Below, in pieces: positions 1 through 64,000 of a stretch of 64,000 nucleotides of DNA. The notes below the pieces were generated by a model. That model ran no database searches, had not been told where the DNA came from, and saw only the letters and a list, made by a program, of their open reading frames with translations. Made by a program: the position numbers and the translations under genes. Source of the DNA: an uncultured Pseudomonadales bacterium (GTDB taxonomy: Bacteria > Patescibacteriota > Microgenomatia > UBA1400 > MFAQ01). How positions within the stretch are numbered: position 1 is the first letter of the stretch; each line of letters starts with the position of its first letter. The stretch is taken from contig CAYHNG010000001.1 of assembly GCA_964357975.1 (NCBI GenBank), positions 47,007 to 111,006 on the forward strand, written 5' to 3'.

Positions 1-494
1 TAGTAGCAGTAAATATTTTTTATGTTGGGTTTTGAAATAGGCGGAAGCGGCATAAAAACTGAGGAAAACCGCAAAGGAAACCAGAGAAGTATTTAATAAG
101 TTGGTGCTGTTTACAATCTCAGCAAAGGAGAACGCGGTGACTAGTGAAAGCACCACACCAAAAGTTTTGCCTCTGGCATTAAGGCCGGTGAGATAAGCCA
201 GAAAGACGGAAAGCACCGACAGCAAAGTAAAGCCAATCCATGGAGCCAAGATGCCGGGAATAAAAGCCGTAAAGAAGATGATGAAGTAATAGTAAAGAGG
301 TCCAAAATTGAAACCCCAGCTAGATGAGGGCGGTCCTAATAGAGGGGCACGGAGGAGGTGAATGGACTCCAGACCAATGAGGGCGTCTCGGCCCTGATCG
401 ACACTGACGTTGAGACGGCTGGTATAACCGCCAAACCTCAGGATAACTGCCAGAAGTAGGATAAGAAGCGGCCATGATTGCTTTTTAATAGACA
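1..494 (-). CDS. ArnT/GT83-like GT-C membrane glycosyltransferase, N-terminal fragment (gene runs off the left edge)
   Basis: The minus-strand frame is open from the GTG at 494 down to position 1 (VSIKKQSWPLLILLLAVILRFGGYTSRLNVSVDQGRDALIGLESIHLLRAPLLGPPSSSWGFNFGPLYYYF...). It shares the N-terminal motif set (F/V-D-Q-x-R-D, GPP-S, G-x-HGPL-YY) with the ORFs at 53327-54877, 59954-61588 and 31301-32713. It is absent from the ORF track because it has no ATG; the start is inferred. Confidence 0.5.
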
Positions 495-501
495 CAAGGT
501 T

Positions 502-1437
502 TTATAAATCTTCGAAATCGTATTTATTCCCGATAGATTCAATTTCTTTGAGGTGTTTGTGTCTATAAGTAAAGCGAAAGTATTTGGCATTGATGAGGAA
601 GTAGTAAAAACCATAGATAACTGAAGCAATGAAGCCATGTAAACCCTCTTTGTATAACTGCCAAATAAAATATTTATAAAGGGATTCTTTCAAGGGAGAT
701 AGGATCATCCTCAGAAAGAAATACCAATCAGACTTGTTCTTATCCCTTTCAAAAAGCAACAAAGCCTCCCTGGTCGAGTAATGATCTATTTTTCGGATGA
801 AGTCCACAATGGTAGGGTGTGAAAGATGCACCAGGTGTCCCCGCAGAGTAACAACACCTTTTATTTTGTTGACATACCAAGTCCTAATTAGAGGAATCTT
901 TAAAAGATATTTACCGTACCACCGGCCGGAAGATAAACTGGCGGTTTGAATACCAAACCCCTCTGCCGTCGAGTCTGTTTGATATTCAAAGATACCCTTT
1001 CGGAATAAACGGATAAAGGGTTTTTTCTTTTGGTCACTCTTATCAAAAAGCTTCCCAAACTCGTAATTGATAAAGCTGGTCTGGTAGAGATCAGCTTTTG
1101 GTTGATATTTTCCCAGTACCACCGAGCGAACCTCTCTCTGCAAAATGTAGTCCATGCGTTCGTCCACATCGAGTATCAACACCCAATCGTTTTTGGCTTT
1201 TTTGGCACCCCAGTTCTTATTTTTAAAAACAATGCCCCCAGAACGACCGGTATCCAGTAACACCCGGCAACCGAACTTTTTGGCTATTGTGGCACTTTTG
1301 TCTTCTGTCCGATAATCGACAACGACAATAATCTCCTCCGCAAAGTCACGAACGTGCCCCAGAAAGGCCGGCAGCAGTTTTTCTTCATTCATCACGGCAG
1401 TTACTATGGTAAGAGGAAGTTTGGATGTGTTGGACAT
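502..1437 (-). CDS. Glycosyltransferase family 2 (GT-A fold)
   Basis: Rossmann-like N-terminus LPLTIVTAVMNEE..., followed by EIIVVVDYRTEDKS and the DXD-type motif LILDVDE. The track start at 1452 is a TTG; I prefer the ATG at 1437 (MSNTSKLP), which removes the overlap with the upstream gene. Confidence 0.8.
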   Translation of the reverse strand: MSNTSKLPLTIVTAVMNEEKLLPAFLGHVRDFAEEIIVVVDYRTEDKSATIAKKFGCRVLLDTGRSGGIVFKNKNWGAKKAKNDWVLILDVDERMDYILQREVRSVVLGKYQPKADLYQTSFINYEFGKLFDKSDQKKKPFIRLFRKGIFEYQTDSTAEGFGIQTASLSSGRWYGKYLLKIPLIRTWYVNKIKGVVTLRGHLVHLSHPTIVDFIRKIDHYSTREALLLFERDKNKSDWYFFLRMILSPLKESLYKYFIWQLYKEGLHGFIASVIYGFYYFLINAKYFRFTYRHKHLKEIESIGNKYDFEDL

Positions 1438-1441
1438 GTGT

Positions 1442-3184
1442 CTATTGTCCAAATAAATATTTAAATAAAACAGTGTTCGATGGTCCCCTGTCTAAGGGTG
1501 CCACTTTAACCTGGCCGGAACGTGTAAGATCGGGGCTGGTTCTGAAAACTATTTTTTCGTCGGACCAGTAAATCATATATTCACCCTGCTCAATGTCCCC
1601 AATATATAGTTTACCTACAAAAGGGATGTTCCGGAAATTTTTTCCATAGATCACCACATCGGTCCAGGCCTCGTTCGTCACATCGGGGGAAACGGAAAGG
1701 ATCTTGGGTCGCGTTTCGAATTCGATGGATTTAGAGACAATTTTCCCCGAGAGAAGATTAAAAGCAAGAACGGTCAACAAGAGTGCGTAAATTGTTTTCT
1801 GGGTAATCTTGTGGAACACCAGAAAAGTGAAAAGGAGGAAAACTAACTCAGGAATCAACAAGGTTAGAAAATACCTCTGTGAGTAAGTATCCGGATAGAA
1901 GGCCACGAATTTGGGAATTACTCGGTAGATGGCCAGAGCCGGTGACAGTACAAAGAGATAGAAGACTAGGGTGGAGAAGAATATTACCAATAATGAGACA
2001 ATACAAAACAATAGTATTTTGGTGGCCAAGCGAGGAGTGGTTCTTAGCCAAAAAATAAGACCTTTTTCTTGGCTGGGATGACTGCGAATAATGGAGTCTA
2101 AAGAAAGTTGGTCTATGGTAGTGAGGTAAAAATCACGAAGATTTTGTGCATATATAGGAAGATCTCTGACCCAGTAATCCTGTGAAACTTTGAACCGATG
2201 GAAGTTGTGGAAAAAGGACTTCAGGCTGAAGGTGGCAGACGGCTTGTATTTAGTCTCATAAACCTGCTGAGCTACGGTAATGCAGAGAAACAGATAAGCC
2301 CAGACAGCCGTTTTTTCGGCATAGGCTTGGTAGCCAAAAACGAGCATCACTGGGGTTAGAACAAGGAATCCAAGTGCAAAAACGGCGGCAACTCTAGATT
2401 CAAAACGGAATCGGTGAACAATTAAACCCCAGAAGAAAAGGAGCGCAATAAAGAGGAAGTCGTAGCTTCTGGTCAGCCAAAACAAATCATAAAAAGAAAA
2501 GAACAGGGCAAATAGAGTCAGATATTGGTAGCTTAGTCCTTCCGTAAGCAGGTAGACAAGGTAAAGAATAAGAGGGAGGAAAAAGAAGAATGTGTTTAGT
2601 CGTATCTCCGGGTCACCAAAAATGTTGGAAAGCTTATTAATGAAAAAGTATGTGAACAATCTTCGATCTGAGAGTAGTTCAGCTTTGGGATACGAAGATT
2701 TGGCGGTAAAAACCGGTGTCTGGTAATCTATCAAGATGCCACTACCGGTAGCGCCTCTGAGCGACTCCAATTGAAATTCGTAGTTCTTGCCATCGGAGTT
2801 GCTAATAACGGGGAAGCCGAAGGGGAAGTGTTTACTAGGGAGAAACTGATCGGTCTCGTACTTGGCTTCGTAGTACCACCGATCTTGACCTTGTTCTTTA
2901 AGGCGGAATACCAAGGTGTCCTTGCTATCGCGATTCTGATTGTGGAAGCGAAGAGAGATAATTCCCAGATTGGTATATTTTGAACGGAAAGTACCCCAGA
3001 CCTTATCCCCTTTCAAGAGTTCTCCGGACCGGCTGGCGACCATTTGGTCCAATGTACGGACATCCAGATTGGTGGCACCGAACTCTCCGGCTTTGAGATA
3101 GTTTAGTAAGCTATATGCGCCAATTACAAAAAGAATTAAGGGGAAGACATACCTAAAGAAGAATTGACTAATCTTTTGTTTCAC
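1442..3184 (-). CDS. Polytopic membrane protein with a C-terminal IPT/TIG-like beta-sandwich domain; function unknown
   Basis: More than 10 predicted TM helices. The C-terminus SVSPDVTNEAWTDVVIYGKNF...GQVKVAPLD resembles IPT/TIG domains. The ATG at 3313 (and the one at 3277) would overlap the upstream SNase gene by 110 nt (73 nt). The GTG at 3184, 20 nt after the SNase stop, gives a classic signal-anchor N-terminus (V/M-KQKISQFFFRYVFPLILFVIGAYSLL). Confidence 0.55.
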   Translation of the reverse strand: MKQKISQFFFRYVFPLILFVIGAYSLLNYLKAGEFGATNLDVRTLDQMVASRSGELLKGDKVWGTFRSKYTNLGIISLRFHNQNRDSKDTLVFRLKEQGQDRWYYEAKYETDQFLPSKHFPFGFPVISNSDGKNYEFQLESLRGATGSGILIDYQTPVFTAKSSYPKAELLSDRRLFTYFFINKLSNIFGDPEIRLNTFFFFLPLILYLVYLLTEGLSYQYLTLFALFFSFYDLFWLTRSYDFLFIALLFFWGLIVHRFRFESRVAAVFALGFLVLTPVMLVFGYQAYAEKTAVWAYLFLCITVAQQVYETKYKPSATFSLKSFFHNFHRFKVSQDYWVRDLPIYAQNLRDFYLTTIDQLSLDSIIRSHPSQEKGLIFWLRTTPRLATKILLFCIVSLLVIFFSTLVFYLFVLSPALAIYRVIPKFVAFYPDTYSQRYFLTLLIPELVFLLFTFLVFHKITQKTIYALLLTVLAFNLLSGKIVSKSIEFETRPKILSVSPDVTNEAWTDVVIYGKNFRNIPFVGKLYIGDIEQGEYMIYWSDEKIVFRTSPDLTRSGQVKVAPLDRGPSNTVLFKYLFGQ

Positions 3185-3203
3185 AAAGCCTATTATATAG
3201 ATT

Positions 3204-3740
3204 CTATCGGCATGCGGACCAGAGACCGAGTTTGGACTCTCTTGCGTATTTTTCACTGCTCTGAAACAGAGCAACATTTTTAACGTCCGGAGGAAAAGTG
3301 GAGATTTTGGCATATCCCTCTTTGACCAATCGGTCGTTGATCATTTGTTCTCCAATATACACATAACGAAGGAGCCGGCCATAGCGGTCCGTTTCAGAGA
3401 TGTCTTTGACCAATACCACTTCCTGGCCTGTCAGCAGTTCTTCTGCTTTCTTTTTGGCCTCAGTGGCAAAACAATCGATAGTTTTGTTTTTGTTCTTCAT
3501 CTCCGGAGTGTCGACACCAATGAGACGAACTTTGATACCGCCGTTAATCTCGAAAGTATCGCCATCAATCACGCGGGTCACTTTTTCGGTAGATTTGGTT
3601 GGAGTTACTTCTTGACCGGATGGGACTAAGGTAGACCTAACTGGCTGATGTAGAAGATAGAAAGATAATAAGAAAAGATACGTACCAACCAAAAAGAATT
3701 GGAGAAAAACTTTGGAAAACTTGAAAGTCTTTATTTTCAT
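3204..3740 (-). CDS. Membrane-anchored thermonuclease / staphylococcal-nuclease (SNase) family protein
   Basis: N-terminal TM helix, then SNase hallmarks VIDGDTFEI...VRLIGVDTPE...DRYGRLLRYVY...NDRLVKEGYA. ATGA overlap with the upstream GT2 gene. Confidence 0.85.
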   Translation of the reverse strand: MKIKTFKFSKVFLQFFLVGTYLFLLSFYLLHQPVRSTLVPSGQEVTPTKSTEKVTRVIDGDTFEINGGIKVRLIGVDTPEMKNKNKTIDCFATEAKKKAEELLTGQEVVLVKDISETDRYGRLLRYVYIGEQMINDRLVKEGYAKISTFPPDVKNVALFQSSEKYARESKLGLWSACR

Positions 3741-4498
3741 CCGATGATTAAACCAACAAAGAAGGAAAGGATCGACGACGGCGATTCTTTGATAATTCTG
3801 GCGACGATCACAGTCACAGAGACCAAACTAAAAGGAAAAGCCACATGTTTGGAGATCAGCCTACCATAAGACCGGTAATACTGAGTATCTCTGCCTTTCC
3901 TATCTAACCTGGTGCCCCCGGATATGGCACGGTGATGATAAACCAAAGCGTAAGGAGAGAAGGAGATGAGACCAAACTTCCCCGCCCGAAAACTGAGGTC
4001 AATTTCCTCAAAAGCAGATAGAGGAGTTGGCCACTTTTCATCGAAGCCCGTGACCGCTAATAAGACTTTTTTTCTAAAAGACATGTTGCAGCCATAGACG
4101 AACTCCACTGTCTGCTTCTTAGTACTCCAAAAACTCTTATTGAATTTGGTTAAATAATTATTGGTTTCTCCGGTCACAACATCGTTCGACGAGGGAACTG
4201 ATTCACCATCGTTGATCACTCTTCCGGAAACGCCAATGACATTAGGATCTTCATATTCTTTGATATGGGCAGGAATAGTATCTTTGGTAATTTCGACATC
4301 ATCGTCGAAAAAGATAATAATCTCCCCTGTAGATTTTCTTAACCCTTCATTTTTGGCTCGTGAAGTATTTGGCTCGCCAGAGCCGCTTTGATCGATAATG
4401 AACACTTCACAATTTGGGGAGTATTGCAAAATTTGTCGCTTAAGATTCTCTGCGAGGCCGGGACGGTTGTAGGTAGGTATGACGACAGTAACTTTCAT
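3737..4498 (-). CDS. Glycosyltransferase family 2
   Basis: MKVTVVIPTYNRP start, DQSGSGEP, DXD motif FFDDDVEI; typical GT-A. Confidence 0.85.
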   Translation of the reverse strand: MKVTVVIPTYNRPGLAENLKRQILQYSPNCEVFIIDQSGSGEPNTSRAKNEGLRKSTGEIIIFFDDDVEITKDTIPAHIKEYEDPNVIGVSGRVINDGESVPSSNDVVTGETNNYLTKFNKSFWSTKKQTVEFVYGCNMSFRKKVLLAVTGFDEKWPTPLSAFEEIDLSFRAGKFGLISFSPYALVYHHRAISGGTRLDRKGRDTQYYRSYGRLISKHVAFPFSLVSVTVIVARIIKESPSSILSFFVGLIIG

Positions 4499-4549
4499 CG
4501 ATTCCTAATTATCCCACAAGCGCCATTGATTTGGATTCAAAAATTCAAA

Positions 4550-5632
4550 CTATGCTCCCTTGACACCTGAAAATATTCCTCCGTAACGCAACACATATTT
4601 GAAGCCCACTAAAGGCTTTAACATCTGATTGATTTCCTTGTCAGAATAGAAGCCAATGATTGGTGGGGTTAGGTGATCGAACCAATTGTGGGTGAGTAGC
4701 ATAAAGTCTGGCTCTCTCTTTTGTGTCCTGTGGGTTGGATAACATTCCTCCATGTCTCGAATGTAACTTGAGTTTTTTAAAATACTATTTGGAATTTTGA
4801 AAAACAGATACGAGGGAAGAGCCAAGAGCTTGCTAATAAGCAGTACTACCGGTAAGGGGAGGCGTAGAGTAAAAAATCTCAGAAACAAGATAAAATTTAC
4901 CAATATTGACATTAATGGCGAGTTTGGCTTAGTGTAGACCGTGCCCGTATAAAACCCTCCTATTTTTATTTTTCTGTAGACGAGTTCAATCGCCTTTTTG
5001 GGATATGGCAAATGCTGAATTACACCAATTAAATAGGCAAAATCCAGCGATCGTTCTTTAAGAAATTCGGTATAGAGATCGGCCTGGATAATGATTACAT
5101 TCTTTTGTTTTTTGCACCTTTTGGCGGCTATATCAACAGCATTGGAAAGATCGCTGCCAATCATTAGTCCTTCTTTGCCGACTGACTTGGCGGCATTTAA
5201 CAGATCCCTTCCGTTTCCGACAGCGGGGTCCCAACCCTTTTTCCCGGAAAAAAATTCAGCCCTTTTATCAACAATTTCTAAAAAATGGTTCTCGGCAAAA
5301 TCAGGAAGTTTCTTCCAGATATGCCATTCGTAGCCAAACTGTTGCTGAGTTTTTGATTTTTGTCTCTCTATCTTGTTCTTTTCCTTTATGTCGGTGATGT
5401 TTAGAAAATACTTATTTAAAATGTCGATGCGTGAAATATAGTTATAATAATAGGAATAACAGTTTTTCAGTAAATCTCCCCTTAGTAGCCTAGGAATATC
5501 TTTGATAATCGGAAAAGTGGTTTTACACCCAACACACTCTATTAATCCGTAGTCGTCCTTGTAGTCATTAACTTTTAGGCTTCCACCGCAATTAATACAA
5601 AAAATATATTTTTCGACAGCCTTGACGTTCAT
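4550..5632 (-). CDS. Class I SAM-dependent methyltransferase with an N-terminal Trm112-like zinc ribbon
   Basis: CINCGG...CVGCK zinc-ribbon pairs at the N-terminus. Methyltransferase motif I is WDPAVGNGRD, with post-I IGSDLS and motif II/III IIIQADL / AYLIGVIQHL. Confidence 0.75.
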   Translation of the reverse strand: MNVKAVEKYIFCINCGGSLKVNDYKDDYGLIECVGCKTTFPIIKDIPRLLRGDLLKNCYSYYYNYISRIDILNKYFLNITDIKEKNKIERQKSKTQQQFGYEWHIWKKLPDFAENHFLEIVDKRAEFFSGKKGWDPAVGNGRDLLNAAKSVGKEGLMIGSDLSNAVDIAAKRCKKQKNVIIIQADLYTEFLKERSLDFAYLIGVIQHLPYPKKAIELVYRKIKIGGFYTGTVYTKPNSPLMSILVNFILFLRFFTLRLPLPVVLLISKLLALPSYLFFKIPNSILKNSSYIRDMEECYPTHRTQKREPDFMLLTHNWFDHLTPPIIGFYSDKEINQMLKPLVGFKYVLRYGGIFSGVKGA

Positions 5633-5673
5633 TGATTATAATAATATATCACTGAACTTGTTTGTTTTACTGT

Positions 5674-7140
5674 TTACTTGATATCGAAACCCCACGAGTA
5701 AAGCTCCAATGGCCACTTGTCATTTGTGGATATTTCCATAGCTTCCACCCTCAGCTCAAGCTTCATGTTCTTTTTGACAAACTCTTTAATGTCTTCCGGC
5801 ATAAGTGACTGCCAATCGTTAACAATTACCAATCCTTTATGGTATTTTGCCTTTTCTATCTTAAAATCTTTGAGTGTTCTGTATTGCCACGATTTGACAA
5901 AATCTAAAAACCGCGGTTCCTTTGCGTCGATGGTAAAAATGGCCGCCGGGTTTTTGTCGGTATACCAGCTAAGTGTATCGAACGGACCGACAAAAACAGG
6001 CAATTTATCAAAATTGGGAAAGAGTTGGTATGTTTTCTGGAAAAAGGTTTTGTAATCTGCGTTTTGGACATCAGAGCTAAAGTCGGCATTTGGCGTGTAA
6101 TATGCCGCAGGCTTCCGGACGACCTTATATCCCCCTGCGTAAACCAACATGAAAACAGCCATACAAACAAAAAGTGAATTCTTGAAAAGAGACTCCCCGA
6201 CTTTTGCCCAGAAGACACCAAAAAACACAATAATCAATCCAAACAAGGGCATTAGATATCTAATATTGTGGCTATATTGAATGAAATTCCAGCTATATAG
6301 TAGTGCCAGTAACGTAGCTCCCACACCCAACTTTAGCCTTCTATCTTCGATGGTAAAAAACCCGACAAAGGCCGGCAAAGTGAATAAACCGTACTGTCTC
6401 CAAAAAAGATCTCGAAGAAAAGTTGTCCAATTGTGGTTAGGGTTAATAATAATTGGTAAAAATAGGTAAATTCTCTGCCACCAAAATAATACAAGAAAGA
6501 TGGGGACCAAAGCTATCAGGTATTTCCCAAGCTGTTTTGGATTCTTGAAAAGCAAAGGAATTGTGATACACAAATAAGGTATAAAACAGATAGATCCTAT
6601 CAGGTTATAAAGAGCGGCGATACAACTCAGTAGAATTATGCCTATGTGGAGCGAGATTTTTCTAATATCATTCTGCAAAAATGTTGAGAGATATAAGGTT
6701 ATTAAGAAAATGGTCTCAATTGCGGCATAGGGCTTGGCTTGGGTTGAATAGGCTAGATTAAGCTGAAAAAGTGTGAAGATTGTAGCGGAGAGAACACCTC
6801 CCCATTTATTGGAAAGTTTCCGGGTTAGTAAATAGACAAAAATTATCCCAAAAGTGCCCCACAAAACGCTAGGAAGACGAGCAGACCACTCTGAGAAACC
6901 AAGTATACGAAAGGCAATCGCTGTAGTGACGACCTGCAACCTTTGGTAACCGACGATCTCAATTTTAGACAGAAATGGAGTTTTCCCCAAGACCACGTCT
7001 CTTGAAAAGGAGCTAACGGCTGACTCGTCTGCCCAAAACGAGTGGTTGGTGCTTATGCCTTGGAGCCTAATACACAATCCAACGATAAATAACCCCGTAA
7101 CAAATACAATTTCCCAGATATTTCTTTTGAACCAGGTCAC
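5674..7140 (-). CDS. PMT/GT39-like GT-C membrane glycosyltransferase (polyprenol-P-sugar dependent)
   Basis: Polytopic. Loop-1 motif FWADESAVSSFSRDVVLGK...GFSEWSARLPSVLWG parallels the DE-motif paralogs at 40377-51312. GTG start at 7140. Has a roughly 120-aa C-terminal soluble domain. Confidence 0.7.
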   Translation of the reverse strand: MTWFKRNIWEIVFVTGLFIVGLCIRLQGISTNHSFWADESAVSSFSRDVVLGKTPFLSKIEIVGYQRLQVVTTAIAFRILGFSEWSARLPSVLWGTFGIIFVYLLTRKLSNKWGGVLSATIFTLFQLNLAYSTQAKPYAAIETIFLITLYLSTFLQNDIRKISLHIGIILLSCIAALYNLIGSICFIPYLCITIPLLFKNPKQLGKYLIALVPIFLVLFWWQRIYLFLPIIINPNHNWTTFLRDLFWRQYGLFTLPAFVGFFTIEDRRLKLGVGATLLALLYSWNFIQYSHNIRYLMPLFGLIIVFFGVFWAKVGESLFKNSLFVCMAVFMLVYAGGYKVVRKPAAYYTPNADFSSDVQNADYKTFFQKTYQLFPNFDKLPVFVGPFDTLSWYTDKNPAAIFTIDAKEPRFLDFVKSWQYRTLKDFKIEKAKYHKGLVIVNDWQSLMPEDIKEFVKKNMKLELRVEAMEISTNDKWPLELYSWGFDIK

Positions 7141-7148
7141 AACATATT

Positions 7149-9590
7149 CTAACTCACTCGACGGGAATGTATATCCTCTATGAAGAACAAGGTTACCAAA
7201 CTAACCACTGCCAATCCCGATATTGCTAATCCAAAATAAAACAACCGTTGAGGCCAAAATTCCACAATCAGATAGATATCAAATGAACCGTCCGGGTTTT
7301 TGTAACAAGAACTTGTTTCTTTGACACACACGCTGTAGGGATCCAGATTCCATCCGTTGGCATAATCGTTTGCCTTGAAGTAGTTCGATTCTGTAATTAT
7401 AGGATCGGATAACCAGGTATTCCAAAAACTCACTCCAGGTAAGTTGTCATTTTGGATGGTGCCATGAATTTTTTTAGAGAAAAAGTCAACCGTGTACGGC
7501 TGACTATCAGTTACCGAGTATTGATATCCAATCCATGCACCATATTTTTTGACTTTCTTTGCACCGTCACCGAGAGTGGAAACAGCATTTTGATCAATAT
7601 ACTGGACAATTTCTTCTTTATTGGCCTGATCCGGATTGTTTCTAAAGGATGTATAAATAAAATCGGAATTTATGTTCTTTTTTTGCTCTCCTGCCGGGTA
7701 TATTTTCCACCCCACATCCATTGACTCATTGAATACGAGTTTACTGGAGTCTGAGATATTTTTGAGATTTACCCTATAGGTTACGTTAGATATTTTCTTA
7801 TACTCGACAGAGGCGGAATTACCTGCGGTGACCAACTTGGGATTCTCAAGATAAAAATGCGGCAGAAAATATCTATCCGGAACTCGAAATAAGTCGAGAA
7901 GCTTTGATTGATATGCAGGCTCCAAAATGTTCCCCAAAACGTAGTTGTTCTTCCAGTATCCACCTGGGTCATCGTAACTGAATAGGTCGTTATGCCTTAA
8001 TATATACCTACTGTTTACGGAAGCGAATTTATCAAGTTTCGATTCAATATCTGTCTGAAATAAATTAAGAATGTTACAGTTAGTAGAAAATCCGGAACAG
8101 ATAGAGATAAAACTCTTACTTGATAATAAATTTAGCAGATCAACTCCTTCATGCTTTTTGTATCCAAAATCGAAAAAGCCGAATAACGCAAAGGGGTATT
8201 CATAGATGTTAGAATCATAAAGATTTTGATTAATTATTTTTGAAACATTCAAGTAGTCTTCCGGAATATATGGCAGGTTCCTATGATCCCAAAATCCGAC
8301 TTTATCTCGATAAAATACGCCGCCAGTAACGAGAGGATAACTAATTGCCAAAATTGAAATCAGACAGATGATAAATATTGATTTGAAGATGTTCTTACGA
8401 AACACCAACTCTTGTAAACTCATGCCGGCAAGTATCCCGATAGATAAAAAGATGGGGCCACCAAATTTGGTTGGGGGTGCTCTAAAGAGGTTAAACAAAG
8501 GAATCTTTGAATAGAATAATTTCCATATTTCCCCGGTGGGTCCTTGAATTCCATTGGCCAGAAGTAGGTGTAATACCAGTAGGACTAAGGAGAATAAGTA
8601 GATATGCCTAACGGTAGAGGATTTGTGTTTAACAATCAGAGAATAAAACGCGAGTATAGGGAAAACTAACAAAGAAACTTTGAAAAACACATTTTCTCTA
8701 TACAATGAAGAAAAATAGTACCAAGAATCGCCTGCCCACCCTGTTTCCCATAACCAATGGCTCGTTCCTGATAATAACCCCAGAATACCTCCTCTTTGCC
8801 CCGCCACATCGGGCCAATTAAACCCAAACGATCCGCTTTCGCTAATTAGTGACCCAGTAAACCCTGAAAGATAAAAATATCCTGTGGGAATAATCCAATA
8901 GAGATTGGTAAGAATTGAGACTATGGTTAAGATGGTAATCTTCTTTAATGAAGTCGCTTTATTTTCTGAAAGCCAATATTTTATCAATAGAAATAAGACT
9001 GAAGGGATCAATAGAGTTCCCAATGACATAGGGATGTTGCTGAGCCCCCCCCCAAAGACTAATGAGAGGGTGGCGACACCGATTAAAGACGAATTCCAGT
9101 ATTTGTGAGAATCCCAGTATCTTGAAAGCAAATACAGACATAATGGTAATGAAAGATAGATCGAAATAAGGAAAATGTGACCGTCATAAATCCTGCAGAC
9201 TACGAAAAGATTAAATACGTAATAGGCAGAAACCAGAAGGGAAACTGCATATTTTTTGAATAAATATTGAAAAAATAGCAAAGCAGAACCCAGACCAAAA
9301 CAAAATATCAACACGTAAGTGATAATTTCACCTAGAAAAACATTATTAAAAACAAATGATGCCTTTAATAAAAGTGCCATCGGTATGGCAGAGACAATCA
9401 AGGGGTTGAACTCACCAAGGTTTGAGTTTTTGGCCCATACATAAATGGTTTGATCTACACTTCCGGTCTGGAATATGGGAGCATAATCGTGGAAAATAAA
9501 GAGTCCATGTTTGAAAAAATTATAAAATATTATGCCTAACGACAAAAAAAGGGCTATTATGATAAATCTTTGAAGGGGTGTTGTTTTCAC
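7149..9590 (-). CDS. Large (813 aa) polytopic membrane protein with a roughly 400-aa C-terminal extracytoplasmic domain; possible GT-C-type glycosyltransferase
   Basis: About 12 N-terminal TM helices, then a long soluble domain. GTG start. I recognise no catalytic motif with certainty; the assignment rests on context. Confidence 0.45.
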   Translation of the reverse strand: MKTTPLQRFIIIALFLSLGIIFYNFFKHGLFIFHDYAPIFQTGSVDQTIYVWAKNSNLGEFNPLIVSAIPMALLLKASFVFNNVFLGEIITYVLIFCFGLGSALLFFQYLFKKYAVSLLVSAYYVFNLFVVCRIYDGHIFLISIYLSLPLCLYLLSRYWDSHKYWNSSLIGVATLSLVFGGGLSNIPMSLGTLLIPSVLFLLIKYWLSENKATSLKKITILTIVSILTNLYWIIPTGYFYLSGFTGSLISESGSFGFNWPDVAGQRGGILGLLSGTSHWLWETGWAGDSWYYFSSLYRENVFFKVSLLVFPILAFYSLIVKHKSSTVRHIYLFSLVLLVLHLLLANGIQGPTGEIWKLFYSKIPLFNLFRAPPTKFGGPIFLSIGILAGMSLQELVFRKNIFKSIFIICLISILAISYPLVTGGVFYRDKVGFWDHRNLPYIPEDYLNVSKIINQNLYDSNIYEYPFALFGFFDFGYKKHEGVDLLNLLSSKSFISICSGFSTNCNILNLFQTDIESKLDKFASVNSRYILRHNDLFSYDDPGGYWKNNYVLGNILEPAYQSKLLDLFRVPDRYFLPHFYLENPKLVTAGNSASVEYKKISNVTYRVNLKNISDSSKLVFNESMDVGWKIYPAGEQKKNINSDFIYTSFRNNPDQANKEEIVQYIDQNAVSTLGDGAKKVKKYGAWIGYQYSVTDSQPYTVDFFSKKIHGTIQNDNLPGVSFWNTWLSDPIITESNYFKANDYANGWNLDPYSVCVKETSSCYKNPDGSFDIYLIVEFWPQRLFYFGLAISGLAVVSLVTLFFIEDIHSRRVS

Positions 9591-9629
9591 TTGTATTCTG
9601 GAATAATGGGTTCGCGGTGGATTCTATAT

Positions 9630-10904
9630 TTATTCAGCTACAAATGAGGAGTCGAGCTTTGAGGTTGTGACAAATTGTTCCATGTCGTGAATAAATTTCC
9701 GGGTGACGATTTCCCTATTAAATGAGTTTACAACAAGTTCTCTACCCTTATTGGCGATCTTTTTTAGTAAGGTTTGGTGAGTCTGATAATATCTAATTTT
9801 TTGTTGGAGTCCGGCTAAAGTACCGTCGTAGGCAATATAGCTTACCCCATCCACAAGACCCAAATCCGTATACATATGGCTGTCAAGGCCAATATAGGCA
9901 CAGCCACAAGCCATGCCTTCAATAAAGTTGACCGATGGCAAACCAATATTTTCTTCAGGGCAAACAAACATTTTATATTTGTTGTACTTCTCCACGATGT
10001 CGAAGCTGTGATATTTCTTATGATCGGAATTGGTGAGCATTGTCCATATTTTATATCCCACCCAATCTGAGTAAAATCGCTTATTCGTAGAATGCCTTTC
10101 GTTTGTTTGAGGAGAGATATAACTATCAATGTATTTTTTAAGTGAGCCACTCTGATCGTAGATTGCTTTTCTCATTGGATGTAAAGCATTGGTTTTGAAA
10201 AAGTTTACATAATCGGAGTGAGCCTCGCTCACAAACTCTTTAGAATCCGAAAGAAGCAGAAGGGTACCTATGGCAAAGCACCTTGCAGTCCTCTTCTCAA
10301 AAGGTACTATGGACCGATACCTTTCTCGAAGAATAAAAGGCAAAACATACACTTTGTCGATAAAATTAAAATACTTCATAAAGTAGGGATTCTTCTTGAG
10401 ATTGGCCTCGCTCAACAGATATTTAATTCCCATACTTCTTACGTTTTTGGAAACCTGTGCCGTTCTGCCAAAATAATGTGTGGCGTTGAAAAGCTTCTTC
10501 CCCTTGAAAGTCTTTATTATTGATCTCTTTGCAACCTTATCGTTAAGAAATGTATCTGTGAAAGAACAAAAACCAAATAAGAGGTCGGTCTTCTCATCCA
10601 AGCCACCTCTATTAAAAATGATCTTTGCCTTAAGTGGGTTTATTCCATTTAAGAAACACCAGATATATATCTCAAAAAAAGATATTATTCTTAACAAGAA
10701 GTAGTTGTCCGAAACAAACTTGATCAGGGAGGATCCTGAGGTTAGTGAAGTTGCTGTACCATCGACAACAAACGCCATATCAGCCCGTTTTTCTTTAATT
10801 AGTTCCAGAAGAAAATCATTCTTTTGAGCATGAGGTTTGCGGAATAAAGACGAAAATAACGTTTTTCCAACTGTAGTATGGGGGTTATAAAAACACAATC
10901 TCAT
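9630..10904 (-). CDS. Glycosyltransferase, GT-B fold (GT4-like)
   Basis: C-terminal motif GLPSVNFIEGMACGCAYIG (E-x7-E-like GT4 signature). The track start at 10940 is a TTG; the ATG at 10904 (MRLCFYNP) is preferred. Confidence 0.6.
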   Translation of the reverse strand: MRLCFYNPHTTVGKTLFSSLFRKPHAQKNDFLLELIKEKRADMAFVVDGTATSLTSGSSLIKFVSDNYFLLRIISFFEIYIWCFLNGINPLKAKIIFNRGGLDEKTDLLFGFCSFTDTFLNDKVAKRSIIKTFKGKKLFNATHYFGRTAQVSKNVRSMGIKYLLSEANLKKNPYFMKYFNFIDKVYVLPFILRERYRSIVPFEKRTARCFAIGTLLLLSDSKEFVSEAHSDYVNFFKTNALHPMRKAIYDQSGSLKKYIDSYISPQTNERHSTNKRFYSDWVGYKIWTMLTNSDHKKYHSFDIVEKYNKYKMFVCPEENIGLPSVNFIEGMACGCAYIGLDSHMYTDLGLVDGVSYIAYDGTLAGLQQKIRYYQTHQTLLKKIANKGRELVVNSFNREIVTRKFIHDMEQFVTTSKLDSSFVAE

Positions 10905-10997
10905 TTTGATTTTATTTAGTATACTGCCGTTACTGAACAAAAGGCCATTCCAAAATCCCCATATTCGGATATAATTCGATTATATTTTATCCGACAT

Positions 10998-11540
10998 ATG
11001 AAAAAAAAAGAAGTATTTATCCCCAAAAGTTTAGTATTAGACGTAGACGGAGTCATGACGGACGGGCAGTTTCATTATACCGTCGAGGGAAAGGTGTCAA
11101 AAATATTTGGCCCTGAAGACAACGATGCGCTTTGTCTCTTGCAGGATAAGCTTAAGATATTTTTTGTGACTGGGGATAAGAGAGGATTCGAAATTACCAA
11201 AAGAAGGATTGTGGATGACATGCACTTCCCACTTGAGCTAGTAAGTACTTTTGAAAGAATCGAGTGGATAAAAAGCAAGCTGGACCCGGAAAACACTATT
11301 TATATGGGTGACGGAATTTTTGATGCGATAGTTTTTAACCAAATTGGATATGGTATTGCTCCGGCAAATGCTTTTTTTAAAACAAAGGAGTATGCCGATT
11401 TTATTACAAATGCCAGAGGAGGAGAAGGAGCCGTGGCAGAAGCGTGTCTTCATATCATGGATAAATTTTTTGAACCGTTTGACCCGCTAAATATACAGGT
11501 TAATAAAATTGGTGTTTGGAGTAAAAAAAATGATAAGTAA
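10998..11540 (+). CDS. KdsC-family HAD phosphatase (3-deoxy-sugar 8/9-phosphate phosphatase family)
   Basis: LVLDVDGVMTDG (HAD motif I), FVTGDKRG, GDGIFDAIVF, GGEGAVAEACLHI all follow the KdsC pattern. First gene of a translationally coupled plus-strand operon. Confidence 0.8.
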   Translation: MKKKEVFIPKSLVLDVDGVMTDGQFHYTVEGKVSKIFGPEDNDALCLLQDKLKIFFVTGDKRGFEITKRRIVDDMHFPLELVSTFERIEWIKSKLDPENTIYMGDGIFDAIVFNQIGYGIAPANAFFKTKEYADFITNARGGEGAVAEACLHIMDKFFEPFDPLNIQVNKIGVWSKKNDK

Positions 11541-12348
11541 GGACACAATATTGTGCATTTCAATTGCTGAACGACCCGGTAGTTTGGGTGCAACAATTTT
11601 CAATAACGCTTTCGAAAAGTTATCTTTGGATTATATCTATAAGCCTTTGCTGGTAAAAGCAAAGGACCTGGAAATTGCTGTTTTGGCAATTAGAGCCTTG
11701 TGCATCCGAGGTTGCGGCGTATCGATGCCTCACAAAATTGAGGTTATCCAATATCTAGATAAAGTCGATATGACAGCCAAAAAAATTGGGGCGGTTAATA
11801 CGATCGTTAATAATGACGGAACCTTGACCGGTTACAATACGGACTTTGAGGGTGCCAAAATAATAACGAAGAAAGATATTAACGTAAGAGGTTCAGATGT
11901 GTTTATTGCGGGCGCTGGGGGTGCCGCCAGAGCCATCATACAGGCTCTAATAGAAAACAAGGCCTCTAGGATATATATAACAAATAGAGACGAGCAAAAG
12001 GCGACAACGGTGGCTAAGGAATTCAAGATCGAGTTCATTCCATGGAAGGAGAAGGATATTATGTCAGGTAAGCTGCTGGTTAATGCCACGCCATTAGGGA
12101 TGAAGCTTGATGACCCGTGTATTTTTGCCGATGAAACGATTAATAACTTCGATGCCGTGATGGACGTGGTCGTAAGTTTAAATGATACCTATCTAATTAA
12201 AAGGGCCAAAGAATTTAACAAAATTACCTTACCGGGAATACGAATGTCATCTCTACAGGGAATGGTTCAATTTAAGTTGTATACTGGGGCAAATATTCCG
12301 ATAAAAATTATCGAAGAAGGAATACAAAAATTTTTAAATAAACACTAA
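11530..12348 (+). CDS. Shikimate/quinate 5-dehydrogenase (AroE)-family NAD(P)-dependent oxidoreductase
   Basis: SMPHKIEV, GAVNTIV, GYNTDFEG and the Rossmann motif AGAGGAARAI. Start moved to the ATG at 11530 (MISKDT) with GGAG 9 nt upstream; it overlaps the end of the preceding KdsC-like gene by 11 nt. Confidence 0.75.
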   Translation: MISKDTILCISIAERPGSLGATIFNNAFEKLSLDYIYKPLLVKAKDLEIAVLAIRALCIRGCGVSMPHKIEVIQYLDKVDMTAKKIGAVNTIVNNDGTLTGYNTDFEGAKIITKKDINVRGSDVFIAGAGGAARAIIQALIENKASRIYITNRDEQKATTVAKEFKIEFIPWKEKDIMSGKLLVNATPLGMKLDDPCIFADETINNFDAVMDVVVSLNDTYLIKRAKEFNKITLPGIRMSSLQGMVQFKLYTGANIPIKIIEEGIQKFLNKH

Positions 12349-12351
12349 ATT

Positions 12352-13935
12352 ATGGATTACAAAGTATGTATTTTGGCTGCTGGTTCCGGTACGCGAATGG
12401 GCAAATTATCCGATAGCATCAATAAGGCTATTCTACCAGTAAATTCTAAAGCCGTAATCTCTCATATTATCGAAAAATTCCCACCAAATATTGAAATAGT
12501 AATTGCAGTAGGACACAAAAAGGAAACGGTAATTGATTACGTTAAGCTTGCGTATCCCGAACGAAATTTTTCATTTGTCGAAATAGACAAATACATCGGT
12601 CCGGGCACCGGACCGGGCTATTCCCTTTTACAGTGCCGGAGCCAGTTAAAATGCCCTTTTGTTTTTTTTGCCGCCGATACAATTGTTCTTGAAGATGTGC
12701 CCGCTCCGGATCATAACTGGTTCGGGATTGCCCCAGTCAAAGAGACAGAGCCCTATTGTACGGTTCAAATAAAGAACAATTTGGTTTTTCAGCTTGATGA
12801 TAAAACAAAGAATGACAATAAATTTGCTTTTATTGGACTTGCCGGAGTTAGAGACTCTGAAATATTCTTTAAATCGCTGGAGAATAACAATACGAGTAAC
12901 AGTGGAGAAATTCAAGTCTCGAATGGATTTAATAGTTTGATTGAGCAAGAACTTGTGCCCATAGGATTTACATGGTTCGATACAGGGACTGAGGAAAATT
13001 ATGCTGAAACAAATAAGAATTTTTCCGGGGCTAGTAAATTTGATTTTGGAAAAGAAAGCGAGTTTATCTACTTTGTTAACGGGACGGTAGTCAAGTTTTT
13101 CGCAGATGAGAAAATTGCCAAAAACAGGTATGAACGAGCAACAAATAGCCTGTTGGGTTTGTGTCCCAAAATTGATGGTTACCGGGGGAATTTTTACTCT
13201 TACAAAAAACTGACCGGTCAAACACTTTACGATGTTTTAAATAATCACACAGTAAAGACTTTTTTAAATTGGGCCAAAGTTAATTTGTGGAAGAGAATCG
13301 AAATAACTCCCAGTGAAAAAAAGCAATTTAAAAAAGCATGTAAGGATTTTTACTATAAAAAAACAATGAAGCGTCTTAAGAAGTTTTTTGAAAAAACCGG
13401 GATTGAAGACGGTGAGACCGTCATAAATGGTATATCTGTTCCACCCCTAAAAGACCTTCTAGACAAGATAGACTGGAAGTATATTACAAATGGTGTTCCC
13501 TCTAATTTCCACGGAGATCTTCAATTTGATAATATCTTGGTTACCCGTGACCCGGTTAGTAATCTGGAAAAATTTATTTTATTGGACTGGAGACAAGACT
13601 TTGGTGGGTTGACCGGTATGGGTGATCTGTATTACGATCTTGCCAAACTTTATGGCGGGACAACACTCTCATATCAACTAATTAAACAGGGGATGTTTTC
13701 CTTTGACACCAGTGGATCAAGTGTATATTATAATTTTTATCTTAAAAACGATTTACTCGAGGCAAAGGAAGAGTTCGAGGACTTTATTATCAAAAACAAT
13801 TTCGATCTTAATAAAATAAAGATCATTACCGCACTAATCTTTCTAAACATGTCCCCCTTACATAACGACCCGTTCGATTTGATGTTATACCATTTAGGCA
13901 AGAGTCAGCTTTATCGATTGCTAAACAATAAATAA
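12352..13935 (+). CDS. Bifunctional sugar-phosphate nucleotidyltransferase (N-terminal) / APH-ChoK-type sugar kinase (C-terminal)
   Basis: N-terminus ILAAGSGTRMG is the NTP-transferase G-loop. C-terminus FHGDLQFDNILV...LLDW is the Brenner / aminoglycoside-choline kinase catalytic loop. 527 aa. Confidence 0.7.
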   Translation: MDYKVCILAAGSGTRMGKLSDSINKAILPVNSKAVISHIIEKFPPNIEIVIAVGHKKETVIDYVKLAYPERNFSFVEIDKYIGPGTGPGYSLLQCRSQLKCPFVFFAADTIVLEDVPAPDHNWFGIAPVKETEPYCTVQIKNNLVFQLDDKTKNDNKFAFIGLAGVRDSEIFFKSLENNNTSNSGEIQVSNGFNSLIEQELVPIGFTWFDTGTEENYAETNKNFSGASKFDFGKESEFIYFVNGTVVKFFADEKIAKNRYERATNSLLGLCPKIDGYRGNFYSYKKLTGQTLYDVLNNHTVKTFLNWAKVNLWKRIEITPSEKKQFKKACKDFYYKKTMKRLKKFFEKTGIEDGETVINGISVPPLKDLLDKIDWKYITNGVPSNFHGDLQFDNILVTRDPVSNLEKFILLDWRQDFGGLTGMGDLYYDLAKLYGGTTLSYQLIKQGMFSFDTSGSSVYYNFYLKNDLLEAKEEFEDFIIKNNFDLNKIKIITALIFLNMSPLHNDPFDLMLYHLGKSQLYRLLNNK

Positions 13936-13942
13936 AAACATT

Positions 13943-14947
13943 ATGGCTAATAGAATTAGTGCAAAACTAGGTATCGGACCAATGAGCAGTGAAGTAATAG
14001 AGGCCGTTTTCCGGTATTCCCACTTCTACCGGAAGCAAATCATGTTAATTGCTTCAAAAAATCAAATAGATTATGCCGGCGGATACGTTAATGGCTGGAC
14101 GACCGAACAATATGCTTTGTATGTCAAAGAAATGAGGAAAATATACGGAAATAGCGATGTAAAAATTTGTCGCGACCATTGTGGGCCAGGTTTTAATGGA
14201 ATTGATAATCTTAAAGATACTTATGAAACTATAAAACATGACATCGAAAACGACTTCGATTTAATCCACTTTGATTTTTGTCATCTTTCCGGTAACCGAG
14301 AGGAAAAGTTGACTGAAACCAAGAAGGCAATCCAATACGCTGTCAAACTAAACCCCAATATCTTGATAGAAGTGGGTACCGATGAAAACCTAGGCGTAAA
14401 CTATAGCCTGCCAAACAAATCGGAGATCGAAAAAGAAATTGATTATATACAAAGTTTCTGCAGCCCGGAGTTTTATGTTGTACAAACGGGTAGTTTGGTA
14501 AAAGAAATTAATCAGGTGGGAAATTTTAATCGAGATTTTGTTTCTCAGGTTGCTGAAATTGCAAAATCAAAAGGAATCAAAATTAAGGAACACAATGCCG
14601 ACTACCTCGACAAAGAGTCGATACAGTCGAGAAAAGACGTAGTTGGCGCCATGAATATTGCCCCACAGTTTGGCGTGGTACAAACCCAGCTGGTAGTTAC
14701 CAAATGTCTGCAGTTTGGAGTCAATTTCGAGAAGTTTTTTGGAGATATTTATGACAGTGGAAAGTGGAAGAAATGGTTGATGAATAACACAGCAGAGAAC
14801 AAGATGCTATGTGCCATTATCGGTGGTCATTATGGATTCAACTTTGAAAGTTACAAAGAGATCACCAAGAAATTAAGTGATAGTGTTGATATCAAGGAGT
14901 ATATAATCACTTCATTAATAGATATAATAGTTCACTATGATATATAA
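13943..14947 (+). CDS. GatZ/KbaZ-family TIM-barrel protein (class II tagatose-bisphosphate aldolase accessory / sugar-phosphate 4-epimerase family)
   Basis: GIGPMSSEVIEA...LIASKNQIDYAGGYVNGWTTEQYALYV...KICRDHCGPGF aligns by eye to the GatZ N-terminal pattern (G-x-SVCS...E-x-S-x-SQ-x-x-x-GGYTGMTP...GGDHLGP). Confidence 0.6.
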   Translation: MANRISAKLGIGPMSSEVIEAVFRYSHFYRKQIMLIASKNQIDYAGGYVNGWTTEQYALYVKEMRKIYGNSDVKICRDHCGPGFNGIDNLKDTYETIKHDIENDFDLIHFDFCHLSGNREEKLTETKKAIQYAVKLNPNILIEVGTDENLGVNYSLPNKSEIEKEIDYIQSFCSPEFYVVQTGSLVKEINQVGNFNRDFVSQVAEIAKSKGIKIKEHNADYLDKESIQSRKDVVGAMNIAPQFGVVQTQLVVTKCLQFGVNFEKFFGDIYDSGKWKKWLMNNTAENKMLCAIIGGHYGFNFESYKEITKKLSDSVDIKEYIITSLIDIIVHYDI

Positions 14948-15368
14948 CGCATCTCCGAAAGTGGTAACCAAGCCTTGGGGTAAAGAGCTGTGGCTCGAGC
15001 TTAATGACCGCTACTGTTACAAAAGGATCTATCTCAAAGCAGGGACAAGAACCAGTTTCCAGTATCATGAAAATAAAGTTGAGACTAATTACATTATTGA
15101 AGGAGAGGCGGAAGTATGGCTGGAAAATGAGAATGGAGGAATTGAGAAAATAATGATGAAAGCCAACGATATTTTTAATGTTCGCCCTCCACAAAAACAC
15201 AGAGTAATTGCAAAAACGGACTTGATACTACAAGAAGTATCGACCCCGGAAGTTGATGATGTAATTAGAATAGAAGATGATACCTCTAGAGCCAGCGGAA
15301 AAATTGAATCTGAACATAACAAAGCATCAGTTGACGGGAAAAAGCCAAAAAAAATAAGCTCTAATTAA
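14937..15368 (+). CDS. Cupin-domain protein, type-II phosphomannose-isomerase-like
   Basis: KPWGKELW...YCYKRIYLKAGTRTSFQYHENKVETNYIIEGEAEV matches the PMI-II C-terminal cupin pattern. Acidic, low-complexity C-terminal tail. Confidence 0.7.
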   Translation: MIYNASPKVVTKPWGKELWLELNDRYCYKRIYLKAGTRTSFQYHENKVETNYIIEGEAEVWLENENGGIEKIMMKANDIFNVRPPQKHRVIAKTDLILQEVSTPEVDDVIRIEDDTSRASGKIESEHNKASVDGKKPKKISSN

Positions 15369-15395
15369 CCAGCAGATACAAGGATATCAGGATGG

Positions 15396-16181
15396 TTATT
15401 TTGTAATTAAAATATAGAGACTGCTTATACCTAAGATGGAAAGCAGTGGATCCGGAATATGGAAAGCGGACTTTTTCAGATAATCATAAAGTGGGTCAGC
15501 TCTGTATTCATAGAAAAAATTTATTATATTGGGATTAATTAATGGTCTAGAGCTTTTTGAGAAGCCAATTTCTTTGCTAAGGTTTAGAATAGAGGCGTAG
15601 GAGTATCTTCCAATGTGGTGATAGACTGATACTTTCGAAAAAAAATTGCTCGCTTTTTCATCCTTTTTGATTCTAATTGATGAGGGACACACAAACAGGT
15701 AGGCTCCTCCTTGTTTGAGTAGTGAATAGACCTGTTCAAGATGCCTTTTAATGTCGTCTGGATGGATGTGCTCGACTACATGGTGCGAGAAGGCAAAGTC
15801 TACCTTAAGGCCTTTTATTTTGTCTCCGGGTAGTTCAAAGTCTTTGTTGTAGTGAATCTGTTCTGAATTGGTCGGAAAAACACCTTGAAGTTTGGGGACG
15901 GCCGAGAAGTAGACCTTTTTAAATTTTGATGAAAATAGTTTTATTTCAGAAATCGAAGGACTAAACAGGTATACAGACTTGTTCTGTGTCTTACCCGGAA
16001 AAAATGTGGGCAGTAGAGGATTGGAGACACCAGATTCTTTACCCAGATCCAGTTGAGCTACATCCCTATACCATCCCTTGTAATATTTTTCGGCGAGACG
16101 CATTCTAGACGGATAGTCTTTCAAAAGGTTCATTTCCTTATAAAATCCCTTTGCCTCGTTCAACACTTTCTGTTTATCCAT
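15396..16181 (-). CDS. Class I SAM-dependent methyltransferase
   Basis: KVDFAFSHHVVEHIHPDD...LLKQGGAYLFVCP (Methyltransf_11/23-like). Confidence 0.7.
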   Translation of the reverse strand: MDKQKVLNEAKGFYKEMNLLKDYPSRMRLAEKYYKGWYRDVAQLDLGKESGVSNPLLPTFFPGKTQNKSVYLFSPSISEIKLFSSKFKKVYFSAVPKLQGVFPTNSEQIHYNKDFELPGDKIKGLKVDFAFSHHVVEHIHPDDIKRHLEQVYSLLKQGGAYLFVCPSSIRIKKDEKASNFFSKVSVYHHIGRYSYASILNLSKEIGFSKSSRPLINPNIINFFYEYRADPLYDYLKKSAFHIPDPLLSILGISSLYILITK

Positions 16182-16191
16182 GATCAGCTGA

Positions 16192-17772
16192 TTATGCCGG
16201 GGCTTTCTTGTTACTAACAGGCGTATAGAGAATGGATTTGGTAGTATTCTTGAGAAAGCTTCTCATGAACAATTTAATCCCTGTATAAACTAACCTTACG
16301 GTATATCTAAGATCTTCGAAGCTATTAATTTTATTCAAAATTCTAGTTGGATTTAGATACGACATGGCTCTATAAGCAATGAAGCTCCGGTAAGCATATA
16401 GATGAAGTCTTTTGATCCTCTCTTTGTCGAAATTCATGGTCGGGGCTGCCTCTTCGTTGAGCATTTTAAACATCTCTTGATATTTCTTTTGATCAAATTT
16501 CATGGTTTTGAAAATATCATCAAAATTAAGCAGCCCTTCTTTCTTAAAGTCTTCATACACGGGTGATGTTGGCTGAGGGCTGAGAGTGAAAAAGGCAGCA
16601 AAGTCGGTTCCGGAATGTTTGGCGAATTTTATGGTGTCGAGCATCTGCTCTTTTGTTTCATAAGGGAAACCTAATATATGGGTACAGATGGTCCACATGC
16701 CAATTTTATTGGCATATTGAATCAACTCCTTCGCCTGAGATAGACTGTGTGTTTTATGAATATATTCTCGAATATCTTTATTCCCGGACTCGATGCCGAA
16801 GGTAATTCGGTAACAGCCGGCCTTTTTCATCTTTTTGATCAGCCGCTTATCAAGTGTCCAATGAGCAATACCGTTAGGAGTCGTCCACCTAATATCTAGT
16901 TTTCTTTTAATTATCTCGTCGCATATTTCACCCCATCTTTTTTTATTAACAGCGGCCGAGTCGTCCAAAAAGCCGATTTCATTTATTCCATAGGTATTGT
17001 GAAGCAGCTCAAGTTCGTCAACTGTTTTTACTGCGCTTTTGCCTCTCCAGGTCTTACCCCAGACAGCCCTCACGGTACAATAAACACAATCTCCGGGACA
17101 ACCGCGACTGGACATAATACCCAAAACGGGAGTCCTCATGGTATAAACACTACCCTTGGAAAGAGCGGCATATTTTTTGACATCGACCAACGAATAATCC
17201 AATGGAGGAAGTTTGTTCAGGTCCCAAATAAGCCGTCGCCTTTCATTTTCGATGATTTTCCTCCCCTTTTTGTACACAAGTCCTTTAACGTCAGAAACAT
17301 CTAGATTTTTCTCCAAAAGGTGATGACTCAATTCTAATAAAGTTTCTTCTCCTTCGCCAACTACAACATAATCAAACATTCCCATCCCCACAATCCATCT
17401 GGCAAATGAAGAGGCGTGATTTCCTCCAGTGACGATTTTTATCTTCGGATTTATCTTTTTGATGTAGGTCGCCAAGTTTACGATATCTTGAAAATGTCTG
17501 GAATACATACAAGACAATCCAATCAAGATAGGTTTCTTTTCAAGAATAATTTTTTTTATTTCGGCGTTTGATTTTCCGCATCTTTTCCGATTTCCGTCTT
17601 TGATCCAATCGTTAAAATCAAACATCCCCAGTTCTTCGATGCTACACGACACACCGTTGGCTTGGAGATAGGTACCAAGATTGAGTAAATTTAAGGGTAG
17701 ACTAGCCAGAATCAACTCCTGAGAGTCTTTATCAACTGTGTAGTATTGATTAAAAAGTAGAACGTCGGACAT
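16192..17772 (-). CDS. B12-binding-domain radical SAM enzyme (class B)
   Basis: N-terminal cobalamin-binding Rossmann region (KPILIGLSCMYSRHF...IVTGGNHAS), then the canonical CxxxCxxC motif SSRGCPGDCVYCT. Confidence 0.85.
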   Translation of the reverse strand: MSDVLLFNQYYTVDKDSQELILASLPLNLLNLGTYLQANGVSCSIEELGMFDFNDWIKDGNRKRCGKSNAEIKKIILEKKPILIGLSCMYSRHFQDIVNLATYIKKINPKIKIVTGGNHASSFARWIVGMGMFDYVVVGEGEETLLELSHHLLEKNLDVSDVKGLVYKKGRKIIENERRRLIWDLNKLPPLDYSLVDVKKYAALSKGSVYTMRTPVLGIMSSRGCPGDCVYCTVRAVWGKTWRGKSAVKTVDELELLHNTYGINEIGFLDDSAAVNKKRWGEICDEIIKRKLDIRWTTPNGIAHWTLDKRLIKKMKKAGCYRITFGIESGNKDIREYIHKTHSLSQAKELIQYANKIGMWTICTHILGFPYETKEQMLDTIKFAKHSGTDFAAFFTLSPQPTSPVYEDFKKEGLLNFDDIFKTMKFDQKKYQEMFKMLNEEAAPTMNFDKERIKRLHLYAYRSFIAYRAMSYLNPTRILNKINSFEDLRYTVRLVYTGIKLFMRSFLKNTTKSILYTPVSNKKAPA

Positions 17773-17834
17773 GAGATTGTTATTAATTGGTGTCTATTGA
17801 TAATAAGAGATTGTAACCCTTGAAGATGAATTTT

Positions 17835-19670
17835 TCATCCATGTTTAGAGAGCCAATAATTGACAGCGAAGATTCTTAACAATTTGAACTGATTGTTACA
17901 AGTGTTATCCATGTGCTCCCGATATAGTTTATTAACGTATTTTTGGTTGAACATATCGTTTTTCTGGTGGAGATAATGAGAAAAAGTTTCTTTTAATTCT
18001 TTCTTTATCCATTTATCCAAAGGCACACCGAACCCTTTTTTCGGTCGGTAAATAAAATCTCTCGAATAGAAACGCTCCGCTAACTTTTTGGTCAGATATT
18101 TAGTTATTCCGCCTTTTATTTTCCAATTTCCTCCAAGACCAAAGACAAACTCTGCCAGTTTGGTATCCAAAAAAGGGTTTCTCATTTCCACGGAGGCGGC
18201 CATGCAAGTCCTGTCACCTTTTACCAGGTACCAATCCGGCAATTGAAGTCGGCAATCCAAATAGAGGGCTTTATTTAATAAATCGTCTTGTTTAAATTGA
18301 CTCTCTGCTAGGTGCGCATCAGAAAATATTTCCATCATCGACAATTCTTTACTTAACAACTGCTCGGCTTCCTCCCTCAAGAAACTTCCGCTTCCAAAAA
18401 GAAATTGTCTTTCGGAAAATTCATATTGATATCCTGCCAATAATTTTTTTATATTTGGACTGACCGATGTCTTGCTCAACAATGAGGCGAGAGGCTTAAG
18501 AAACTTGGTTTTTTCGATCAAGTACTGTGCTTTGTATTTTTCGTAACCTCCGAAAATTTCATCCCCCCCATCACCGCTCAAAACCACAGTCATGTCTTTC
18601 TTAGCCTGCTTAGCTACAAAGAATAATGGTACAACGGCGGCATCAGCCAGAGGTTCATCAAGATAATCCATGATTTCCAAGAAAGTTGACTGAACATCTT
18701 TTCCGCTGAATTCACACAAATGATAATCCAAGTCGTATTTGTTGACCACTTGCTTTACGTACTTTGATTCATCAGCGCTTGGGGTGTCTTTGTAACTTAC
18801 AGTGTAGGTACAGATGTTTGAGGTGTGTTTGGCCATATAGTGGGCGATCAGACTACTGTCGATACCACCACTCAAGAACAAACCCAAAGGGACATCGGAC
18901 ATTAACCTTTTCCTAACCGAGCTATCCAGTAGTCTATCAACCTTATCGATTATCTCAACTTCATTCAGATCATCTACGATCGCTATTTGACCTAGATCCC
19001 AATATCTTTTTTTATTAATAAGCTTCCAGTTATCGATATCGAATTGAAGTGTGGTGGCGGCTTCTAGCTTGTAGACATTCTTATAAATAGTTTCCGGAGA
19101 AGGAATGTAGCCATAGAACACGAATTTTTCAATCGCAGAATAATTTAAAATTAATTTTCTTTTTATATTTGGGTTTGAAACTATTGCTTTTAGCTCTGAT
19201 GCAAAACAAAAAGAATTCTCATCTAAATAATAGTAAATAGGTTTTTTTCCAAATCTGTCTCTCCCGAGTGTAATTATATTTTTGTATTGGTCATATATTC
19301 CAAAAGCAAACATCCCGTCCAAATGTTTGACAATGTTCTGTCCGTATTCTTCATAGCCATGAACTATTGATTCAGTATCCGAGACGCTATTCCAAACGTG
19401 TTTTCTTTTTAACCCTTTTTTTACTTTTTGGAAGTTGTAGATTTCGCCATTAAAAACGATTGCTATCGAGCCATCTTCATTAAACATGGGTTGCTTGCCG
19501 TTCTCAGAGAGGTCAACTATCGATAATCTTGTTTGGCCGAGAGCGACGTTACCTGCCAGATACTTGCCTTGCTGGTCCGGTCCACGTCGAGATAATGTCG
19601 AAACCATTGTCTCGAAGAGACCTTTTTCAACTTTTTTTTGTTTTTGGATGAGGCCTACTATTCCACACAT
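17835..19670 (-). CDS. asnB: Asparagine synthetase B-type glutamine amidotransferase
   Basis: MCGIVGL N-terminal nucleophile, GEIYNF, the PP-loop SGGIDSS, and a full-length (611 aa) AsnB architecture. Confidence 0.9.
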   Translation of the reverse strand: MCGIVGLIQKQKKVEKGLFETMVSTLSRRGPDQQGKYLAGNVALGQTRLSIVDLSENGKQPMFNEDGSIAIVFNGEIYNFQKVKKGLKRKHVWNSVSDTESIVHGYEEYGQNIVKHLDGMFAFGIYDQYKNIITLGRDRFGKKPIYYYLDENSFCFASELKAIVSNPNIKRKLILNYSAIEKFVFYGYIPSPETIYKNVYKLEAATTLQFDIDNWKLINKKRYWDLGQIAIVDDLNEVEIIDKVDRLLDSSVRKRLMSDVPLGLFLSGGIDSSLIAHYMAKHTSNICTYTVSYKDTPSADESKYVKQVVNKYDLDYHLCEFSGKDVQSTFLEIMDYLDEPLADAAVVPLFFVAKQAKKDMTVVLSGDGGDEIFGGYEKYKAQYLIEKTKFLKPLASLLSKTSVSPNIKKLLAGYQYEFSERQFLFGSGSFLREEAEQLLSKELSMMEIFSDAHLAESQFKQDDLLNKALYLDCRLQLPDWYLVKGDRTCMAASVEMRNPFLDTKLAEFVFGLGGNWKIKGGITKYLTKKLAERFYSRDFIYRPKKGFGVPLDKWIKKELKETFSHYLHQKNDMFNQKYVNKLYREHMDNTCNNQFKLLRIFAVNYWLSKHG

Positions 19671-19677
19671 GGTACTT

Positions 19678-20595
19678 TCATCTTTTAATATACGACCAGT
19701 TCAGCTTTCCTGTTAACAGATATTCGATGCCGTCCGCAAACCCTAGCCAATATAACTTTATTAAGTCGAATCTAAATTCCCTCAAGACCAATAGGGAATA
19801 AGTGAGCGGCCAGAACCAGGAGAAAATGAGAGCATAAATTATTTTTTGGATGAAACTCCCATAACGAGCCACTATCACGGTTCTATTTCTCATGAGACAG
19901 TAGGCTTTTTGCTCGAACATTCCACCCATGCCTCTCGGCTTGAGATCATCATTTTTGTTCGTTTGGTGATAGGTGACCGCGCCGGACACTATTCCGCACC
20001 CATACCCCGATCTCTTGGCATGGAGGGCAAAGTCAGGTTCCGTAAAGGTCTGGACCAAACCTTCATCAAAGTATCCACACTTGGCAAATACCTCTGCTCT
20101 AATCATAAATACATTTGGGACTCCATCCGAATTTGACACCTTATGATTAGTTTCATTGATATGACCGGTTGTTTTTCCGGTAAACATATTGATTGTTTGA
20201 AAATCTAAATATTTTTTTCCGTTAGCGTAACTCATGGATGGTCCAATAATGCCATAGTCGGGATATTTTTCTGCAAAATAAATTAGTTTGGAGACCATCT
20301 TCGGATCAACAAGATTGTCATCGTCCACAAATAAAATATATTTGCCCCTTGCTTTCTTTGCACCAATATTTCGACTCTTAACCATCATCATTTGCTTTCT
20401 TTGATGTAGGACTGTAACGTGTGCTATATATGCCTTCAGGTCACCCGTGGTGATATCTTTGGTCTCATCAGTGGAACTGTCATCAACCACAATAAGCTCA
20501 GTATGTTTGGGAAGACTTGACATTTGCAAAGATTTTAGGCAGCCAATTAAATCCTGATAACGATTTCTGGTAGTGATAACAATACTCAAGATCAT
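19678..20595 (-). CDS. Glycosyltransferase family 2
   Basis: ILSIVITTRNR...LIVVDDSSTD...ILFVDDDN. The track start at 20625 is a TTG; the ATG at 20595 forms an ATGA overlap with the upstream gene. Confidence 0.85.
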   Translation of the reverse strand: MILSIVITTRNRYQDLIGCLKSLQMSSLPKHTELIVVDDSSTDETKDITTGDLKAYIAHVTVLHQRKQMMMVKSRNIGAKKARGKYILFVDDDNLVDPKMVSKLIYFAEKYPDYGIIGPSMSYANGKKYLDFQTINMFTGKTTGHINETNHKVSNSDGVPNVFMIRAEVFAKCGYFDEGLVQTFTEPDFALHAKRSGYGCGIVSGAVTYHQTNKNDDLKPRGMGGMFEQKAYCLMRNRTVIVARYGSFIQKIIYALIFSWFWPLTYSLLVLREFRFDLIKLYWLGFADGIEYLLTGKLNWSYIKR

Positions 20596-21566
20596 TTGAT
20601 AGCCGTTACCTTGATCATGGGCCAAAATAATCTACTATTAACCGCTAACCAATTAAATATTGGTCTGATCGGCTTTGGTAAGAACGCGAACTGTAAAGAG
20701 ATCTTAAAACGATCTACCCCGACTTCTTTGAAACCCGATTTCTTATGAATCCGGGTCAGTGTTGTGCCAAGAAATGACATCTCGTAACCAAATATCATGT
20801 GTCGGCCACGCAACAGTTTAATGTGAATAAATTCAGCCAACTGTCTTAATATCGGCATGTTCGGAATGTTTCCCCACAGTTGACGGTATGACAGAGAAGC
20901 AAGATTCAGATAAGGAACGGTGTTAATAGCGTATCCGCCGACCTTGAGGACTCTATACATTTCATCAACTGCCATTTTCGTATTCTTAAAATGTTCAATC
21001 ACTCCACCTCCATAGATTGCATCGATAGTATTGTCCTTTAGGGGAAGGTGAAGAATATTCCCTTGAATCAAGATAAAATTTTTGATTTTATTTTCTAATA
21101 ATAGCTGTTGGGCCACTAATAAGGCTGACATGCTTAAGTCTATGCCAATTATTAATCCAAATGACGAGGCAACTTCTTGTCCTAAAAAGAAATTTCCACA
21201 CCCGATCTCTAAATAAGTATTGGTTTTTTGTTTCTTTAAATCGAACGGGAACACACCCAGCACATCTTTCAGATAATTTTTTTTGTAGTAACTTAACTCT
21301 GCCTTATATTTCTTTTCATCCTTTTGTTCCTCATAGAAATCGTCCCACTTTTGGGAGGACAAGGTTAAATCATCACTGAGTGTTTCGGCAAAGGAAAGTA
21401 TGTTGCCAATCCTTTTCCCCAGTACAGATCTGCATGAACGGCACCGGATGATATTCTTGACTGTGATTTCAATATCTCCTTCACATCGCGGACAAAATAG
21501 GATACTTAATTTTTTATCTTGCATCTCTGAAAATTGAGTTGAGACCATTGTTGACAACAAGTTCAT
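20592..21566 (-). CDS. Class I SAM-dependent methyltransferase with an N-terminal Trm112-like zinc ribbon
   Basis: CPRCEG...CRSCRS ribbon at the N-terminus; LEIGCGNFFLG (motif I); IDAIYGGGVIEHF; VLKVGGY. The start may be an internal Met (21548 or 21524), which would reduce the 53-nt overlap with the FkbM gene. Confidence 0.75.
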   Translation of the reverse strand: MNLLSTMVSTQFSEMQDKKLSILFCPRCEGDIEITVKNIIRCRSCRSVLGKRIGNILSFAETLSDDLTLSSQKWDDFYEEQKDEKKYKAELSYYKKNYLKDVLGVFPFDLKKQKTNTYLEIGCGNFFLGQEVASSFGLIIGIDLSMSALLVAQQLLLENKIKNFILIQGNILHLPLKDNTIDAIYGGGVIEHFKNTKMAVDEMYRVLKVGGYAINTVPYLNLASLSYRQLWGNIPNMPILRQLAEFIHIKLLRGRHMIFGYEMSFLGTTLTRIHKKSGFKEVGVDRFKISLQFAFLPKPIRPIFNWLAVNSRLFWPMIKVTAIK

Positions 21567-22224
21567 ATTGATTGTTAATAAGCAGTCTCAAAATTTGTGA
21601 TTCACCACCGGTATTGTTCTGGGTGACATTTTCAATACAGATTACTTTTGGTCTGAATTTTTTCCAGTCGTTACTTTGGAGAATAATAAGGTCGTAACCT
21701 TCTGTATCGACCGATAGGAAGTCGATTTTGTTTGCTTTATATTTCCTAAACAAATCTTTCATGGGTATTGTGTCAATATTCTTGATACTTTCAATGTCGA
21801 AGCCCTGTTTGACATAGTTGTCGGCTTCTTTTTTGGAGAAAGTGGAAAGCGTGTCGGTGTAGAAATTATAAAACGAAAGCTTGCCTTGTGAGCCACTAAT
21901 ACCACAGTATATATTTGTGTCTCTAGGACGAACCCTGTTAAGCTTCATATATTTGCGCATGTTTGGCTCAACATTTATCCCCCTCCATCCCTTTTGGTAG
22001 AACCTGAAGGTATTATTAAACCGAACAGGGTCGTTTGCTCCAATATCTACATAGAAACCCTTTTTTTTACCCCCTATAACCTTATCTATCAAGAGGTCTT
22101 CCTGTCTTTGACTGTATGACCTAAGAAATAATCTGTAATAGATGACGTATTTTACTTCACTATACAAATACTGAAGTGATTTCCACAGACCATAGTGATA
22201 TATTTTTTTAATTGTGTTTTTCAT
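21514..22224 (-). CDS. FkbM-family methyltransferase
   Basis: GFYVDIGANDP...FLSVDTEGYDLIIL matches the FkbM domain signature. Confidence 0.8.
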   Translation of the reverse strand: MKNTIKKIYHYGLWKSLQYLYSEVKYVIYYRLFLRSYSQRQEDLLIDKVIGGKKKGFYVDIGANDPVRFNNTFRFYQKGWRGINVEPNMRKYMKLNRVRPRDTNIYCGISGSQGKLSFYNFYTDTLSTFSKKEADNYVKQGFDIESIKNIDTIPMKDLFRKYKANKIDFLSVDTEGYDLIILQSNDWKKFRPKVICIENVTQNNTGGESQILRLLINNQYELVVNNGLNSIFRDAR

Positions 22225-23362
22225 TTAGAGCTTGCGAGAATATCTGTTTCCAGGAAAGAGATTTGGCGTAAGTAGTTGTGTTTTTGCTTAAAATTTCCAG
22301 TTTTGTTTTGTCTTTTAAAATATCAACTATATCTTTACTTAGGTCGTTTCTTATTATAGCCCCACAACCGTTGTGGACTATCTCATTTGCATTGTATGGA
22401 ACATCCGATACGAGCACCGGTAAACCGCAGGCGAGATAGAGCTTTAGCTTGGCTGGATCGGCGAAATATGTAAAGGAGAGGTGGCCTTTATCGTCGTACT
22501 TTTCGTATGGCGCGATTGCTAGAGAGTATTGTGGTAGTTGTTTCTCGATATCCCGGTGATCCTTAATATACCCTTTGAACTCTATGAATTTGGATACATT
22601 TAGATTGGCGGCTAGTTCTTTCAAGGTATCTAAGTAATCTCCCCCGCCAAAAACTACGAACTTAAAGTTAGGGATATTTTTGGTTATGCTTGGGATTTCT
22701 TTTATGACATCTTGAATTCCCTGCTTTTTGGTAATATGTCCCATGAAGACGAGTGAGTTAGGAATTTTTTTAACACTCGGATTGAGGCGTTCTGTCCAAA
22801 CACCGACTGGCACTACTTTCTGATGACCACCGGTGAAGCCAAAATATTTTTTTCTGCCCCACTCCATGCGAGGTGAAAGGTTCCAGGTTTCATCGGCGTG
22901 TCTGACACAGAACTGATCTATTTTATGGTAGATGTAGTTTAGAACTTTGTTCTCGAAACGGTAGGGGTTGTAATCAATGACATAATAGATTACTTTCTTG
23001 ACGTGTCCCAGCTTTTTGAGAATAATTCCAGCTAAAGCATTGAGGTTGTCACTACCCACAAACAAATCCCATTGCTCGCCACTCTGCAAAACCCATTTAA
23101 CCGTGAGCCAGACGTCTTTGAAATAGGAAATTATTGCCGCTGTTTTCTTAATTTGGGAATAATCTTCAACTATCAGTTTGCCTTTAATGTATTTTTCAAA
23201 ACCTGACCCCTTGAGTTTCTTGTCAAAAAACAATGGGTGACCGATAAACAAAAGATTCTCTATAGTTTCTCCGTTTAGATAGTCCTTCAAGTCCTGAGCC
23301 GGGCCTGTTGTGTAAACATGCGTGGCTATAACTGCGGAAGATAAGGGAAGTTTTCTGTTCAC
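22208..23362 (-). CDS. Glycosyltransferase, GT-B fold (GT4-like)
   Basis: C-terminal LVFMGHITKKQG...FKFVVFGGG...GLPVLVSD. GTG start. Confidence 0.7.
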   Translation of the reverse strand: MNRKLPLSSAVIATHVYTTGPAQDLKDYLNGETIENLLFIGHPLFFDKKLKGSGFEKYIKGKLIVEDYSQIKKTAAIISYFKDVWLTVKWVLQSGEQWDLFVGSDNLNALAGIILKKLGHVKKVIYYVIDYNPYRFENKVLNYIYHKIDQFCVRHADETWNLSPRMEWGRKKYFGFTGGHQKVVPVGVWTERLNPSVKKIPNSLVFMGHITKKQGIQDVIKEIPSITKNIPNFKFVVFGGGDYLDTLKELAANLNVSKFIEFKGYIKDHRDIEKQLPQYSLAIAPYEKYDDKGHLSFTYFADPAKLKLYLACGLPVLVSDVPYNANEIVHNGCGAIIRNDLSKDIVDILKDKTKLEILSKNTTTYAKSLSWKQIFSQALNEKHN

Positions 23363-23374
23363 AGTTGTTGGGTA

Positions 23375-24310
23375 TTAGTTCTTGAGGTTGTGAAGAAACC
23401 AGTCGTATTCTATACCGATTCCCTTTTCTAGTTCCATTTGAGGTTTCCAACCAAGCGAGAGAAGTTTAGAAACATCTAACAATTTTTTGGGGGTACCGTC
23501 CGGTTTGGTTGAGTCCCAAACTATTTTCCCTTTGAAACCGACGATTTTTTTGATAATTTGGGCAAGCTCTTTAATTTTGAGATCCACTCCAGTGCCAATG
23601 TTGATGATTTCTGAGTTATCATAATGCTCCATAAGATAGACACAAGCGTCTGCCATATCATCGACGTAAAGAAATTCTCGATAGACGTTTCCCGTTCCCC
23701 ACAATACAACCTCTTTTTTATGCCCAATTTTGGCATCATGGAATTTACGGATTAAGGCAGGAAGGACGTGAGAACTATTTAAGTCAAAGTTGTCATGTGG
23801 TCCGTAAAGATTCGTAGGCATGACAGAAATGAAATTAGTTCCATATTGCTCGTTGTAGCTTTGGCACATCTTGATACCGGCAATCTTGGAAATAGCATAA
23901 GCGTCATTAGTCTCTTCTAATGGCCCGGTAAGAAGATAAGATTCTTTGATTGGCTGTTTGGCTAGCTTAGGATAAATGCAAGAGCTCCCCAGAAACATTA
24001 GTTTCTTCACTTTATTCTTCCATGAAGCATGGATAACATTGTTTTGGATCTGAAGATTATCATAGATAAAATCAGCTTTCCTTGTTTTGTTGGCCATAAT
24101 TCCACCAACTAAAGCCGCAGCCAAAAAAACATATTCCGGTTTTTCTTTTTCAAAAAAATTTTCGACTTGTACCGAACTTTCTAAATCCAGTTCAGATCTT
24201 TTCCTAGTGATGATATTGGTATAACCATTTTTTATCAAAGACCGAACGATAGCGGTCCCAACTAAACCACTTTGACCTCCGGCAACAAAAATCTTGGCGT
24301 CTTTCTTCAT
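23375..24310 (-). CDS. fcl: GDP-L-fucose synthase (GDP-4-keto-6-deoxymannose 3,5-epimerase/4-reductase)
   Basis: [28 protein letters not shown], and an overall SDR-extended layout typical of Fcl/WcaG. Start taken at the ATG at 24310 ([14 protein letters not shown] overlap) rather than the track start at 24322. Confidence 0.9.
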
Positions 24311-25335
24311 TATTGTTTCCATTTTTCACGGCTGGATTCCGCTGGAGCAATCTTACCTCTAATCCAACCATAAATATATATAAATAGGGTAGCATAGCAG
24401 GCAATGGGGTGGAAGAGCCATGCCGAATCTGGTTTTCTGATATATCCTATGACCGTCTGGTAAAGTATGGGGAAAATTAGAATACATGAAAAGACGAACT
24501 TGAGGATACCCGTCATAAATGATCCTTCCCAATCCACATCTCTATTCTTCTTGGCTTTGTGAAAGGACATATCGTTAATGCGGCGGAACTGTTTACGGAA
24601 GAACTTGGCGGCGTCGTTTTCGACGAAAGTGTGAATAATGCCGGTATCTACTTTGGCAACTTTGATTTCACCTTCTGAGCGGATTAGTTTAAGAAGAATA
24701 TCGATGTCAAATAAATAATCTGACTGTTTGGTGGCTTTTTGGAGATATTCTTTTCGAAAAATGGTGCCATTAGCACCGATGGTGGGTATGGGCTGGTGAT
24801 TGAGGGTTATTTCCAGATAGCCATTTTTCTGTACTTCAGGAAATTTGAGATCTGTCCAACGATTTGTAATATACGAAAAACGATCGTAGTTACCAATGAA
24901 GAGACAAATGGGATCGTTCATACCCAATAAGGCGAAATAGCGCGTAAGTAATGGATCTTGCCGGCGGTAGGTATAGCGAATTGGTTCGGAAACAATAATG
25001 CTCTTGTTGGTAAAAGGTTTCACCATATCGGAGAGCCAATGACTATTGGGGAGAATGTTGTCTGAATCGATAAGAGCAATAAGGTCACCTTTAGCAGCTT
25101 TCACAGCTACGGCTTTGCCGGACTCGCCGGTTCTTAATTTGTTTGGGATAACGGTCGCTCCGTACTTTTTAGCTAAACTAACAGTATTGTCCGTCGACCC
25201 TCCGTCCCCAATTAGAATTTCAATTTTTGTTTTCGGATATTTTTGAATAGAGATGGACTTTAGGCATTTTTCCAGGACTAAACCTGAGTTCAAGGTGGGG
25301 ATGACAATGGAGATGGAGGGATGTGATGGTTTCAA
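24310..25335 (-). CDS. Glycosyltransferase family 2
   Basis: [11 protein letters not shown]...GDGGSTD...IDSDN, with a C-terminal TM anchor. TTG start at 25335. Confidence 0.85.
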
Positions 25336-25364
25336 AGTTATTGGTTGTTGGTTTTTCCCAGATA

Positions 25365-25389
25365 GATCCCCGCCTTCGCGAGGATGACA
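25365..25389. repeat. Hairpin repeat copy R1 (GATCCCCGCCTTCGCGAGGATGACA), intergenic between the radical SAM and GT2 genes
   Basis: Identical 25-mer to 44896-44920. Forms a UUCG/CUUC-loop hairpin that is more stable on the minus-strand RNA (G-U in place of C-A). Confidence 0.8.
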
Positions 25390-25403
25390 TAGTAGATTAC
25401 TTG

Positions 25404-27035
25404 TTAGTCGCTCAATACATCTCCGTGTTGGCCGAGTTGTTTGGGCGAAAAGTCCATCATGTGTCCGAGAAAGCGCCAGCCGGCCATGAAGAGGAATTTG
25501 ATATCATCCAGATGTCTGATCTCGGTGATTTTTCTTAACATGAATTTGGGACTAAGAAAAGATTTGTAGAGGTCTTGGGTTAGTTCCAACACCTGTTTCT
25601 CGGTAAGTGAAGATTTCATTACCGGCTTTCTCATGTCGTAATCATCGTAGTCTTCTGACAAAAGCCAACCCTTTTCTTTACACTCTTTCCATAGCGGGGT
25701 GCCGGGATAGGGAATCACCACAGTGGCTTGCAAGGTGTCGACATAACCTTTTTCAAAACATTTCTTGGCCAGATCGACCGTGTTCCTGGCATCCTCGTAA
25801 GTTTCCCATGGGTAGCCCATCATAATAGTGAGGTGCGGGTCTAGTCCGCCCTTCTTGGCCATGCGGACACCTTCTTCGATTTGCTCTACCTTAAGCCCTT
25901 TATCGAGATGATCTAAGGTATATTGATTGGCGGACTCCATACCATAAAGGATGAAACGGAAGTTGGCTTTGCCCATTAAATCGTAATGCTCTTGCTTGAG
26001 AGCGTTGAGACGCATATTGCACCCATAGACGACTTTCTTACTGTAGCCGGACTCGATCATCATGTTACAAAAGTCAGTCAGGGGTTTGCCGATCATAAAA
26101 GTACCGGCGTCATCAAAAATTTCCTTAACATGATACTTGTCCACGACATATTTGACTTCATCAAAAAGACGCTGTGGAGTAAACCTGCGGTATGACCCAA
26201 CCGGGTTGATGGTGTGATCCCAAACACAGAAAGTGCAACGATTCCACCAACAGTCACGACCGGAGTACATATAGGTAGCGGGGGTGTACTTGTAGTTGCC
26301 GTTGTAGACCGAATAAAGTTCCCACTTAGTTAAATCACGGTCGACAAAAGGCAACTCGTTTAGATCGTGGGCGATGCTGGGTTTGCCGGAGTTGGCATAA
26401 ACCGCCTTACCCTTTCGCTTGATTGTTTCCACCGGTTTTTGTTTGATCCGCTTGTCACCCATGCGCCACCAAACACCCGCCTCTAAAGGCGTGGGTGGGG
26501 TGAGATCCCTCGACTGCGCTCGGGATGACGAAGTAAGGTGGTCGAGCAAGCTCACAATGACGAAGTCATAATCTCCACCGGTGATCAGGTAGTCGGCTTT
26601 GCTGTGATCCATCATTTCTTCCGGAGTAAAGGTAATGTGATCCCCTACCCAAACCAAAAGGAGTTTAGGAAGTTCTTTTTTGAGAAGCTTGGTGATTTCC
26701 CAATGCTTCTTGATGATCGGAGACTTGGTCTCCACCATCAAAACATCGGGTTTAAATTGTTTTAATTCTTTCAACCACTGCTCAAAAGTCTGCTCCTCCG
26801 CTATACCATCCATCCATTTGACCTTGTAGCCATGAGCAGCTGCATTGGAGGCGGCATAAGCCGGAACCATAGGATAAATGTAGGTCTTGGCGTTGAAGTA
26901 CTGGAACTGACGGTTTTGAGACAGCAGCATGACACCTTTGTCGGAAGGCATGGGAGGGTAGCCTACAACAAGCCTTAAGGGCTTGTTGGTGTTTAGTGCT
27001 AAGGGCTTGGTAACTTTTTTGGTTTTTTTTAACAT
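25404..27035 (-). CDS. B12-binding-domain radical SAM enzyme with a non-canonical Cx4CxxC cluster motif
   Basis: N-terminal Rossmann-like B12 domain. The cluster motif YSGRDCWWNRCTFCV has C-x4-C-x2-C spacing. Carries an in-frame copy of the hairpin repeat, encoding SSSRAQSRDLT in the interdomain linker. Confidence 0.75.
   Translation of the reverse strand: MLKKTKKVTKPLALNTNKPLRLVVGYPPMPSDKGVMLLSQNRQFQYFNAKTYIYPMVPAYAASNAAAHGYKVKWMDGIAEEQTFEQWLKELKQFKPDVLMVETKSPIIKKHWEITKLLKKELPKLLLVWVGDHITFTPEEMMDHSKADYLITGGDYDFVIVSLLDHLTSSSRAQSRDLTPPTPLEAGVWWRMGDKRIKQKPVETIKRKGKAVYANSGKPSIAHDLNELPFVDRDLTKWELYSVYNGNYKYTPATYMYSGRDCWWNRCTFCVWDHTINPVGSYRRFTPQRLFDEVKYVVDKYHVKEIFDDAGTFMIGKPLTDFCNMMIESGYSKKVVYGCNMRLNALKQEHYDLMGKANFRFILYGMESANQYTLDHLDKGLKVEQIEEGVRMAKKGGLDPHLTIMMGYPWETYEDARNTVDLAKKCFEKGYVDTLQATVVIPYPGTPLWKECKEKGWLLSEDYDDYDMRKPVMKSSLTEKQVLELTQDLYKSFLSPKFMLRKITEIRHLDDIKFLFMAGWRFLGHMMDFSPKQLGQHGDVLSD
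26500..26533. repeat. Hairpin repeat copy R2 (GTGAGATccctcgactgcgctcgggATGACGAAG), in-frame inside the radical SAM CDS
   Basis: GTGAGAT and ATGACGA termini shared with R3, R4 and R6. The minus strand encodes SSSRAQSRDLT. Confidence 0.7.
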
Positions 27036-27054
27036 TTATTTTTATGTTAGTAGT

Positions 27055-27088
27055 GTGAGATTCCTCCACTTCGGTCGGAATGACAAGG
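27055..27088. repeat. Hairpin repeat copy R3 (GTGAGATtcctccacttcggtcggaATGACAAGG), intergenic between the ferredoxin and radical SAM genes
   Basis: C(UUCG)G tetraloop hairpin flanked by GTGAGAT and ATGACA; 22 of 27 internal positions match R6. Confidence 0.75.
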
Positions 27089-27089
27089 T

Positions 27090-27356
27090 TTATGGAAAAA
27101 TTTGTTTACCGGAAGAGTCTCTAATAAATATAGCAAGAATGGGACAAGATCTGGCGGCTTCTTTCACTTTCTCCAATGAGTCCCCGTCCGGATCGAGAAT
27201 AATCGCTTTGCCGTCTGTATCTCGCAGAAAAAAGGTTAAGGGTGCAACAATGGAACAAGGACCGGCAGAGATGCACTTGTTTAGATCAACTGTAATAATA
27301 TACCCATCTTTTCGGACTGCTTCGCTTTTATCTTCAGTAGTGTTAACTTGGACCAT
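27090..27356 (-). CDS. Small ferredoxin-like protein (3-Cys Fer4_13/15 type)
   Basis: 88 aa; C-x-x-A-x-x-C ... C-P pattern (KCISAGPCSIVAP ... SCPILAI). TAATG-coupled to the upstream GT2 gene. Confidence 0.55.
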   Translation of the reverse strand: MVQVNTTEDKSEAVRKDGYIITVDLNKCISAGPCSIVAPLTFFLRDTDGKAIILDPDGDSLEKVKEAARSCPILAIFIRDSSGKQIFP

Positions 27357-28399
27357 TATTGTATTAGTTTATCAGTAAACAAGAATCCTTGAAGGAAACG
27401 GACCCCGTACCAAAGATGAGTGATGAAGATAATGGGGATGGAAAGAAGAGTCTGAACGAGGATAGATATCAGATCTCGGTTCTCAGATCTCAGTTTCTTG
27501 TGTTGAACAATAGTGTTGAGGATCCAGAGGGAGTTGAGGGAGAGAATAAGAAAATAGAGAGCAAAAGAGTAGATACCAACACTACGGAGGAGAGTTATTG
27601 GTTGGAGAAATGACAATGGGAGGGAGAGTATCAAAAATAAAAAACCGAAAAGGAGGAGTGTGGGGAGGAAGTAGATGGGCCTGAGGGAAGTTTCCGGGAG
27701 AATGCGAGCAAAAAAACCTCGATGAAGACCGAAGTTACCGTTTTGTCGAAGGTGAGGAAGTAGGATGGGACGACGGTGATGATAGACGATCGACTTCGGT
27801 TCGTAAATAATTTTTTTATTTAGTTTGTGAGTAAGGTCTAAACAAAGTTTGGTATCCTCGCCCGGCCAAAAGTTGGAGTCATAGCCACCAACCTTCATGA
27901 AATCTGTTTTGCGAACAGCCAGATTCATGGAAGGATAATCGTCAACGTACTGTTTTTTACCAGGAAGAAAGCGGTAGGTATATGGACCGGCACCGATGGG
28001 AGACGCCGACGCCCACCCGGAAGCCTCCTCTCGCCAGCTAACTACCTGAGGAGTCACGCCCGGTCCGCCAACCCCAGCAATCTCGGCTTTTTGAAAATGA
28101 GGGACGAGACTGGCTAGCCAACTCTTGCTAGGAAATGCATCGTCATCGATGAAAGCCAAAATCTCTCCTTTGGCCATCTTAGCTCCGGCATCTCGTTTCT
28201 CCGCCGGCCCGACATAATGGCCATATGATTTTTGGCGAAGTTTAGGATAATCCAGATCTACATGGTAGTCGCAGACCAAAATAATTTCGAAGTTTTTGTA
28301 GGTTTGTTTCTCGATGGAGTCAAGACACTCGATCAGATACGGGTTCTTTTTTTTGTAATCGATGACGATGACGGAGACTAGGGGAGGTTTACGGTTCAT
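27356..28399 (-). CDS. Glycosyltransferase family 2 with a C-terminal membrane anchor
   Basis: LVSVIVIDYKKKN...ILAFIDDDAFP, then about four TM helices. Confidence 0.8.
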   Translation of the reverse strand: MNRKPPLVSVIVIDYKKKNPYLIECLDSIEKQTYKNFEIILVCDYHVDLDYPKLRQKSYGHYVGPAEKRDAGAKMAKGEILAFIDDDAFPSKSWLASLVPHFQKAEIAGVGGPGVTPQVVSWREEASGWASASPIGAGPYTYRFLPGKKQYVDDYPSMNLAVRKTDFMKVGGYDSNFWPGEDTKLCLDLTHKLNKKIIYEPKSIVYHHRRPILLPHLRQNGNFGLHRGFFARILPETSLRPIYFLPTLLLFGFLFLILSLPLSFLQPITLLRSVGIYSFALYFLILSLNSLWILNTIVQHKKLRSENRDLISILVQTLLSIPIIFITHLWYGVRFLQGFLFTDKLIQ

Positions 28400-28462
28400 G
28401 GTTATTTGACAAATGTTGATTGTAACTGTATTATCTATTTAGTTAATCTCGCGGATGGGTGT

Positions 28463-29104
28463 TTACACCGGTTCAGCGAGATTTTCGCGTTTTAGCTTCA
28501 CCCAACTGGTTTTATATACCTTGACTTTCTTGGAAATAATACGAAAGAAGTTAGACCTTTTTGTAATTCTCGCTAAATAGCTTCCTGAGACCATGTCAGC
28601 ACAATTTACCGCCCTTTCTCTCTGGCTGTCAACGTGTCTTATCTTTGCGATTCTCGGATATTTACGGAAGATGTATTCATTAAACTCGTTTTGAGATCTC
28701 TCATTGTGGAAATGTCGGTCAAATGTAATCTCCATTTCGGACTTGTTGAATGATTTCATTACTTTGTTGATTAGTTTACTAGCCGCCATCGAATAGTTTA
28801 GAGGGCTATCCTGAACTTTCTTGTTACTCTTGTTTATTTCCAAGACGTAAACTTTAATCTCAAGATTACTAAGCTCCGTCAAATATTTGGTTTTGATATT
28901 ATCACTAGCTTTGTAATACTTTATTTCAGACATTATTTTATGTTTTCTACTTGATGACTTTCTAAGTTTGTTGGCTATTCCCACGAGGTCTCCTTGCTCT
29001 CTTGTTGCTACAGCACCGAGTATAAAATATTTATCTCTAGTGTCCGGTAATGTCCCCGACTCATCAATAAAGATATATATTTTCTTCTTGTGAGCAGGTG
29101 TCAT
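28463..29104 (-). CDS. DUF3800-family protein
   Basis: N-terminal IYIFIDESG motif characteristic of DUF3800. ATGA overlap with the upstream GT2 gene. Confidence 0.5.
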   Translation of the reverse strand: MTPAHKKKIYIFIDESGTLPDTRDKYFILGAVATREQGDLVGIANKLRKSSSRKHKIMSEIKYYKASDNIKTKYLTELSNLEIKVYVLEINKSNKKVQDSPLNYSMAASKLINKVMKSFNKSEMEITFDRHFHNERSQNEFNEYIFRKYPRIAKIRHVDSQRERAVNCADMVSGSYLARITKRSNFFRIISKKVKVYKTSWVKLKRENLAEPV

Positions 29105-29961
29105 TCTGTTTTTGAATGGTAGCGGAGTTTAAGATTGGGATCTGATTCCCAGTGGTCTGAGCCACCATCGTCGTAATAACGAAGAATGTAAGTTCGATAA
29201 ATAATGGCGAAATAGTCGATGAAATAATTCCTCACTGATGACAGATCGACGTTACTGGCAAAGTTGTGAGTGATCTCCACCGGAGATTCATAAATTTTCT
29301 TGAAGCCAAGGTGGTTGGCGACAGTAAGAATTTCCAGATCAAAAGCCCAGCGCTTGACGATGAGGCGAGGAAGAACTTCGACCAGAACATCTCGACTAAA
29401 GACTTTAAGGCCTGTTTGGGTATCGGAGACATTCAGGCCAAAAACAAACTTGGTGGCCTTTTGGACGAGATAGGAGAGGAGTTTTCTTCGCCACGGATAG
29501 AACACCTTACTGGCGTGATGGCGTTTACTGCCAATAATGATATCCGCCTCGTACCACTTCATGTGTTCCAGTGCCAAGCCGATTCCTTTTGCATTTAAAT
29601 CGTTGCCCGCGTCGATAAAAGCGATTGTTCCGCCTTTGGCGCGGGCCATGCCATAACGCACCGCATAACCCTTGCCCTTGTTTACCTCATAGGTATAGAT
29701 TCGGCAGTTCTTGGCTTTGAACGACTTGGCCAGCTCTGCCGTTTTGTCCTTACTGTTTTTTTGTCCGTCAACAACGCAAATTAACTCATATGGACGATTC
29801 AGAAGATCTAGATAAAGCTTAATGGTAGAAAGATCGTTGTAAATAGTTTTGCAGTTATATGCCGGGACAATTACCGAGAGGAGAGAAGGATCAACTAAGC
29901 CGTGTGATTTAATTTTCTTTTTGGCCTTTTTGGGCATGAGGAGATTATAATCGATATACAC
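29101..29961 (-). CDS. GT2 polyprenol-phosphate glycosyltransferase (Dpm1/GtrB-like)
   Basis: SVIVPAYN, VVDGQKNSKDKT, GKGYAVRYGMARAKGGTIAFIDAGNDL, SDTQTGLKVFSRDVL fit the Dpm1/GtrB family. Start is the GTG at 29961, or alternatively the ATG at 29937. Confidence 0.7.
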   Translation of the reverse strand: MYIDYNLLMPKKAKKKIKSHGLVDPSLLSVIVPAYNCKTIYNDLSTIKLYLDLLNRPYELICVVDGQKNSKDKTAELAKSFKAKNCRIYTYEVNKGKGYAVRYGMARAKGGTIAFIDAGNDLNAKGIGLALEHMKWYEADIIIGSKRHHASKVFYPWRRKLLSYLVQKATKFVFGLNVSDTQTGLKVFSRDVLVEVLPRLIVKRWAFDLEILTVANHLGFKKIYESPVEITHNFASNVDLSSVRNYFIDYFAIIYRTYILRYYDDGGSDHWESDPNLKLRYHSKTE

Positions 29962-29970
29962 GTTGATGGA

Positions 29971-30018
29971 GTGAGATTGCCACGGTTCGGAGTACCGAAA
30001 CTCGCAATGACGAAAAGG
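29971..30018. repeat. Hairpin repeat copy R4 (GTGAGATtgccacGGTTCGGagtaCCGAAACtcgcaATGACGAAAAGG), intergenic between the flippase and Dpm1-like genes
   Basis: Same GTGAGAT and ATGACGA termini around a longer GGUUCGG/CCGAAAC hairpin. Lies immediately upstream of the GTG start at 29961. Confidence 0.7.
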
Positions 30019-30019
30019 G

Positions 30020-31270
30020 TTATTGGTTTTTGGTGTGGGAGAAGAGGAAAAATAAAAGAGAGGAGACTAGGCAAAGTTGGATAGCGAAGTTGGACCAGAT
30101 GACGAGCGAGAAGGAATCACGAAAAACATAAAAAAGTAATGGCTGGACTACTGTGGCGGCCAGAAGAAAGAGATTGGCACGAGGACGGCCGGTGGCCATA
30201 AGGTAAGCAACCAGAAACTGACCAAGAGCCAGGAAAACCATAGTGAAAGCAAAAATAGAGAGAAAGGGAGCGGCCTCCAGATAAGCGGCACCGGAAAGTA
30301 TCCGAATAATCAGAGTCGGGAACAAACCAAAAATGCTCGCGCCGATAAAACCAAAAAGGACGATCACAGCCCCTAGCTTGACAAAAATTGTTTTGGCCGA
30401 ACCAAAAGCCGCATGGCGATGAGAAGCCATCGGAAGAACCAAAGAGATAATGGGGGTTAATCCAAAAAGAATCATCCGTCCCAAAATGGACAAGGAAGAA
30501 TAGATACCGGAGAGATGAGGGTTGAACAAGGCTCGGACCATGAGGACATCGGTAGAAATCAGCGACATGGTACCGAGCGCATAAATAAAGCTATAGCCCA
30601 TAAAGCCGCCCAAAGAAAAGTGAGGAGAATTCTTTATGACGATCTTCGGATAAACTGAAGGACGAATGTTGAAGAAAATTATTATGGAAGTGACGACGCT
30701 ACCCAAAAGCTGACCAATGACGGCGCCGGTGGCTCCAAAGCCAAATTTGATGAGTAGAATGGAAAAAACAATGGTCAGAAAAATACTGACTAAACCCAAG
30801 AAGGTTTGGAAAACAAACCTTTGGTAAGCCACCAAATAAGAACCGATGATAGTTTGGTAGAGGGAAATAAAGACACTAATTCCTAAAACAATAAAGGCAA
30901 GTGAGTGGGCCTTGAAGATAAAGGATAAAGGCCCGGACAAAAGAATCAGAGCAAGTCCCAAAAAAACAGCGATGGGGGTAACGGTGCGAAGGAGGTAATG
31001 AAAAAAGAGATTGATGGAAGTTCTGTCGTCTTTTCCTTTGAACTCAGCAACGTATTTAGTGATCACGGTAGCGATAGTGCCGGTAGGAATGCCTAAGAGA
31101 TACGTCAGGGAAAGATAAGACAAGAATTCACCGTACTCTGCCGGAGCCAGGAAGCGAAGAAGAATGAGGTGGAAAAAATAGCGAAAAACACTTAAGGCAA
31201 AACTACCAAAATAAAAGATGGCGGTGGACCGAGCTGTAGGTGTAGAAATCGCACGAAAAATTCGCTTCAT
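30020..31270 (-). CDS. Oligosaccharide/polysaccharide flippase (Wzx-like, MOP superfamily)
   Basis: 416 aa, about 12 TM helices; PST-family layout. Confidence 0.65.
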   Translation of the reverse strand: MKRIFRAISTPTARSTAIFYFGSFALSVFRYFFHLILLRFLAPAEYGEFLSYLSLTYLLGIPTGTIATVITKYVAEFKGKDDRTSINLFFHYLLRTVTPIAVFLGLALILLSGPLSFIFKAHSLAFIVLGISVFISLYQTIIGSYLVAYQRFVFQTFLGLVSIFLTIVFSILLIKFGFGATGAVIGQLLGSVVTSIIIFFNIRPSVYPKIVIKNSPHFSLGGFMGYSFIYALGTMSLISTDVLMVRALFNPHLSGIYSSLSILGRMILFGLTPIISLVLPMASHRHAAFGSAKTIFVKLGAVIVLFGFIGASIFGLFPTLIIRILSGAAYLEAAPFLSIFAFTMVFLALGQFLVAYLMATGRPRANLFLLAATVVQPLLFYVFRDSFSLVIWSNFAIQLCLVSSLLFFLFSHTKNQ

Positions 31271-31300
31271 GGCTAATATAGTTTACGCTATTATTAATGC

Positions 31301-32713
31301 ATGAAGGCATGGAAAAAATATTGGGTGTGGCCGGTCGCGATACTTCTGATGGGAATGTTTTGGTGGATGAGGTTTAGCGATATCAGAACATCTTTTTTCT
31401 TTTTCAATGATATGGGAAGGGACTCTCTAGTGTTATGGGATTGGAAAGCCACAGGTAAACCTCCCCTCTTGGGACCTCAGGCCAGTGCAATGCCAATGAA
31501 CCAAAGTGCTGTTTATTATTACATGCTGTATCCATTGTTTCTGATGTTCGGAGGGGCGACAGTGAGCGCTTTATACACAAATGCATTACTGTACATCGTG
31601 TGTTTTGTGGCGGGATTAGTACTGCTCAAGAATCACAACAAGCTTCGGGTGGCGCTACTGGTGTCATTTTTTCTGGCCACTATTCACCCACAGTACATAA
31701 TTCAAAACAGATTTGTCTGGAATCCTTCATTTATACCTCCGCTCCTATCAGTATCGTTTATTAGTTTGTATTTGCTGACAGAAAAATTTAACTTGCGGAG
31801 ATTGATGGTTTTTTCGATCTCGATGGCTTTGGCGGTAGCGATCCATTTTCCGGCCGGTCCGTTCATGTTGGCGGCTATGACATACATGGCCTTATTTTGG
31901 AAAAAGAACAGAGTCTACTCAATTCTGGTTTTAATTGGTTTTTTGATATTCTTTAATCTGCCTTCTTTGGTGTTTGAAGCCAGACACGACCTTCTCATCA
32001 CCAAAAGTTTATTCAGTCACCAGTGGATTGGCACACAACAATTCACCATAGTTCAAAACATAGATAGATTGGCTAACTTTACCTTTTCGTTGGAGAACAA
32101 GACTATTGATTTGTTTTTATTGGTAACCGTACTAATCTATGGAATTTTTGTATTTATAAAAAAACCAAAAGAATTTGAGGGAATGTTGGGATTTTTATTT
32201 GTGTTTTCCTTTTTAGTCACCATTGCCAGCAAAATGGCTTTCCATTCTCATTATATTTTCGGATTCACTACCTTGATATTTTTACTGATTTCCGGACTTC
32301 CAAAAAACTTTAAATGGATGGTTATTGTGGTTTTTGTCTTGGTTTATTTGAATCCAAATGTGACCAAACAGTATTTTGTGACCGCCCCCAGAACAGTAGA
32401 ACAAATGGAGCAATGTTTCGCCAAAGTATGTGGAGAAATTAAGGATCCTATCTTTGTCTCGACTCAAGCCGGGTTTCACTCATTTCACAATGGTCCGGAA
32501 CACAGATTCCTGATGAAGAAAGCCGGATGCAATGTGAAATATGTGGAAGACCCTTCTCAAATAGCTAATTTGATGGCGGTAGTGCTGGATGACTCCAATT
32601 ATGTACAAGGGGCAACCAACTATAACGAATTGACACTCTTTGGAAAAAGCAAGGAAATCAAAAGGTTTACCTGTCAAGATAATTTTGGAGTGGTGATATT
32701 GGAGAGAGATTAA
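31301..32713 (+). CDS. ArnT/GT83-like GT-C membrane glycosyltransferase
   Basis: FFFNDMGRDSLVLWDW...GPQASAMPMNQSAVYYY N-terminal motif set; polytopic. Confidence 0.6.
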   Translation: MKAWKKYWVWPVAILLMGMFWWMRFSDIRTSFFFFNDMGRDSLVLWDWKATGKPPLLGPQASAMPMNQSAVYYYMLYPLFLMFGGATVSALYTNALLYIVCFVAGLVLLKNHNKLRVALLVSFFLATIHPQYIIQNRFVWNPSFIPPLLSVSFISLYLLTEKFNLRRLMVFSISMALAVAIHFPAGPFMLAAMTYMALFWKKNRVYSILVLIGFLIFFNLPSLVFEARHDLLITKSLFSHQWIGTQQFTIVQNIDRLANFTFSLENKTIDLFLLVTVLIYGIFVFIKKPKEFEGMLGFLFVFSFLVTIASKMAFHSHYIFGFTTLIFLLISGLPKNFKWMVIVVFVLVYLNPNVTKQYFVTAPRTVEQMEQCFAKVCGEIKDPIFVSTQAGFHSFHNGPEHRFLMKKAGCNVKYVEDPSQIANLMAVVLDDSNYVQGATNYNELTLFGKSKEIKRFTCQDNFGVVILERD

Positions 32714-34117
32714 CTAAATTTCCAGGTCACGGAGCAGATTTATTTTTATTGAGCTTTTCTCGTTTGATTTTTGGGCGCCGTAAATCCACCCGAAAGCTTC
32801 GTCTGCAGGACACGATACCGGTTTACCGGCATATGACCGGAAGAGATAGCACCAGCCACCGTATGCTGAGTAGCCAACTTCATCTTTTGTTCCTAAAATG
32901 ATGGAATATGGTTGGTTTTGAATATCTTTGGTAACTTTGATAATTCTTTCCTTTCGGGACACCAAACCATACTTTGATTGTTCACAAGTGAAAATGGTAA
33001 CTGCAGAGGAGAGAACAAAAATAAGAATTAGGAACCAGGAAATTTTCGGGTTTAATGAAGAAAGAAGTATCCCCGAAAAAACGGAAAATAGGGTGAAGAA
33101 GCTGAGGAGGTAGTATTCGATCACGTTACCGGGATAAAGAAGATACGAGATAATTGAAATAATAAGCATCGCAAAAAGAAGCAAGAATTTTTTGTCTCTC
33201 TTGGCTCTAAAAAAAGAAAAAACTAAGATTCCTAAAGAAAAGGATGACAGAAGAAAGACGGAACCGGTGGGTACCCCCGCGCCTCCAAAGCCCATTTCTG
33301 CCTGAACTGACGTCCGAGGACGTAGATACCAGAAACGACTAAGCGAGTTCCAGGTGGTGGATAAACGGCTTGGCAATCTATCTATTATCGAGATATCGCC
33401 TTGTGCTGTGAGCATGCGAAGTGGGGTACGCAGATTGTCGAAATTATGGACCTTGTCGAAGACAAGAAGTGGAGAAATCAAAATTAGATATACGACGATG
33501 GAAGATATCCACGTACTAAAATTGATTCTCTTGAAGGATTTAAAAACGAGAAAGAAAATTACCGGCCAGAACATGAGCAGTGAAAGGTGAATATGGAGCG
33601 CCGTAGCCATAATGGCTGAAACGAGAACAAACCAACGAGTATTTTTCTGAGATTTGTATAAAGAAAATAACAACCAAACCGTAAGTAGCGGAATGGGAGA
33701 TGGATTCCAGAAACGACGATCAAAGAAATTCAAGAGAGGAGATCCTGCGTAAAAAAATGAAGAAAAAATGGCTACCGATGGTGAAAATAGTCGAGATGAA
33801 ACAAAGTATATGGAAATAACCGTAGCCAGACCGAGTAGGGGGGCGAAATAGGCAAGAATAAGAGGATCTCCTCCGGAGAAGAAGAATAAGAGAGCGTTTA
33901 AATAGGTGAACGCAGGCCCGAGATAAAAGCCGGTATTTCCGGCGCTTACTCCAATCCAGATGGGGTGAAAATCCTGAACCTGTGACCAAGCAAGAAAGGC
34001 TTGATATTCTTCATCAAAATTGAAACTAAACCACTCACCTGCTTTCCAAAAACGGAGAAAGAGAAGAAAGACAAATAATAAAACCGGAAGAATGTGAACC
34101 GGTTTTATTTTTGTCAT
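32714..34117 (-). CDS. ArnT/GT83-like GT-C membrane glycosyltransferase
   Basis: FSFNFDEEYQAFLAW...GNTGFYLGPAFTYL resembles the ArnT DE-x-RYAE motif; polytopic. Confidence 0.6.
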   Translation of the reverse strand: MTKIKPVHILPVLLFVFLLFLRFWKAGEWFSFNFDEEYQAFLAWSQVQDFHPIWIGVSAGNTGFYLGPAFTYLNALLFFFSGGDPLILAYFAPLLGLATVISIYFVSSRLFSPSVAIFSSFFYAGSPLLNFFDRRFWNPSPIPLLTVWLLFSLYKSQKNTRWFVLVSAIMATALHIHLSLLMFWPVIFFLVFKSFKRINFSTWISSIVVYLILISPLLVFDKVHNFDNLRTPLRMLTAQGDISIIDRLPSRLSTTWNSLSRFWYLRPRTSVQAEMGFGGAGVPTGSVFLLSSFSLGILVFSFFRAKRDKKFLLLFAMLIISIISYLLYPGNVIEYYLLSFFTLFSVFSGILLSSLNPKISWFLILIFVLSSAVTIFTCEQSKYGLVSRKERIIKVTKDIQNQPYSIILGTKDEVGYSAYGGWCYLFRSYAGKPVSCPADEAFGWIYGAQKSNEKSSIKINLLRDLEI

Positions 34118-34138
34118 TAGAATTAGTTTAGCATTCAG

Positions 34139-35242
34139 CTATATTAATCTTTCCCAGGGATACTCCGAATGGCCGAAGTGGCCGTACCTGGCAGTTTTTT
34201 GATAAATGGGCTGTAGCAAAGCGAGACCGGAAATGATGCCGGCGACGGAAAGATCCAACAGCTTCCAGGCAAAATCTTCGATGATTTTTTGATCTTTTTT
34301 GTTGGTGCCATAAGTTTCTATGGCCTTTCCCACCGGATCTTTGACACCGATGGCATAGGCCAGCTGGACTTCGCAACGATCGGCCAATTTGGCGGCCACG
34401 ATATTCTTGGCAATAAATCTGGCGGCATAGGCCCCTGACCGATCGACCTTCGTAAGATCCTTGCCCGAAAAACAACCTCCGCCGATTCTGCCCATACCAC
34501 CATAGGTATCGACGACAATTTTCCGGCCGGTAACTCCCGTATCCGAAGCAGGACCGCCAATTTCCCAAGCACCTGTGCCGTTGAAGATCACATTTTTGAG
34601 GGAGATTTGGGGCAGGTGATATTTTTCGAGAAGCGGGACAATTGAAAGTTTGTAGAGATACTCTTTGATTTCCTCGCGGGCCATCTTCGGATCTTGGGGT
34701 TTGGCTAAGACAATTTTCTCGACCGAAATCGGGCGACCATTTGCGTATTTAACGGTGACTTGAGATTTTCCGTCCGGGCGGAGAAAAGGTAACTCTTTCA
34801 CAAACAACAAATCCATGGACTCTGCGAGCTCGTGGGCCAGAGTAATGGGGAGCGGCATGAGCTGTGCGGTCTCATTGGTGGCGTAACCAAACATCATACC
34901 CTGATCCCCTGCTCCCCCATCGTCAACGCCAACGGCAATATCTTTGGACTGTTCATGGATGTAAACCTCGATATCGGTTTGAGGACCAAAGCGGTATTCG
35001 TCTCGGGTATAGCCTAAGTCCCGAATAACTTTTTTGGCTAGGCTTTGGTAATCGAGTGAACGGGGACAGGTAATCTCCCCGGCCATAATCAGCTTGTTGG
35101 TAGTCACAAGCGATTCACAAGCCACACGAGAATGTGGATCGGCCTGGAGAGCGGCATCTAATACGGCATCCGAGATCTGATCACAGATCTTATCCGGGTG
35201 GCCGGCGCAAACGGACTCAGACGAAAAGAGGGAATAGTTCAT
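34139..35242 (-). CDS. metK: S-adenosylmethionine synthetase
   Basis: SESVCAGHPDKICDQISDA, GAGDQGMMFGYA and GGGCFSGKD hallmark motifs. Confidence 0.95.
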   Translation of the reverse strand: MNYSLFSSESVCAGHPDKICDQISDAVLDAALQADPHSRVACESLVTTNKLIMAGEITCPRSLDYQSLAKKVIRDLGYTRDEYRFGPQTDIEVYIHEQSKDIAVGVDDGGAGDQGMMFGYATNETAQLMPLPITLAHELAESMDLLFVKELPFLRPDGKSQVTVKYANGRPISVEKIVLAKPQDPKMAREEIKEYLYKLSIVPLLEKYHLPQISLKNVIFNGTGAWEIGGPASDTGVTGRKIVVDTYGGMGRIGGGCFSGKDLTKVDRSGAYAARFIAKNIVAAKLADRCEVQLAYAIGVKDPVGKAIETYGTNKKDQKIIEDFAWKLLDLSVAGIISGLALLQPIYQKTARYGHFGHSEYPWERLI

Positions 35243-35345
35243 TTTATTTTTCCTCTAATTGATAACAGAGGCTTGTCATTTTGGCACCGCGACCTGAATT
35301 GGCTCGGTTGTCGTCCGCCTATGGCGGAACTCTTGACAGCTAGGA
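35243..35345 (-). ncRNA. Candidate SAM riboswitch (SAM-I/SAM-IV clan) in the metK 5' leader
   Basis: The minus-strand RNA reads GCUGUCAAGAGUUCCGCCAUAGGCGGACGACAACCGAGCCAAUUCAGGUCGCGGUGCCAAAAUGACAAGCCUCUGUUAUCAAUUAGAGGAAAAAUAAAAAUG. It contains UCAAGAG (P1/J1-2), CAACC...GGUGCC (the P3 strands of SAM-I/IV) and AUGACAAGC, which can close P1 against GCUGUCA. A downstream CCUCU...AGAGG hairpin can sequester the probable Shine-Dalgarno sequence. Confidence 0.45.
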
Positions 35346-35364
35346 TAATATTAACACGAAATGA

Positions 35365-36495
35365 TTAGGCTACGAAGTAGCCGCGTGTGAAGAAAATGAT
35401 GGAGAGAATGGATAAAACGATGCAAGTGGCATAGAGACTGTACTTAATGAAGGGATGTTGTTTCTCGATCCAAAACGCCATGACCATGAACACCGGGAAA
35501 AGCACTAATGTAAATCGGGGCATGCTCATAAAGGTACCTGAAAATGTGGGCAGCAAGAAAGACAGCAAAACAAATAGCCAGTAAGAGAAACGAATTCTTC
35601 TAAAGAAAATAATTAAAGCGGTGACAATCAACACGGCCGAAAACAACTCCAAGACGACGGTAAAGTAGAGAGGGTCCCAGTCGGTAAAAATTAACATTTT
35701 GAAATAGCGGAAGAAGACCTGGTGGAGAAGAATTAGTTTGTCTACTGTCCGGCCACCAAAGACAGATTGAATGTGGAAAAAGAATAATGGATCTCCGGTT
35801 TTGAGATATTGAAAACGCATAAAAGAAAAAAGCCCTAGTGGAGGAAGAAGTAACCACAGAGCAGAAAAATTAACAGACTTTTTTATATCTTTGCCGTACA
35901 TGAGCCAGAACTCGTAAATAATGGAAGGCCAGAGAAAGATACCGGTGATCCGGGTGGCCGAAGCGATCGCGGCCACAACACAGGCCAGAAAAAAGTGTTG
36001 GCGGCGAATAAGGTAAAAAGTGAGAACCGTCAGTAGAAGAAACAAAGACTCGGTGTAGACCGAGCCAAAAAAGAAGGCCGTGGGAAATAAGAGTATCAAC
36101 ATAATAGTAAGGCGAGAGACCTTCTTAGTGAAGTCCAGCGCGGTTAGACGATAGAGGAAATAAAGAGCCAGGATGAGATAGACATGAGAGAGAAAGAGCC
36201 CCGAAGCCAGGTAATTGCCGAATAGATTGAAAGTTCTTACTGTCCAAGGATAAACCGGGAAGAAAGCATAGTCCATGTCGGTCTTGTGCTGATAGCCATA
36301 ACCAAACTGAGCAAGGTCAAGATAATGAAGGCCATCAAAGTTGGACCACATGGAAAAAATGTTTCCGACAGAGGGCTTTTCGGTGAGACTCGTGAAACGG
36401 GTACGGGGAGGCAGAAGAAACATGGCCGGGAGAGCGATGAGAATAATCAGAACTCGCCAACCTAAAACGAGTTTGAAGATTTCTTTGATGGACAT
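35365..36495 (-). CDS. Polytopic membrane protein, putative GT-C mannosyltransferase-like (PIG-V/DUF2029-like)
   Basis: 376 aa, about 10 TM helices, conserved HYLDLAQFGYGY loop; assignment tentative. Confidence 0.4.
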   Translation of the reverse strand: MSIKEIFKLVLGWRVLIILIALPAMFLLPPRTRFTSLTEKPSVGNIFSMWSNFDGLHYLDLAQFGYGYQHKTDMDYAFFPVYPWTVRTFNLFGNYLASGLFLSHVYLILALYFLYRLTALDFTKKVSRLTIMLILLFPTAFFFGSVYTESLFLLLTVLTFYLIRRQHFFLACVVAAIASATRITGIFLWPSIIYEFWLMYGKDIKKSVNFSALWLLLPPLGLFSFMRFQYLKTGDPLFFFHIQSVFGGRTVDKLILLHQVFFRYFKMLIFTDWDPLYFTVVLELFSAVLIVTALIIFFRRIRFSYWLFVLLSFLLPTFSGTFMSMPRFTLVLFPVFMVMAFWIEKQHPFIKYSLYATCIVLSILSIIFFTRGYFVA

Positions 36496-38177
36496 TACGG
36501 TTTTGTCACTCCATTTCTAAGTCGAGAAATTACACGCTCTTCCCCCATTACTTGCATCATTTCGTATAGATCTGGTGTCATGGTCTTTCCAGATAGCGCA
36601 ATGCGAAGGACCATCGCTACGTCGCCAAGATGACCTCTGTATCCTTGTGTATTACTCTTGTATTCTTTCATAGATGACGCATACCCAAGTGATAAGCACA
36701 CCACTTTTAGTTTCTCAAACCAGATCTCTTTTGTGTCTGAATAGTGATAGCTGGTCAGAAATTTCTTGATAATTTCTTTGACTTTCAATGGGTCGGTAAT
36801 GTTTTCGGTGGTAATTGGAAAAACTGCTTGATCAAAAATTTCATCGTAGAAGAATCCGAACAAGTCAGGTATCTGAGACCATTGTGAGATATCTTTTCTA
36901 TTTTTATCTCCTTCGCGCTCAATGTTGAGAATGCTAATTGAATACTCTTTATCCATTGTAAATATGCGATGAAATTCAGAGTTGAACTTTTGAGACCAAT
37001 CACATACCAATGAATATATCTCATCGACCTTCATGGTAGAAATTTCTTGCTTGCAGATATCCAAGAACTTAACCATATCAAACAGGGCCCCAGATGATCC
37101 CATGTGGACAAGGGTGAGGGGGAAATCCAAAAGCGAGGTGTGTGGATTCTCCTTCCTCCATTTTTCAAATCCGGAATCGGCGATGTTCAACACATAAGCT
37201 CTGACTGCTTTTGCGGGAATACCAAGTTTAAGATAATAAGAAGTATCAGCCTCCGGATCTTTTCTCTTGCTAAGCTTTCTTTTGGTGGTCTCTCCGTCCA
37301 TTTTCATGACTGGGGATAAATGTCCGAATTTCGGTCGATCCCAACCAAAAGCATCAATGATCTGCAGATGAAGTGGTAACGAAGGTAGCCATTCATCGCC
37401 ACGAATTACTTGGTTAACCCCCTGCAGATGATCGTCAACCATAGCGGCCAAATGATAGACAGGTAATCCTAGTCCTGTTGAAGCAGACTTCATTAAGACA
37501 TAGTCGGTATCATTTCCCGGAAGTGTAACTCGACCCTTTATAGAGTCGGTAAAAGTGGAGACAGTGAAATTCAGTGGTGAGCGGAAGCGGATGGCAAAGG
37601 TTTCTCCAGCGGCTAACTTGTCTTTTATGTTGTCGAGAGAAAGGTTTCGGCATGCGGCGTACTTACCGTAATACCCCGTTCTTTCTTTGTTGGAAACTTG
37701 AGTCTGTCGAGCTAATTCAAGTTTCTCGGCATTACAGAAACAAGGATAGGCCATACCCCTTTTTAGTAGGGTTTTGATGGCCGATAAGTAGACTTCCTGT
37801 CGATGACTTTGGATGTATGGTCCATATTGACCGACCTCCTCGTCTCCTAATATGGGTCCTTCGGAATATTGGACACCAAATTCCCTTAAAGCAGTGATTA
37901 TTGTTTTTATTCCGCCAACAACTTCCCTATTTTTATCTGTATCTTCGATCCTTAAAAAAAAGACACCGCTACTCAAGTGAGCAATTTGCTCATTCACCAT
38001 CGAGGTGAAGATCAGTCCAAAGTGAGCAAAACCGGTAGGGCTGGGAGCGACACGAACCACCAGAGCACCTTCTGGTAGCTTCCTTTTTGGATAACGGAGC
38101 TCGATCTCTGAGAGTTCGAGGGTGGATTCCGGAACAAGCAGCTTCGCTAATTCAGTGTTGGTTAATTTGTCTACCAT
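36495..38177 (-). CDS. gltX: Glutamate--tRNA ligase
   Basis: VVRVAPSPTGFAHFG (HIGH-type) and KLSKRK (KMSKS) motifs; 560 aa. Confidence 0.9.
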   Translation of the reverse strand: MVDKLTNTELAKLLVPESTLELSEIELRYPKRKLPEGALVVRVAPSPTGFAHFGLIFTSMVNEQIAHLSSGVFFLRIEDTDKNREVVGGIKTIITALREFGVQYSEGPILGDEEVGQYGPYIQSHRQEVYLSAIKTLLKRGMAYPCFCNAEKLELARQTQVSNKERTGYYGKYAACRNLSLDNIKDKLAAGETFAIRFRSPLNFTVSTFTDSIKGRVTLPGNDTDYVLMKSASTGLGLPVYHLAAMVDDHLQGVNQVIRGDEWLPSLPLHLQIIDAFGWDRPKFGHLSPVMKMDGETTKRKLSKRKDPEADTSYYLKLGIPAKAVRAYVLNIADSGFEKWRKENPHTSLLDFPLTLVHMGSSGALFDMVKFLDICKQEISTMKVDEIYSLVCDWSQKFNSEFHRIFTMDKEYSISILNIEREGDKNRKDISQWSQIPDLFGFFYDEIFDQAVFPITTENITDPLKVKEIIKKFLTSYHYSDTKEIWFEKLKVVCLSLGYASSMKEYKSNTQGYRGHLGDVAMVLRIALSGKTMTPDLYEMMQVMGEERVISRLRNGVTKP

Positions 38178-38276
38178 TTTTTGTCAGAGTCGATTGTTAC
38201 GGCTAATTCCCGACAATTCTGCATTCAAATTATATCGCATTTGGATAACTCCTATCCACGCGCCACCATTTTGGAT

Positions 38277-38303
38277 TGATAGGGAGAAAAGCTATGATAT
38301 AAT
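38277..38303 (+). promoter_or_regulatory. Sigma-70-like promoter with an extended -10 (TGaTATAAT) driving the small ORF
   Basis: TTGATA at 38277-38282 and TGATATAAT at 38295-38303. A divergent TATAAT for gltX lies on the other strand at about 38231-38236. Confidence 0.4.
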
Positions 38304-38337
38304 AGAGGTGTTACAAATTTAAGAAAAGGAGTATGTT

Positions 38338-38418
38338 ATGAATAACTTCGTTTATAACGCTGGTCCTGAGGACGAAGGTGACGATACTGAAGATGGTGGT
38401 GGGGGCTGGGAACACTAG
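38338..38418 (+). CDS. 26-aa acidic small ORF (MNNFVYNAGPEDEGDDTEDGGGGWEH) forming a mini transcription unit
   Basis: AAGGAG at 38326-38331, 6 nt upstream of the ATG; open for 26 codons to a TAG at 38416-38418; the terminator follows immediately. Confidence 0.4.
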   Translation: MNNFVYNAGPEDEGDDTEDGGGGWEH

Positions 38419-38438
38419 TATTGAGTGAGCATCCGAAC

Positions 38439-38462
38439 AACCGCCCAAACTGGGCGGTTTTA
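38439..38462. terminator. Rho-independent terminator hairpin (CCGCCCA-aac-TGGGCGG + TTTT), probably bidirectional
   Basis: 7-bp GC-rich stem followed by a T-run on the plus strand. It sits between the converging small ORF and the GT4 gene, overlapping the GT4 stop. Confidence 0.55.
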
Positions 38463-39500
38463 AATTGCGAGGTTTGATTGTTTCAGGACATTTTGATACA
38501 CGTCGAGGGTGAGGCGGGCGGTTTTGGACCAGGAAAATTCTTTGGCTTTATCTTTGGCCAATGAGATTTGCCTAGCTTTAGCACTGGAGGAAAGATGAAG
38601 CGCTTTATTTATGGATCTTTCCATTGATTTAAGTCTTTTAGGATTAAAGGTAATGGCTTCGTCGTGATAAATCTCCGGTAGGCTGGAGGTCTTCGAGCTG
38701 GCTATTAGGCAACCGGAAGTCATGGCCTCCAGAAGCGGCAAACCAAAGCCTTCGTAATATGATGGCTGAACATAGAGAGAGGCCAGATGGAACATGGTGT
38801 TGAAATCTTCGTTGCTGACATACCCGGGATAAATGACGTGGTTGTAAACTTGAAGGCGAACCAGGTCAATGAGCTCCGGGTGAACCGGCTTGACCACTTC
38901 TTTGAGCATTCCCTTTCCGACAATCACCAGAGGGATTCCCAGTCGGTCGGTAACTTCCGCAAGAGAGGGTAAATTTTTGTTGGGATTGGGTCCGGCCGCT
39001 AAAGTTAGGACAAATTTGTCAGGTAGATTGAACTTCTTCTTGACCTCGGCGAGCTTGGCCGGTGACGGAAGAACTTTGTAGTCATCATCAACCGCGAGCG
39101 GAGTAACAAAGATTTTTTCCGGAGAAACTCGAAAATACTTTTCGATATCCCGCTTGGAACTTTCGGAGTCGGTAATAATGGCTGAGACAGAGCGAAGCGA
39201 ATACCATTGTCGAAGTAGATTGATAGTGCCCTTGATCCCTTTGGGATAGCGAGCCGCCATAACCAGAGGAGTGAGATCGTGAATGGTGACAATGGTTGGT
39301 TTGTCTTTTTTTAGAGGCAGGGTGGGATAAAAAAGATCAAAGAAGGGATAGTGGATAATGTCGGGATCTTTGTCTGTTAATTTGACGTCGGAGAGTTTTC
39401 CCAAAGATTGGATTAGGTGGTCGGCATAAATGCCCACTCCCCTACCGGAAGAATGATCACCACCAGCAATAAAGACTTTAACGGGGGGCATATTCTTCAT
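38460..39500 (-). CDS. Glycosyltransferase family 4 (GT-B)
   Basis: EGFGLPLLEAMTSGCLIASS signature. Confidence 0.8.
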   Translation of the reverse strand: MKNMPPVKVFIAGGDHSSGRGVGIYADHLIQSLGKLSDVKLTDKDPDIIHYPFFDLFYPTLPLKKDKPTIVTIHDLTPLVMAARYPKGIKGTINLLRQWYSLRSVSAIITDSESSKRDIEKYFRVSPEKIFVTPLAVDDDYKVLPSPAKLAEVKKKFNLPDKFVLTLAAGPNPNKNLPSLAEVTDRLGIPLVIVGKGMLKEVVKPVHPELIDLVRLQVYNHVIYPGYVSNEDFNTMFHLASLYVQPSYYEGFGLPLLEAMTSGCLIASSKTSSLPEIYHDEAITFNPKRLKSMERSINKALHLSSSAKARQISLAKDKAKEFSWSKTARLTLDVYQNVLKQSNLAI

Positions 39501-40380
39501 CTTTATATAATTCCCAAAGCTTCATATAAGAAAAGGCATGGTGCAGACCGGAGTAAAGCGAAAATACAAAACCGGGAAAACCATCGAGGAAACCGCGGTA
39601 ACGGAAGTAGAGACCTAAGAAAGTAGCCAGTGGTTTGAAGAATAAATAGTTGAGAGTATTGAAGAAAGTAATTTTGACACCTGCGGTTTTCATTTGGGTA
39701 GCTTTGAGACTGGAATAGCGATTCTCTCGAAGAAGATAGCGCGAGAAAGTGGGTGTACCAAAATGGTTCATGTCGGACTTTAGCCAGCCGACAGTCCCAC
39801 GAACAACCATCTGTTCGTGAACGTCTTTTCCGGGAAGCTCGGCTTTACCTCTTTGGAAGAGCCTGATGACCGGATCCGGGTACTGTCCTGCATGCATAAG
39901 AACACCCTTTAAAAAGTAGTTCTTTCGGGGAAGCCAGTAGGCGGCGGCTGGCTCCCTCAGTATCTTTGGTTCAGGAAAAAACATGCCGACCGGCAGGCAG
40001 GCTTTTACAAATTTATTGACTGATTTTTTGAGAGGAGAGATCCAGGAATCATAGCCAGAATAGCTGCCATCGAGAATGCCAACAACTTCTCTCTTCATCT
40101 CGGGCGTGATCACCTCATCGGTGTCTAACTGTAAAATCCAATCTGATTTTGCGTGATCATTGGCAATTTTCTTTTGAATATGAAAAATGGGGCTGTTCTC
40201 GCGGATCAAGACTTTGGCGCCCAGCTTTTTGGCAATTTCGGCGGTTTTGTCTGTGGAAGTGCCGTCTACAACGATAATCTCGTCGACCCAATCCTTGACG
40301 GAATTCAGGCAATCGGCAATACAATCCTCGTTATTGTATGAGGCCATAGTGACCGAGATGGTTTGACGTTTGGATTTCAT
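39478..40380 (-). CDS. Glycosyltransferase family 2
   Basis: ISVTMASYNNED...DEIIVVDGTSTD...LQLDTDE; paralogous to 502-1437. Confidence 0.8.
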   Translation of the reverse strand: MKSKRQTISVTMASYNNEDCIADCLNSVKDWVDEIIVVDGTSTDKTAEIAKKLGAKVLIRENSPIFHIQKKIANDHAKSDWILQLDTDEVITPEMKREVVGILDGSYSGYDSWISPLKKSVNKFVKACLPVGMFFPEPKILREPAAAYWLPRKNYFLKGVLMHAGQYPDPVIRLFQRGKAELPGKDVHEQMVVRGTVGWLKSDMNHFGTPTFSRYLLRENRYSSLKATQMKTAGVKITFFNTLNYLFFKPLATFLGLYFRYRGFLDGFPGFVFSLYSGLHHAFSYMKLWELYKDEEYAPR

Positions 40381-42053
40381 TTGGTGGAGAGGAATTTGTA
40401 CATGGGATGGCCGGCGGGGTCGTTTATCGTATAAATAACGGCCTTGTCGTCGACCGACTCATCAGCTGAGATTATAAGGGTATTGGGCAGTTTTTTGTCC
40501 TCTCCGTAGTTAATGGAGCGAAATTCGAACTTGCCGAAGCTCCGGACGGTCGAAAAACCGAACTTGTCTCTGGGAGTCATGACTAGCTCTGACTGAAGTA
40601 CTCTTGGATCATACTTCAGGAAAAAGGCCATTAAAATATATGGCTGGTCGTAGCGGTCGGAGATGAGGATGCGATCGTAGTTGTAATACTGTTGACCTAC
40701 ATACTCTGCGATTTGGTCAAAGCCATACTGCCAGGCGTAAGGGAGTACTTTGGGATAATGGACATAGTAGAGGTGTAAGTACCTGGCTACCGAGTAGCCT
40801 CCAAAAAGAAACACAATGAAGCAAACACCGGATACCAACCATTTTTTCTGTGTCCTGAGCAAGAGGTTTACAAAGACCGCAAGACCGAGAGCCGAGATCA
40901 CTGAAAGAGGAATAACCATATTCTGAGAGCGCAACGCGTGGGGGGACTGAAAGGTGAGAGCGGCCGCCAGCGGAGAAATAAGGAACCAGATAAAAATAAA
41001 CTTTTTCCCTTTGGAATCTAATTTTAGTAGAGAGAAAAGTCCGAGAAAATAGAAGGGAACCAGGAATAGATAAGATTGTCCTGTTTCGGGAACCTTACTC
41101 CGGGCAATCTCGTCTCCGGTAACAAAAAGGAATCGGGGAGAAAAATGAGCTAAATAATTTTTGACAAATCTGAGACCATATGAAAGATATTGGTTGTGTA
41201 GCGCCTTGATGGCGATTGTTTCTTGTGGGTGTGCCCGGCGCATCTCCAATGCTTGCCAGAGAGGACCAGTATCGGAAAAGACCGAGACACCGGAAAAGCG
41301 GGACTGCCCTTCTTTGGAAAGAAGTTGACTGGCGATGGGCAAAGAAAGAAGAAGTCCGAGAAACACAGAAATCATTAGGGCGCGAATATTAGTGGAGACT
41401 AGTTGGCGCCAGTAGAGAATGACTAGCGTAAGAGCCAGAAGCGGAGAGATGATTCTGGCCGAGTGGTAGGTATATAGACTGACAGCAAAGGCCGTAACAA
41501 AAAGGTAAAAATATTTTGTCTGCTTGCCGGTAGGAACTGTTTTTTCGATAGCCTTAAAGAAGGACCATAGTCCGAGTAGGATGAAAAAAAGTGCAGCATT
41601 AACCTCCCAACCACCTCTTGAGAACTGAAGATGCCAGGGTGAAACCGCCAGGACAAGGGCTGATAATAATGCAAACCTCTTGGTTTTAACGTGACACTCT
41701 TCATCTTGAGTATCTTTCCGGAATAACAAATTAACGAGCAAAAATAATAAATAAACGGAGGCGGTGCCCAATAGCGCGGAAGGAAGGCGAACGGACCAGA
41801 CAGTGGGACCAAGTAGTTTAACAAAAGGCAGGACCAGATAAAAATAGACCGGTGGCTTGTAATCATCAAAGGATCTAAACACCAGGGGCCAAGAAACTGA
41901 GTGTTCGTCTTTGCCCGTTTCCAGAAGCGACCAGGCGTTGTAACCGATAGCGGCTTCATCGGCGTTTAGACCGGCCGGAAACCGGTCTAAAGCGAATAGT
42001 CTGAGGACTGATGCCAAAATGAGTATGAGGATGATGGGAAGATGTTTTTTCAT
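40377..42053 (-). CDS. PMT/GT39-family GT-C glycosyltransferase, tandem paralog 1 of 6
   Basis: MKKHLPIILILILASVLRLF...GLNADEAAIGYNAWSLLETGKDEH...FRSFDDYKPPVYFYL...SVRLPSALLG, about 11 TM helices and a roughly 130-aa C-terminal soluble domain. ATGA-coupled to the upstream gene. Confidence 0.75.
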   Translation of the reverse strand: MKKHLPIILILILASVLRLFALDRFPAGLNADEAAIGYNAWSLLETGKDEHSVSWPLVFRSFDDYKPPVYFYLVLPFVKLLGPTVWSVRLPSALLGTASVYLLFLLVNLLFRKDTQDEECHVKTKRFALLSALVLAVSPWHLQFSRGGWEVNAALFFILLGLWSFFKAIEKTVPTGKQTKYFYLFVTAFAVSLYTYHSARIISPLLALTLVILYWRQLVSTNIRALMISVFLGLLLSLPIASQLLSKEGQSRFSGVSVFSDTGPLWQALEMRRAHPQETIAIKALHNQYLSYGLRFVKNYLAHFSPRFLFVTGDEIARSKVPETGQSYLFLVPFYFLGLFSLLKLDSKGKKFIFIWFLISPLAAALTFQSPHALRSQNMVIPLSVISALGLAVFVNLLLRTQKKWLVSGVCFIVFLFGGYSVARYLHLYYVHYPKVLPYAWQYGFDQIAEYVGQQYYNYDRILISDRYDQPYILMAFFLKYDPRVLQSELVMTPRDKFGFSTVRSFGKFEFRSINYGEDKKLPNTLIISADESVDDKAVIYTINDPAGHPMYKFLSTK

Positions 42054-43708
42054 TAAGGTTTGGTTTTGATGACCCGAAAGAGAATGTGATGATCTGGAGT
42101 TTCGATTTGTCTAAACAGATCCACGTTAGGTCCGGTAATATCGAACTGATTGTTGATATTTCCCTCAGATCCGATAAAGAGAGTGTCTTTTTGAGTCATC
42201 ATGTCGGAAGAGCCAAACTGGTGGAACTCAACACTACCGACTTTGTCCACTTTTCCGACGTCCAAACCGCCGCTAATAAAATCGTTATTTTTTTGATAAG
42301 TAGCCGGGTCATATGCGGTGTAAAAAACGTAATAGATATATGGCTGACCGTAGACATCGGTAAAGACAACTTTCTTGGCCGGATGGTCTTTAATAATTTG
42401 AACTACCTGCTTGTAGCCGTAGTTGAACTCTTTGGAAAAGACAGTCTGGGAATGAAAAAAGTACACATCAAAGACGTATATTGCGCATAGGGTGTAGATA
42501 CCGGCAATGAGTGCGAAGAATATTTTTGAATTTGTATAAAGATAATAGATACCCAGACCAGCAATTATAGAGAGTGGAACAACCATAAAGAGAGCTCTGA
42601 CGGTGGAGAACTCAGCCAAAGTCAGTGAGGCGGGAATGGGCGAGATAAGAAGCAGTCCGAGAATTAATGCCGTTGTTCTGTCCGGGGTGTCATGACTACC
42701 TGGAGAAAGGTTTTTGACTAGCCAGATAAAACCTAGAACTAACCAGATGAACTCTAAAGGATTGAGCGCTCCCAATCCGGGAAGGTGTCCCCTTTCGGAA
42801 ACAATGGGGCCTTCGTAGAAGAGGACTTCGGGTGAAAAGTGATACAGATAACGGGAGAGAACAAGCCTAGTTGAAAGTTCTTTTTGGTTATGGAAAAGAT
42901 TTAAGGAGGTAGAATTTTGATTGTCTATCTCCCTTGTTATTTGGGGTATCCCCGGTTTGTAGTTGAAGATGCTCAGAGTTGTAAGCCGATTACCGGCGCT
43001 GCCAAATACAGAACCGAAGAAAATCCAGAGACCAAACAGAATAAATGGAAAAAGCGACAACAGCTTTTTGGGCTTTAGATATGGAGTAAAACTAGACCAA
43101 AATTCTTTCCAGTAAATAACAAGAAAAAGTAGAAAGACCAGAGGAGTTAAAAGTTTGGCCGCTTGGTACATGGCCAACGAGAGACAAGCCAATAGCAAAG
43201 AGGGGTAGAGAGCTGATTTTCCCTTTAGAAACCGGAGAAAATAGTAAAGAGCAAAAATGGTCAGCGTGGTGAAAACGTTTACTTCCCAAGCCCCGTGACC
43301 AAAGTGCACCGCCCACGGAGAAATAGCGAGGGCCAGAGCCGCAAAAGAACCTGGTTTGTGGGTGGATTTGGTGGAGAAAATTTCGTTAGTGAGAAGATAG
43401 ATGCCGAAGATGGCGAGAATGCCGGCAAGAGCGCTAGGGAAACGAACTGCAAATTCATTGAGACCAAAGATGGCCACCGAGGGGACCGCAAGATAAATAT
43501 AAGCACCTGGTTTGTAATCTCCAAAACTCTTGAAGACTAAGGGCAAGAAAGCGCCGTGTTCATCCCGCCCGGTCTTCAGCAGGGAGTAGGCGTTGTAACC
43601 GATGGCCGCCTCGTCCCAAGTGAGCCCGTTTGGGACGGACGACAATTGCCACAAACGAAGAAACGTTCCTAGTAGTAGGGCAATGATCAAAAGAATATAT
43701 TTCTTCAT
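42053..43708 (-). CDS. PMT/GT39-family GT-C glycosyltransferase, tandem paralog 2
   Basis: GLTWDEAAIGYNAYSLLKTGRDEHG...FKSFGDYKPGAYIYL; divergent C-terminal domain; TAATG coupling. Confidence 0.75.
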   Translation of the reverse strand: MKKYILLIIALLLGTFLRLWQLSSVPNGLTWDEAAIGYNAYSLLKTGRDEHGAFLPLVFKSFGDYKPGAYIYLAVPSVAIFGLNEFAVRFPSALAGILAIFGIYLLTNEIFSTKSTHKPGSFAALALAISPWAVHFGHGAWEVNVFTTLTIFALYYFLRFLKGKSALYPSLLLACLSLAMYQAAKLLTPLVFLLFLVIYWKEFWSSFTPYLKPKKLLSLFPFILFGLWIFFGSVFGSAGNRLTTLSIFNYKPGIPQITREIDNQNSTSLNLFHNQKELSTRLVLSRYLYHFSPEVLFYEGPIVSERGHLPGLGALNPLEFIWLVLGFIWLVKNLSPGSHDTPDRTTALILGLLLISPIPASLTLAEFSTVRALFMVVPLSIIAGLGIYYLYTNSKIFFALIAGIYTLCAIYVFDVYFFHSQTVFSKEFNYGYKQVVQIIKDHPAKKVVFTDVYGQPYIYYVFYTAYDPATYQKNNDFISGGLDVGKVDKVGSVEFHQFGSSDMMTQKDTLFIGSEGNINNQFDITGPNVDLFRQIETPDHHILFRVIKTKP

Positions 43709-45432
43709 GGAATAGAAGTAATTATAAACGCCGGAGACCCGTCTAAGTAATTCACCGTCTTAATGACATGGGCGTTGACCGGGACGTGACCCGCAGAAGT
43801 AATCAAGAGGCTTCTCTGTGTGGAGATCTCTCCTCCACTCTCCAGAGGAAGAGTCTTGATGGAAGTGACCGGAATCTGCCAATCGTTGACAAAATAAACA
43901 TTGTCTATCTTATCCGTCCAGTACCAATCCGATTTTTGGAAACGAATATTGTCTTTGTTTGGCTGAACAATTTTCGGCTCTATCCGATCAAAGAAGGCGT
44001 AAAAAATATGCGGCTCTCCGAAACGTTTGGTGATAAAAAAGCGATCGTATTCGTGCCGATGATCTTGGACATAGGTCATTACTTCCGCGTAGCCAAATTG
44101 CCAGGACGCAGAATAGGTAGTAGCATAATTCCCAAAATACTGTCTAAGGTAAAACCCGAAGGAGACACCAATCCACAGAGCCAACAAAATCAGAGAGAGT
44201 CTAGTAAATTTGTGAGGAATAAACCTCAACAGCCGGGATAAACCCAGACCGGCAAAAATAATGATGGCCGGGATCATAGGATTTGGACGGAGTGCTTGCG
44301 GAGGATCGATGGTCAGACTGGCCGCGACTGGGGAAAGGAGTAACCAAGCATAGAGGAATTTTAGAGATTCGGAACCTCGCAATAACGACAGGTGTGATAA
44401 AAAACCAAGAAGAGCCAGTAAGAAGACGGGGAGAGTTAAAAGGTTTTGGCCGGGAATGGCAAACTGGAACTGGGCCCCCCATTGTTGGGAGAAAAACTGA
44501 GGTGAGAAATAGCCGATATAGTTCTTGGTAAAAGTAGTGAAAAAATAAACAGGACGGTTATAAACCAATTTAGAGACGAGTGGACCCAGAGAACTTTGAG
44601 ACCTTTGCTCCCCAATTTGAAAAACAGTGGCCGGTGAAAGAATCTTGAGCTTTTCATAACGAGCCGTACCTGCCCCAAGAAAGACCTGATATATGACTAG
44701 CCCAGAGAAAAGGAGTGCGAGAACAAGAGAGGTGATTAGTGCAAAGTGGTTGGTGCGAGGTGCACGAAGATTGGGACGAAAAATAAGAAAAGAGACCACC
44801 ACGAGCAAAGGCACAAAGACGCGGGCAGTGTTGTAGGTATGCAGAGAGAGGCCTAACAGTATAACGGAGGGGAGTAAAGAGGTTTTTGTTTGGTGGATCC
44901 CCGCCTTCGCGAGGATGACACTATCGGAACTGTGGAAGAATTTTAGTAAGAAGTAGAAGCCGAAGATTATTAAAGTAAGAGATAGATTGGCTTCTAAGGC
45001 CGGGCGAGAGATGAAGAAATGCCAGGGAGAAATGGTGAGGAGAAGCGCAGTAATTAGTGCGAAGTGTTTGGTTTTTTGAGAAAAAAGCTCGCGGGTTAGA
45101 AAATAAATTCCCGGAATGGCAAGAGTGCCGGCGAGAGCAGAGATAAATCGAACCGAAAAAGTACTAAGACCAAAAAGCCAGACAGGAATGGTGGTGAGAT
45201 AAATATATAAAGGTAGCTTGTAATCCCCGAAGGCTCGAAAGATTAGAGGAAACCTAACTCCCCACTCGTCTCTCCCGGTGAGCAAAATGGAATAAGCATT
45301 GTACCCATGACTCGCTTCATCCCAATTCAAGGCGACGGGAAAAGCGTCTAATTTCCAAAAGCGGAGTAGACCACCAAGCAAGGTGAACAAAAACAGCAGT
45401 AATAGTGGCCGATTATTAATAATGGACTTCAT
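43705..45432 (-). CDS. PMT/GT39-family GT-C glycosyltransferase, tandem paralog 3
   Basis: ALNWDEASHGYNAYSILLTGRDEWG...FRAFGDYKLPLYIYL. Carries an in-frame copy of the 25-nt repeat, encoding SVILAKAGIH in a loop. Confidence 0.75.
   Translation of the reverse strand: MKSIINNRPLLLLFLFTLLGGLLRFWKLDAFPVALNWDEASHGYNAYSILLTGRDEWGVRFPLIFRAFGDYKLPLYIYLTTIPVWLFGLSTFSVRFISALAGTLAIPGIYFLTRELFSQKTKHFALITALLLTISPWHFFISRPALEANLSLTLIIFGFYFLLKFFHSSDSVILAKAGIHQTKTSLLPSVILLGLSLHTYNTARVFVPLLVVVSFLIFRPNLRAPRTNHFALITSLVLALLFSGLVIYQVFLGAGTARYEKLKILSPATVFQIGEQRSQSSLGPLVSKLVYNRPVYFFTTFTKNYIGYFSPQFFSQQWGAQFQFAIPGQNLLTLPVFLLALLGFLSHLSLLRGSESLKFLYAWLLLSPVAASLTIDPPQALRPNPMIPAIIIFAGLGLSRLLRFIPHKFTRLSLILLALWIGVSFGFYLRQYFGNYATTYSASWQFGYAEVMTYVQDHRHEYDRFFITKRFGEPHIFYAFFDRIEPKIVQPNKDNIRFQKSDWYWTDKIDNVYFVNDWQIPVTSIKTLPLESGGEISTQRSLLITSAGHVPVNAHVIKTVNYLDGSPAFIITSIP
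44896..44920. repeat. Hairpin repeat copy R5 (identical 25-mer to R1), in-frame inside PMT paralog 3
   Basis: Exact 25/25 match to 25365-25389. Encodes SVILAKAGIH in an inter-helix loop of the 43705-45432 protein. Confidence 0.8.
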
Positions 45433-47119
45433 AATAAAGAGGTTCGCCGGAAGGCAAGCTAATTATGTCACCAATCGCAGCCACAGAACGAATATCACTG
45501 GTGTCTACCTCCGGGCGGGTCAGATAATAGTGGGCATTGGGAAGAGGGTTGATGGGCTTGTTTTGGTAATCAATCATGGTGGCAATATAAAGATCGGAGT
45601 CCCCTATCCTGTTTCCGTCCAAATTGAAGTTTCCCGAAGTAGAGTTGTAGACAGTGTGCTGTAGTTCAAACTCTTGAAATTTGCGTGGGTTAAAACCGGT
45701 GTAATAAAGATAAAAAATCAAAGGGTATTCGTACTTGGGAGAAATGATCACCGGTTCACCAGGATGCCGACTGACGGATTGCATAAGTTCTTGCATTCCG
45801 GCGCTCCATGATCTTTCTGAGGTATAGCGATAATGAGACCAATAGTCATGTAGATATAAAGAGGAATCGGCAAAAAGTAAAAGAAGTACTAAAGCCGTTA
45901 GCCACTTTGAGTAAGAGAACAACTGATCAAAACCAAAAGAGACAACCAAGACCAAAGGCAGTATGAGCATAAAAATCCGAGAGGAATGGGTGGCTCCATC
46001 TCTCGTCAGAGCAGAAGGAAGAATGGCGGCAACGGAAAGGACTACGACAAAAAGGAGGAACTTGGCGTGTTTCCCTGCGGCTAATCGGTAAAGACCATAA
46101 AGCAGGGGAATAAGAAGGGCTTTCTCCAGCATGCCCCAACCCTGCACCGCGTGTCGAGGATTCGTATCCCCTTGAAGGAAGAGATAGTCGAAAGAGATGG
46201 GACTGACGACATTTTTGATAAACACCTGAAGAACGGACAAAACTTTGTTATGGGTGGCTTTACTAATTAGGTCGGTAGTTGAGCCAACCGGTGCTGATGG
46301 ACCAAGATCTTCTTTCCTCAAAAAATTAATTTCGGTAGGTATCGTGGGGTCGGTAAAAATAGAGATCTCGTTGAAACGCCTAGCAGCTCCACCGTTGATA
46401 ACTACCACCCCTAGAGGAATAAAGAGAATAATTAGCCATAGAGAAAGTTTCTTTCCCCACAAATGTTCTTTGGTACCAGGAAGGAGGAGGAGAACTAGGG
46501 GGATAAAAAGTAGAGCCAATTTGGCCGTGCTGTAGATCATAGGAGTAAGAGAAAACAATATCAAAGAGACGATAATAGCCCAGACTCTTTTGTGGATTAA
46601 GAAATGAGTGTAGAAAAATAAACCGGCCAGATAAACCGTAAATAACATAGAGAGCTCAAAGCCTATACGAGAGTAAGTAAAGTGCCAGGGAATAATTGAC
46701 AAAACCAAAGCAGACCAAAAACCGAAAGAGGATCCGGTTTTTGGGGATGAAAATCCAAATAATTTAGAGAGATTATTAGCCAGGAAAAATATCGCCACGA
46801 TTCCTAGTATGGAGAAAATGGCCGGAGTAAGGCGAATAGCCAAATCCATAGTAACACCAGGTATCAGTGAGACTAGGGCGGTAGCGTATATGGGTAAGGC
46901 TGTGCGAACATCAGAAAAAGAGTGAAACTGCAGAGGAAGGAAATTTCCTTGATAATCTTTTCCCGTCGACAAAAAGGAACGGGCTTGATAACCGATGTCC
47001 ACCTCATCGGAAAAAAGACTGATCGGATTTTGTTGTAAGCCGGATAGCCTAAGACTAGCTCCTACCAGAAGAACCAAGAATAATGGCCAGTACCGGCTAA
47101 AGAGGTCTTTTATTTTCAT
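45416..47119 (-). CDS. PMT/GT39-family GT-C glycosyltransferase, tandem paralog 4
   Basis: SLFSDEVDIGYQARSFLSTGKDYQG...FHSFSDVRTALPIY. Confidence 0.7.
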   Translation of the reverse strand: MKIKDLFSRYWPLFLVLLVGASLRLSGLQQNPISLFSDEVDIGYQARSFLSTGKDYQGNFLPLQFHSFSDVRTALPIYATALVSLIPGVTMDLAIRLTPAIFSILGIVAIFFLANNLSKLFGFSSPKTGSSFGFWSALVLSIIPWHFTYSRIGFELSMLFTVYLAGLFFYTHFLIHKRVWAIIVSLILFSLTPMIYSTAKLALLFIPLVLLLLPGTKEHLWGKKLSLWLIILFIPLGVVVINGGAARRFNEISIFTDPTIPTEINFLRKEDLGPSAPVGSTTDLISKATHNKVLSVLQVFIKNVVSPISFDYLFLQGDTNPRHAVQGWGMLEKALLIPLLYGLYRLAAGKHAKFLLFVVVLSVAAILPSALTRDGATHSSRIFMLILPLVLVVSFGFDQLFSYSKWLTALVLLLLFADSSLYLHDYWSHYRYTSERSWSAGMQELMQSVSRHPGEPVIISPKYEYPLIFYLYYTGFNPRKFQEFELQHTVYNSTSGNFNLDGNRIGDSDLYIATMIDYQNKPINPLPNAHYYLTRPEVDTSDIRSVAAIGDIISLPSGEPLYYEVHY

Positions 47120-48789
47120 TTGTACTTCGGATTCGTTTTTAATATTCTCAAGGCCACCTTTCCGTCGGGAAAGGGTATTTCTTTGATTATAGACAAATTG
47201 TGATCTTTTATTTGAACTTCCGACATGGCTAGATAGTCTGCTACCAAATACTGCTCTACAGCGTCCGTGTCGGGTCCCCAGACAATACTTTTAACGGTAA
47301 TATTTCCCAGTTTTTTGGTGTCGCTTCTGTTGAGACTGGTATAGTAATCTGCGGCTGAGACCTCAAAGTTTTCGCGTTGGTAGAGAGCGGGGTCGTATTT
47401 GAGGAAAAACATCATCAGGATATAACTATCTCCTCGCGAACTGTCCACCACGATGGGAAGTTGTGGATTAAGACCGGGAATCTCTTTGACTACCAACTCC
47501 CAACCATAGTTCCAGAACTTGGAATTGAAATAATCGTTAAAGTAAAAAATGGAGATAAACATCCTCACCGACGAAAAAATCACGAGAAGAGTAATGAGCG
47601 ATAATTTCAACTTTGAAGATATGGATGGAAGAATCTCCCAGAGTTTAATAAGACCAAAAGAAATAATCAGAATCTGGGGAATAACCAAAGGAAGCGATCG
47701 AAGAGTTGAGTAAGGATCTCTTGTGAGGGCGGCGGGAATGGGAGACGCTAGGAGAAGTGTAAAAACATAGAAAGTAAGATCTTTCAGGTGTCTTTCTTTG
47801 AAGAGAAAATACAACCCAATCAGATATAGAGGGAATTGCCAAACAAAAAAAGTTCCCAGACCGGGATAGGGCAATCGAGGTCCCGAGTCCCCCAGAGAAA
47901 ACATATAGCGGGGGGAAAGATAAGAACCATAGAGGGAAAGGAACTCCTTAAATGCCAAAATCTGAGGATTGTTTGTGAGATCGTGAACGAGACCTTTTCC
48001 CTCCTGATAACCCCAAACATTTTTCCCTGAAGCGGCAAAAATATTTAAGGCGGCTGAGCGCGCCTGGAAACCGGGAGTTCCGATAATTTGAAGAGTTGGA
48101 AGAAAAATAACGAAGGCTAAGACCAAACTAACAAGAATTGGGGTTAGATGATGTTTTAGTTCAGAAAATATGACCGGGGAATAGCGTAGTACGAACACAA
48201 CGAGGAGTACGGGGACGATAATTATTTCTGCCCGATAGGCCATCATGGAAATCACAAAAGATAAAGCGGCCGGAAGAAATAACCAAGATTTTTTAAGAGC
48301 ACTCATGATAAAAGGAGATCCCAGCAATAAGAAAAACAAAGCGACGTTGGCTTCATAAGCCGTACGACTATAGTTAATATGCCATGGAGAAATGGCCAGG
48401 AGAAAAGTAGTTACTAGTGCAAGGTGGTTGGTGCGAGGTGCAAGCTGACGGACCAGCAGATAGAGCAAGGGTAGGCTAAGAAAACCGAAAAGGGCTGATG
48501 GAAGTCTGACCGAGAAAACAGAGAGATCTAAAAAATGAATGATAGGAATCAGAAGGTAGGAATAAACCGGGCTCTGAAAAGTGGAAAAGGAGCGAAACAT
48601 GACGGGCAACCACTTGCCATACTCGTCCATGTCGGTTTTGAAGACTGAATAAGCGTTGTAGCCAAGTGAAGCCTCGTCCACGTACAGTCCGAGCGGAGTT
48701 TGCCCTAGTTTGTAAAAGCGGAAGAAGGCTCCAAGCAACAAAGCCAAAAATAAGAGAATCGCCGGTAGATATTTATTTGCTTGTTTCAT
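47116..48789 (-). CDS. PMT/GT39-family GT-C glycosyltransferase, tandem paralog 5
   Basis: GLYVDEASLGYNAYSVFKTDMDEYG...FRSFSTFQSPVYSYL. Confidence 0.75.
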   Translation of the reverse strand: MKQANKYLPAILLFLALLLGAFFRFYKLGQTPLGLYVDEASLGYNAYSVFKTDMDEYGKWLPVMFRSFSTFQSPVYSYLLIPIIHFLDLSVFSVRLPSALFGFLSLPLLYLLVRQLAPRTNHLALVTTFLLAISPWHINYSRTAYEANVALFFLLLGSPFIMSALKKSWLFLPAALSFVISMMAYRAEIIIVPVLLVVFVLRYSPVIFSELKHHLTPILVSLVLAFVIFLPTLQIIGTPGFQARSAALNIFAASGKNVWGYQEGKGLVHDLTNNPQILAFKEFLSLYGSYLSPRYMFSLGDSGPRLPYPGLGTFFVWQFPLYLIGLYFLFKERHLKDLTFYVFTLLLASPIPAALTRDPYSTLRSLPLVIPQILIISFGLIKLWEILPSISSKLKLSLITLLVIFSSVRMFISIFYFNDYFNSKFWNYGWELVVKEIPGLNPQLPIVVDSSRGDSYILMMFFLKYDPALYQRENFEVSAADYYTSLNRSDTKKLGNITVKSIVWGPDTDAVEQYLVADYLAMSEVQIKDHNLSIIKEIPFPDGKVALRILKTNPKYK

Positions 48790-49605
48790 TTATTTAAGAA
48801 TAATTCGGGCCAATTCCATGAGGGATAGAGGCAGGAATAAAAAAGAGAAAAAGAGATAATACACTGAAGGAAGCGTAAAGATTTTTCTGAGGCCTAGCAA
48901 ACAGATGAGAGAGATGGGCAGATACAAAACCAGATCAAACTTGTCTGGGTTATTGATTAGAGCAATGGAAAATATTCCGGCTAGGAGTGTAGACAATATC
49001 CACGTCCGACTCCTACTCTTGACCAAGAAATAGAGCCCCACCAGGAAGGGAATTATGGCAGAGAATGAGAACTTTTGGAGGTTTTGGTTTTCGAAAATTT
49101 CTCGAGGATGGAGAGAAAAGAAATAATTATTTTGATCCAGGGAAGTAAAAATATTAGCCTTGAATTTATCCTGAAAAATATCGGTTTTGTTGTGATAAAG
49201 TCTGGCAAGGTTTCTACTGGGGATGAGGGAAATCTTTTTGTTTAAAGTATCGAAGGCTAGAGGGTCAGGGGTAAAAATAGAGTAAGCATAAAAGGTCTTC
49301 CAAGAAAATAGAGAAATAAATATTAGGATAACGGCGTAAATAACCAGAGACGTCTTTTTGAAATCAGACCAGTAAAAAATGGTGATGATAACCGGAAATA
49401 ATAAATAGGCCGGGTGAATTAGTGGCAAAACCAAATAAGCAAAATAATGATATTTGAATTTCTTAGTGTAAAGAAGCCAGTCAATCGACAAAACTAAGGC
49501 GGCGACGATAAAAATGGCCGAGTCGGTACGACTCGCTAAAATCAAAGAAAGCGGCCAGAAGATAAAGATGAGGATGGCGGATGTCCAAAAAATTAGATTC
49601 TTCAT
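48790..49605 (-). CDS. Small polytopic membrane protein (HNKTD-motif family), unknown function
   Basis: About 8 TM helices. The loop LARLYHNKTDIF is shared with 51309-52013. The track start at 49614 is a TTG; the ATG at 49605 (MKNLIFW) is preferred. Confidence 0.5.
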   Translation of the reverse strand: MKNLIFWTSAILIFIFWPLSLILASRTDSAIFIVAALVLSIDWLLYTKKFKYHYFAYLVLPLIHPAYLLFPVIITIFYWSDFKKTSLVIYAVILIFISLFSWKTFYAYSIFTPDPLAFDTLNKKISLIPSRNLARLYHNKTDIFQDKFKANIFTSLDQNNYFFSLHPREIFENQNLQKFSFSAIIPFLVGLYFLVKSRSRTWILSTLLAGIFSIALINNPDKFDLVLYLPISLICLLGLRKIFTLPSVYYLFFSFLFLPLSLMELARIILK

Positions 49606-49629
49606 GATAGTCAATTAGAATTATATGCG

Positions 49630-51312
49630 TTATCGATCGGAAACGGCATATAAGCCTGAAGACCGGTTGAGAAAGGGTACGAATAAACGCTGTTTGGAGG
49701 AACCAAGAATCTCTTTGGGTAGGCTCCACGGACCGGCAATATAGAGATTATCTTGACCGTGATCGATGTCCGGCCAGTTGATGGGTGTAAAAAGATAATT
49801 ATCGAAGTCGCTTCCACCAAGCTTTCTGCGAGGATCGGAATTGTAAATATTTGGGTCATACTGTGAATAAAAGAGGAAGTAGAGAAACGGAACGCCGTAG
49901 GTATAGGGACCTTGCGTACCGAATTGAGGGTCGACGTAAACTCGGTCGTACTCCCCGTGATGCTCACCGGCAAAAATGGCCACCTGTTTCCAGCCGAAAG
50001 ACCTGGTTTCCGAAAGCTCCACCGGATAGTGAAGGGTATAGAAGTCCATGAATCGGACTATGCCAAAAAGATAGCCGGCGATAACCAGGACAAGCAAGAG
50101 ATGTTTCATTGTGTTGGTGCGTACTGCACCCAAGCATTGCGTAAGCCCGAGAGCAATAAGGATAGAAATTACAGGGACTACATTTAGGGTCCGCAGTGAG
50201 TGCTGGCTGTTGTTGGTGATAGAGGCCGGCAAGAAAGAGAGAAGAAACCAAACGAGAAGGATCCGAGTAACAAAGCTTTCGGTGATAGAGGCATTGAAAA
50301 ATTTCTTGGACGAGAGTAAAAGCCAGAAACCAATGAGGAGAAAGGGGTACTCGATGGCCAAGATCACTCCCTGACCGGGCCAGCCCGGTGTAGACAGACC
50401 AAGCCCGTTTCCGAGATAAAAATTGGCGGAAAAATATTCCATAAATCTTTTGAACCATAAACCAGCGAGTCCAATGATGGAGGTAAATGAAGCGAGGGGG
50501 TGGTAAGAAAACTTCGGTAAAAGACCATTGGTATAGTCGTAATCTTTTGACAAAAAGGTCATGCCGGCTCTGGATGCTCCCGGACCGATGATAAAGTTTT
50601 GAACAAAGAAGAAAGTGACGCCAAAGAAAAGAACACCGGTGATCAAGAGAGAGACCTTATCCTTCCGGTACCATCCGGTAAGACAGTGAAGAAAGTATCG
50701 ATAATCAGCCAGAATAAAGAAAATGTTGAGGAGAGGCACAACGATTTTGGTAGAGTGATAGGTAATGGCCGAGAGATAGGCAAAGACGAACATAAAAAAG
50801 AAATGAAGCAAACGGCCCGACTTTCGAAACTCAAAGAGAAAGAGCAGATTGGCCAGCAAAAAAGTAAGGGCAAGAACGGCCTCGAAACCGGAACGAGAAA
50901 AAACAATCAACCAGGGAGATAAAGAGAAAAGAAGAGCGGTTAAATAAGACAAGAGTGAATATTTTTGGTTAAAAATATGCCGCCTAGTTAGATACCAAAG
51001 TAGAAAAATGTTGAAGGCGGAGAAAATGGCCACCGGAAGCCGCACACTCCATTCATTTAGACCCAGAAGCCAAACAAAGGGAACTGTCAGATAAACAAGC
51101 ACCGGTGCCTTATAGTCCCCGACCGAACGGAAAGAAATCGGAAACGGGATTCCCCACTCATCCTTACCGGTTTTCAAGATAGAAAAAGCGTTATAACCGA
51201 TGGAGACTTCGTCGATGGTTAAATGTGGCGGGTACTCGGTTAGTCGATAAAGGCGGGTAAAGTAGGTGATAACGAGGATGATGACCCAAAATAATATTTT
51301 CTGTTTGGTCAT
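49630..51312 (-). CDS. PMT/GT39-family GT-C glycosyltransferase, tandem paralog 6
   Basis: HLTIDEVSIGYNAFSILKTGKDEWG...FRSVGDYKAPVLVYL. Confidence 0.75.
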   Translation of the reverse strand: MTKQKILFWVIILVITYFTRLYRLTEYPPHLTIDEVSIGYNAFSILKTGKDEWGIPFPISFRSVGDYKAPVLVYLTVPFVWLLGLNEWSVRLPVAIFSAFNIFLLWYLTRRHIFNQKYSLLSYLTALLFSLSPWLIVFSRSGFEAVLALTFLLANLLFLFEFRKSGRLLHFFFMFVFAYLSAITYHSTKIVVPLLNIFFILADYRYFLHCLTGWYRKDKVSLLITGVLFFGVTFFFVQNFIIGPGASRAGMTFLSKDYDYTNGLLPKFSYHPLASFTSIIGLAGLWFKRFMEYFSANFYLGNGLGLSTPGWPGQGVILAIEYPFLLIGFWLLLSSKKFFNASITESFVTRILLVWFLLSFLPASITNNSQHSLRTLNVVPVISILIALGLTQCLGAVRTNTMKHLLLVLVIAGYLFGIVRFMDFYTLHYPVELSETRSFGWKQVAIFAGEHHGEYDRVYVDPQFGTQGPYTYGVPFLYFLFYSQYDPNIYNSDPRRKLGGSDFDNYLFTPINWPDIDHGQDNLYIAGPWSLPKEILGSSKQRLFVPFLNRSSGLYAVSDR

Positions 51313-52013
51313 AGCTTAAAGTAGGCGGTGATATTCAGCTGGTACAGAAGGTAGACGATATTGGCTATCAGAAAACCAAGCTGAGTCTTTTTTGAAGTTG
51401 TAGAAAAGCCGACAACAGAGAGGAGGGCGAGAAAAAAGAGCACGGCGAAACTAAAGACAAGTGCTTGGTCTACGTAGATAAGACCGGTGAGTAAAAGGAG
51501 AAGGCTCAGAGCCGGAACAAAAAAGTATAAATTGTGAACAGGTTTTTCCCGATGAGCAAAACGAAAATAACGATAAAGAAAATAAATATCCCACGGAAAA
51601 AGATAGCCTAACGGATAGTACTGGTCTAGCCGGTGCCAAAACCCTGAGGCAAAAAGCGCCATTGGGGACAAGAGTTTGTCGAAGTTGTTGATGAAGGTGA
51701 GAGACAGGTCCGTTTTGTTATGAATTAACCTGGAAAGGAGACTGCTTTGGAACTGAGGATGTTCCCCCCTTTGAGCATTGATAGCATTCAGTAAACCCAG
51801 ATCAAGGCCGAGTCGTGGCTTTAGGATAGTCAAGGCAAAGACGATGAGCGCCAGAAAAATAAGAAATTGACCAAGAGATGGTTTTTGGAAAAGATTAAAA
51901 AGTAGATATCCAAGCGATAAGGAGAGAAAAAGAAATAAGGGAGGTTGTCCGGAGAAGACGATAAAAGGTATTAACAAAAGATAGAGAAAGCCAAAGAGGC
52001 CAATTTTTGGCAT
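51309..52013 (-). CDS. Small polytopic membrane protein (HNKTD-motif family), unknown function
   Basis: LSRLIHNKTDLSLTFINNFDKL loop; paralog of 48790-49605. Confidence 0.5.
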   Translation of the reverse strand: MPKIGLFGFLYLLLIPFIVFSGQPPLFLFLSLSLGYLLFNLFQKPSLGQFLIFLALIVFALTILKPRLGLDLGLLNAINAQRGEHPQFQSSLLSRLIHNKTDLSLTFINNFDKLLSPMALFASGFWHRLDQYYPLGYLFPWDIYFLYRYFRFAHREKPVHNLYFFVPALSLLLLLTGLIYVDQALVFSFAVLFFLALLSVVGFSTTSKKTQLGFLIANIVYLLYQLNITAYFKL

Positions 52014-52015
52014 AT

Positions 52016-53266
52016 CTACTTAAGGTGTCCCCTCCTCCTTGTTTGAAGAAGGTCGAAAATAAGAAAGAGACTGACGCCGGCAAACAGACTTCTCACTGAG
52101 CTTTTCAAGAAAACCAAGTCTGTTTTGGCCGCTAAAAGTTTATCAATACCGGGAAAATTATTTAAGCTTTGGTTGATCACGGCGAAAAGCCCTACAGAAA
52201 GAGAGTTATCGAACGTAAGGACAATAAAGATGTAACAGGCAAGTAGCGTCAAATGGAGCCAGAGGTTGCGCCACCGATTGGCGACCAACTCAATAACGAT
52301 GAAAGGAGAAACCCAAAGAAACCACTGGGGGTGGTAATGAGTGACCGAAAAGAGAAGAAGAAAATAACCCAGATAATATTTCCATAATTTCTGAATTGGG
52401 TGGGAAGCCCGGAAGGCGTGTAAGTAGATGAGAACCACTCCGAGAAGATAAGGATAGACACCTTCGGCGGCAGTCACCATCCATTCCATATAGAACATCT
52501 TTTGTGATTTGGCGCCAAATACCATGTACTTGAACGCTGATGAGGACAGAAAGGGAGCAATGGTGAGGAAATATGGAACTAAGCCACAAAGGGCAATCTT
52601 CAGACGATCCCAAAAATCTTTACCGGCAAAGATAATAAAGGGGAGAAGAAAGATGGGATATTGTTTGTAGGCGGCACCTAAAGAAATCATTACAGCCGCC
52701 AGATAAAGATTTTTCCTTTTGGCGAAATAGAGAGAAAGGACGGTGAATAGTGCCGGGATTATATCGAAAACACCCATGGAAAAAGTGGCGTAGAAAGTGA
52801 CCGGATTAAATAACCAGAGCAGGAATGCCCACTTCTTTTGTTTCTCTTCATCGAAAAGGGAGGCCAAAGCAAAAGCCATGCCGATATCGATCAGAAGATA
52901 GGGGAGTTTTAAAAGGATTAGGTTAAAAGATAAATTGGGAAGGGTATATACCGACACTCCACTCATCAAGTCCAAAAAGAACTTTTCCGGGATTATCCAA
53001 GAAAACATTTTGAGAAAACTGCCCAGTGTGAAGTATGTCAGAGGCGGATAGATAAATATGTCCCCTACTCCGAAATTTTGTACTAACGGATGAGTAGTCG
53101 GGAGACTAACGAGATGGTCGTAAATATTGGAAACGTTTTTGTAAGCAAAAAAGTAACTGGTCAGTACCTGTCCGGAGAGATCGGGGTGAAAAGTGATACC
53201 CATGACGACGAGCCGTAGAATAATGGCGACGATTAGAGCTACCCAAAGCGCTTTGGTGAGTTTCAT
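52016..53266 (-). CDS. Polytopic membrane protein, putative GT-C glycosyltransferase (DUF2029/GT87-like)
   Basis: 416 aa, about 11 TM helices, conserved HPD...Y loop near the N-terminus; tentative. Confidence 0.4.
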   Translation of the reverse strand: MKLTKALWVALIVAIILRLVVMGITFHPDLSGQVLTSYFFAYKNVSNIYDHLVSLPTTHPLVQNFGVGDIFIYPPLTYFTLGSFLKMFSWIIPEKFFLDLMSGVSVYTLPNLSFNLILLKLPYLLIDIGMAFALASLFDEEKQKKWAFLLWLFNPVTFYATFSMGVFDIIPALFTVLSLYFAKRKNLYLAAVMISLGAAYKQYPIFLLPFIIFAGKDFWDRLKIALCGLVPYFLTIAPFLSSSAFKYMVFGAKSQKMFYMEWMVTAAEGVYPYLLGVVLIYLHAFRASHPIQKLWKYYLGYFLLLFSVTHYHPQWFLWVSPFIVIELVANRWRNLWLHLTLLACYIFIVLTFDNSLSVGLFAVINQSLNNFPGIDKLLAAKTDLVFLKSSVRSLFAGVSLFLIFDLLQTRRRGHLK

Positions 53267-53326
53267 TTTGATGATTTAGTATACCAAGTCCTGAAGTAAG
53301 GATGAAATATTTGTTAGAATTGGAGG

Positions 53327-54877
53327 GTGAGACAAAATAAATGGCTAATTTTAGGTGGTATCTTTATCTTGGCACTATTGGTCCGATTTTATGCTTTTCG
53401 GGAAAGTGTTTATTTTGGCTTTGACCAAGCCAGAGATGCTTACATTTCGCAAGATATTTTTCTAAAACATGATTTGAGATTTATTGGTCCTCCGGTGTCC
53501 GGGGATACCGGACTATTTCACGGACCACTCTTTTGGTACATCTTAGGACCAATTTATCTGCTGTTAAACGGTGACCCGGCTTTGGTATCCGGAGTTTTCA
53601 GAATACTGAACGCGCTAGGAGTGTTTCTGGTTTTTGGCATCAGCGGATCACTTTTTGGTCCGTTTGTAGGCTACATCTCTGCTTTGTTCTACGCGTTCTC
53701 CTATGAACAGAGTCAGTATTCTCTCTATGTCGGCAATCCCGCACTGGGCGTCCTTTCTGTAATGTTGATATTTTTGGGGGCCGTTTTAATTTATAAAAAC
53801 AGTAAATACGCCAAATGGAGTCCTCTACTAATGCTGGGAGGGGCGGCTTTTTCGATGCAGATGAACCTGATGTTTGTCTACACCTTCGCTATCGTGGCCA
53901 CTTTACTATTTTTACTAAGGAACAAAATAGGCAAAATTGCCGGAAAGTTTTGGTTGTGGGGAATGGTGTTAACAGGTTTGCTACTCTCTACCTTTTTATT
54001 GGTGGAAATTAAATACAATTTCCGAAGTTTCCGGCTGGCCTCCACTATGCTAAAAGCCGGTTATGGGGTGATGGACGCGACGGCTTCCAAATATGTACTT
54101 TTCTTAAACAAAGAGATGGCCATGTATCGTGATAACGTTTTGGCGACAAATAATCAAACTGCGCTAATGGTTTTGGCTATGTTTGTTTCGGTTTGGGTCT
54201 TGTATCAGGCAATTAAAAACAAGAACTTCCAGATTTTAGCGGTGTGGTTGTTTGGTTGGCTTTTCCTAATGATGCTAGGTGGACATACCGCCTATTACAC
54301 TAACGCCGGTCTGGGAACGGCCGTGATTATTGCCGTCGCCGTACTGATAGAAAAAATAAAAAACATCAATAAGTATTTAGCCATCATTTACTGTGGACTA
54401 ATTATCTGGGGAAACTTAAATATGATAAAGACACAAGCTCCGAAAAGTCTGATCCAAGAAATGATTACCCAACAGTCGATGAAGCTTGCCGACGAACACA
54501 AAATGATTGACGAAATGTATACCATTGCCGAAGGTAAGGGCTTTACGGTGCGAATGACCGGAGTGCCCTACAATATTCAAACAGTTTGGGCTTATCTTTT
54601 TCATCAATATGGCTTACCAAAGTATGGCTACCTGCCTTTCTGGGAAGTGGGCAATGTCACGGCTTTCCCCGGCGAGATGCCCGTACCCAAGAGTGGTTCA
54701 ACCTGTCTAAGATTTTTGGGAAGAGAGCCCATGCATGGGCTACCACAAGTATTAGTGGACAATGATGAGGGATTGGAAAAAAAGTTTTCTATAATGGTGA
54801 ACAAGAAGAGTATTGGCAGCTTTACTCTGGAAACTCGAATGTCTATTGACGCTGATTGCCACGACCGCAGACCTTAA
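53327..54877 (+). CDS. ArnT/GT83-like GT-C membrane glycosyltransferase
   Basis: YFGFDQARDAYISQDIFLKHDLRFIGPPVSGDTGLFHGPLFWYILGP. GTG start at 53327; the nearby ATG at 53341 is out of frame. Confidence 0.6.
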   Translation: MRQNKWLILGGIFILALLVRFYAFRESVYFGFDQARDAYISQDIFLKHDLRFIGPPVSGDTGLFHGPLFWYILGPIYLLLNGDPALVSGVFRILNALGVFLVFGISGSLFGPFVGYISALFYAFSYEQSQYSLYVGNPALGVLSVMLIFLGAVLIYKNSKYAKWSPLLMLGGAAFSMQMNLMFVYTFAIVATLLFLLRNKIGKIAGKFWLWGMVLTGLLLSTFLLVEIKYNFRSFRLASTMLKAGYGVMDATASKYVLFLNKEMAMYRDNVLATNNQTALMVLAMFVSVWVLYQAIKNKNFQILAVWLFGWLFLMMLGGHTAYYTNAGLGTAVIIAVAVLIEKIKNINKYLAIIYCGLIIWGNLNMIKTQAPKSLIQEMITQQSMKLADEHKMIDEMYTIAEGKGFTVRMTGVPYNIQTVWAYLFHQYGLPKYGYLPFWEVGNVTAFPGEMPVPKSGSTCLRFLGREPMHGLPQVLVDNDEGLEKKFSIMVNKKSIGSFTLETRMSIDADCHDRRP

Positions 54878-55689
54878 TTCCGTAGTTTCTTGTACTTGAC
54901 GATTTTCTGCCATCTTTGGCCCACGCGCAGAACAAAGTTTAATAAAGCCGAGCCGATGACACCATGGTAGATCTGAGCCGATCTGGCCAGAGGGCTTTTG
55001 AGGTGGTTAGTAAAATTGCCACTAACCCCATGAGCATGTTGAACTTTGGCCTTTGGGAGATAATAAATCGGAAGTCCATATTGGTGAAGACGGCGGCAAA
55101 ATTCGACATCCTCATAATAAAGAAAGAACCTTTCGTCTAATCCTCCGACGTAGTTGAGAACCGACTTTGGAACCAAGAAGGCGGCCATGACCGCAACGTC
55201 CACAGTGGTAACTTCATCTCCCGGATTGTATTTGTTAAAGCAATCCTTACAGCCAAAAAAGTAAAACTTGATGGCATTGACTATTGTAGGGAACTTGAAA
55301 CAGGAAGGCTGAATATTGCCATCATTATTAAGGAGACGTGGCGCAACCGCACCCAACTTGGAAGTTTTCTTGGCAAAATCCAAGAGGTACTTGAGGGCAG
55401 AGCCGACAATGCGAGTGTCCGGATTGATGATCAAAACATACTCACCGTGACAAATTTTTATCCCTTGATTGATCGCTTTCGAAAAACCGATGTTTTCGGT
55501 GTTTCTGATAACTGTTGGCTTTAAAGGATGTTTTTGAGCTCTGTCGGCTCCTTTATCTCCGGGATAGTTATCAACTACGATAATTTCTTTGGAGATACTG
55601 TCACGATTCTTCTGAATTGAGTCCAAAAAAGGGACGATGGTGTCTTCCGATTTGTAACCGACAGTGATGATGGACAGATCAATTTGCAT
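54874..55689 (-). CDS. Glycosyltransferase family 2
   Basis: LSIITVGYKSED...EIIVVDN...LIINPDTR. Confidence 0.85.
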   Translation of the reverse strand: MQIDLSIITVGYKSEDTIVPFLDSIQKNRDSISKEIIVVDNYPGDKGADRAQKHPLKPTVIRNTENIGFSKAINQGIKICHGEYVLIINPDTRIVGSALKYLLDFAKKTSKLGAVAPRLLNNDGNIQPSCFKFPTIVNAIKFYFFGCKDCFNKYNPGDEVTTVDVAVMAAFLVPKSVLNYVGGLDERFFLYYEDVEFCRRLHQYGLPIYYLPKAKVQHAHGVSGNFTNHLKSPLARSAQIYHGVIGSALLNFVLRVGQRWQKIVKYKKLRN

Positions 55690-56557
55690 AGGGAGTGTTC
55701 ACTAATTGAAAAACTTGTTGGTCGGAAAGAAGGAAGTTTCGCCTACGGCCTTTGGTTATATAGTCTTTGAGGGCGGTAAAAACTACTTTCAAATATCTGG
55801 GGTGTTTGAAGGAGTTGCTTACAAGAAAACCGACATGGGAAAGCAACATTTTAAAATCGGAGAAATTTTGCCAAGTAAAGAGAAGCTCGTTCCTCTGTTT
55901 GACCAGATCCATATATTGCTTATTTTTAAGACCAAAAGTTGATTCGTGATGATGGACGACTTTGGGTTCCGGCGCCCAGATAATTTTGTAGCCGGACCGC
56001 CAGGCGCGCCAACCAATGTCGATATCCTCCCAGTAGGCCGGGCTATAAATCTCATTAAAACCGCCTAGTTTATCCCAAATAGAACGACGGAGTATACAGC
56101 TTCCTCCGGAAGGCCAAGCCGAAAAATGAGGATGTTTTTTGTCCTCGCCTCGGACAAACTGGAACTTCCCCGAATGCCAAGATACTTGGGGCCAGGAAGA
56201 GTTTTCTTCATTAAAGTTGACCGCGAAAACTTTGGGGTCTTGGAAATACTTGAGAGCCGACTGGATATAACCGGACTGAGGATAGACGTCATTATTGATA
56301 AAAACCAGAAAGTCGGCTTTGGAGTGTGAGACACCTTCGTTGACCGATTTGGAGAAGCCGATATTTTCCTCGTGGCGAATGCAGATAACTTGGGGTGCCC
56401 ACTTCTTCATATATTTCGGGGCATTATCAGTACCTCCATCGTCAACCACAATAATTTTATCGACCTCAGGAGAAGTCTTGATAACTACCGGAAGATTTTT
56501 TTCCAAAAGCCACTCGGCGTTGTAGGAAGGAATGACGATATCTATGGTTGGTTTCAT
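55679..56557 (-). CDS. Glycosyltransferase family 2
   Basis: IDIVIPSYNAE...IIVVDDGGTD...LVFINNDV. Confidence 0.85.
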   Translation of the reverse strand: MKPTIDIVIPSYNAEWLLEKNLPVVIKTSPEVDKIIVVDDGGTDNAPKYMKKWAPQVICIRHEENIGFSKSVNEGVSHSKADFLVFINNDVYPQSGYIQSALKYFQDPKVFAVNFNEENSSWPQVSWHSGKFQFVRGEDKKHPHFSAWPSGGSCILRRSIWDKLGGFNEIYSPAYWEDIDIGWRAWRSGYKIIWAPEPKVVHHHESTFGLKNKQYMDLVKQRNELLFTWQNFSDFKMLLSHVGFLVSNSFKHPRYLKVVFTALKDYITKGRRRNFLLSDQQVFQLVNTPYAN

Positions 56558-56614
56558 CCTGCCTAAAGTATATCAGGAGGTGGAATGGTTTAGGCCACTT
56601 AACTAATGAAGGTT

Positions 56615-57523
56615 TTAGATTGACAAGAAATCAAGCACCCTACTCAGCAGGCTTTGCTTGGACGCCAATGTAAATCCGGATACCCCAGACACCTTAACTT
56701 CTGTAGGAATTGTGACAGTAAATAATCCGAGTAATTTTTGAACCATAACACCGTCAATTAGATACAAAACCTGTCCGTTTTCAACAACAAGTTCTAATCG
56801 TTCCAGCGAACCGGATGGCGTGACACGAAAGTTTAGATCATCTGAAACCAACTTGACAGCTTCCTCAGGGAGAATCTTGACCTCAAACTCCTTTCCCTCT
56901 GACTCGACAAAAATCTGTTGAGTTTTCGGGTCTATGTTTAGTGATAACTCTGTATGAACAGTGGTACTGCCTTGAGTGATCTCTATCGAGCTATCATCCG
57001 GGCTATTTTTGAAACTGACCACACCGTGTTCAATTTCCATCTCTATCTCTTTATCCTCTATTTCTTCGGTTTCACCAGACTCACTAGCGACCAATATTTT
57101 CATACTACTTTCGCTTTGAATCTTGATTTGTTCAATACTTTCTTGCTTCTGCTCCTTGTCTTCCTCTTCGATCTTTTTGACTATTTCACTATTAGTTTCT
57201 CTGATTTTTTGTTCTTCCTCGTCATTCTTTTTGAGTTGCTCCCTAACTCTTTCGATCTCTTTTTTGCCCGCTTCTTTTTGCTTTTCTTCTTCAATTTGCT
57301 CCTGCTCTTCTACCACTTCATTTTGTTCTTCAGCCTCCTTCGGCTCTTGATTTTCATCCCGTTCCACATCTCCTGCCTTATCGTCTTCATCCCCTAACAC
57401 AGAAGGTGAAGATTGGGTAATGTTTCCATTTAAGTCGATTCTGATTAAAGCGTAAACTGGTTTGGATACAAAGACGACGAATAAAGCGGTTAATATTAAT
57501 GGGATAAGAGATTTGTTTGTCAT
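56615..57523 (-). CDS. Secreted or membrane-anchored protein with a Glu/Lys/Gln-rich low-complexity (coiled-coil-like) region
   Basis: Signal-anchor MTNKSLIPLILTALFVVFVSKPVYA, then a roughly 120-aa EEQ/EK-rich repeat region and a C-terminal beta-rich domain. Confidence 0.6.
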   Translation of the reverse strand: MTNKSLIPLILTALFVVFVSKPVYALIRIDLNGNITQSSPSVLGDEDDKAGDVERDENQEPKEAEEQNEVVEEQEQIEEEKQKEAGKKEIERVREQLKKNDEEEQKIRETNSEIVKKIEEEDKEQKQESIEQIKIQSESSMKILVASESGETEEIEDKEIEMEIEHGVVSFKNSPDDSSIEITQGSTTVHTELSLNIDPKTQQIFVESEGKEFEVKILPEEAVKLVSDDLNFRVTPSGSLERLELVVENGQVLYLIDGVMVQKLLGLFTVTIPTEVKVSGVSGFTLASKQSLLSRVLDFLSI

Positions 57524-57730
57524 GTAGTCATGTTAGCACGATAACCAAAAAGGCGACGATATTGACTATACAACCACGCTCTCCTTTTGAATCCTCTCAA
57601 TTAAGTCACCTCTGAGAAATCTCACACGTCATCGCCCAAAGATATCATAAGTTGATGGACTGGCTCCCCTCCTCCTAATAACTACACATGGACTATAATT
57701 GAGAGGTGATTGTAATTACCCCATATTGAG

Positions 57731-59986
57731 ATGAAAAGAATACTCAGGTTTTGGCCCTTCTTGGTTTTTGTGATTGCTTGTTTTGTTTATTATTGGCGAG
57801 TATTTTTGAAGGGGGATGTCCCCTTTCCGGGAGACCTAATGGTTGGAGCCTACCTGCCCTGGCTGGAGAACAAGTGGGGCTTCCCTACCGGTGTGCCGGT
57901 AAAAAACCCCTTAATATCGGATATTTTTTCGCAGTTCTATATGTGGAAGAGTTTGGTGGCCGAATCGTGGCGACACCTCCAAATTCCTCTGTGGAATCCC
58001 TTCTCGTATTCCGGGTACCCTTTGATGGCTAATTTCCATTCCGGCGCATTTTATCCGCTGGGTTTTCTCTATCTACTACTGGGAGATATTAAGGGTTGGG
58101 ATTTTCTGGTGGTACTACCTTCGCTGGCTACCGCTATCACGATGTATTTATATCTCCGACAAATTAAAGTCAAGAAGGTTGGAGCGGTGGCCGGTGGCAT
58201 TATTTATGCCTACTCCGGCTTTGCTATTAGCTGGGCCCAGTTTGTGACCGCTGCCCATGCCATGATCTGGATGCCCTTGATCTTTATTGTGTTGGAAAAA
58301 TTTTTCGACTCCAAAAAAACCCACTATCTGTACTATCTACCCCTGATCTTCTTTCTACTGATTACCTCAGGACACTTCCAGATAATGGTCTATATCACAG
58401 TGTTGACTGTAATCTATTTTGCCTGGAAATGGATGGAGGCCAAAGACTATAAATTGTTTCTGGCGACCATCGTCCCCGGACTGCTGACACTAGGGCTAGC
58501 AGCTTTTCAGATGTTACCCACATTGGAACTAACCAAATACGGGCTGAGGTCGGTAGAAAACTATATTGCCGGATATAACTACGGTTTACTGCCTATAAAG
58601 TATTTGACTACTTTGATTGCGCCTGATTATTTTGGTAACCCCGCAACAGGAAACTTCTTTGGAGTCTTCAACTATCATGAAGCCATTTTTTACACGGGAG
58701 TTTTAACGGTTTTCTGTTTTGTTCTGTCTCTTTTTCTCTATAAATCCAATAAATATGTCAGATTCTTCCTCTTCGCTACAATAATCGCCTTTCTATTCGG
58801 CTTTGACACGCCGCTCGGAAAAGCAGTTTACACCTTTAACGTCCCGGGTTTGTCGACCAGTGCGGCAGGTAGAATAGCCGTGATCTTTTCTATGAGTCTG
58901 GCGGTATTGTCGGGCATCGTTTTGTCTAACTTAGAAAAGATTAGTTTTAATAAAATATTGTTTACTATCGGAATTATTGGTTTGGCCTACTCAACAATTT
59001 ATTACTTGGCTCGTTTTACCGACGGAATATTGCTGTCTCCCAATAATCCCGGTATGCTTCTGGCTCAGAGAAGAGCTGTAACTTTAAGAAATTTGATTTT
59101 ACCCGGTGCTTTTGTCGGCCTGTATTCGCTGATTTTTCTCTTGGCTAAAAAGTGGAAAGTTCTGACCGGTCTGCTGATAGTGGTAATTTGTCTGGAAATG
59201 TTTAGATTTGGTTGGAAGTATATTCCGTTTGTGCCGGAAAGAATTGTTTACCCCGATACGCCAGTGATTTCCTTTTTAAAAGAAAAGGCAGAAGCGGAAG
59301 TCTTTAGAATCGATCGGGAAAGAGCAGAGATCATGCCACCGGCTACTTGGATGCAGTACCGCTTTATGAGCCCTTCCGGATACGATCCGATGGCTATAAA
59401 AGACTATGCAAGCGCTTATCAGGAGAAAATAAACGGAAACTTTAGTGGTCAAGTAGGAAGATACTCGGAGCTGGAAAGATACGATTCGAAGGCGTTGGGT
59501 GATTTTAACGTTAAGTATTTGTTGGTGATTAAGAGAGATAAGGTTGGTAAACTTGGGGGGGATAACATTAACTATTCGATAAATCAAAAGGAGTGGAAAA
59601 AGGTTTTTGAAAGTAGTGCCACAGCAATTCTGGAAAATATATACTATCAACCCAGAGCTAGGTACTTGGGTGAAGCAGGTGGTGGTATAACGATCACCTC
59701 CTATACTCCAAACACCATTAAACTTTCCTACCTTGATGGGGCAAATAAAACCTTATTGCTAGCCGATACCTGGTATCCAGGTTGGAAGGCGTTCGTAAAT
59801 AACAAAGAAGTAGAAATTGAAAAATGCGAAGGTATTTTCCGATGTATTAAACTTACCGACAAAGTAGGTGAAGTGGTGTTTGATTATCAACCGGCCAGCT
59901 TTTGGCTGGGACTCAAGATTAGCATAGTCAGCGCGCTACTCACTCTGGTCGCACTATTTAGAACAAGGAGCCATCAGGCGGACTGA
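57731..59986 (+). CDS. YfhO-like large polytopic membrane protein (GT-C-type glycosyltransferase family)
   Basis: 751 aa: about 13 N-terminal TM helices, a roughly 240-aa extracytoplasmic domain and a final C-terminal TM helix, which is YfhO-type topology. Its 3' end overlaps the converging gene by 33 nt. Confidence 0.45.
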   Translation: MKRILRFWPFLVFVIACFVYYWRVFLKGDVPFPGDLMVGAYLPWLENKWGFPTGVPVKNPLISDIFSQFYMWKSLVAESWRHLQIPLWNPFSYSGYPLMANFHSGAFYPLGFLYLLLGDIKGWDFLVVLPSLATAITMYLYLRQIKVKKVGAVAGGIIYAYSGFAISWAQFVTAAHAMIWMPLIFIVLEKFFDSKKTHYLYYLPLIFFLLITSGHFQIMVYITVLTVIYFAWKWMEAKDYKLFLATIVPGLLTLGLAAFQMLPTLELTKYGLRSVENYIAGYNYGLLPIKYLTTLIAPDYFGNPATGNFFGVFNYHEAIFYTGVLTVFCFVLSLFLYKSNKYVRFFLFATIIAFLFGFDTPLGKAVYTFNVPGLSTSAAGRIAVIFSMSLAVLSGIVLSNLEKISFNKILFTIGIIGLAYSTIYYLARFTDGILLSPNNPGMLLAQRRAVTLRNLILPGAFVGLYSLIFLLAKKWKVLTGLLIVVICLEMFRFGWKYIPFVPERIVYPDTPVISFLKEKAEAEVFRIDRERAEIMPPATWMQYRFMSPSGYDPMAIKDYASAYQEKINGNFSGQVGRYSELERYDSKALGDFNVKYLLVIKRDKVGKLGGDNINYSINQKEWKKVFESSATAILENIYYQPRARYLGEAGGGITITSYTPNTIKLSYLDGANKTLLLADTWYPGWKAFVNNKEVEIEKCEGIFRCIKLTDKVGEVVFDYQPASFWLGLKISIVSALLTLVALFRTRSHQAD

Positions 59987-61588
59987 GGCATGCCAGGGGA
60001 AGACTTTTTCTTTGACGAGACAGAGTTTCGAGAAATTACCTAACCAAGCTTGTGTTCTAATAGGCATATCCATATCCTCTTCGATGATTAGAAAGGTGAA
60101 AGCTTGTGAACCAGCATCCCTCTTGTTGGTCCAGATTTTATCGACATCTCGGATATATTCCGGTTGACCGGGTAAATAAGCTGTTTCGATGGGCTCGTAA
60201 CCATATTTCCAATTGCCATACCACCAGAAAAGATGATTGTATGGAAAATCGTAAACGGAAGGAAGATAGCTGTAAACTTTAAAGCCCTGACCATTCGCGT
60301 TTTGATAAACCCAATCAAGGGCCGCAATTTCGTTCCTCATATTACTTCGATCATCCGAGGGTTTCCCGGCTACGTCTCGTGTGTAATCCCATTGAGACTT
60401 AAGGGAGTAATAAATCAGTATTCCAACAAGAAGGCCGATGAAAACCTTAAAAACAATGGCCTTCCTTTCCCAGAGGTAATCCAAAAAGCATCCAAAAAAT
60501 ATCACCAGAGGAACCGAGAGACCCAATGTATACCATTCCTTAAGCTTTTGAGGGAAGAGAAGATAAAAGATGGCGGAAAATACCATGAACCAGAAAGAAA
60601 GCGACCAGGTTTTCATCCCGGTGTACATTGATTTTTTAACAGAGAATGATAAGAAAATAAAGATAACCAAACTGAGAAGATAGAGGTAGGGCACGTAATT
60701 CGGAGGTAAATGGGTAGAACGGATAACTAATAGCTGAAAATGATCCCAGCGCTGAGCTAACTTTTCGGCAAAATTAATTTTCTCTCCGAGCATGGTGCCT
60801 TGTCCGGAGAATTCTCCCAGTAGAAGTTTCGTCATTATAAAGCCGTGTTTGAATTCAAATAGAACTTGAGGCAGAAGGGTGATGCCAAAACCAACAACTA
60901 GAGGAGTGGTACTTTTAAGTGGAGTGAGATCTCTCCACTTCGGTCGAGATGACGAGAATAATAAATACAGGAGGGCGAAAGGAAAAAACAAAATTCCGAA
61001 AGCGGCCTCGATTTGCATGGCCAGTCCGGAGACTAGACCGAGCACAAGAAGAGTTATTGGTGCGGGGTTATTAGATTTAGGTGCGAGGTGATTGGTGCGA
61101 AGGGCAAAAGCGAAAACGGCAAAATAGAGAGTGGTGAAAAAAACCATCGAATTGGCGTTCCAAAAATATCTGGCGGTATTAAAGCCTGTGGGCATGAGAA
61201 ACAAAAGGATGGAAACGATGGTGGCCAACGTAGGACGTTCTTTTCTGAGGACTAACCAGAGAGCGATGACCAAGAGTTGATACCAAAGGATTTGCCAGTA
61301 AACCACAAAGGCCGGGTTTCCACCGCCGAGAACGAAGGGAGTGAGGTTAAAGTAATACCAAAAAGGACCGAGAAGAACTCCATTGATACTGGTGGTGGGG
61401 CCGACTAGCCGCGGTGTATGAGTAACCACCATGTGGCGCATATCGACCATGTCTCTTCCTTGATCTGTAGTAAAAGGAAAATTGTAATTGGCGACCTCCA
61501 TGATTTTTAATACTGAGCTTGCCAACAGAATCACGAGGAAAAGAATCAGGAGGATATTTTTTTTCAAAACATCGTACACCCGTTTCAT
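59954..61588 (-). CDS. ArnT/GT83-like GT-C membrane glycosyltransferase
   Basis: FPFTTDQGRDMVDMRHMVVTHTPRLVGPTTSINGVLLGPFWYYF. Carries an in-frame copy of the hairpin repeat, encoding SSSRPKWRDLT in a loop. Confidence 0.6.
   Translation of the reverse strand: MKRVYDVLKKNILLILFLVILLASSVLKIMEVANYNFPFTTDQGRDMVDMRHMVVTHTPRLVGPTTSINGVLLGPFWYYFNLTPFVLGGGNPAFVVYWQILWYQLLVIALWLVLRKERPTLATIVSILLFLMPTGFNTARYFWNANSMVFFTTLYFAVFAFALRTNHLAPKSNNPAPITLLVLGLVSGLAMQIEAAFGILFFPFALLYLLFSSSRPKWRDLTPLKSTTPLVVGFGITLLPQVLFEFKHGFIMTKLLLGEFSGQGTMLGEKINFAEKLAQRWDHFQLLVIRSTHLPPNYVPYLYLLSLVIFIFLSFSVKKSMYTGMKTWSLSFWFMVFSAIFYLLFPQKLKEWYTLGLSVPLVIFFGCFLDYLWERKAIVFKVFIGLLVGILIYYSLKSQWDYTRDVAGKPSDDRSNMRNEIAALDWVYQNANGQGFKVYSYLPSVYDFPYNHLFWWYGNWKYGYEPIETAYLPGQPEYIRDVDKIWTNKRDAGSQAFTFLIIEEDMDMPIRTQAWLGNFSKLCLVKEKVFPWHASVRLMAPCSK
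60924..60956. repeat. Hairpin repeat copy R6 (GTGAGATctctccacttcggtcgagATGACGAG), in-frame inside the ArnT-like CDS
   Basis: About 27 of 33 positions identical to R2; the minus strand encodes SSSRPKWRDLT. Confidence 0.75.
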
Positions 61589-62658
61589 AACAAGAGTTTA
61601 ATTTTTTCGAAAAAGTTGCCGATCGAGAAAAATCTGGATCGATCGAAGGCTTTTTTGGCCATCTCAGTAAGGACACTAGGATCTTGAATTAGCTCATTGG
61701 TTTTCGTAATGATTTCGGAACTGTCTTCACACAAATACCCCGATCCGGTAGTGATGATTTCTTTTTGACCACCTTTATTAATGACAATAGGAACACAACC
61801 GGAAGCCATAGCCTCGACTGTGACCATGCCAAAGTGTTCGACCTTTTCCGGATCAGTTTGCTCGTTGACCCCTAGCCCTGCGGCGTGCCAAAAGAACTTG
61901 GCCTGAGCGTAAAGTTTCTTTAGTTCATTAAAATCCGGATTGATGACGAACTCGACATCTAAACCTTTGGCAGCGGTTTTTAACTTTTGAAGCACTATCT
62001 CATCGCCCTTGAGCCCCCCGGCCAAGATGAGCCGATAGCCCTTAACCTTCTCGGAAAGCCCTCTAAATGCTTCTATCAAAATATCCTGTCTTTTGCTATG
62101 CGAGGGAGAATCAAAACGGGCGACGGAGAGGATGACGTTGTCTTTTTTCCCCGGAGTGAAACCATCGATGTCGATTGGTGGATAAAGAACAAAGCTTTTA
62201 TCTTTCGGAAGATTTTTCTCCAGAACGTTTCTGGTGAAGTTGGAGTTGTAAACAAACTTTTTGATAAAAACCGATTTAAGGTTATTGATAGTGGTATTGC
62301 CACCCATTTTTTTGAAAGGTACCTGGAGATGAACAAGATTGTTCTTGGAGAATAAAAAGGGCAGACTACCATCACTGACCCAAAAAATCAGATCGTAGTC
62401 TTTGGTAAACTTGAGTCTTTCGGCGTAAGCCGACTTTTGACTACAAAGCCCATAGGCTTCCGGGTCGACAGATATTCGGGAAAGATCTAAACCAAAACGA
62501 GATTGCGCCAAATCCAGGTGTTTTCTGTCCGACCAGGCCAAAACCACATCATAATTATTTTTGATGAGCCCCAGAGCAAAGGTGAGGACGTAGCGCTCCC
62601 CTCCTCCGAGAGTGTCCAAATACGGATCAAAAATTAAGGCCTTTTTCATTACCGGCAT
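61585..62658 (-). CDS. Glycosyltransferase family 4 (GT-B)
   Basis: EHFGMVTVEAMASGCVPIV signature; ATGA coupling. Confidence 0.8.
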   Translation of the reverse strand: MPVMKKALIFDPYLDTLGGGERYVLTFALGLIKNNYDVVLAWSDRKHLDLAQSRFGLDLSRISVDPEAYGLCSQKSAYAERLKFTKDYDLIFWVSDGSLPFLFSKNNLVHLQVPFKKMGGNTTINNLKSVFIKKFVYNSNFTRNVLEKNLPKDKSFVLYPPIDIDGFTPGKKDNVILSVARFDSPSHSKRQDILIEAFRGLSEKVKGYRLILAGGLKGDEIVLQKLKTAAKGLDVEFVINPDFNELKKLYAQAKFFWHAAGLGVNEQTDPEKVEHFGMVTVEAMASGCVPIVINKGGQKEIITTGSGYLCEDSSEIITKTNELIQDPSVLTEMAKKAFDRSRFFSIGNFFEKIKLLL

Positions 62659-62667
62659 GTGTCTATT

Positions 62668-64000
62668 CTATTCTAAAAGTGAAGTTTCTGTTTTGTAGAT
62701 AGAAACGTTAGAGTTTGAATAGACTAAAGGATAACCGACTTGGTTAAAATCGGTGGATAGAGAGGTGTAAATGTAATTGATGCCATATTGGTTTACGATA
62801 TCCTTGATATATCCACTATCGGAGGCAGAGGCAAAAAACAAGCTTTGGACATTCTTTCGGTAACTATCATCTATACCCAGTAGCCAAGCGATATTGCCAC
62901 CGGTATAAAAAGTTCTTCTTTCGGCTAGGGCGGAAACTTTCATCTTTTTGTTGTCAAAAACGGGATCAACCATGATGATAGAGTACTTATCGGAATTGTT
63001 TTTTAGATACTGTAAAGCCGAATACTCATCTTTGTTGACAATGTATTCATGAAATTTCCGGACATTAAAAAAGTCTTTCCCGATGATAAAAAGAAAAATT
63101 GGTATCATTAACGCCAGAAGAAGTTTGCCCCGTTTTATGGAAGATAAGAATAGGCCAAAAGTAAAACCCATGAAGATGATGGCCACCTGACCGAACTGAA
63201 CTGCGTTAAAGGGGTCCGGTTGAGGAGTGACAACCAATGGTAGTGCAAGAGAAATAAGAATACAAAGAAGCAGAAAAAGATTTTGTTGGCGTTGTTTTTG
63301 GTACGATTTAATCAAATAGATAATTCCCAATAATTTAATCCAAAAATTTCCCAGTAAATAAAGACAGATTTTTTCGATTTCCATTTGGGTGAGTCTGAGC
63401 CAATTACCCTTTGATTGATAGTGAAGATATTTCAGATAAAAACCCTCCACACTAAACCTCTCCGGGTCCTCTACCATCTTGGTAAGTAGCCAGCCAGGCC
63501 TGAAAGTTAAGGGGAAGTTATGACCGGATCCGGTTCTGTCACTGACTATCAGAAAGATTGATCCGGACAAGACCAACAAAAGTAAGGCGGGAAATAGGCT
63601 CCGGAATCCATCCTCTTTGATCCGGAACAAACAGATGATTCCAAAGGCCAAAGAGATAGGGATAGCAAAAAATATTTTAACTCCAAAGAGAAGAGAGATA
63701 GCCACAGCGGCCAGATAGCCAAATTTGACCGATTTTGAAGAGAACCAACGGAAGACAAATAGGGTCCCTAATATGATTAGAATGTAGCCAATGCCCGTGT
63801 GCAAATTGATGAGCTGATCATACGGCTGATCCAGCATAAAGGCATTGCCACTCCAGGTGGAGTTCTTGATGACCAACGGTTTAATAAATGCGGCCGACCC
63901 CACAAATAAAGTGGTGATTACACAGATAATGGACCAGAAGTCGTCCAAGTTGAAAGTCTTGGCCAGTTTGAAGATAACAAACGATAAGAGGAAACAAACC
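62668..64000 (-). CDS. Polytopic membrane protein, 5'-partial (frame remains open to the right edge)
   Basis: The track start at 63948 is a TTG, and the frame stays open upstream to position 64000 (…VLFLLSFVIFKLAKTFNLDDFW…), so the true start lies outside the window. About 9 TM helices plus a C-terminal soluble domain. Confidence 0.5.
   Translation of the reverse strand, partial: VCFLLSFVIFKLAKTFNLDDFWSIICVITTLFVGSAAFIKPLVIKNSTWSGNAFMLDQPYDQLINLHTGIGYILIILGTLFVFRWFSSKSVKFGYLAAVAISLLFGVKIFFAIPISLAFGIICLFRIKEDGFRSLFPALLLLVLSGSIFLIVSDRTGSGHNFPLTFRPGWLLTKMVEDPERFSVEGFYLKYLHYQSKGNWLRLTQMEIEKICLYLLGNFWIKLLGIIYLIKSYQKQRQQNLFLLLCILISLALPLVVTPQPDPFNAVQFGQVAIIFMGFTFGLFLSSIKRGKLLLALMIPIFLFIIGKDFFNVRKFHEYIVNKDEYSALQYLKNNSDKYSIIMVDPVFDNKKMKVSALAERRTFYTGGNIAWLLGIDDSYRKNVQSLFFASASDSGYIKDIVNQYGINYIYTSLSTDFNQVGYPLVYSNSNVSIYKTETSLLE

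Follow-up and report, generated by a model that had tools for sequence, protein, structure and literature searches.

A five-gene cassette that may make and nucleotide-activate a rare sugar for a surface-glycan locus without a phosphomutase

In the window analysed here, which is the whole 64,000-nucleotide stretch of DNA, a compact run of plus-strand genes lies exactly at positions 10998-15368, with minus-strand genes on both flanks; the plus-strand operon reported in a preliminary description of this DNA is thereby confirmed at these coordinates. That description counted six genes, whereas we read five ORFs, and six activities are reached only if the fused nucleotidyltransferase (NTase)-kinase is counted twice. 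As read from the sequence, both of the 11-nt overlaps described earlier are present (at the g1/g2 and g4/g5 junctions), but a further 4-nt overlap is absent, its place being taken by gaps of 3 nt (g2/g3) and 7 nt (g3/g4). The nearest relative locus, L044, encodes all five genes at 77-89% identity; the ORFs are real genes. The features, with their evidence in brackets, are as follows.

9630..10940, minus strand: GT-B-like protein of 436 aa, divergently transcribed, that may partner or use the cassette (PF13524, 27 bits)
10941..10997, no strand: AT-rich divergent intergenic region, 57 nt, between the GT-like gene and g1 (sequence read)
10998..11540, plus strand: g1, C0-type HAD phosphatase of the KdsC/YrbI subfamily, 180 aa (TIGR01670, NF007019, motifs)
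11530..12348, plus strand: g2, shikimate-dehydrogenase (SDH)-family NAD(P) oxidoreductase of the SdhL (HI0607) type, 272 aa (PF08501, NF009202, PDB)
12352-13935, plus strand: g3, whole ORF of the fused NTase-kinase
12352..13047, plus strand: g3 N-terminal domain, sugar-phosphate/alcohol-phosphate nucleotidyltransferase, residues 1-232
13048..13935, plus strand: g3 C-terminal domain, APH/choline-kinase (ChoK)-fold small-molecule kinase, residues 233-527
13943..14947, plus strand: g4, GatZ/KbaZ-like TIM barrel of the class-II-aldolase superfamily, 334 aa (AF2 model, Foldseek, alignment)
14937..15368, plus strand: g5, PMI-type cupin (C-terminal domain of type II phosphomannose isomerase), 143 aa (PF01050, TIGR01479)

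The intergenic region has a TATAAT some 25 nt ahead of the start codon of g1 (ATG), and is presumably a promoter region shared by the GT-like gene and g1; a promoter scan of 10941..10997 flagged no full sigma-70 match.

The g1 phosphatase scored 67.5 bits against the KdsC subfamily model TIGR01670 (cut-off, 107), 60 bits against the KdsC model NF007019 (cut-off, 208), and 51 bits against KDN-9-P phosphatase in our profile searches. Its motif I (DVDGVMTDG, residues 15-23) and motif III (GDGIFD, residues 104-109) match the C0 HAD pattern (DxDGVxTDG, GDxxxD), and DVDGV and GDG are at least 95% conserved among 59 orthologues. The KdsC-like assignment made earlier holds in this sense, while the score lies below both KdsC cut-offs and the Kdo partners KdsA, KdsB, and KdsD were not found in the cassette or the scanned ORFs of the window.

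The AroE-like dehydrogenase described earlier was likewise recovered, as a family member, by PF08501 (68 bits), PF01488 (34 bits), and the PDB entries 1npy (7.5e-40 over residues 1-262) and 2hk7 (∼1e-40). The g2 protein has both the SDH N-terminal substrate domain and a Rossmann domain; its catalytic dyad of Lys and Asp (K67/D105) is conserved in 49 orthologues. It aligns end to end with SdhL (HI0607; 7.5e-40), retaining the dyad, and this alignment backs the ATG at 11530 as its start; its NF009202 score, however, is 216 bits against a cut-off of 306. We know of no physiological substrate for SdhL. The equivalog score for AroE is not reached, since g2 lies below every aroE cut-off (TIGR00507, 179 versus 200), although a clade-B SDH attains the TIGR00507 domain cut-off (211 versus 200), and no shikimate-pathway genes occur in the window. 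The 5-ketofructose reductase 7cok, which g2 matches at 6.6e-26, shows that the SDH family is able to reduce a keto-sugar. We found no earlier description in the literature of a fixed partnership between an SdhL-type reductase and an NTase-kinase.

For g3, both profile and fold evidence upheld the earlier assignment of a fused nucleotidyltransferase and APH/ChoK-type kinase. Searched against PDB sequences, the NTase domain matches LicC best (5.7e-8), and it aligns over its full length with sugar-1-phosphate enzymes (TIGR03992, positions 2-224; RmlA 3hl3, residues 4-220). LicA and MurU are among the fold matches of g3, which scored ∼23 bits against MurU models (cut-offs, 250-370) and 18 bits against the HddC model (cut-off, 300). 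The kinase domain has the APH/ChoK fold with a Brenner motif (HxDxxxxN) and a Mg-binding Asp, and its active site is kept (K248, HGDLQFDN, and D412). The g5 cupin was also confirmed as PMI-type (PF01050, 38 bits versus a gathering threshold of 23.6; profile positions 11-116 of 116), and it matches TIGR01479 at positions 357-466. Conservation among 62 g5 orthologues is 95% or higher for KPWG, Q42, H44, E49, and H88, and we take the last four to be the Gln/His/Glu/His metal ligands of PMI.

The GatZ-like nature of the g4 TIM barrel was borne out by a Foldseek search with an AF2 model (pLDDT 88), in which E. coli GatZ (2fiq) was the best match (E 1.1e-13; TM 0.79), with 3txv at E 4.9e-13; the next matches were class II FBAs, YdjI, and SqiA, with TM values of 0.5-0.6 for true aldolases. 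In GatZ, which has a demonstrated activity of ketose-6-phosphate epimerisation, Asp87 is catalytic and His88, Glu171, and His257 are metal ligands (PMC11907403). These residues (D87, H88, E171, and H257) align with D78, H79, E143, and H217 of g4, which are invariant in clades A, B, and C; this is the outcome of the catalytic-residue check proposed in the preliminary description. The GatZ-specific residues E44, K279, and C20 are not kept, g4 having A37, N238, and a Ser there; A37 and N238 are the residues of the aldolase GatY at two of the three positions reported to discriminate GatZ-type epimerases from true class II aldolases. Because of these GatY residues at GatZ positions 44 and 279, g4 may be an aldolase rather than an epimerase. 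Further, while the fold and the invariant Asp and His/Glu/His ligands are shared with the GatZ/KbaZ C4 epimerases, g4 is ∼90 residues shorter than GatZ (334 versus 420 aa), lacks the GatZ C-terminal region, and shares just 17% identity with it. Its PF08013 score is 22.2 bits over residues 16-127 only (gathering threshold, 26.7), and its TIGR02810 score is 21 bits versus 569, whereas the clade-B orthologue L073 reaches 42 bits, above the PF08013 threshold. The contexts differ as well: GatZ and KbaZ act with GatY and KbaY in galactitol and GalNAc catabolism, whereas g4 lies in an anabolic setting with the NTase-kinase.

The survey covered 83 loci in genomes of CPR bacteria, DPANN archaea, and other phyla, together with 80 IMG/VR loci on virus-labelled contigs. 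The co-occurrence check suggested earlier found g3, g4, and g5 together in 73 of the 83 genome loci and all five genes in 40. The gene order takes three forms, in three sequence clades. Of the 80 IMG/VR loci, every one carries the NTase-kinase, 78 carry the SDH, 78 the TIM barrel, and 76 the cupin. Across the 83 genome loci, the SDH and a classical SDR exclude each other (SDH only, 48; SDR only, 22; neither, 13; both, 0; Fisher p = 2e-11). The substituting SDR (243 aa) is of the classical type and not an extended NDP-sugar SDR, which fits a reductase working on a small sugar or sugar phosphate. Since the classical SDR displaces the SDH in 22 loci, reduction is an integral step that either of two enzymes can carry out, and not the oddity that an AroE-like enzyme had been taken for.

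Domain fusions join the same genes. A cupin-NTase-kinase fusion, with the cupin N-terminal, occurs in 54 of the 80 IMG/VR loci and in genome loci L063 and L066; the NTase-kinase is fused to the TIM barrel in L046, L048, and P0362, and to a GT2 in P0389; and in L036 and L051 the HAD is joined to an NTase paralogue. From coinciding coordinates we infer a cupin-GT2 fusion in L038 and L049. In every member found, the kinase is attached to the NTase. Judged from these gene architectures, the fusions tie the steps to a single pathway feeding a glycosyltransferase. Together with the cross-phylum co-occurrence, they support the earlier view of one unit that makes and nucleotide-activates a non-standard sugar. 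Neither transporters nor PTS components are conserved alongside the gene set, we found no characterised cassette member or literature description, and the searches made found no cassette in a cultured organism.

The active-site motifs of the six catalytic domains are all intact, and none of the five proteins attains a curated equivalog cut-off (KdsC, AroE, GalU/RmlA/GlmU/MurU/HddC, GatZ/KbaZ, and GMP-PMI models). None of the Kdo, GDP-heptose, LicCA, and MurU pathways is matched by the cassette, all models scoring far below their equivalog cut-offs; the statement that the genes match no textbook pathway holds, in that the components do not map cleanly onto Kdo or GDP-heptose synthesis. Nor did profile and fold searching overturn the GatZ-like and AroE-like assignments, so that neither of the refuting outcomes named earlier was obtained. 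The GDP-D-glycero-alpha-D-manno-heptose pathway (GmhA, HddA, GmhB, HddC) is organised in the same mutase-free way, with an isomerase that turns a ketose phosphate into an aldose phosphate, an anomeric kinase, a HAD phosphatase whose substrate is a bisphosphate, and an NTase; its isomerase gives a manno-type C2, as PMI does, and its product also serves surface glycans. The cassette may follow the bisphosphate order too. The enzymes are nonetheless non-orthologous, with a cupin for the SIS-domain GmhA, an APH-fold kinase for the GHMP kinase HddA, and a KdsC-type HAD for GmhB. Profile searches of the cassette gave no SIS, GHMP, or GmhB match, HddC alone being matched, at the 18 bits given above, and the cassette has in addition the GatZ-like TIM barrel and an obligatory reductase.

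Two other systems share parts of this architecture. In the type II PMI/GDP-mannose pyrophosphorylases (AlgA, WbpW, XanB; TIGR01479), an NTase and a PMI-type cupin likewise serve one pathway and are often fused, and g5 spans the whole PF01050 domain with the Q/H/E/H metal site kept. The cassette fusions, in contrast, place the cupin before the NTase; the TIGR01479 score is far under the cut-off (38 versus 373 bits); and the cassette always has the kinase domain, has no phosphomannomutase partner, and adds the TIM barrel and the reductase. In LicC/LicA (LicCA) and the AmgK/MurU route of MurNAc salvage, too, an APH/ChoK-fold kinase and a small NTase act as a pair on a free hydroxyl compound, activating it for use in a surface polymer, and the fusion order, NTase then kinase, is shared with LicCA. 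These systems import their substrate, whereas in the cassette three or four dedicated enzymes acting upstream would synthesise it de novo, and neither LicB nor LicD is among the scanned conserved neighbours.

On balance, we lean towards reading the five genes as one cassette that starts from a central sugar phosphate and supplies the surrounding surface-glycan locus with a rare sugar in nucleotide-activated form, with a kinase and a phosphatase in place of a phosphomutase. The identity of the product and the order of the steps are what we infer, as follows. The g4 enzyme would be Zn-dependent and of a class II aldolase type, with GatZ as its nearest counterpart; it would cleave and remake the bond between C3 and C4 in a ketose 6-phosphate (turning, for instance, fructose-6-phosphate into tagatose-6-phosphate), and the g5 cupin would convert the ketose phosphate to an aldose phosphate, of talo/manno configuration if the PMI stereochemistry is retained. 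The g3 kinase domain would then place a phosphate on the anomeric hydroxyl, the KdsC-like HAD would take off the terminal phosphate, and the NTase domain would form the NDP-sugar consumed by a GT2. The g2 reductase, or the SDR in other genomes, would perform an obligatory NAD(P)H-dependent keto-reduction of a free or phosphorylated intermediate. A "ketose-derived or epimerised nucleotide sugar", as proposed earlier, is a plausible guess at the product. The earlier order of phosphatase, anomeric kinase, and NTase is a conjecture; a kinase acting first, with the phosphatase working on the bisphosphate as in GDP-heptose synthesis, fits slightly better, because the NTase of a HAD-NTase fusion would take as its substrate what the phosphatase makes. 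Known APH-fold anomeric kinases (NahK, AmgK, MtnK, and maltokinase), however, take non-phosphorylated sugars, which would favour the phosphatase before the kinase and argues against our main route. Further observations sit against that route, namely that the reductase has no defined place in it, that g4 carries the two GatY residues, and that the HAD is gone from 72 of the 80 IMG/VR loci.

The GatY-like positions of g4, with its full Asp/His/Glu/His site, also suit a different route that we regard as unlikely, in which g4 would condense dihydroxyacetone(-phosphate) with an aldehyde (such as methylglyoxal, lactaldehyde, or glyceraldehyde) to a ketose-1-phosphate or keto-ketose. The g2 enzyme or SDR would then reduce the surplus keto group in the manner of 5-ketofructose reductase, g1 would strip the C1 phosphate that blocks isomerisation, g5 would turn the free ketose into an aldose, and the g3 kinase and NTase would add the anomeric phosphate and activate the sugar, yielding a 6-deoxy or otherwise unusual hexose de novo, much like fucose or rhamnose catabolism reversed. 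Such an assembly gives each of the six activities a necessary role and accounts for needing a phosphatase as well as a kinase; it also agrees with the match of g2 to 7cok, with the free-sugar substrates of APH-fold anomeric kinases, and with DHAP-dependent class II aldolases (FBA, YdjI, SqiA) being the next-best fold matches of g4. Yet g4 is structurally nearest to GatZ, an epimerase of ketose-6-phosphates (PMC11907403), and not to the true aldolases; cupins of the PF01050 type isomerise phosphosugars; the known activity of KdsC-type HADs is on terminal phosphates rather than ketose-1-phosphates; the HAD-NTase fusions would link two non-consecutive steps; and the cassette encodes no source of the aldehyde. 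The LicC match, the best for the NTase domain, points in another direction, to an activated polyol or alcohol phosphate like those of LicCA (CDP-choline) or Gtp1-3 (CDP-2-glycerol), which we think improbable. Here a ketose phosphate would be epimerised and reduced to an alditol phosphate, dephosphorylated by g1, re-phosphorylated at another position by the ChoK-like kinase, and converted by a cytidylyltransferase to a CDP-alditol, so that the glycan would be decorated with phospho-alditol. The NTase-then-kinase order of Treponema LicCA, the obligatory reductase (classical SDRs include polyol-phosphate dehydrogenases), and the pairing of phosphatase and kinase, explained as moving a phosphate, all agree with this, but the PMI-type cupin, although the commonest fusion partner of the NTase-kinase, would be left without a role. 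Moreover, the fused or adjacent transferases are GT2 (GT-A) domains, the NTase aligns full length with sugar-1-phosphate enzymes, and no LicD, TagF, or CDP-alcohol phosphotransferase was seen among the scanned co-occurring neighbour families, several of which have no Pfam match.

A catabolic or salvage operon (tagatose/galactitol-type use or host-sugar scavenging) placed by chance in a glycan locus, with g2 as a housekeeping AroE, seems very improbable to us. E. coli galactitol/tagatose catabolism does use GatZ homologues and polyol dehydrogenases (gatD-gatZ-gatY), CPR and DPANN organisms rely on scavenging, and the clade-B SDH attains its aroE cut-off; but the constant NTase-kinase fusion and the further GT2 fusions are an anabolic signature, the flanks are consistently glycan-synthesis genes, and no transporter or PTS component is conserved. 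Nor would a housekeeping AroE be expected to be swapped for an SDR within the cassette or to be retained on virus-labelled contigs, and g2 scores below every aroE cut-off.

Returning to the reading of one anabolic cassette, we tentatively propose that it may be a de novo route, so far unrecognised, to a nucleotide sugar new to glycans, built by aldol assembly from triose-level precursors or by C4 epimerisation of a ketose phosphate, activated without a mutase, and spread by horizontal transfer. If so, CPR bacteria, DPANN archaea, and marine phages, along with many other uncultivated lineages, would harbour a widespread but still unseen surface-sugar chemistry.

The locus around the cassette includes GT2, GT4, and GT-C enzymes, methyltransferases, and a Wzx-like flippase. 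The glycosyltransferases described earlier as downstream are in fact on the opposite strand, converging on the operon, and the GT2 is preceded by the immediate neighbours, namely a methyltransferase, a B12-radical-SAM enzyme, and an AsnB-type amidotransferase. On the other side, the GT-B-like protein at 9630..10940 found no match in PDB and NCBIfam searches; its family adjoins the cassette in 9 of the 83 loci, L044 among them, which makes for a moderate association and a putative role as cassette partner or user. A GDP-L-fucose synthase-like gene also lies nearby (23375-24322 of the window), and GMD-like genes lie nearby in 11 related loci.

The cassette occupies 10998-15368 of the window as a tightly packed run of plus-strand genes, within a large glycan locus whose adjoining genes on either side are on the minus strand. 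Its genes are as follows:

10998-11540, plus strand, HAD phosphatase, 180 aa
11530-12348, plus strand, SDH (shikimate-dehydrogenase family, SdhL type), 272 aa
12352-13935, plus strand, NTase-kinase (NTK), 527 aa
13943-14947, plus strand, GatZ-like TIM barrel, 334 aa
14937-15368, plus strand, PMI-type cupin, 143 aa

The preliminary description had counted six genes with overlaps of 11, 4, and 11 nt. The sequence gives five ORFs: the first two genes, and likewise the last two, overlap by 11 nt, the second and third are separated by 3 nt and the third and fourth by 7 nt, and the 4-nt overlap is absent. The SDH gene starts at ATG 11530, consistent with an end-to-end alignment of its product to HI0607. 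Both overlaps (11530-11540, ATGATAAGTAA; 14937-14947, ATGATATATAA) share the form ATGATAnnTAA, which may be a recurrent translational-coupling signal. The G+C content is 37-38% in the cassette part of the window versus 42-46% farther along. Promoter and terminator scans gave no signal beyond shuffle expectation, and a search of the window for tRNAs returned none.

Profile, PDB-sequence, and fold matches of the five proteins bear out every family assignment made earlier, whereas an NCBIfam scan of these proteins and their clade-B orthologues (clades A, B, and C being sequence clades of cassette loci) reached no equivalog cut-off. The phosphatase belongs to the KdsC/YrbI subfamily of C0 HADs (TIGR01670, 67.5 bits), with weaker matches to KdsC and KDN-9-P phosphatase, all of them below cut-off. 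The SDH scored 216 bits against NF009202 (cut-off 306); its residues 1-262 match PDB 1npy (HI0607; 7.5e-40), and it also matches 7cok (6.6e-26), a 5-ketofructose reductase and hence a sugar-reducing member of the family. It belongs to the shikimate-dehydrogenase family, SdhL type, and is not an AroE equivalog. The NTK comprises two domains, namely an N-terminal NTase (PF12804, 40 bits; top PDB sequence match LicC) and a kinase, for which sequence alone gave no PDB match and 14.7 bits against Pfam APH. The TIM barrel lies below the Pfam threshold, though in the GatZ-like fold group: the top Foldseek matches of its AF2 model (pLDDT 88) were GatZ (2fiq, E 1e-13, TM 0.79) and 3txv, with class II aldolases ranking next. 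The cupin spans the whole of PF01050 (PMI C-terminal cupin), scoring 38 bits (gathering score 23.6).

TIM-barrel orthologues from three clades were aligned with GatZ and GatY of E. coli. The GatZ residues D87, H88, E171, and H257, proposed as catalytic base and Zn ligands (PMC11907403), are invariant among these orthologues (D78, H79, E143, and H217 in the window), but E44, K279, and C20, given as GatZ-specific (PMC11907403), are replaced by A37, N238, and Ser. The true aldolase GatY likewise has Ala and Asn at the E44 and K279 positions. The protein, which shares the fold group of GatZ and lacks its specific residues, is accordingly predicted from the alignment to be a competent metal-dependent enzyme of the aldolase or epimerase type, either reaction being possible. 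Catalytic residues are also kept in the other four proteins (49-82 orthologues), namely (i) the DVDGV and GDG motifs of the HAD, (ii) K67 and D105 of the SDH, (iii) the invariant K248, HGDLQFDN, and D412 of the kinase domain, and (iv) KPWG and Q42/H44/E49/H88 of the cupin.

The NTK has 2930 relatives in a 5.8-billion-protein collection, and an exhaustive HMMER search gave 822 cluster representatives of its family (50% identity, E <= 1e-30). The relatives, 62-89% identical, come from CPR bacteria (Falkow-, Yanofsky-, Peri-, and Komeilibacteria) as well as DPANN archaea (Pace-, Woese-, and Nanoarchaeota, Diapherotrites); between bacteria and archaea, the NTK retains 60-89% identity. The TIM barrel is distributed in the same pattern. 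A one-genome-per-species scan returned 80 loci. Carriers beyond CPR and DPANN include Omnitrophota, Planctomycetota, Elusimicrobia, Verrucomicrobia, Bdellovibrionota, SAR86, Pelagibacteraceae single cells, one Legionella MAG, and one Thaumarchaeota MAG, some of the MAG taxon labels being possibly unreliable. By tblastn, all five genes were present in 40/83 loci, and the NTK, TIM barrel, and cupin together in 73/83. A considerable part of microbial diversity consists of CPR bacteria and DPANN archaea, host-attached organisms whose surface chemistry is almost unknown; the cassette is a real and widespread feature of lineages whose surfaces are this obscure.

The gene order is SDH/HAD-NTK-TIM-cupin in clade A and HAD-TIM-(275-aa protein)-cupin-NTK-SDH in clade B. 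The conserved 275-aa protein, usually found between TIM barrel and cupin in 13 clade-B loci (L050, L052, L058, L061, L064, L065, L067-L070, L073, L075, and L076), had no match in Pfam, NCBIfam, or PDB, and is probably an additional pathway component or a dedicated transferase. DPANN and some CPR loci (L001, L011, L013, L014, L020, L021, L023, L036, L051, L056, and L077) share an accessory gene set next to the cassette. It includes a stand-alone NTase paralogue ∼55% identical to the N-terminal domain of the NTK (18 loci), an inositol-monophosphatase-family protein (13 loci), a DUF218 protein, a P-loop kinase-like protein, and a 350-aa protein without family, and may represent a second pathway branch.

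In 22 loci, a classical 243-aa SDR (PF13561, 205 bits) lies between TIM barrel and cupin, and none of these 22 encodes an SDH. Overall, 48 loci carry the SDH only, 22 the SDR only, none both, and 13 neither, the last including some short or truncated contigs (Fisher p = 2e-11). Since the SDR displaces the SDH and the two never co-occur, the oxidoreductase is an integral pathway step, which either of two unrelated enzymes can perform, and not a stray AroE. On these displacement and co-occurrence data, we reject a reading of the SDH as a housekeeping AroE.

Gene fusions tie the cupin, NTase, kinase, TIM barrel, and HAD to a single pathway.

Fusions of cassette proteins, with the related loci (L) and homologous proteins (P) that carry them
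cupin-NTase-kinase: 54/80 IMG/VR loci; L063, L066; P0376, P0452, and others
NTase-kinase-TIM: L046, L048, P0362
HAD-NTase: L036, L051
NTase-kinase-GT2: P0389
cupin-GT2 (putative; from coinciding coordinates): L038, L049

The family of the fused GT2 also adjoins the cassette in 11 loci. The fusions point to a GT-A-type glycosyltransferase as the user of the cassette product, which argues for a glycosyl donor (NDP-sugar) over a phospho-alcohol donor. In a further homologue, P0479, the N-terminal sequence resembles a putative GIY-YIG endonuclease domain.

IMG/VR holds 157 virus-labelled contigs with an NTK relative (33-42% identity). Among the 80 loci fetched, the SDH was found in 78/80, the TIM barrel in 78/80, the cupin in 76/80, and the HAD in 8/80. 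The 157 contigs (fetched loci, L084-L163) carry a third cassette clade, mostly with the cupin-NTase-kinase triple fusion and a short SDH (∼206 aa), and usually without HAD. The GenBank phage collection gave one match, Marine virus AG-345-E15 (L165, MH319741.1), in which the flanking genes specify a phage-type primase and both subunits of ribonucleotide reductase, beside ∼25 kb of glycan genes. The presence of the cassette on virus-labelled contigs suggests a strongly selected surface sugar, which might act as a receptor or in phage evasion.

From these data we infer a step order, a substrate, and a product. The TIM barrel would remodel a ketose 6-phosphate by retro-aldol/aldol chemistry, as GatZ does on F6P and T6P (PMC11907403). 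The cupin would then convert the ketose phosphate to an aldose phosphate, the kinase domain would add the anomeric phosphate, the HAD would remove the terminal phosphate, and the NTase domain would form the NDP-sugar. On this reading, the order phosphatase, anomeric kinase, NTase proposed earlier needs correcting; we favor the kinase acting before the HAD, since the HAD-NTase fusions would then join consecutive steps. The favored route also fits GatZ as the nearest structure to the TIM barrel, the action of PF01050 cupins on phosphosugars, and the terminal phosphates that KdsC-type HADs target. However, it leaves the reductase without a step, and known APH-fold anomeric kinases act on free sugars. 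The GatY-like residues of the TIM barrel and the absence of the HAD from most virus-labelled loci also count against it.

The main rival, which we consider unlikely, is an assembly by aldolase of DHA(P) and an aldehyde, followed by keto-reduction, C1-phosphate removal, isomerization, anomeric phosphorylation, and nucleotidyl transfer. It would give a role to all six activities, with the SDH-family 5-ketofructose reductase as precedent, but the KdsC-type HAD and the PMI-type cupin would need activities that such enzymes are not known to have. A CDP-polyol route is more doubtful still: the cupin would be idle, and the neighbor families scanned gave no phosphotransferase partner. A catabolic reading is very improbable, since it conflicts with the glycan context and with an NTase fusion that is universal. 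We set aside, as unsupported, a cyclitol/carbasugar route (the TIM barrel as intramolecular aldolase, with SDH and IMPase) and an ulosonic-acid route. An RmlC/RmlD-like pairing of cupin and reductase on an NDP-4-keto sugar is likewise unsupported, as the set has no conserved dehydratase and the SDR that displaces the SDH is classical, not extended.

The favored route follows the same logic as GDP-glycero-manno-heptose synthesis, but the cassette enzymes are non-homologous to it. The cassette also resembles the type II PMI/GMP pair, except that kinase and phosphatase stand in for the mutase. Judged by equivalog scores far below cut-off, it belongs to neither system, and the Kdo/CMP-Kdo, GDP-heptose, LicCA, AmgK/MurU, GlmU, and GMP-PMI pathways are likewise unmatched, none of their NCBIfam equivalog cut-offs having been reached. 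Literature, family, and database searches found no paper on the gene set, no curated family, and no cultured carrier. The earlier suggestion of a pathway unlike any textbook nucleotide-sugar route is supported and considerably strengthened. The enzymes are small, soluble proteins with clear boundaries, so that the pathway can be rebuilt in vitro directly from metagenomic sequence; reconstitution would show what an SdhL-type "shikimate dehydrogenase" does, and likewise a short GatZ-like TIM barrel, and might yield a mutase-free enzymatic path to a rare NDP-sugar.

Within the surrounding glycan locus, a GDP-L-fucose synthase (Fcl)-like gene (23375-24322) scored 484 bits against a 500-bit cut-off. 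The window ORFs that were scanned yielded no GDP-mannose 4,6-dehydratase (GMD); in 11 genome loci and 15 IMG/VR loci, the cassette has GMD-like genes nearby. These Fcl-like and GMD-like neighbors hint that the cassette product could be GDP-linked. An AsnB-type glutamine amidotransferase (17835-19670; top match, the XrtA/PEP-CTERM exopolysaccharide amidotransferase model) and a MetK SAM synthetase (34139-35242) fit a heavily amidated, methylated glycan, as the locus carries at least six methyltransferase genes. An 813-aa ORF (7149-9590), without Pfam or NCBIfam matches, lies between a PMT_2-like gene and a GT-like gene (9630-10940; no PDB or NCBIfam matches) divergent from the cassette, and a 766-aa ORF holds the same position in the closest related locus, L044. 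A DUF3800 protein (28463-29104) is encoded among the GT2 genes, although it does not seem to belong in a biosynthetic cluster. Two B12-binding radical SAM enzymes (16192-17772 and 25404-27035), with sub-threshold top matches to P- and C-methyltransferases and HpnJ, suggest radical methylation or rearrangement of a sugar; the same family occurs within 6 kb of the cassette in 12/83 related loci. About seven tandem paralogous membrane proteins of 550-575 aa (40377-51312 and 53327-54877; also 5674-7140), those scanned matching PMT_2 (GT-C, ArnT-like), are accompanied by a GT87-like gene (52016-53266) and a YfhO-like gene (57731-59986). GT-C enzymes take polyprenyl-phosphate-sugar donors, and could therefore be the last users of sugars made in the locus.

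What the first reader, a model, noticed from the sequence alone, without database searches (positions are those of the whole stretch)
15396..28399. Modification operon with two B12-radical-SAM enzymes (one with Cx4CxxC), a ferredoxin, AsnB, FkbM and three methyltransferases
- One minus-strand gene string with short gaps and overlaps carries a class-I methyltransferase, a B12-radical-SAM enzyme (canonical CPGDCVYC), AsnB, GT2, a zinc-ribbon methyltransferase, FkbM, GT4, Fcl, GT2, a second B12-radical-SAM enzyme (CWWNRCTFC, giving Cx4Cx2C spacing), a 3-Cys ferredoxin immediately downstream, and GT2.
- B12-radical-SAM enzymes in glycan loci usually C-methylate sugars at unactivated carbons.
- Together with the FkbM O-methyltransferase, the other methyltransferases and an AsnB-type amidotransferase, this predicts a heavily methylated and possibly amidated fucose-containing glycan.
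- The ferredoxin placed next to the non-canonical radical SAM enzyme is a plausible dedicated reductant.
- metK with its own riboswitch sits 7 kb away and would supply SAM.
Basis: partly seen in the sequence, partly recalled or inferred. Interest (0 to 1): 0.6.

Follow-up and report, generated by a model that had tools for sequence, protein, structure and literature searches.

The report
Conserved glycan core with radical-SAM enzyme
This stretch of a Collierbacteria (candidate phyla radiation) genome is a cell-surface sugar-chain operon: an ancient core of two glycosyltransferases, a small ferredoxin and an uncharacterised radical-SAM enzyme, also found in archaea, is joined to a strain-specific set of sugar-decorating genes, and what that enzyme does chemically is unknown.

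Summary
The genes are present as described. The CWWNRCTFC (Cx4Cx2C) run is the real cluster motif. It aligns to the canonical loop with one inserted residue. All 120 nearest homologue clusters carry it, and none has a CxxxCxxC. The 3-Cys ferredoxin (C-x2-A-x2-C…CP) lies directly upstream in 26 of 31 Patescibacteria loci.

The string is not one coherent modification operon. It has a deeply conserved core: flippase, GT2, membrane GT2, ferredoxin, radical-SAM enzyme 2 (rSAM2) and GT2. The core minus the ferredoxin recurs at about 50% identity in Methanolobus, Nitrososphaerota and Dehalococcoidia. Attached to it is a variable tailoring block (Fcl, GT4, FkbM, methyltransferases, AsnB, rSAM1), seen in only one other genome.

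Cx4Cx2C is already known in this enzyme class (OxsB, GenK, GenD1). Here the loop varies from Cx4 to Cx16 among orthologues.

The nearest curated and solved relatives of rSAM2 are HpnJ, BchE and AprD4. None of these is a methylase, so C-methylation is only one of three live options, alongside ring contraction and dehydration. Cobalamin binding is unproven.

This is an uncharacterised subfamily of a known kind and is moderately interesting.

The parts
30020..31270 (-). Multi-pass membrane protein, Wzx/flippase-like (Polysacc_synt_3). It is the first gene of the conserved core.
   Evidence: Pfam PF13440 at 24.5 bits against a cut-off of 23. About ten or more hydrophobic segments. Syntenic upstream of GT2d in 24 loci.
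29101..29961 (-). GT2d: a soluble GT2 resembling polyprenyl-phosphate hexosyltransferases (PpgS, AglJ and DPM-synthase types). Core gene.
   Evidence: Pfam Glycos_transf_2 at 69 bits. Weak NCBIfam hits to PpgS (49.6 bits) and AglJ (34.8 bits). Present upstream of GT2c in 30 loci, including 8 of the 9 archaeal and Dehalococcoidia loci.
28463..29104 (-). DUF3800 gene inserted between GT2d and GT2c. Not part of the conserved core.
   Evidence: Pfam PF12686 at 45.6 bits. Not detected between GT2d and GT2c in any of the related loci.
27356..28399 (-). GT2c: an integral-membrane GT2 (MftF- and AglG-like) and the invariant upstream partner of rSAM2.
   Evidence: Pfam GT2. NCBIfam MftF at 94 bits and AglG at 72.5 bits, both below their cut-offs. 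Hydrophobic segments at residues 238-331. Directly upstream of the rSAM2 orthologue in 38 of 40 loci, overlapping it in the archaeal loci.
27090..27356 (-). Single-cluster ferredoxin with three Cys (C28-x2-A31-x2-C34 ... C71-P), of the [3Fe-4S] type. Its start overlaps the GT2c stop by 1 nt.
   Evidence: Pfam Fer4_13 at 36.4 bits and Fer4_15 at 35.2 bits. The best solved relative is the Thermotoga maritima 4Fe-4S ferredoxin, whose CIGCGVC aligns to CISAGPC here. Conserved with the same C-x2-A-x2-C...CP pattern in 26 of 31 Patescibacteria loci and absent from all 9 archaeal and Dehalococcoidia loci.
25404..27035 (-). rSAM2: a radical SAM enzyme with an N-terminal Rossmann (B12-binding-like) domain. 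It is HpnJ-related and uncharacterised.
   Evidence: Pfam. NCBIfam best hit is HpnJ at 161 bits against a cut-off of 577. AF2 model with pLDDT 92. Foldseek top hits, in order: AprD4, MgmA/QCMT, TsrM, OxsB, CysS, TokK. 4431 homologues were found at the E-value cut-off used (1e-5), and the 120 best clusters listed are at least 62% identical.
26226..26252 (-). Codons for the cluster loop C262-W-W-N-R-C267-T-F-C270 (Cx4Cx2C).
   Evidence: Read from the translation. Aligned to TokK C206/C210/C213 with one inserted residue, and flanked by R260 and W272, which align to TokK R204 and W215 (PMC9204698). Conserved in every Patescibacteria orthologue. Cx4 in Methanolobus and Dehalococcoidia L033, Cx7 in Nitrososphaerota, Cx16 in L038.
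24310..25335 (-). GT2b: a GT2 with a C-terminal hydrophobic segment, frequently the gene after rSAM2.
   Evidence: Pfam, hydropathy. Present downstream of rSAM2 in 17 loci.
23375..24322 (-). Fcl-like GDP-4-keto-6-deoxymannose epimerase/reductase. First gene of the variable tailoring block.
   Evidence: NF047922 at 484.3 bits against a cut-off of 500. Orthologue above 60% identity only in L002, L017 and L040. No Gmd was found among the window ORFs scanned.
22208..23362 (-). GT4 glycosyltransferase (variable block).
   Evidence: Pfam Glycos_transf_1 at 67.5 bits. 86% orthologue only in L002.
21514..22224 (-). FkbM-family methyltransferase (variable block).
   Evidence: PF05050 at 82.9 bits and TIGR01444 at 40.4 bits against a cut-off of 37.7.
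20592..21566 (-). Class-I SAM methyltransferase with an N-terminal CxxC...CxxC zinc ribbon (variable block).
   Evidence: Methyltransf_11 at 63 bits. CPRC...CRSC read from the translation.
19678..20625 (-). GT2a glycosyltransferase (variable block).
   Evidence: Pfam GT2 at 94.8 bits.
17835..19670 (-). AsnB-type glutamine amidotransferase, with the N-terminal Cys2 nucleophile present (variable block).
   Evidence: TIGR01536 at 439.8 bits against a cut-off of 267. The closest model is the XrtA/PEP-CTERM EPS amidotransferase at 462 bits.
16192..17772 (-). rSAM1: a B12-domain radical SAM enzyme with the canonical CPGDCVYC (variable block).
   Evidence: Radical_SAM at 86 bits and B12-binding at 57.8 bits. 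NCBIfam hits spread over BchE, P-methyltransferases and others, none above its cut-off. Homologues at 50-61% identity in Omnitrophota and Parcubacteria glycan clusters, next to class-I methyltransferases.
15396..16181 (-). Weak class-I methyltransferase-like protein, the last gene of the string.
   Evidence: Only sub-threshold Pfam hits (Methyltransf_23 at 23.6 bits against 27) and no NCBIfam hit.
34139..35242 (-). metK (SAM synthetase), outside the operon.
   Evidence: All three S-AdoMet_synt domains detected.
35241..35338 (-). SAM-IV-like riboswitch candidate in the metK leader.
   Evidence: RF00634 at 33.8 bits against a gathering score of 38, E = 1e-4, full-length match to the model. Not reported at the gathering threshold.

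Best explanation
The region belongs to a glycosylation island of at least 60 kb in a Candidatus Collierbacteria (Microgenomates, CPR) genome, and it has two layers.

Layer 1 is an ancient core: flippase, GT2d, GT2c, ferredoxin, rSAM2 and GT2b. I infer the following mechanism. GT2d loads a sugar onto a polyprenyl phosphate, and the membrane-embedded GT2c extends it. The soluble enzyme rSAM2 then uses a 5'-deoxyadenosyl radical to tailor that membrane-anchored sugar. The radical is generated at a [4Fe-4S] cluster held by C262, C267 and C270. After this step further glycosyltransferases, the flippase and the many GT-C (PMT_2) enzymes of the island finish and transfer the glycan.

The family-specific cluster loop is CWW-x(2-14)-C-x-F-C, and Cx4 is its shortest form. 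The small [3Fe-4S]-type ferredoxin is a Patescibacteria-specific addition. It most likely supplies the electron for SAM cleavage in these reduced genomes.

Layer 2 is a strain-variable tailoring block: Fcl-like enzyme, GT4, FkbM, zinc-ribbon methyltransferase, GT2, AsnB, rSAM1 and a methyltransferase-like protein. It decorates the glycan with 6-deoxyhexose, methyl and possibly amide groups.

Shown: gene content, the motif and its conservation, the synteny and the fold class. Inferred: the lipid-linked substrate, the electron-donor role of the ferredoxin, and the reaction type. The reaction of rSAM2 is unresolved among C-methylation, HpnJ-like ring rearrangement and AprD4-like dehydration. Its nearest relatives lean away from methylation.
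For: - Domain calls for every gene.
- The rest of the window is GT2, GT4, PMT_2, GT87 and YfhO genes.
- Closest genomes are Collierbacteria, with rSAM2 at 88-92% identity. The exact proteins are deposited as Collierbacteria hypothetical protein, Radical SAM domain protein and Ferredoxin.
- GT2c lies directly upstream of the rSAM2 orthologue in 38 of 40 loci. GT2d-GT2c-rSAM2 is kept in Methanolobus (51% identity), six Nitrososphaerota loci (about 50%) and Dehalococcoidia (36-48%).
- The variable block is shared only with L002.
- The ferredoxin is present with an identical Cys pattern in 26 of 31 Patescibacteria loci, and in none of the 9 archaeal and Dehalococcoidia loci.
- GT2c has C-terminal membrane segments, and rSAM2 has none.
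- The three motif Cys are at least 90% conserved across a 60-sequence alignment, and the loop length varies.
- HpnJ is the best curated family for 57 of 60 family members. The profile-to-PDB search and Foldseek both rank AprD4 first, then QCMT, TsrM, OxsB and TokK.
- R260 and W272 align with the cobalamin-contacting R204 and W215 of TokK (PMC9204698).
Against: - No experiment or characterised close homologue exists. All family matches are far below their cut-offs: HpnJ 161 against 577, AglG 72 against 440, AglJ 35 against 325.
- The substrate could be a soluble NDP-sugar rather than a lipid-linked one.
- A [3Fe-4S] ferredoxin usually has a higher potential than radical SAM clusters need, so its role as reductant is plausible but untested.
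- Five Patescibacteria loci and all archaeal loci lack the ferredoxin.
- Cobalamin binding is unproven. The Pfam B12-binding score sits at the threshold, the best structural match (AprD4) binds no cobalamin, and, to my knowledge, CPR bacteria do not make B12.
Confidence: 0.6

Rival explanations
1. First reader's reading. Both B12-radical SAM enzymes are cobalamin-dependent sugar C-methyltransferases of the GenK, GenD1 or Fom3 type. Together with FkbM and the class-I methyltransferases they give a heavily methylated, amidated, fucose-containing glycan.
For: - Most characterised class-B enzymes are methylases (PMC12931638).
- GenK, GenD1 and Sis14 are sugar C-methylases that carry Cx4Cx2C.
- The second-best solved relative is the glutamine C-methylase QCMT/MgmA.
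- R260 and W272 match the cobalamin contacts of TokK.
- rSAM1 homologues sit beside, or are fused to, class-I methyltransferases in other glycan clusters.
Against: - For rSAM2 the best curated families are HpnJ and BchE. Methylase models score 20-67 bits against cut-offs of 280-700.
- The best solved structure is the non-methylating, cobalamin-free AprD4.
- rSAM2 belongs to the conserved core, not to the methyltransferase-rich variable block.
- Fcl scores just under its cut-off and no Gmd was found among the window ORFs scanned.
Confidence: 0.3
2. rSAM2 is a functional analogue of HpnJ (and of Cds and OxsB). It abstracts a sugar-ring hydrogen and contracts or rearranges the hexose that the adjacent GT2 has attached to a lipid. 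The result is a carbocyclic (cyclitol-type) or otherwise rearranged unit in a conserved envelope glycoconjugate.
For: - HpnJ is the top curated family for the window protein (161 bits, next best 116) and for 57 of 60 relatives.
- The GT2-then-radical-SAM gene order resembles the pathway order in hopanoid biosynthesis, where the glycosyltransferase HpnI acts before HpnJ, as described in PMC13459092.
- OxsB, the one structurally characterised ring-contracting class-B enzyme, also has Cx4Cx2C.
Against: - The HpnJ score is far below its cut-off, and the HpnJ chemistry itself has never been reconstituted.
- No HpnK-like deacetylase or hopanoid genes are nearby.
- GT2c does not hit the HpnI model.
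- The more distant relatives, which gave the best HpnJ-model score in the 60-sequence scan (E = 5.9e-141), carry the canonical Cx3 loop, so the Cx4+ clade is a separate branch.
Confidence: 0.2
3. rSAM2 is a cobalamin-independent AprD4-like 1,2-diol dehydratase. Together with one of the frequently neighbouring SDR enzymes, which would act as an AprD3-like reductase, it deoxygenates a sugar.
For: - AprD4 is the best hit in both the profile-to-PDB search (E = 1.5e-37) and Foldseek (TM-score normalised to target length, 0.76).
- An SDR/epimerase-family gene lies within a few genes of rSAM2 in 23 loci, including the archaeal ones.
- This mechanism would remove the need for cobalamin in CPR cells.
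Against: - The NCBIfam AprD4 model scores only 38 bits against a cut-off of 500.
- AprD4 has a Cx3Cx3C loop and lacks the R and W positions that rSAM2 shares with TokK.
- SDR genes are ubiquitous in glycan loci, so the association is non-specific.
Confidence: 0.12
4. The ferredoxin is a general housekeeping electron carrier that merely happens to lie in this operon. It is not the dedicated reductant of rSAM2.
For: - Five Patescibacteria orthologous loci and all archaeal and Dehalococcoidia loci work without an adjacent ferredoxin.
- One locus (L018) has a second copy elsewhere.
- Three-Cys [3Fe-4S] ferredoxins are not typical low-potential donors (own knowledge).
Against: - The position immediately upstream of rSAM2 is kept across Collierbacteria, WWE3, Roizmanbacteria and Moranbacteria despite only 36-46% ferredoxin identity, and the ferredoxin start overlaps the GT2c stop.
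Confidence: 0.25

Closest known systems
[quoted passage not shown]
   Same: It is the best curated family match (161 bits). It has the same two-domain architecture and similar length. In its pathway it acts after a glycosyltransferase (HpnI) that puts a sugar on a lipid, which resembles the GT2c-then-rSAM2 gene order here.
   Different: The score is far below the 577-bit cut-off. There are no hopanoid genes, no HpnK and no HpnI-type GT2. The cluster loop here is Cx4 to Cx16. The host lineages (CPR, archaea, Dehalococcoidia) are not known to make hopanoids (own knowledge, not checked here).
AprD4 (PDB 6FD2), a radical SAM 1,2-diol dehydratase of apramycin biosynthesis
   Same: It is the closest solved structure by both sequence profile and fold. 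It acts on a sugar ring and has a Rossmann-like N-terminal domain plus a radical SAM barrel.
   Different: Sequence identity is 14%. AprD4 has a Cx3Cx3C loop and binds no cobalamin. It belongs to an actinomycete antibiotic pathway, not a conserved envelope-glycan core.
OxsB, GenK and GenD1: class-B radical SAM enzymes with a Cx4Cx2C cluster motif
   Same: They share the one-residue expansion of the Cys loop and the B12-domain architecture. GenK and GenD1 C-methylate sugars, and OxsB contracts a sugar ring.
   Different: Similarity is only remote (OxsB profile E = 1.6e-20). They are secondary-metabolite enzymes of actinomycetes and Bacillus. Here the loop length is not fixed at four but varies among orthologues.
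Haloarchaeal Agl pathway (AglJ then AglG on dolichyl phosphate, flippase AglR, methyltransferase AglP)
   Same: A DPM-synthase-like GT2 is followed by a second GT2 (AglG is the second-best curated hit of GT2c), with a flippase and tailoring methyltransferases. The core is shared with archaea.
   Different: All scores are far below the family cut-offs. No AglB/STT3 oligosaccharyltransferase was identified. To my knowledge the Agl pathways contain no radical SAM enzyme.
Single-cluster ferredoxins of the Thermotoga maritima, Desulfovibrio gigas FdII and Pyrococcus furiosus type
   Same: Same fold family (Fer4_13/Fer4_15), about 60 core residues, and a C-x2-X-x2-C...CP ligand pattern.
   Different: The second ligand position is Ala in every orthologue. 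This predicts a [3Fe-4S] cluster rather than [4Fe-4S]. There is also a 20-residue N-terminal extension.

Membership tests
Radical SAM superfamily (PF04055) | Domain score above the Pfam gathering threshold | tested here: met
   rSAM2 scores 60.9 bits and rSAM1 86 bits, against a cut-off of 29.5.
Radical SAM superfamily (PF04055) | Three Cys in the cluster loop, homologous to CX3CX2C | tested here: met
   C262, C267 and C270 align to TokK C206, C210 and C213 with one inserted residue. They are at least 90% conserved in the 60-sequence alignment. No CX3CX2C occurs elsewhere in the protein or in any of the 120 homologue clusters.
Radical SAM superfamily (PF04055) | Partial TIM-barrel fold | tested here: met
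   The AF2 model has pLDDT 92. Foldseek probability is 1.0 to AprD4, QCMT, TsrM, OxsB, CysS, TokK and MiaB.
Class B (cobalamin-dependent) radical SAM enzymes | N-terminal Rossmann-type B12-binding domain | tested here: met
   PF02310 scores 32.6 bits against a cut-off of 32.1 for rSAM2 (marginal) and 57.8 bits for rSAM1. Full-length structural alignment to TsrM, OxsB, TokK and QCMT.
Class B (cobalamin-dependent) radical SAM enzymes | Actual cobalamin binding | not testable with these tools
   Only indirect evidence is available. R260 and W272 align to the cobalamin-contacting R204 and W215 of TokK (PMC9204698). However, the nearest structure, AprD4, has the same domain and binds no cobalamin.
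HpnJ (TIGR03471) | Score at or above the curated cut-off of 577.6 bits | tested here: not met
   161 bits. The best E-value among 60 relatives is 5.9e-141; the bit score was not shown.
HpnJ (TIGR03471) | Hopanoid gene neighbourhood (shc, hpnH, hpnI, hpnK) | tested here: not met
   None were found in the window or in the 44 loci. The neighbours are GT2, SDR, flippase and GT-C genes.
Cobalamin-dependent sugar or RiPP C-methyltransferases (KedN5, rSAM_ocin_1, HpnR and PhpK models) | Score above the curated cut-off of any methylase model | tested here: not met
   For rSAM2: KedN5 19.5 against 700, rSAM_ocin_1 51 against 282, HpnR 65 against 650, PhpK 67 against 600. No GenK, GenD1 or Fom3 model or sequence was available for a direct test.
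AprD4 family diol dehydratase (NF033070) | Score above 500 bits and a CX3CX3C loop | tested here: not met
   38.3 bits. The loop here is CX4CX2C, whereas AprD4 has CPYPCRFYC.
Single-cluster ferredoxin (Fer4_13 / Fer4_15), [3Fe-4S] type | Domain above the gathering score, with C-x2-X-x2-C...C-P and a non-Cys at the second ligand position | tested here: met
   36.4 bits against 24.5 and 35.2 bits against 22.4. CISAGPC...SCP aligns to CIGCGVC...SCP of the T. maritima ferredoxin. Ala is conserved in all 26 orthologues. The cluster type itself is inferred.
GDP-L-fucose synthase Fcl (NF047922) | Score at or above 500 bits, and a GDP-mannose 4,6-dehydratase partner | tested here: not met
   484.3 bits, narrowly below the cut-off. 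No Gmd was found among the window ORFs scanned, though it may lie elsewhere in the genome.
Asparagine synthase, glutamine-hydrolysing (TIGR01536) | Score at or above 267 bits and an N-terminal Cys nucleophile | tested here: met
   439.8 bits. The sequence starts MCGIVG.
SAM-IV riboswitch (RF00634) | Score at or above the gathering score of 38 bits | tested here: not met
   33.8 bits, with a full-length match directly upstream of metK. No hit at the gathering threshold.

The most novel reading that the evidence does not exclude
The CWW-x(n)-C-x-F-C radical SAM family, always paired with a membrane GT2, performs an HpnJ/Cds-type radical rearrangement. This could be a ring contraction to a cyclitol or another carbon-skeleton change. 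It would act on a polyprenyl-phosphate- or lipid-linked hexose and produce a previously unrecognised envelope glycoconjugate. That glycoconjugate would be shared by CPR bacteria, Nitrososphaerota, some methanogens and Dehalococcoidia. In CPR a dedicated [3Fe-4S] ferredoxin would serve as the electron donor.
Probability: 0.15. Interest if true: 0.75.

Novelty: new member of a known kind. Interest (0 to 1): 0.4.

Why it matters
CPR bacteria have tiny genomes, yet this one spends over 60 kb on surface glycosylation. A radical SAM enzyme kept at over 60% identity across Microgenomates and Parcubacteria, and at about 50% identity in archaea, is probably important for the envelope. Its fixed pairing with a membrane glycosyltransferase points the same way, as does the occasional presence of inteins in homologues. 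No member of the family has been studied.

Identifying its product would define a conserved envelope component of organisms that mostly cannot be cultured. It would also show whether these cells depend on scavenged cobalamin, and it would add a reaction to the B12-domain radical SAM repertoire.

The practical lesson for annotation is that "B12-radical SAM in a glycan locus" does not by itself mean a C-methylase.

Tried and rejected
- Canonical motif elsewhere: I looked for a CxxxCxxC elsewhere in rSAM2 and its homologues and found none.
- Rfam at the gathering threshold on the whole window gave no hits. The SAM-IV-like element appears only in an E-value search.
- Context look-ups for two representative homologues (P0121, P0129) returned only 2-4 kb contigs and were uninformative.
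- The promoter and terminator scan of 15000-31600 was not above the shuffled expectation and was not used.
- The AFDB50 fold search is not installed.
- Literature searches for Patescibacteria B12-domain radical SAM enzymes found no description of this family. Literature searches on calditol synthase (Cds) gave no sequence to compare.
- GT2c is not HpnI-like: it gave no hit to the HpnI model.
- The window methyltransferase at 15396 is not the orthologue of the methyltransferases flanking rSAM1 homologues elsewhere: tblastn gave no hit at 1e-4.
- ORF 26983-27378 on the plus strand was rejected as antisense noise over the ferredoxin gene.

Full report
OBSERVATION

ORF listing and translation show an uninterrupted minus-strand gene string. 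It runs from 31270 down to 15396, with gaps of 68 nt or less or overlaps. It ends convergently against a plus-strand cupin gene.

- a weak methyltransferase-like protein (15396-16181, sub-threshold only);
- rSAM1 (16192-17772; Radical_SAM 86 bits, B12-binding 57.8 bits, CPGDCVYC);
- AsnB (17835-19670);
- GT2 (19678-20625);
- a zinc-ribbon Methyltransf_11 protein (20592-21566);
- FkbM (21514-22224);
- GT4 (22208-23362);
- an Fcl-like enzyme (23375-24322; 484 bits against a cut-off of 500);
- GT2 (24310-25335);
- rSAM2 (25404-27035; Radical_SAM 60.9 bits, B12-binding 32.6 bits against a cut-off of 32.1, CWWNRCTFC at residues 262-270);
- a Fer4_13/Fer4_15 ferredoxin (27090-27356);
- GT2 (27356-28399).

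The string continues upstream with a DUF3800 gene, another GT2 (29101-29961) and a flippase-like protein (30020-31270).

The rest of the 64-kb window consists of GT2 and GT4 genes, at least ten PMT_2-type GT-C paralogues, GT87 and YfhO. The finding therefore sits inside a very large glycosylation island.

The exact proteins are deposited from Candidatus Collierbacteria metagenome-assembled genomes. Their names are hypothetical protein, Radical SAM domain protein and Ferredoxin. The closest genomic loci are Collierbacteria, at 88-92% identity.

(i) The motif is genuine.
- Of 4431 homologues found, the 120 best clusters (at least 62% identity) all carry C-x4-C-x2-C. 115 of them carry exactly CWWNRCTFC, and none has a C-x3-C-x2-C anywhere.
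- The phmmer alignment to TokK places C262, C267 and C270 on TokK C206, C210 and C213 with one inserted residue.
- These three Cys are at least 90% conserved in a 60-sequence alignment that reaches down to 25% identity.

(ii) The ferredoxin is conserved.
- tblastn finds it immediately upstream of the rSAM2 orthologue in 26 of the 31 Patescibacteria-type loci that have upstream sequence. These span Collierbacteria, WWE3, Roizmanbacteria and Moranbacteria.
- It always shows the pattern C-x2-A-x2-C...S-C-P.
- Against the Thermotoga maritima 4Fe-4S ferredoxin the alignment reads CISAGPC against CIGCGVC. The second ligand is replaced by Ala, so a [3Fe-4S] cluster is predicted.

ANATOMY: A CORE PLUS A VARIABLE BLOCK

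I mapped all window genes onto 44 related genome loci and independently clustered all ORFs of those loci. Both give the same picture.
- GT2c (27356-28399) lies directly upstream of the rSAM2 orthologue in 38 of 40 loci.
- GT2d (29101-29961) precedes it in 30 loci, the flippase in 24, and GT2b follows in 17.
- GT2d-GT2c-rSAM2 is also kept in nine loci outside the Patescibacteria. In the archaeal ones GT2c and rSAM2 overlap. These are Methanolobus (51% identity), six Nitrososphaerota or uncultured-archaeon loci (about 50%) and two Dehalococcoidia loci (48% and 36%). None of the nine has the ferredoxin.
- By contrast, Fcl, GT4, FkbM, the zinc-ribbon methyltransferase, GT2a and AsnB have orthologues in the same arrangement in only one locus, L002. 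That locus ends inside AsnB.
- The DUF3800 gene between GT2d and GT2c was not detected at that position in any related locus.
- GT2c has several C-terminal hydrophobic segments. rSAM2 and the ferredoxin have none.
- GT2d weakly resembles polyprenyl-phosphate hexosyltransferases (PpgS, AglJ). GT2c weakly resembles MftF and the dolichyl-phosphate-glucose glucuronosyltransferase AglG.

THE CYS LOOP

Cx4Cx2C is not new for this class.
- It is described for the crystal structure of OxsB (PMC9204698).
- It is described for GenD1, GenK and Sis14 (PMC4340712).
- RadicalSAM.org lists a Cx4Cx2C megacluster (PMC9477430).

What is specific here is a CWW-x(n)-C-[TS]-F-C signature whose first spacer varies among syntenic orthologues.
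- It is Cx4 in Patescibacteria, Methanolobus (CWYHKCRFC) and Dehalococcoidia L033.
- It is Cx7 in Nitrososphaerota (CWWRNGGGCTFC) and Cx16 in L038.
- An exhaustive representative search shows the same range, Cx4 to Cx18, in the clade above roughly 250 bits.
- More distant relatives, mostly below 200 bits, revert to the canonical CPYxCxFC.
- A few full-length relatives have lost all three Cys.

WHAT KIND OF ENZYME IS rSAM2?

- The best curated family is HpnJ, at 161 bits against a cut-off of 577. BchE follows at 116 bits, and methylase models score 20-67 bits.
- HpnJ is also the best family for 57 of 60 relatives.
- A profile search of the PDB ranks AprD4 first (E = 1.5e-37). Next come the glutamine C-methylase QCMT (9CCB, identified through PMC12931638), OxsB, TsrM and TokK.
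- An AF2 model (pLDDT 92.2, pTM 0.91) gives the same order by Foldseek. All hits are at 13-16% identity.

The fold is therefore that of the B12-domain radical SAM class. The nearest named relatives are a proposed ring-contracting enzyme (HpnJ), an oxidative cyclase (BchE) and a cobalamin-free sugar diol dehydratase (AprD4), not methylases.

R260 and W272 align with TokK R204 and W215, which contact cobalamin or stack between the cofactors (PMC9204698). This is weak support for cobalamin binding. AprD4 shows that the domain alone does not prove it.

rSAM1

rSAM1 is a different matter.
- It has a canonical motif and a solid B12-binding score. It hits many class-B models without preference.
- Its homologues, at 50-61% identity, lie in glycan clusters of Omnitrophota and Parcubacteria.
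- There they sit directly beside class-I methyltransferases. In one locus they sit next to a methyltransferase-B12-radical-SAM fusion protein.

A C-methylase role is reasonable for rSAM1, but it is untested.

MECHANISM PROPOSED (INFERRED)

1. GT2d loads a hexose on polyprenyl phosphate.
2. The membrane GT2c extends it.
3. rSAM2 tailors the membrane-anchored sugar by hydrogen abstraction. It is reduced by the co-encoded ferredoxin in Patescibacteria and by general ferredoxins in archaea and Dehalococcoidia.
4. GT2b and the variable enzymes add and decorate further sugars: 6-deoxyhexose through the Fcl-like enzyme, O- or C-methyl groups, and a possible uronamide through AsnB.
5. The flippase and the GT-C enzymes export and transfer the glycan.

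I put the overall architecture at about 0.6 confidence. My rough split for the reaction of rSAM2 is:
- C-methylation, about 0.3;
- HpnJ-like rearrangement, about 0.2;
- AprD4-like dehydration, about 0.12;
- the remainder, other or unknown.

PERIPHERAL CLAIMS

- metK is at 34139-35242. Its leader (35241-35338) gives a full-length SAM-IV match at 33.8 bits, below the gathering score of 38. It is a probable but sub-threshold riboswitch, and SAM supply is a generic need.
- A fucose-containing glycan rests on the Fcl-like gene alone. No Gmd was found among the window ORFs scanned.

VERDICT

The interpretation needs three corrections.
- The unusual pair belongs to an ancient cross-domain core module, not to the methylation block.
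- The Cx4 spacing has precedent in the class.
- A C-methylase function for rSAM2 is not the best-supported reading.

This is an uncharacterised subfamily of a known enzyme class in a known kind of locus. It is of moderate interest, with some upside if the chemistry proves to be a sugar rearrangement.

Noticed in passing
Homologues P0122, P0123, P0124, P0125 and P0127 of window 25404-27035: Several rSAM2 homologues of 665-972 aa carry Hint/intein-splicing domains, most with a LAGLIDADG homing endonuclease. The insertion is at or just after the cluster-binding Cys loop. Inteins usually target highly conserved, important genes.
   Followed up: partly
Relatives P0136, P0142, P0145, P0151 and P0159: Full-length relatives (33-38% identity) have lost all three cluster-binding Cys. 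They may be catalytically dead paralogues.
   Followed up: no
window 28463-29104 (-): A DUF3800 gene is wedged between GT2d and GT2c. It was not detected at that position in any of the related loci, where the two GT2 genes usually abut. It looks like a recent insertion.
   Followed up: partly
window 5674-7140, 32714-34117, 35365-36495, 40377-45432 and 53327-54877 (probably also 45416-51312): There are at least seven confirmed PMT_2-type GT-C paralogues, many in tandem, plus GT87 and YfhO. The whole window is a glycosylation island, which is remarkable for a reduced CPR genome.
   Followed up: partly
window 35241-35338 (-): A SAM-IV-like aptamer lies in the metK leader, at 33.8 bits against a gathering score of 38. 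The core (P1, P2 and the CAACC...GGUGC region) is well matched and the 3' hairpin is divergent. It may be a CPR variant that Rfam thresholds miss.
   Followed up: partly
L049/L050 1732-4038 and 4038-5117; L047 6226-8596: rSAM1 homologues in Parcubacteria and Omnitrophota glycan clusters are flanked by class-I methyltransferases. One locus also encodes a 768-aa fusion of methyltransferase, B12-binding and radical SAM domains, and a SPASM radical SAM protein.
   Followed up: partly
L021 7723-8220, L017 7622-8125 and ten other loci: A small membrane protein of about 165 aa with DxDH...H motifs (DUF457-like metal hydrolase appearance) directly follows rSAM2 in Parcubacteria and WWE3 loci. It is absent from the window.
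   Followed up: no
L001 1605-2003 and L008: A four-helix-bundle protein resembling the 23S rRNA intervening-sequence protein is inserted between the ferredoxin and rSAM2 in two Collierbacteria-like loci.
   Followed up: no
L001, L002, L005, L009-L012 and others (record titles): Several TPA_asm MAGs are titled 'uncultured Pseudomonadales', 'Gammaproteobacteria' or 'Bdellovibrionales'. They nonetheless carry this Patescibacteria module at 61-90% identity to the window, so the taxonomic labels look unreliable.
   Followed up: no
window 26983-27378 (+): A 131-aa ORF lies antisense to the ferredoxin and to the start of rSAM2. It is a mechanical ORF with no support.
   Followed up: yes

Follow-up and report, generated by a model that had tools for sequence, protein, structure and literature searches.

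Why should the same short hairpin sequence occur six times on one strand of a bacterial contig, in the spacers between genes as well as inside the reading frames of unrelated proteins? The window considered here, a stretch of 64 kb, raises this question through six sites, R1 to R6. On the basis of sequence comparisons, we consider it probable (about 85%) that these are copies of a CGTC-tagged repetitive palindrome (REP), that is, of a Ssn-related motif (SRM; NTS-like), in a Collierbacteria-like genome of the candidate phyla radiation (CPR). The repeat family to which they belong is widespread in bacteria and was previously described, and the novelty here is modest.

Six copies of a tagged hairpin

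All six copies were found where the initial annotation had placed them and in the single orientation it had reported, with R2, R5, and R6 located, as claimed, inside long minus-strand ORFs and read in frame. The other three, likewise on the minus strand, are intergenic: R1 (25363..25389) lies between the stop codon of a radical SAM (rSAM) gene and the start of a GT2 gene, R3 (27051..27085) between a ferredoxin stop codon and the rSAM start, and R4 (29967..30012) between a polysaccharide-synthesis gene (416 aa) and a GT2 gene. R2 (26496..26530, minus strand) is inserted in the rSAM gene itself (25404..27035, minus strand), which encodes a B12-binding enzyme (PF02310 and PF04055) with orthologues from WWE3, Roizmanbacteria, and the Patescibacteria group, and which is bracketed in a repeat-gene-repeat arrangement by R3 upstream and R1 downstream. 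The assignment of R2 to an interdomain linker is borne out, with residues 168-179 lying past the B12-binding match (52-153) and ahead of the Radical_SAM match (260-423). R5 (44894..44920, minus strand) resides in a gene for a PMT_2 family glycosyltransferase (43705..45432, minus strand; PF13231), and R6 (60920..60954, minus strand) in one for a PMT_2/GT39-like membrane protein (59954..61588, minus strand), for which the query itself yielded no Pfam match; PF13231 is found in its orthologues, and the closest named among them belong to Candidatus Collierbacteria.

Read on the minus strand, which is the coding strand of the local genes and the informative one, every copy has the form (C/T)GTC-AT-NNN...N'N'N'-AT-C(TCACYCCA). 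The 5' tag of each unit, CGTC or TGTC, is unpaired. The hairpin has A-T and T-A at its base, then three freely covarying pairs, and continues inward in R1 and R5 as a perfect stem capped by a GAAG loop and in R2, R3, R4, and R6 as tandem G.A mismatches flanking a small loop. The tail, likewise unpaired, starts with C (CCA, CTA, or CTCACYCCA). In all six copies, GTC precedes the AT-initiated stem and C follows it. R1, with a TGTC tag, an 8-bp stem, and a 4-nt loop, reads TGTC-AT-CCTCGC-GAAG-GCGGGG-AT-CTA, and R5 reads TGTC-AT-CCTCGC-GAAG-GCGGGG-AT-CCA; the two indeed share an identical 25-mer, GATCCCCGCCTTCGCGAGGATGACA (25365-25389 and 44896-44920). The remaining copies are CGTC-AT-CCC-GA-GCGCAGTC-GA-GGG-AT-CTCACCCCA (R2), TGTC-AT-TCC-GA-CCGAAGTG-GA-GGA-AT-CTCACACTA (R3), CGTC-AT-TGC-GA-GTTTCGGTACTCCGAACC-GTG-GCA-AT-CTCACTCCA (R4), and CGTC-AT-CTC-GA-CCGAAGTG-GA-GAG-AT-CTCACTCCA (R6). 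The inner 12 nt of R3 and R6 are identical, and their outer stems differ by two compensatory swaps. R2 and R6 encode SSSRAQSRDLTPP and SSSRPKWRDLTP, respectively, in the same frame (SSSRAQSRDLT and SSSRPKWRDLT), and R5 encodes (S)VILAKAGIH, with VILAKAGIH read in another frame, as had been noted.

The element originally described is therefore present but was drawn too short, since the minus strand adds the 5' (C/T)GTC tag and the 3' tail CTCACYCCA. Similarly, the sequence of the "UUCG loop" is there, but it is the complement of a GAA/GAAG loop on the CGTC-tagged strand; the annotation had overlooked that CGTCAT...ATC marks the informative strand. The greater stability attributed to the minus-strand hairpins holds for R1, R4, R5, and R6, but R3 is a tie and for R2 the order is reversed. 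With nearest-neighbor DNA parameters, only R1 (-6.3 kcal/mol, z -3.3) and R5 (z -3.0) clearly beat shuffled sequences (z about -3), and R2, R3, and R6 fold no better than these. The loose pattern GAGAT-N14-34-ATGAC alone is weakly enriched in the window, with 8 matches versus 2.85 expected.

Covariation supports the pairing. The three base pairs adjoining the flanks occur as TCC/GGA, CTC/GAG, CCC/GGG, and TGC/GCA, and among 57 copies chosen by their flanks only, the covariation score was 0.333, compared with 0.144 +/- 0.019 for shuffled data, a value reached in 0 of 500 shuffles; slid controls scored lower. Under flank-only selection, at least three pairs close in 41 of 106 and 34 of 118 copies versus ~6 expected, in agreement with this formal covariation test, whereas the viral control gave 9 of 193 versus 10 expected.

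Filled and empty sites

Orthologous regions lacking the inserts were found for the R1, R2, R3, R4, and R6 sites. In the syntenic locus L001, only 2 nt separate the genes that flank R1, and the R3 and R4 sites are empty there as well, the former also in L002 and the latter also in L308 and L360; the L003 spacer corresponding to R3 holds a different (TGC-type) copy. About 114 of 120 orthologues, among them P0001/L001 (91% identical) and L331, are without the R2 insert. An orthologous copy occupies the R2 site in L002, a TGC-type copy is found there in L003 and L359, and a tandem pair in L004. For R5, the syntenic L277 is without the repeat, in a loop too diverged to provide a clean empty site.

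The loop containing R6 is without any insert in most orthologues. At least 13 of them carry other repeat-derived peptides, which are polyphyletic on a neighbor-joining tree and use different reading frames, and this loop acquired such inserts on at least six separate occasions. A sister pair, L367 and L368, displays a clean 27-nt filled/empty difference in the same loop, and the extra sequence, TGTCATTCCCGACCTGATCGGGAATCC, corresponds to tag, hairpin, and tail, that is, to one unit. Identical repeat variants also recur at unrelated loci and in different genomes. The empty sites, the clean 27-nt insertion, and the presence of the motif in many genomes support the proposal of the initial annotation that a REP/MITE-like element enters spacers and tolerant protein loops.

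Relation to known repeats and to GIY-YIG nuclease genes

What the initial annotation overlooked is that the family was already known, with the Ssn GIY-YIG ssDNA nuclease (PMC11893778) as its candidate partner. R1 and R5 fit the published SRM pattern, HGTCWYN(0-2)YYVSBRHN(0-5)WNVSBRGN(0-2)RNCYNB, exactly, with 0.2 chance matches expected per window. They also satisfy the definition of CGTC-1 (AT-initiated 8-bp stem, 4-nt loop, CCA-like tail), one of the four published families, CGTC-1 to CGTC-4, of CGTC-tagged REPs (Di Nocera, De Gregorio, and Rocco 2013, BMC Genomics 14:522, PMC3733652). R2, R3, R4, and R6 do not match the SRM pattern, failing in its hairpin part; they are members of a related subfamily present across many phyla, with the core NNN-GA...GA-N'N'N' and the tail CTCAC.

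All of the copies resemble CGTC-tagged REPs in the unpaired CGTC/TGTC tag, the stem starting with A-T and T-A, and the short unpaired CCA-like tail, as well as in being dispersed and multicopy, with several variants per genome, in-frame intragenic units, and no linked transposase. However, R2, R3, R4, and R6 depart from the published families in that the outer stem is 5 bp long, G.A mismatches or bulges occur internally, the outer stems stand 12-29 nt apart, and the tail, CTCACYCCA, is longer. The window copies are singletons in one orientation, whereas the published families are mostly head-to-head dimers, and the host phylum, CPR/Patescibacteria, is outside those surveyed. The suggested comparison with Rickettsia palindromic elements (RPEs; Ogata et al. 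2000) is apt, these being palindromic, in frame in unrelated protein-coding genes, and tolerated there. In contrast, the units here measure 27-46 nt, the RPEs being compared by description only. Classic RPE-1 spans about 100-150 bp. The likeness goes beyond mere analogy because RPE-4 and RPE-6 of R. conorii, together with Neisseria dRS3, belong to the CGTC-tagged REP superfamily, in which intragenic units are recorded (Di Nocera 2013, PMC3733652).

The NTS/SRM motifs associated with Ssn (Chenal 2025, Nat Commun 16:2388) share with the repeats analyzed here the CGTCAT-hairpin-ATC consensus with its oriented 5' flank, the motif-gene-motif arrangement around ~95-aa GIY-YIG genes, which in this analysis was seen in CPR relatives and three other phyla, and, as for Neisseria NTS, clustering in a region of envelope- or surface-related genes. 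They differ in that four copies are outside the published degenerate pattern, that half of the window copies are intragenic, versus 2% reported for N. meningitidis, and that the window has no ssn gene. No GIY-YIG/Ssn gene or transposase turned up in the 64-kb window, and L001-L005 and the 16 named CPR genome loci likewise had none.

Elsewhere the linkage is direct. The flanks of the R4 subtype, CGTCATTGCGA...GGCAATCTCAC (22 specified bases), occur at no fewer than 117 genome loci from CPR, Bacteroidota, Chloroflexota, Proteobacteria, and others, compared with a chance expectation, by an arithmetic estimate, of about 1.6 in 596 Gb, and an R4 core identical to that of the window is present in Candidatus Collierbacteria L150. 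This subtype directly flanks genes for single-domain GIY-YIG proteins of ~95-97 aa in a Dehalococcoidia (L186), a deltaproteobacterium (L168), and a Bacteroidetes (L161) locus. In L261, a CPR-type contig, a GIY-YIG gene is embedded in SRMs, including TGTCATTCCCGCGAAGGCGGGAATCCAG, and in L264, which shares its sample of origin with the syntenic L001, a TGC-type copy lies 30 nt upstream of a GIY-YIG start. The closest named homologues are from Candidatus Roizmanbacteria and the Patescibacteria group, where R1/R5-like hairpins flank the genes. Ssn is defined by the CDD family cd10448; the matches obtained here were to Pfam GIY-YIG and, weakly, to UPF0213 (PDB 1zg2). Similarly, GTAG-tagged REPs with RAYT transposases (REPtrons) are short tagged palindromes that flank the gene of a small dedicated enzyme and are probably recognized as ssDNA hairpins, but there the tag is GTAG rather than CGTC and the enzyme an HUH Y1 transposase rather than a GIY-YIG nuclease; no RAYT was found in this analysis.

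Nuclease substrate, RNA element, or transposon

The small GIY-YIG nuclease SsnA of Neisseria binds and nicks NTS/SRM as ssDNA and does not act on RNA; its cleavage is governed by the three bases upstream of the palindrome, the C after the palindrome is the most important base for binding, and the demonstrated role of Ssn in Neisseria is to modulate transformation (Chenal 2025, PMC11893778). These properties bear on the possibility that the copies act mainly as RNA, the hairpins serving as stabilizers, processing sites, or attenuators in polycistronic minus-strand messages, a function suggested for many REPs, with spread being secondary. All six copies are sense to the surrounding genes, R1, R3, and R4 each follow a stop codon at a distance of 2-15 nt, the stems contain G-T/G-U pairs, and at CPR-type loci 204 copies point along the local coding strand and 89 against it; many REPs, moreover, have been argued to lie just downstream of ORFs and to be transcribed (Di Nocera 2013). 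Yet the sense bias has other possible sources, namely the stop codons that the flanks present when read antisense (TGA in GTGAGAT and ATGAC) and strand-specific exposure of ssDNA, and the positions that are conserved, the C following the stem and the tag, which is unpaired, are the determinants of the nuclease on ssDNA. Furthermore, no Rfam family matches, a terminator-like T-run is absent at all copies, and R2, R3, and R6 are weak as RNA hairpins too (-6 to -8 kcal/mol), so that we regard a primarily RNA-level role as unlikely.

Less likely by far is a classical miniature transposon dependent on a RAYT/IS200-family or DDE transposase, be it a MITE or a GTAG-type REP. Small size, dispersal, palindromic structure, and presence/absence polymorphism would all suit such an element, but the tag is CGTC/TGTC rather than GTAG, the hairpin itself is the only terminal inverted repeat, the clean junction shows no evident duplication of the target site, the window lacks a transposase, and CGTC REPs are reported to be unlinked to any transposase gene (Di Nocera 2013). 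The probability that the likeness is coincidental or stems from conserved peptide motifs, and not from a nucleotide element, is negligible. Six Saccharibacteria loci do have NVIATPVVAGNLTS in common; there it belongs to a conserved ORF and varies at synonymous-looking positions. For R1-R6, however, this reading was rejected, and the earlier claim of conservation at the nucleotide rather than the protein level upheld, because three copies are intergenic, two frames are used, orthologues lack the peptides, and the stem bases covary.

For the CGTC-tagged, Ssn-related element that we favor, the following route can be envisaged. When DNA becomes single-stranded, during replication, repair, or DNA uptake, the minus-strand unit would fold, and a small single-domain Ssn-type GIY-YIG endonuclease encoded elsewhere in the genome might recognize the hairpin and nick just upstream of the tag. 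Tag, hairpin, and tail could then be copied as a block to new places, the copies persisting in intergenic spacers and permissive protein loops. Because the window has no ssn gene, we infer both the presence of the enzyme in the source genome and its action on R1-R6, and we know of no demonstration that Ssn copies or moves such repeats. In the sense orientation, the conserved flanks are stop-free in every frame, and therefore a frame-keeping insert just adds about 9-13 residues.

Structure of the repeat copies in the window

All six repeat copies noticed in the initial annotation (R1 to R6, in one orientation) were recovered in place, with R1 (25365-25389) and R5 (44896-44920) being the same 25-mer. 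The minus strand carries nearly all genes of the window, and R2, R5 and R6 are located within long minus-strand ORFs; R1, R3 and R4 lie between genes. R2 falls between the two Pfam domains of a B12-binding/radical-SAM protein (25404-27035), R5 within a PMT_2 glycosyltransferase (43705-45432), and R6 within a PMT_2-like membrane protein (59954-61588), the nearest named orthologues of which come from Candidatus Collierbacteria (79% identity), so that the window can be attributed to a Collierbacteria-like genome of the candidate phyla radiation (CPR). As previously described, R2 and R6 are read in the same frame (SSSRAQSRDLT and SSSRPKWRDLT) and R5 in another (VILAKAGIH). The loose flank pattern by itself is scarcely enriched (8 matches compared with 2.85 expected). 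The three pairs adjoining the flanks vary among the copies yet remain complementary (TCC/GGA, CTC/GAG, CCC/GGG and TGC/GCA); R3 (27051-27085) and R6 (60920-60954) are identical over the inner 12 nt (GACCGAAGTGGA), and two compensatory pair swaps set their outer stems apart (TCC/GGA versus CTC/GAG). A candidate seventh copy (36577-36615, plus strand), located within the conserved anticodon-binding domain of glutamyl-tRNA synthetase, was rejected, and weak scan matches at 9006, 14216, 20737 and 29100 were taken as chance.

Over 32714-54877, paralogous genes for PMT_2/GT39-like membrane glycosyltransferases of about 550 aa follow one another in a long series, most of them on the minus strand. Around them lie GT2 genes, an asparagine-synthase-like gene, a YfhO gene (57731-59986) and two B12-radical-SAM genes (16192-17772 and 25404-27035). 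The whole is probably a large envelope-glycosylation island, with some ORFs assigned by Pfam and others from ORF size and the table of synteny with the related contig L001.

Comparison with related contigs showed that, although the architecture originally proposed for the repeat is present, the boundaries of the unit had been drawn too short. On the minus strand, the unit reads (C/T)GTC-AT-NNN...N'N'N'-AT-C followed by a tail. The tag is CGTC in R2, R4 and R6 and TGTC in R1, R3 and R5, with GTC before the stem and C after it kept in all six copies; the tail is CCA in R5, CTA in R1, and CTC, extended to CTCACYCCA, in R2, R3, R4 and R6. Two subtypes are present side by side. In R1 and R5, the stem is perfect over 8 bp and the loop is GAAG, and as DNA they fold far better than shuffles (z about -3). 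In R2, R3, R4 and R6, the outer stem is 5 bp long, and GA...GA with a small or irregular interior comes next; under nearest-neighbour parameters, R2, R3 and R6 fold no better than shuffles. The 'UUCG' loop reported earlier on the plus strand can indeed be seen, but corresponds, by complementarity, to the GAA/GAAG loop of the tagged strand.

The GA...GA interior is a recurrent architecture rather than simple decay: many of the 57 copies in alignment A1, picked from many genomes by their flanks alone, show NNN-GAG...CGA-N'N'N' or NNN-GAC...GGA-N'N'N'. In a formal count, 76.9% were paired, compared with 64.8% in shuffles, and the covariation score was 0.333, compared with 0.144 in shuffles (0 of 500 reached 0.333), with slid controls all lower; the AT/AT pairs belonged to the selection pattern of A1, and their invariance there is no independent evidence. 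An interpretation of the GAGAT/ATGAC flanks as kink-turn or C/D-box-like was dropped on inspection, as the registers of the G.A pairs misfit.

Affiliation with CGTC-tagged REPs and Ssn-related motifs

CGTC-tagged REPs were defined by Di Nocera et al. 2013 (PMC3733652) by an unpaired CGTC/TGTC tag (also CCTC), a stem of 8-9 bp that begins with AT, a loop of 4-5 nt and a CCA-like tail. Neisseria CGTC-1 is dRS3, and CGTC-1 and CGTC-4 of R. conorii are RPE-6 and RPE-4, respectively; in-frame intragenic units are on record, no transposase has been linked to the family, and bulged variants, according to the authors, escaped their survey (PMC3733652). More recently, in Chenal et al. 2025 (PMC11893778), the Neisseria repeat was given a new definition, NTS (CGTCATTCCCGCGMAVGCGGGAATCYRG), and generalised across phyla as Ssn-related motifs (SRMs). 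SsnA is a 94-aa GIY-YIG protein, typically encoded by a motif-flanked gene, that binds to the hairpin and cleaves the DNA on its upstream side, acting on single-stranded DNA of the tagged strand only and not on the opposite strand, double-stranded DNA or RNA; cleavage is governed by the three bases before the palindrome, and binding mostly by the C after it (PMC11893778). Only 2% of the NTS in N. meningitidis are intragenic (PMC11893778).

The window copies share the tag, the start of the stem and the tail of this family. All six carry the CGTC or TGTC tag and a stem starting with A-T and T-A (...GTC-AT-...-AT-C), and a short unpaired 3' tail is present as well. R1 and R5 have the 8-bp stem and the short loop (GAAG), whereas R2, R3, R4 and R6 differ in their 5-bp outer stem and irregular interior; likewise, the published SRM search pattern is matched by R1 and R5 (0.2 matches expected per window) but not by the other four copies. 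The window holds six copies in 64 kb, and relatives carry up to five in 6.2 kb (contig L003). These results confirm the observation and support the REP/RPE-like reading put forward in the initial annotation: the element belongs to the family that was described in 2013 and assigned a partner enzyme in 2025. The system is hereby extended to CPR, a new host lineage missing from both defining surveys (2013 genomes and RefSeq representatives).

Gain of repeats at orthologous sites

Radical-SAM orthologues free of the SSSRxxxRDLT insert, raised as a possibility from the window sequence, turned out to be the rule, with about 114 of 120 lacking it at the R2 position. The closest orthologue (P0001, 91% identity) reads DHLSKG-TNLEGG compared with DHLT-SSSRAQSRDLTPP-TPLEAG in the window, and the contig that encodes it, L001, is syntenic with the window and devoid of R1, R2, R3 and R4. 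R2 is also absent from L331, and R4 from L308 and L360. An orthologous R2 copy is present in L002; at the same site, L003 and L359 carry a different copy, of the TGC type, and L004 a tandem pair, and the R3 spacer of L003 holds another, different copy. The syntenic contig L277 has no repeat at the R5 position, but the loop is too diverged to be called a clean empty site. An all-versus-all megablast comparison of 240 loci yielded no clean repeat indels at >=88% identity, the gaps being N-runs or large indels. L268 and L282, a 99.4% identical pair, differ in that AAGGAGGTGATCCATCCGCACCTTCCAGT, complementary to the 3' end of 16S rRNA, is duplicated in tandem over 29 nt in one of them; this may be an assembly artefact. 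On L003, toxin-antitoxin-like genes (Gp49/HTH_3 and AbiEii; 612-1268 and 3337-4228), absent from the window, surround the radical-SAM gene.

The R6 loop has gained repeats recurrently and in frame, which is new for the family. Most orthologues of the R6 host have no insert there, and at least 13 have other repeat-derived peptides at the same loop, including CHSGLDPESIK, CHSRPDRESIK, SFRAKPRNL and SSSLRRTVGWQSIK. When the insert region is left out of a neighbour-joining tree, the proteins with inserts come out as polyphyletic, which requires at least six gains. Between sister taxa, the reading frame of the repeat differs, with SSSR..RDLT in the window protein and CHSR..ESIK in P0121, and point substitutions cannot interconvert the two. 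Furthermore, the sister pair L367 (P0130) and L368 (P0133) differ by exactly 27 nt, TGTCATTCCCGACCTGATCGGGAATCC, that is, the tag, hairpin and tail, which defines a clean junction. No target duplication is evident at this junction, where the flanks are about 70-75% identical, such that a duplication of 1-3 bp could escape notice.

Distribution, association with GIY-YIG genes and proposed mode of spread

A scan of genome collections for the R4 subtype (CGTCATTGCGA-N8-30-GGCAATCTCAC, 22 specified bases) identified at least 117 loci, compared with about 1.6 by chance in 596 Gb by our arithmetic. The sources include Patescibacteria (Collierbacteria, Daviesbacteria, Doudnabacteria and others), Bacteroidota, Chloroflexota, Gamma-, Alpha- and Deltaproteobacteria, Methylomirabilis, Spirochaetes, Planctomycetota, Elusimicrobia, Omnitrophota, Clostridia and others, and the core in a Collierbacteria contig (L150) is identical to that of R4. 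A metagenome scan with the CPR-type tail added 119 loci, several from the aquifer samples of L001 and L004. A general hairpin scan found 326 units in 859 kb of genome loci, compared with 23 in shuffles; in 1 Mb of viral contigs, the 31 units found did not exceed the 35 in shuffles. The flanks by themselves are not specific: in viral sequences, CGTCATN{14,40}ATCTCACYCCA gave 120 matches, with hairpin closure in 5, the chance level. Closure with at least three pairs was observed in 41 of 106 and 34 of 118 flank-only matches, with about 6 expected, and in 9 of 193 matches in the viral control, with 10 expected. Six Saccharibacteria matches to the R4-type pattern (L127, L129, L163, L167, L205 and L240; e.g., L127 2260-2295) were set aside, as they look like conserved coding sequence; they lie in a conserved ORF (...FALDNVIATPVVAGNLTSNHQ...), differ at synonymous-looking positions, and either match by chance or descend from an old repeat copy that now evolves as coding sequence.

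Among CPR-type loci, 204 copies follow the local coding strand and 89 oppose it, a biased but not absolute orientation; GC/AT skew, swamped by coding bias, was uninformative about the replication strand. By a crude ORF-span criterion, about 26-29% of the copies in CPR loci are intragenic, compared with 17% in other phyla before correction for false positives. In these very small genomes with little intergenic space, the proportion of copies located in frame within genes is unusually large.

Genes for single-domain GIY-YIG proteins of some 95 aa lie directly next to the R4-type motif and share its orientation in the Dehalococcoidia contig L186 (on both sides), a deltaproteobacterium (L168) and a Bacteroidetes MAG (L161). 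In the CPR-type contig L261, a GIY-YIG gene is embedded in SRMs, including an exact NTS-like unit, and the closest named homologues of its product come from Candidatus Roizmanbacteria and the 'Patescibacteria group' (97 aa, PF01541). The Roizmanbacteria genes (L362-L366) are flanked by R1/R5-like hairpins, e.g., GTCATCCCCTCGAAGGAGGGGATCCAG, and in L264, from the sample of L001, a GIY-YIG ORF truncated by the contig end is preceded, 30 nt before its start, by a TGC-type unit with a CPR tail. The GA...GA/CTCAC subfamily is newly shown to occur across phyla and, by gene adjacency, to be linked to GIY-YIG genes. Ssn itself is the single-domain GIY-YIG family cd10448; the class of the motif-linked proteins was assigned here by their match to Pfam GIY-YIG, and NCBIfam gave only sub-threshold matches to group-I-intron endonucleases. 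A probe and HMM search of the window, L001-L005 and named CPR genome loci found no Ssn genes. A window ORF of 178 aa (3204-3740, minus strand) matches the SNase (staphylococcal-nuclease) domain with E 2e-25 and has no relation to GIY-YIG proteins.

The way in which CGTC REPs spread has been a question since 2013, because no transposase was linked to them. In the best-supported reading, an Ssn-type nuclease would recognise the repeat as a single-stranded DNA hairpin, the unit would be copied in one tag-hairpin-tail block, and copies would last in spacers and permissive protein loops; the sense-strand flanks hold no stop codons, and the antisense flanks hold TGA (in GTGAGAT and in ATGAC). The tag, the junction and the gene content all speak against a miniature transposon driven by a RAYT or DDE transposase. 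In particular, the tag differs from that of GTAG REPs, no transposase was found among the window ORFs scanned, and the repeat shows no terminal inverted repeats of a parent IS and, at the clean junction, no evident target-site duplication of the kind left by a MITE. A role of the copies at the RNA level is less likely than the best-supported reading, and nothing specific favours it: Rfam 15 gave no match in the window at gathering thresholds, and none of the 11 terminator-like sites (GC-rich stem and T-run) in 24800-30600 coincides with R1, R3 or R4. A tRNA scan found no tRNA genes. Coincidental peptide conservation is refuted for the six window copies.

The spread of CGTC REPs can be approached through the junctions described here, namely, the empty and filled orthologous sites, the clean 27-nt junction, the independent gains (at least six) at a single loop, and the various variants and frames at one site. 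A bolder proposal, which we consider unlikely, is that in CPR these units are actively copied, time and again, into the same small set of permissive loops in envelope-glycosylation enzymes, as an exact tag-hairpin-tail block and without target duplication. If true, this would imply a site-selective copy mechanism based on single-stranded DNA, possibly Ssn-initiated and homing-like, and would provide both the first concrete handle on the movement of CGTC REPs and a source of protein-sequence variation in surface-modifying enzymes. For annotation purposes, stereotyped peptides such as SSSR..RDLT, VILAKAGIH and CHSGLDPESIK should count as repeat-derived.

Several Ssn-like loci have further peculiarities. 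In L186 (740-1420, minus strand), the stop codon of the Ssn-like gene lies within an inverted repeat unit (TCGTGAGATTGCTTCGCTCCGCTCGCAA...), and ahead of the gene are three direct units, two of which are internally duplicated (AGGAGCGACGTC AGGAGCGACGTG). Many CPR Ssn-like proteins are encoded on very short contigs (0.5-2.5 kb), as expected if the genes are embedded in assembly-breaking repeats. In some Roizmanbacteria contigs (L363-L365, about 1425-2629; in L365, 819-2023), an IS3-type transposase pair (HTH_Tnp_1 and rve), absent from the otherwise identical locus L362, is located directly upstream of the Ssn-like gene.
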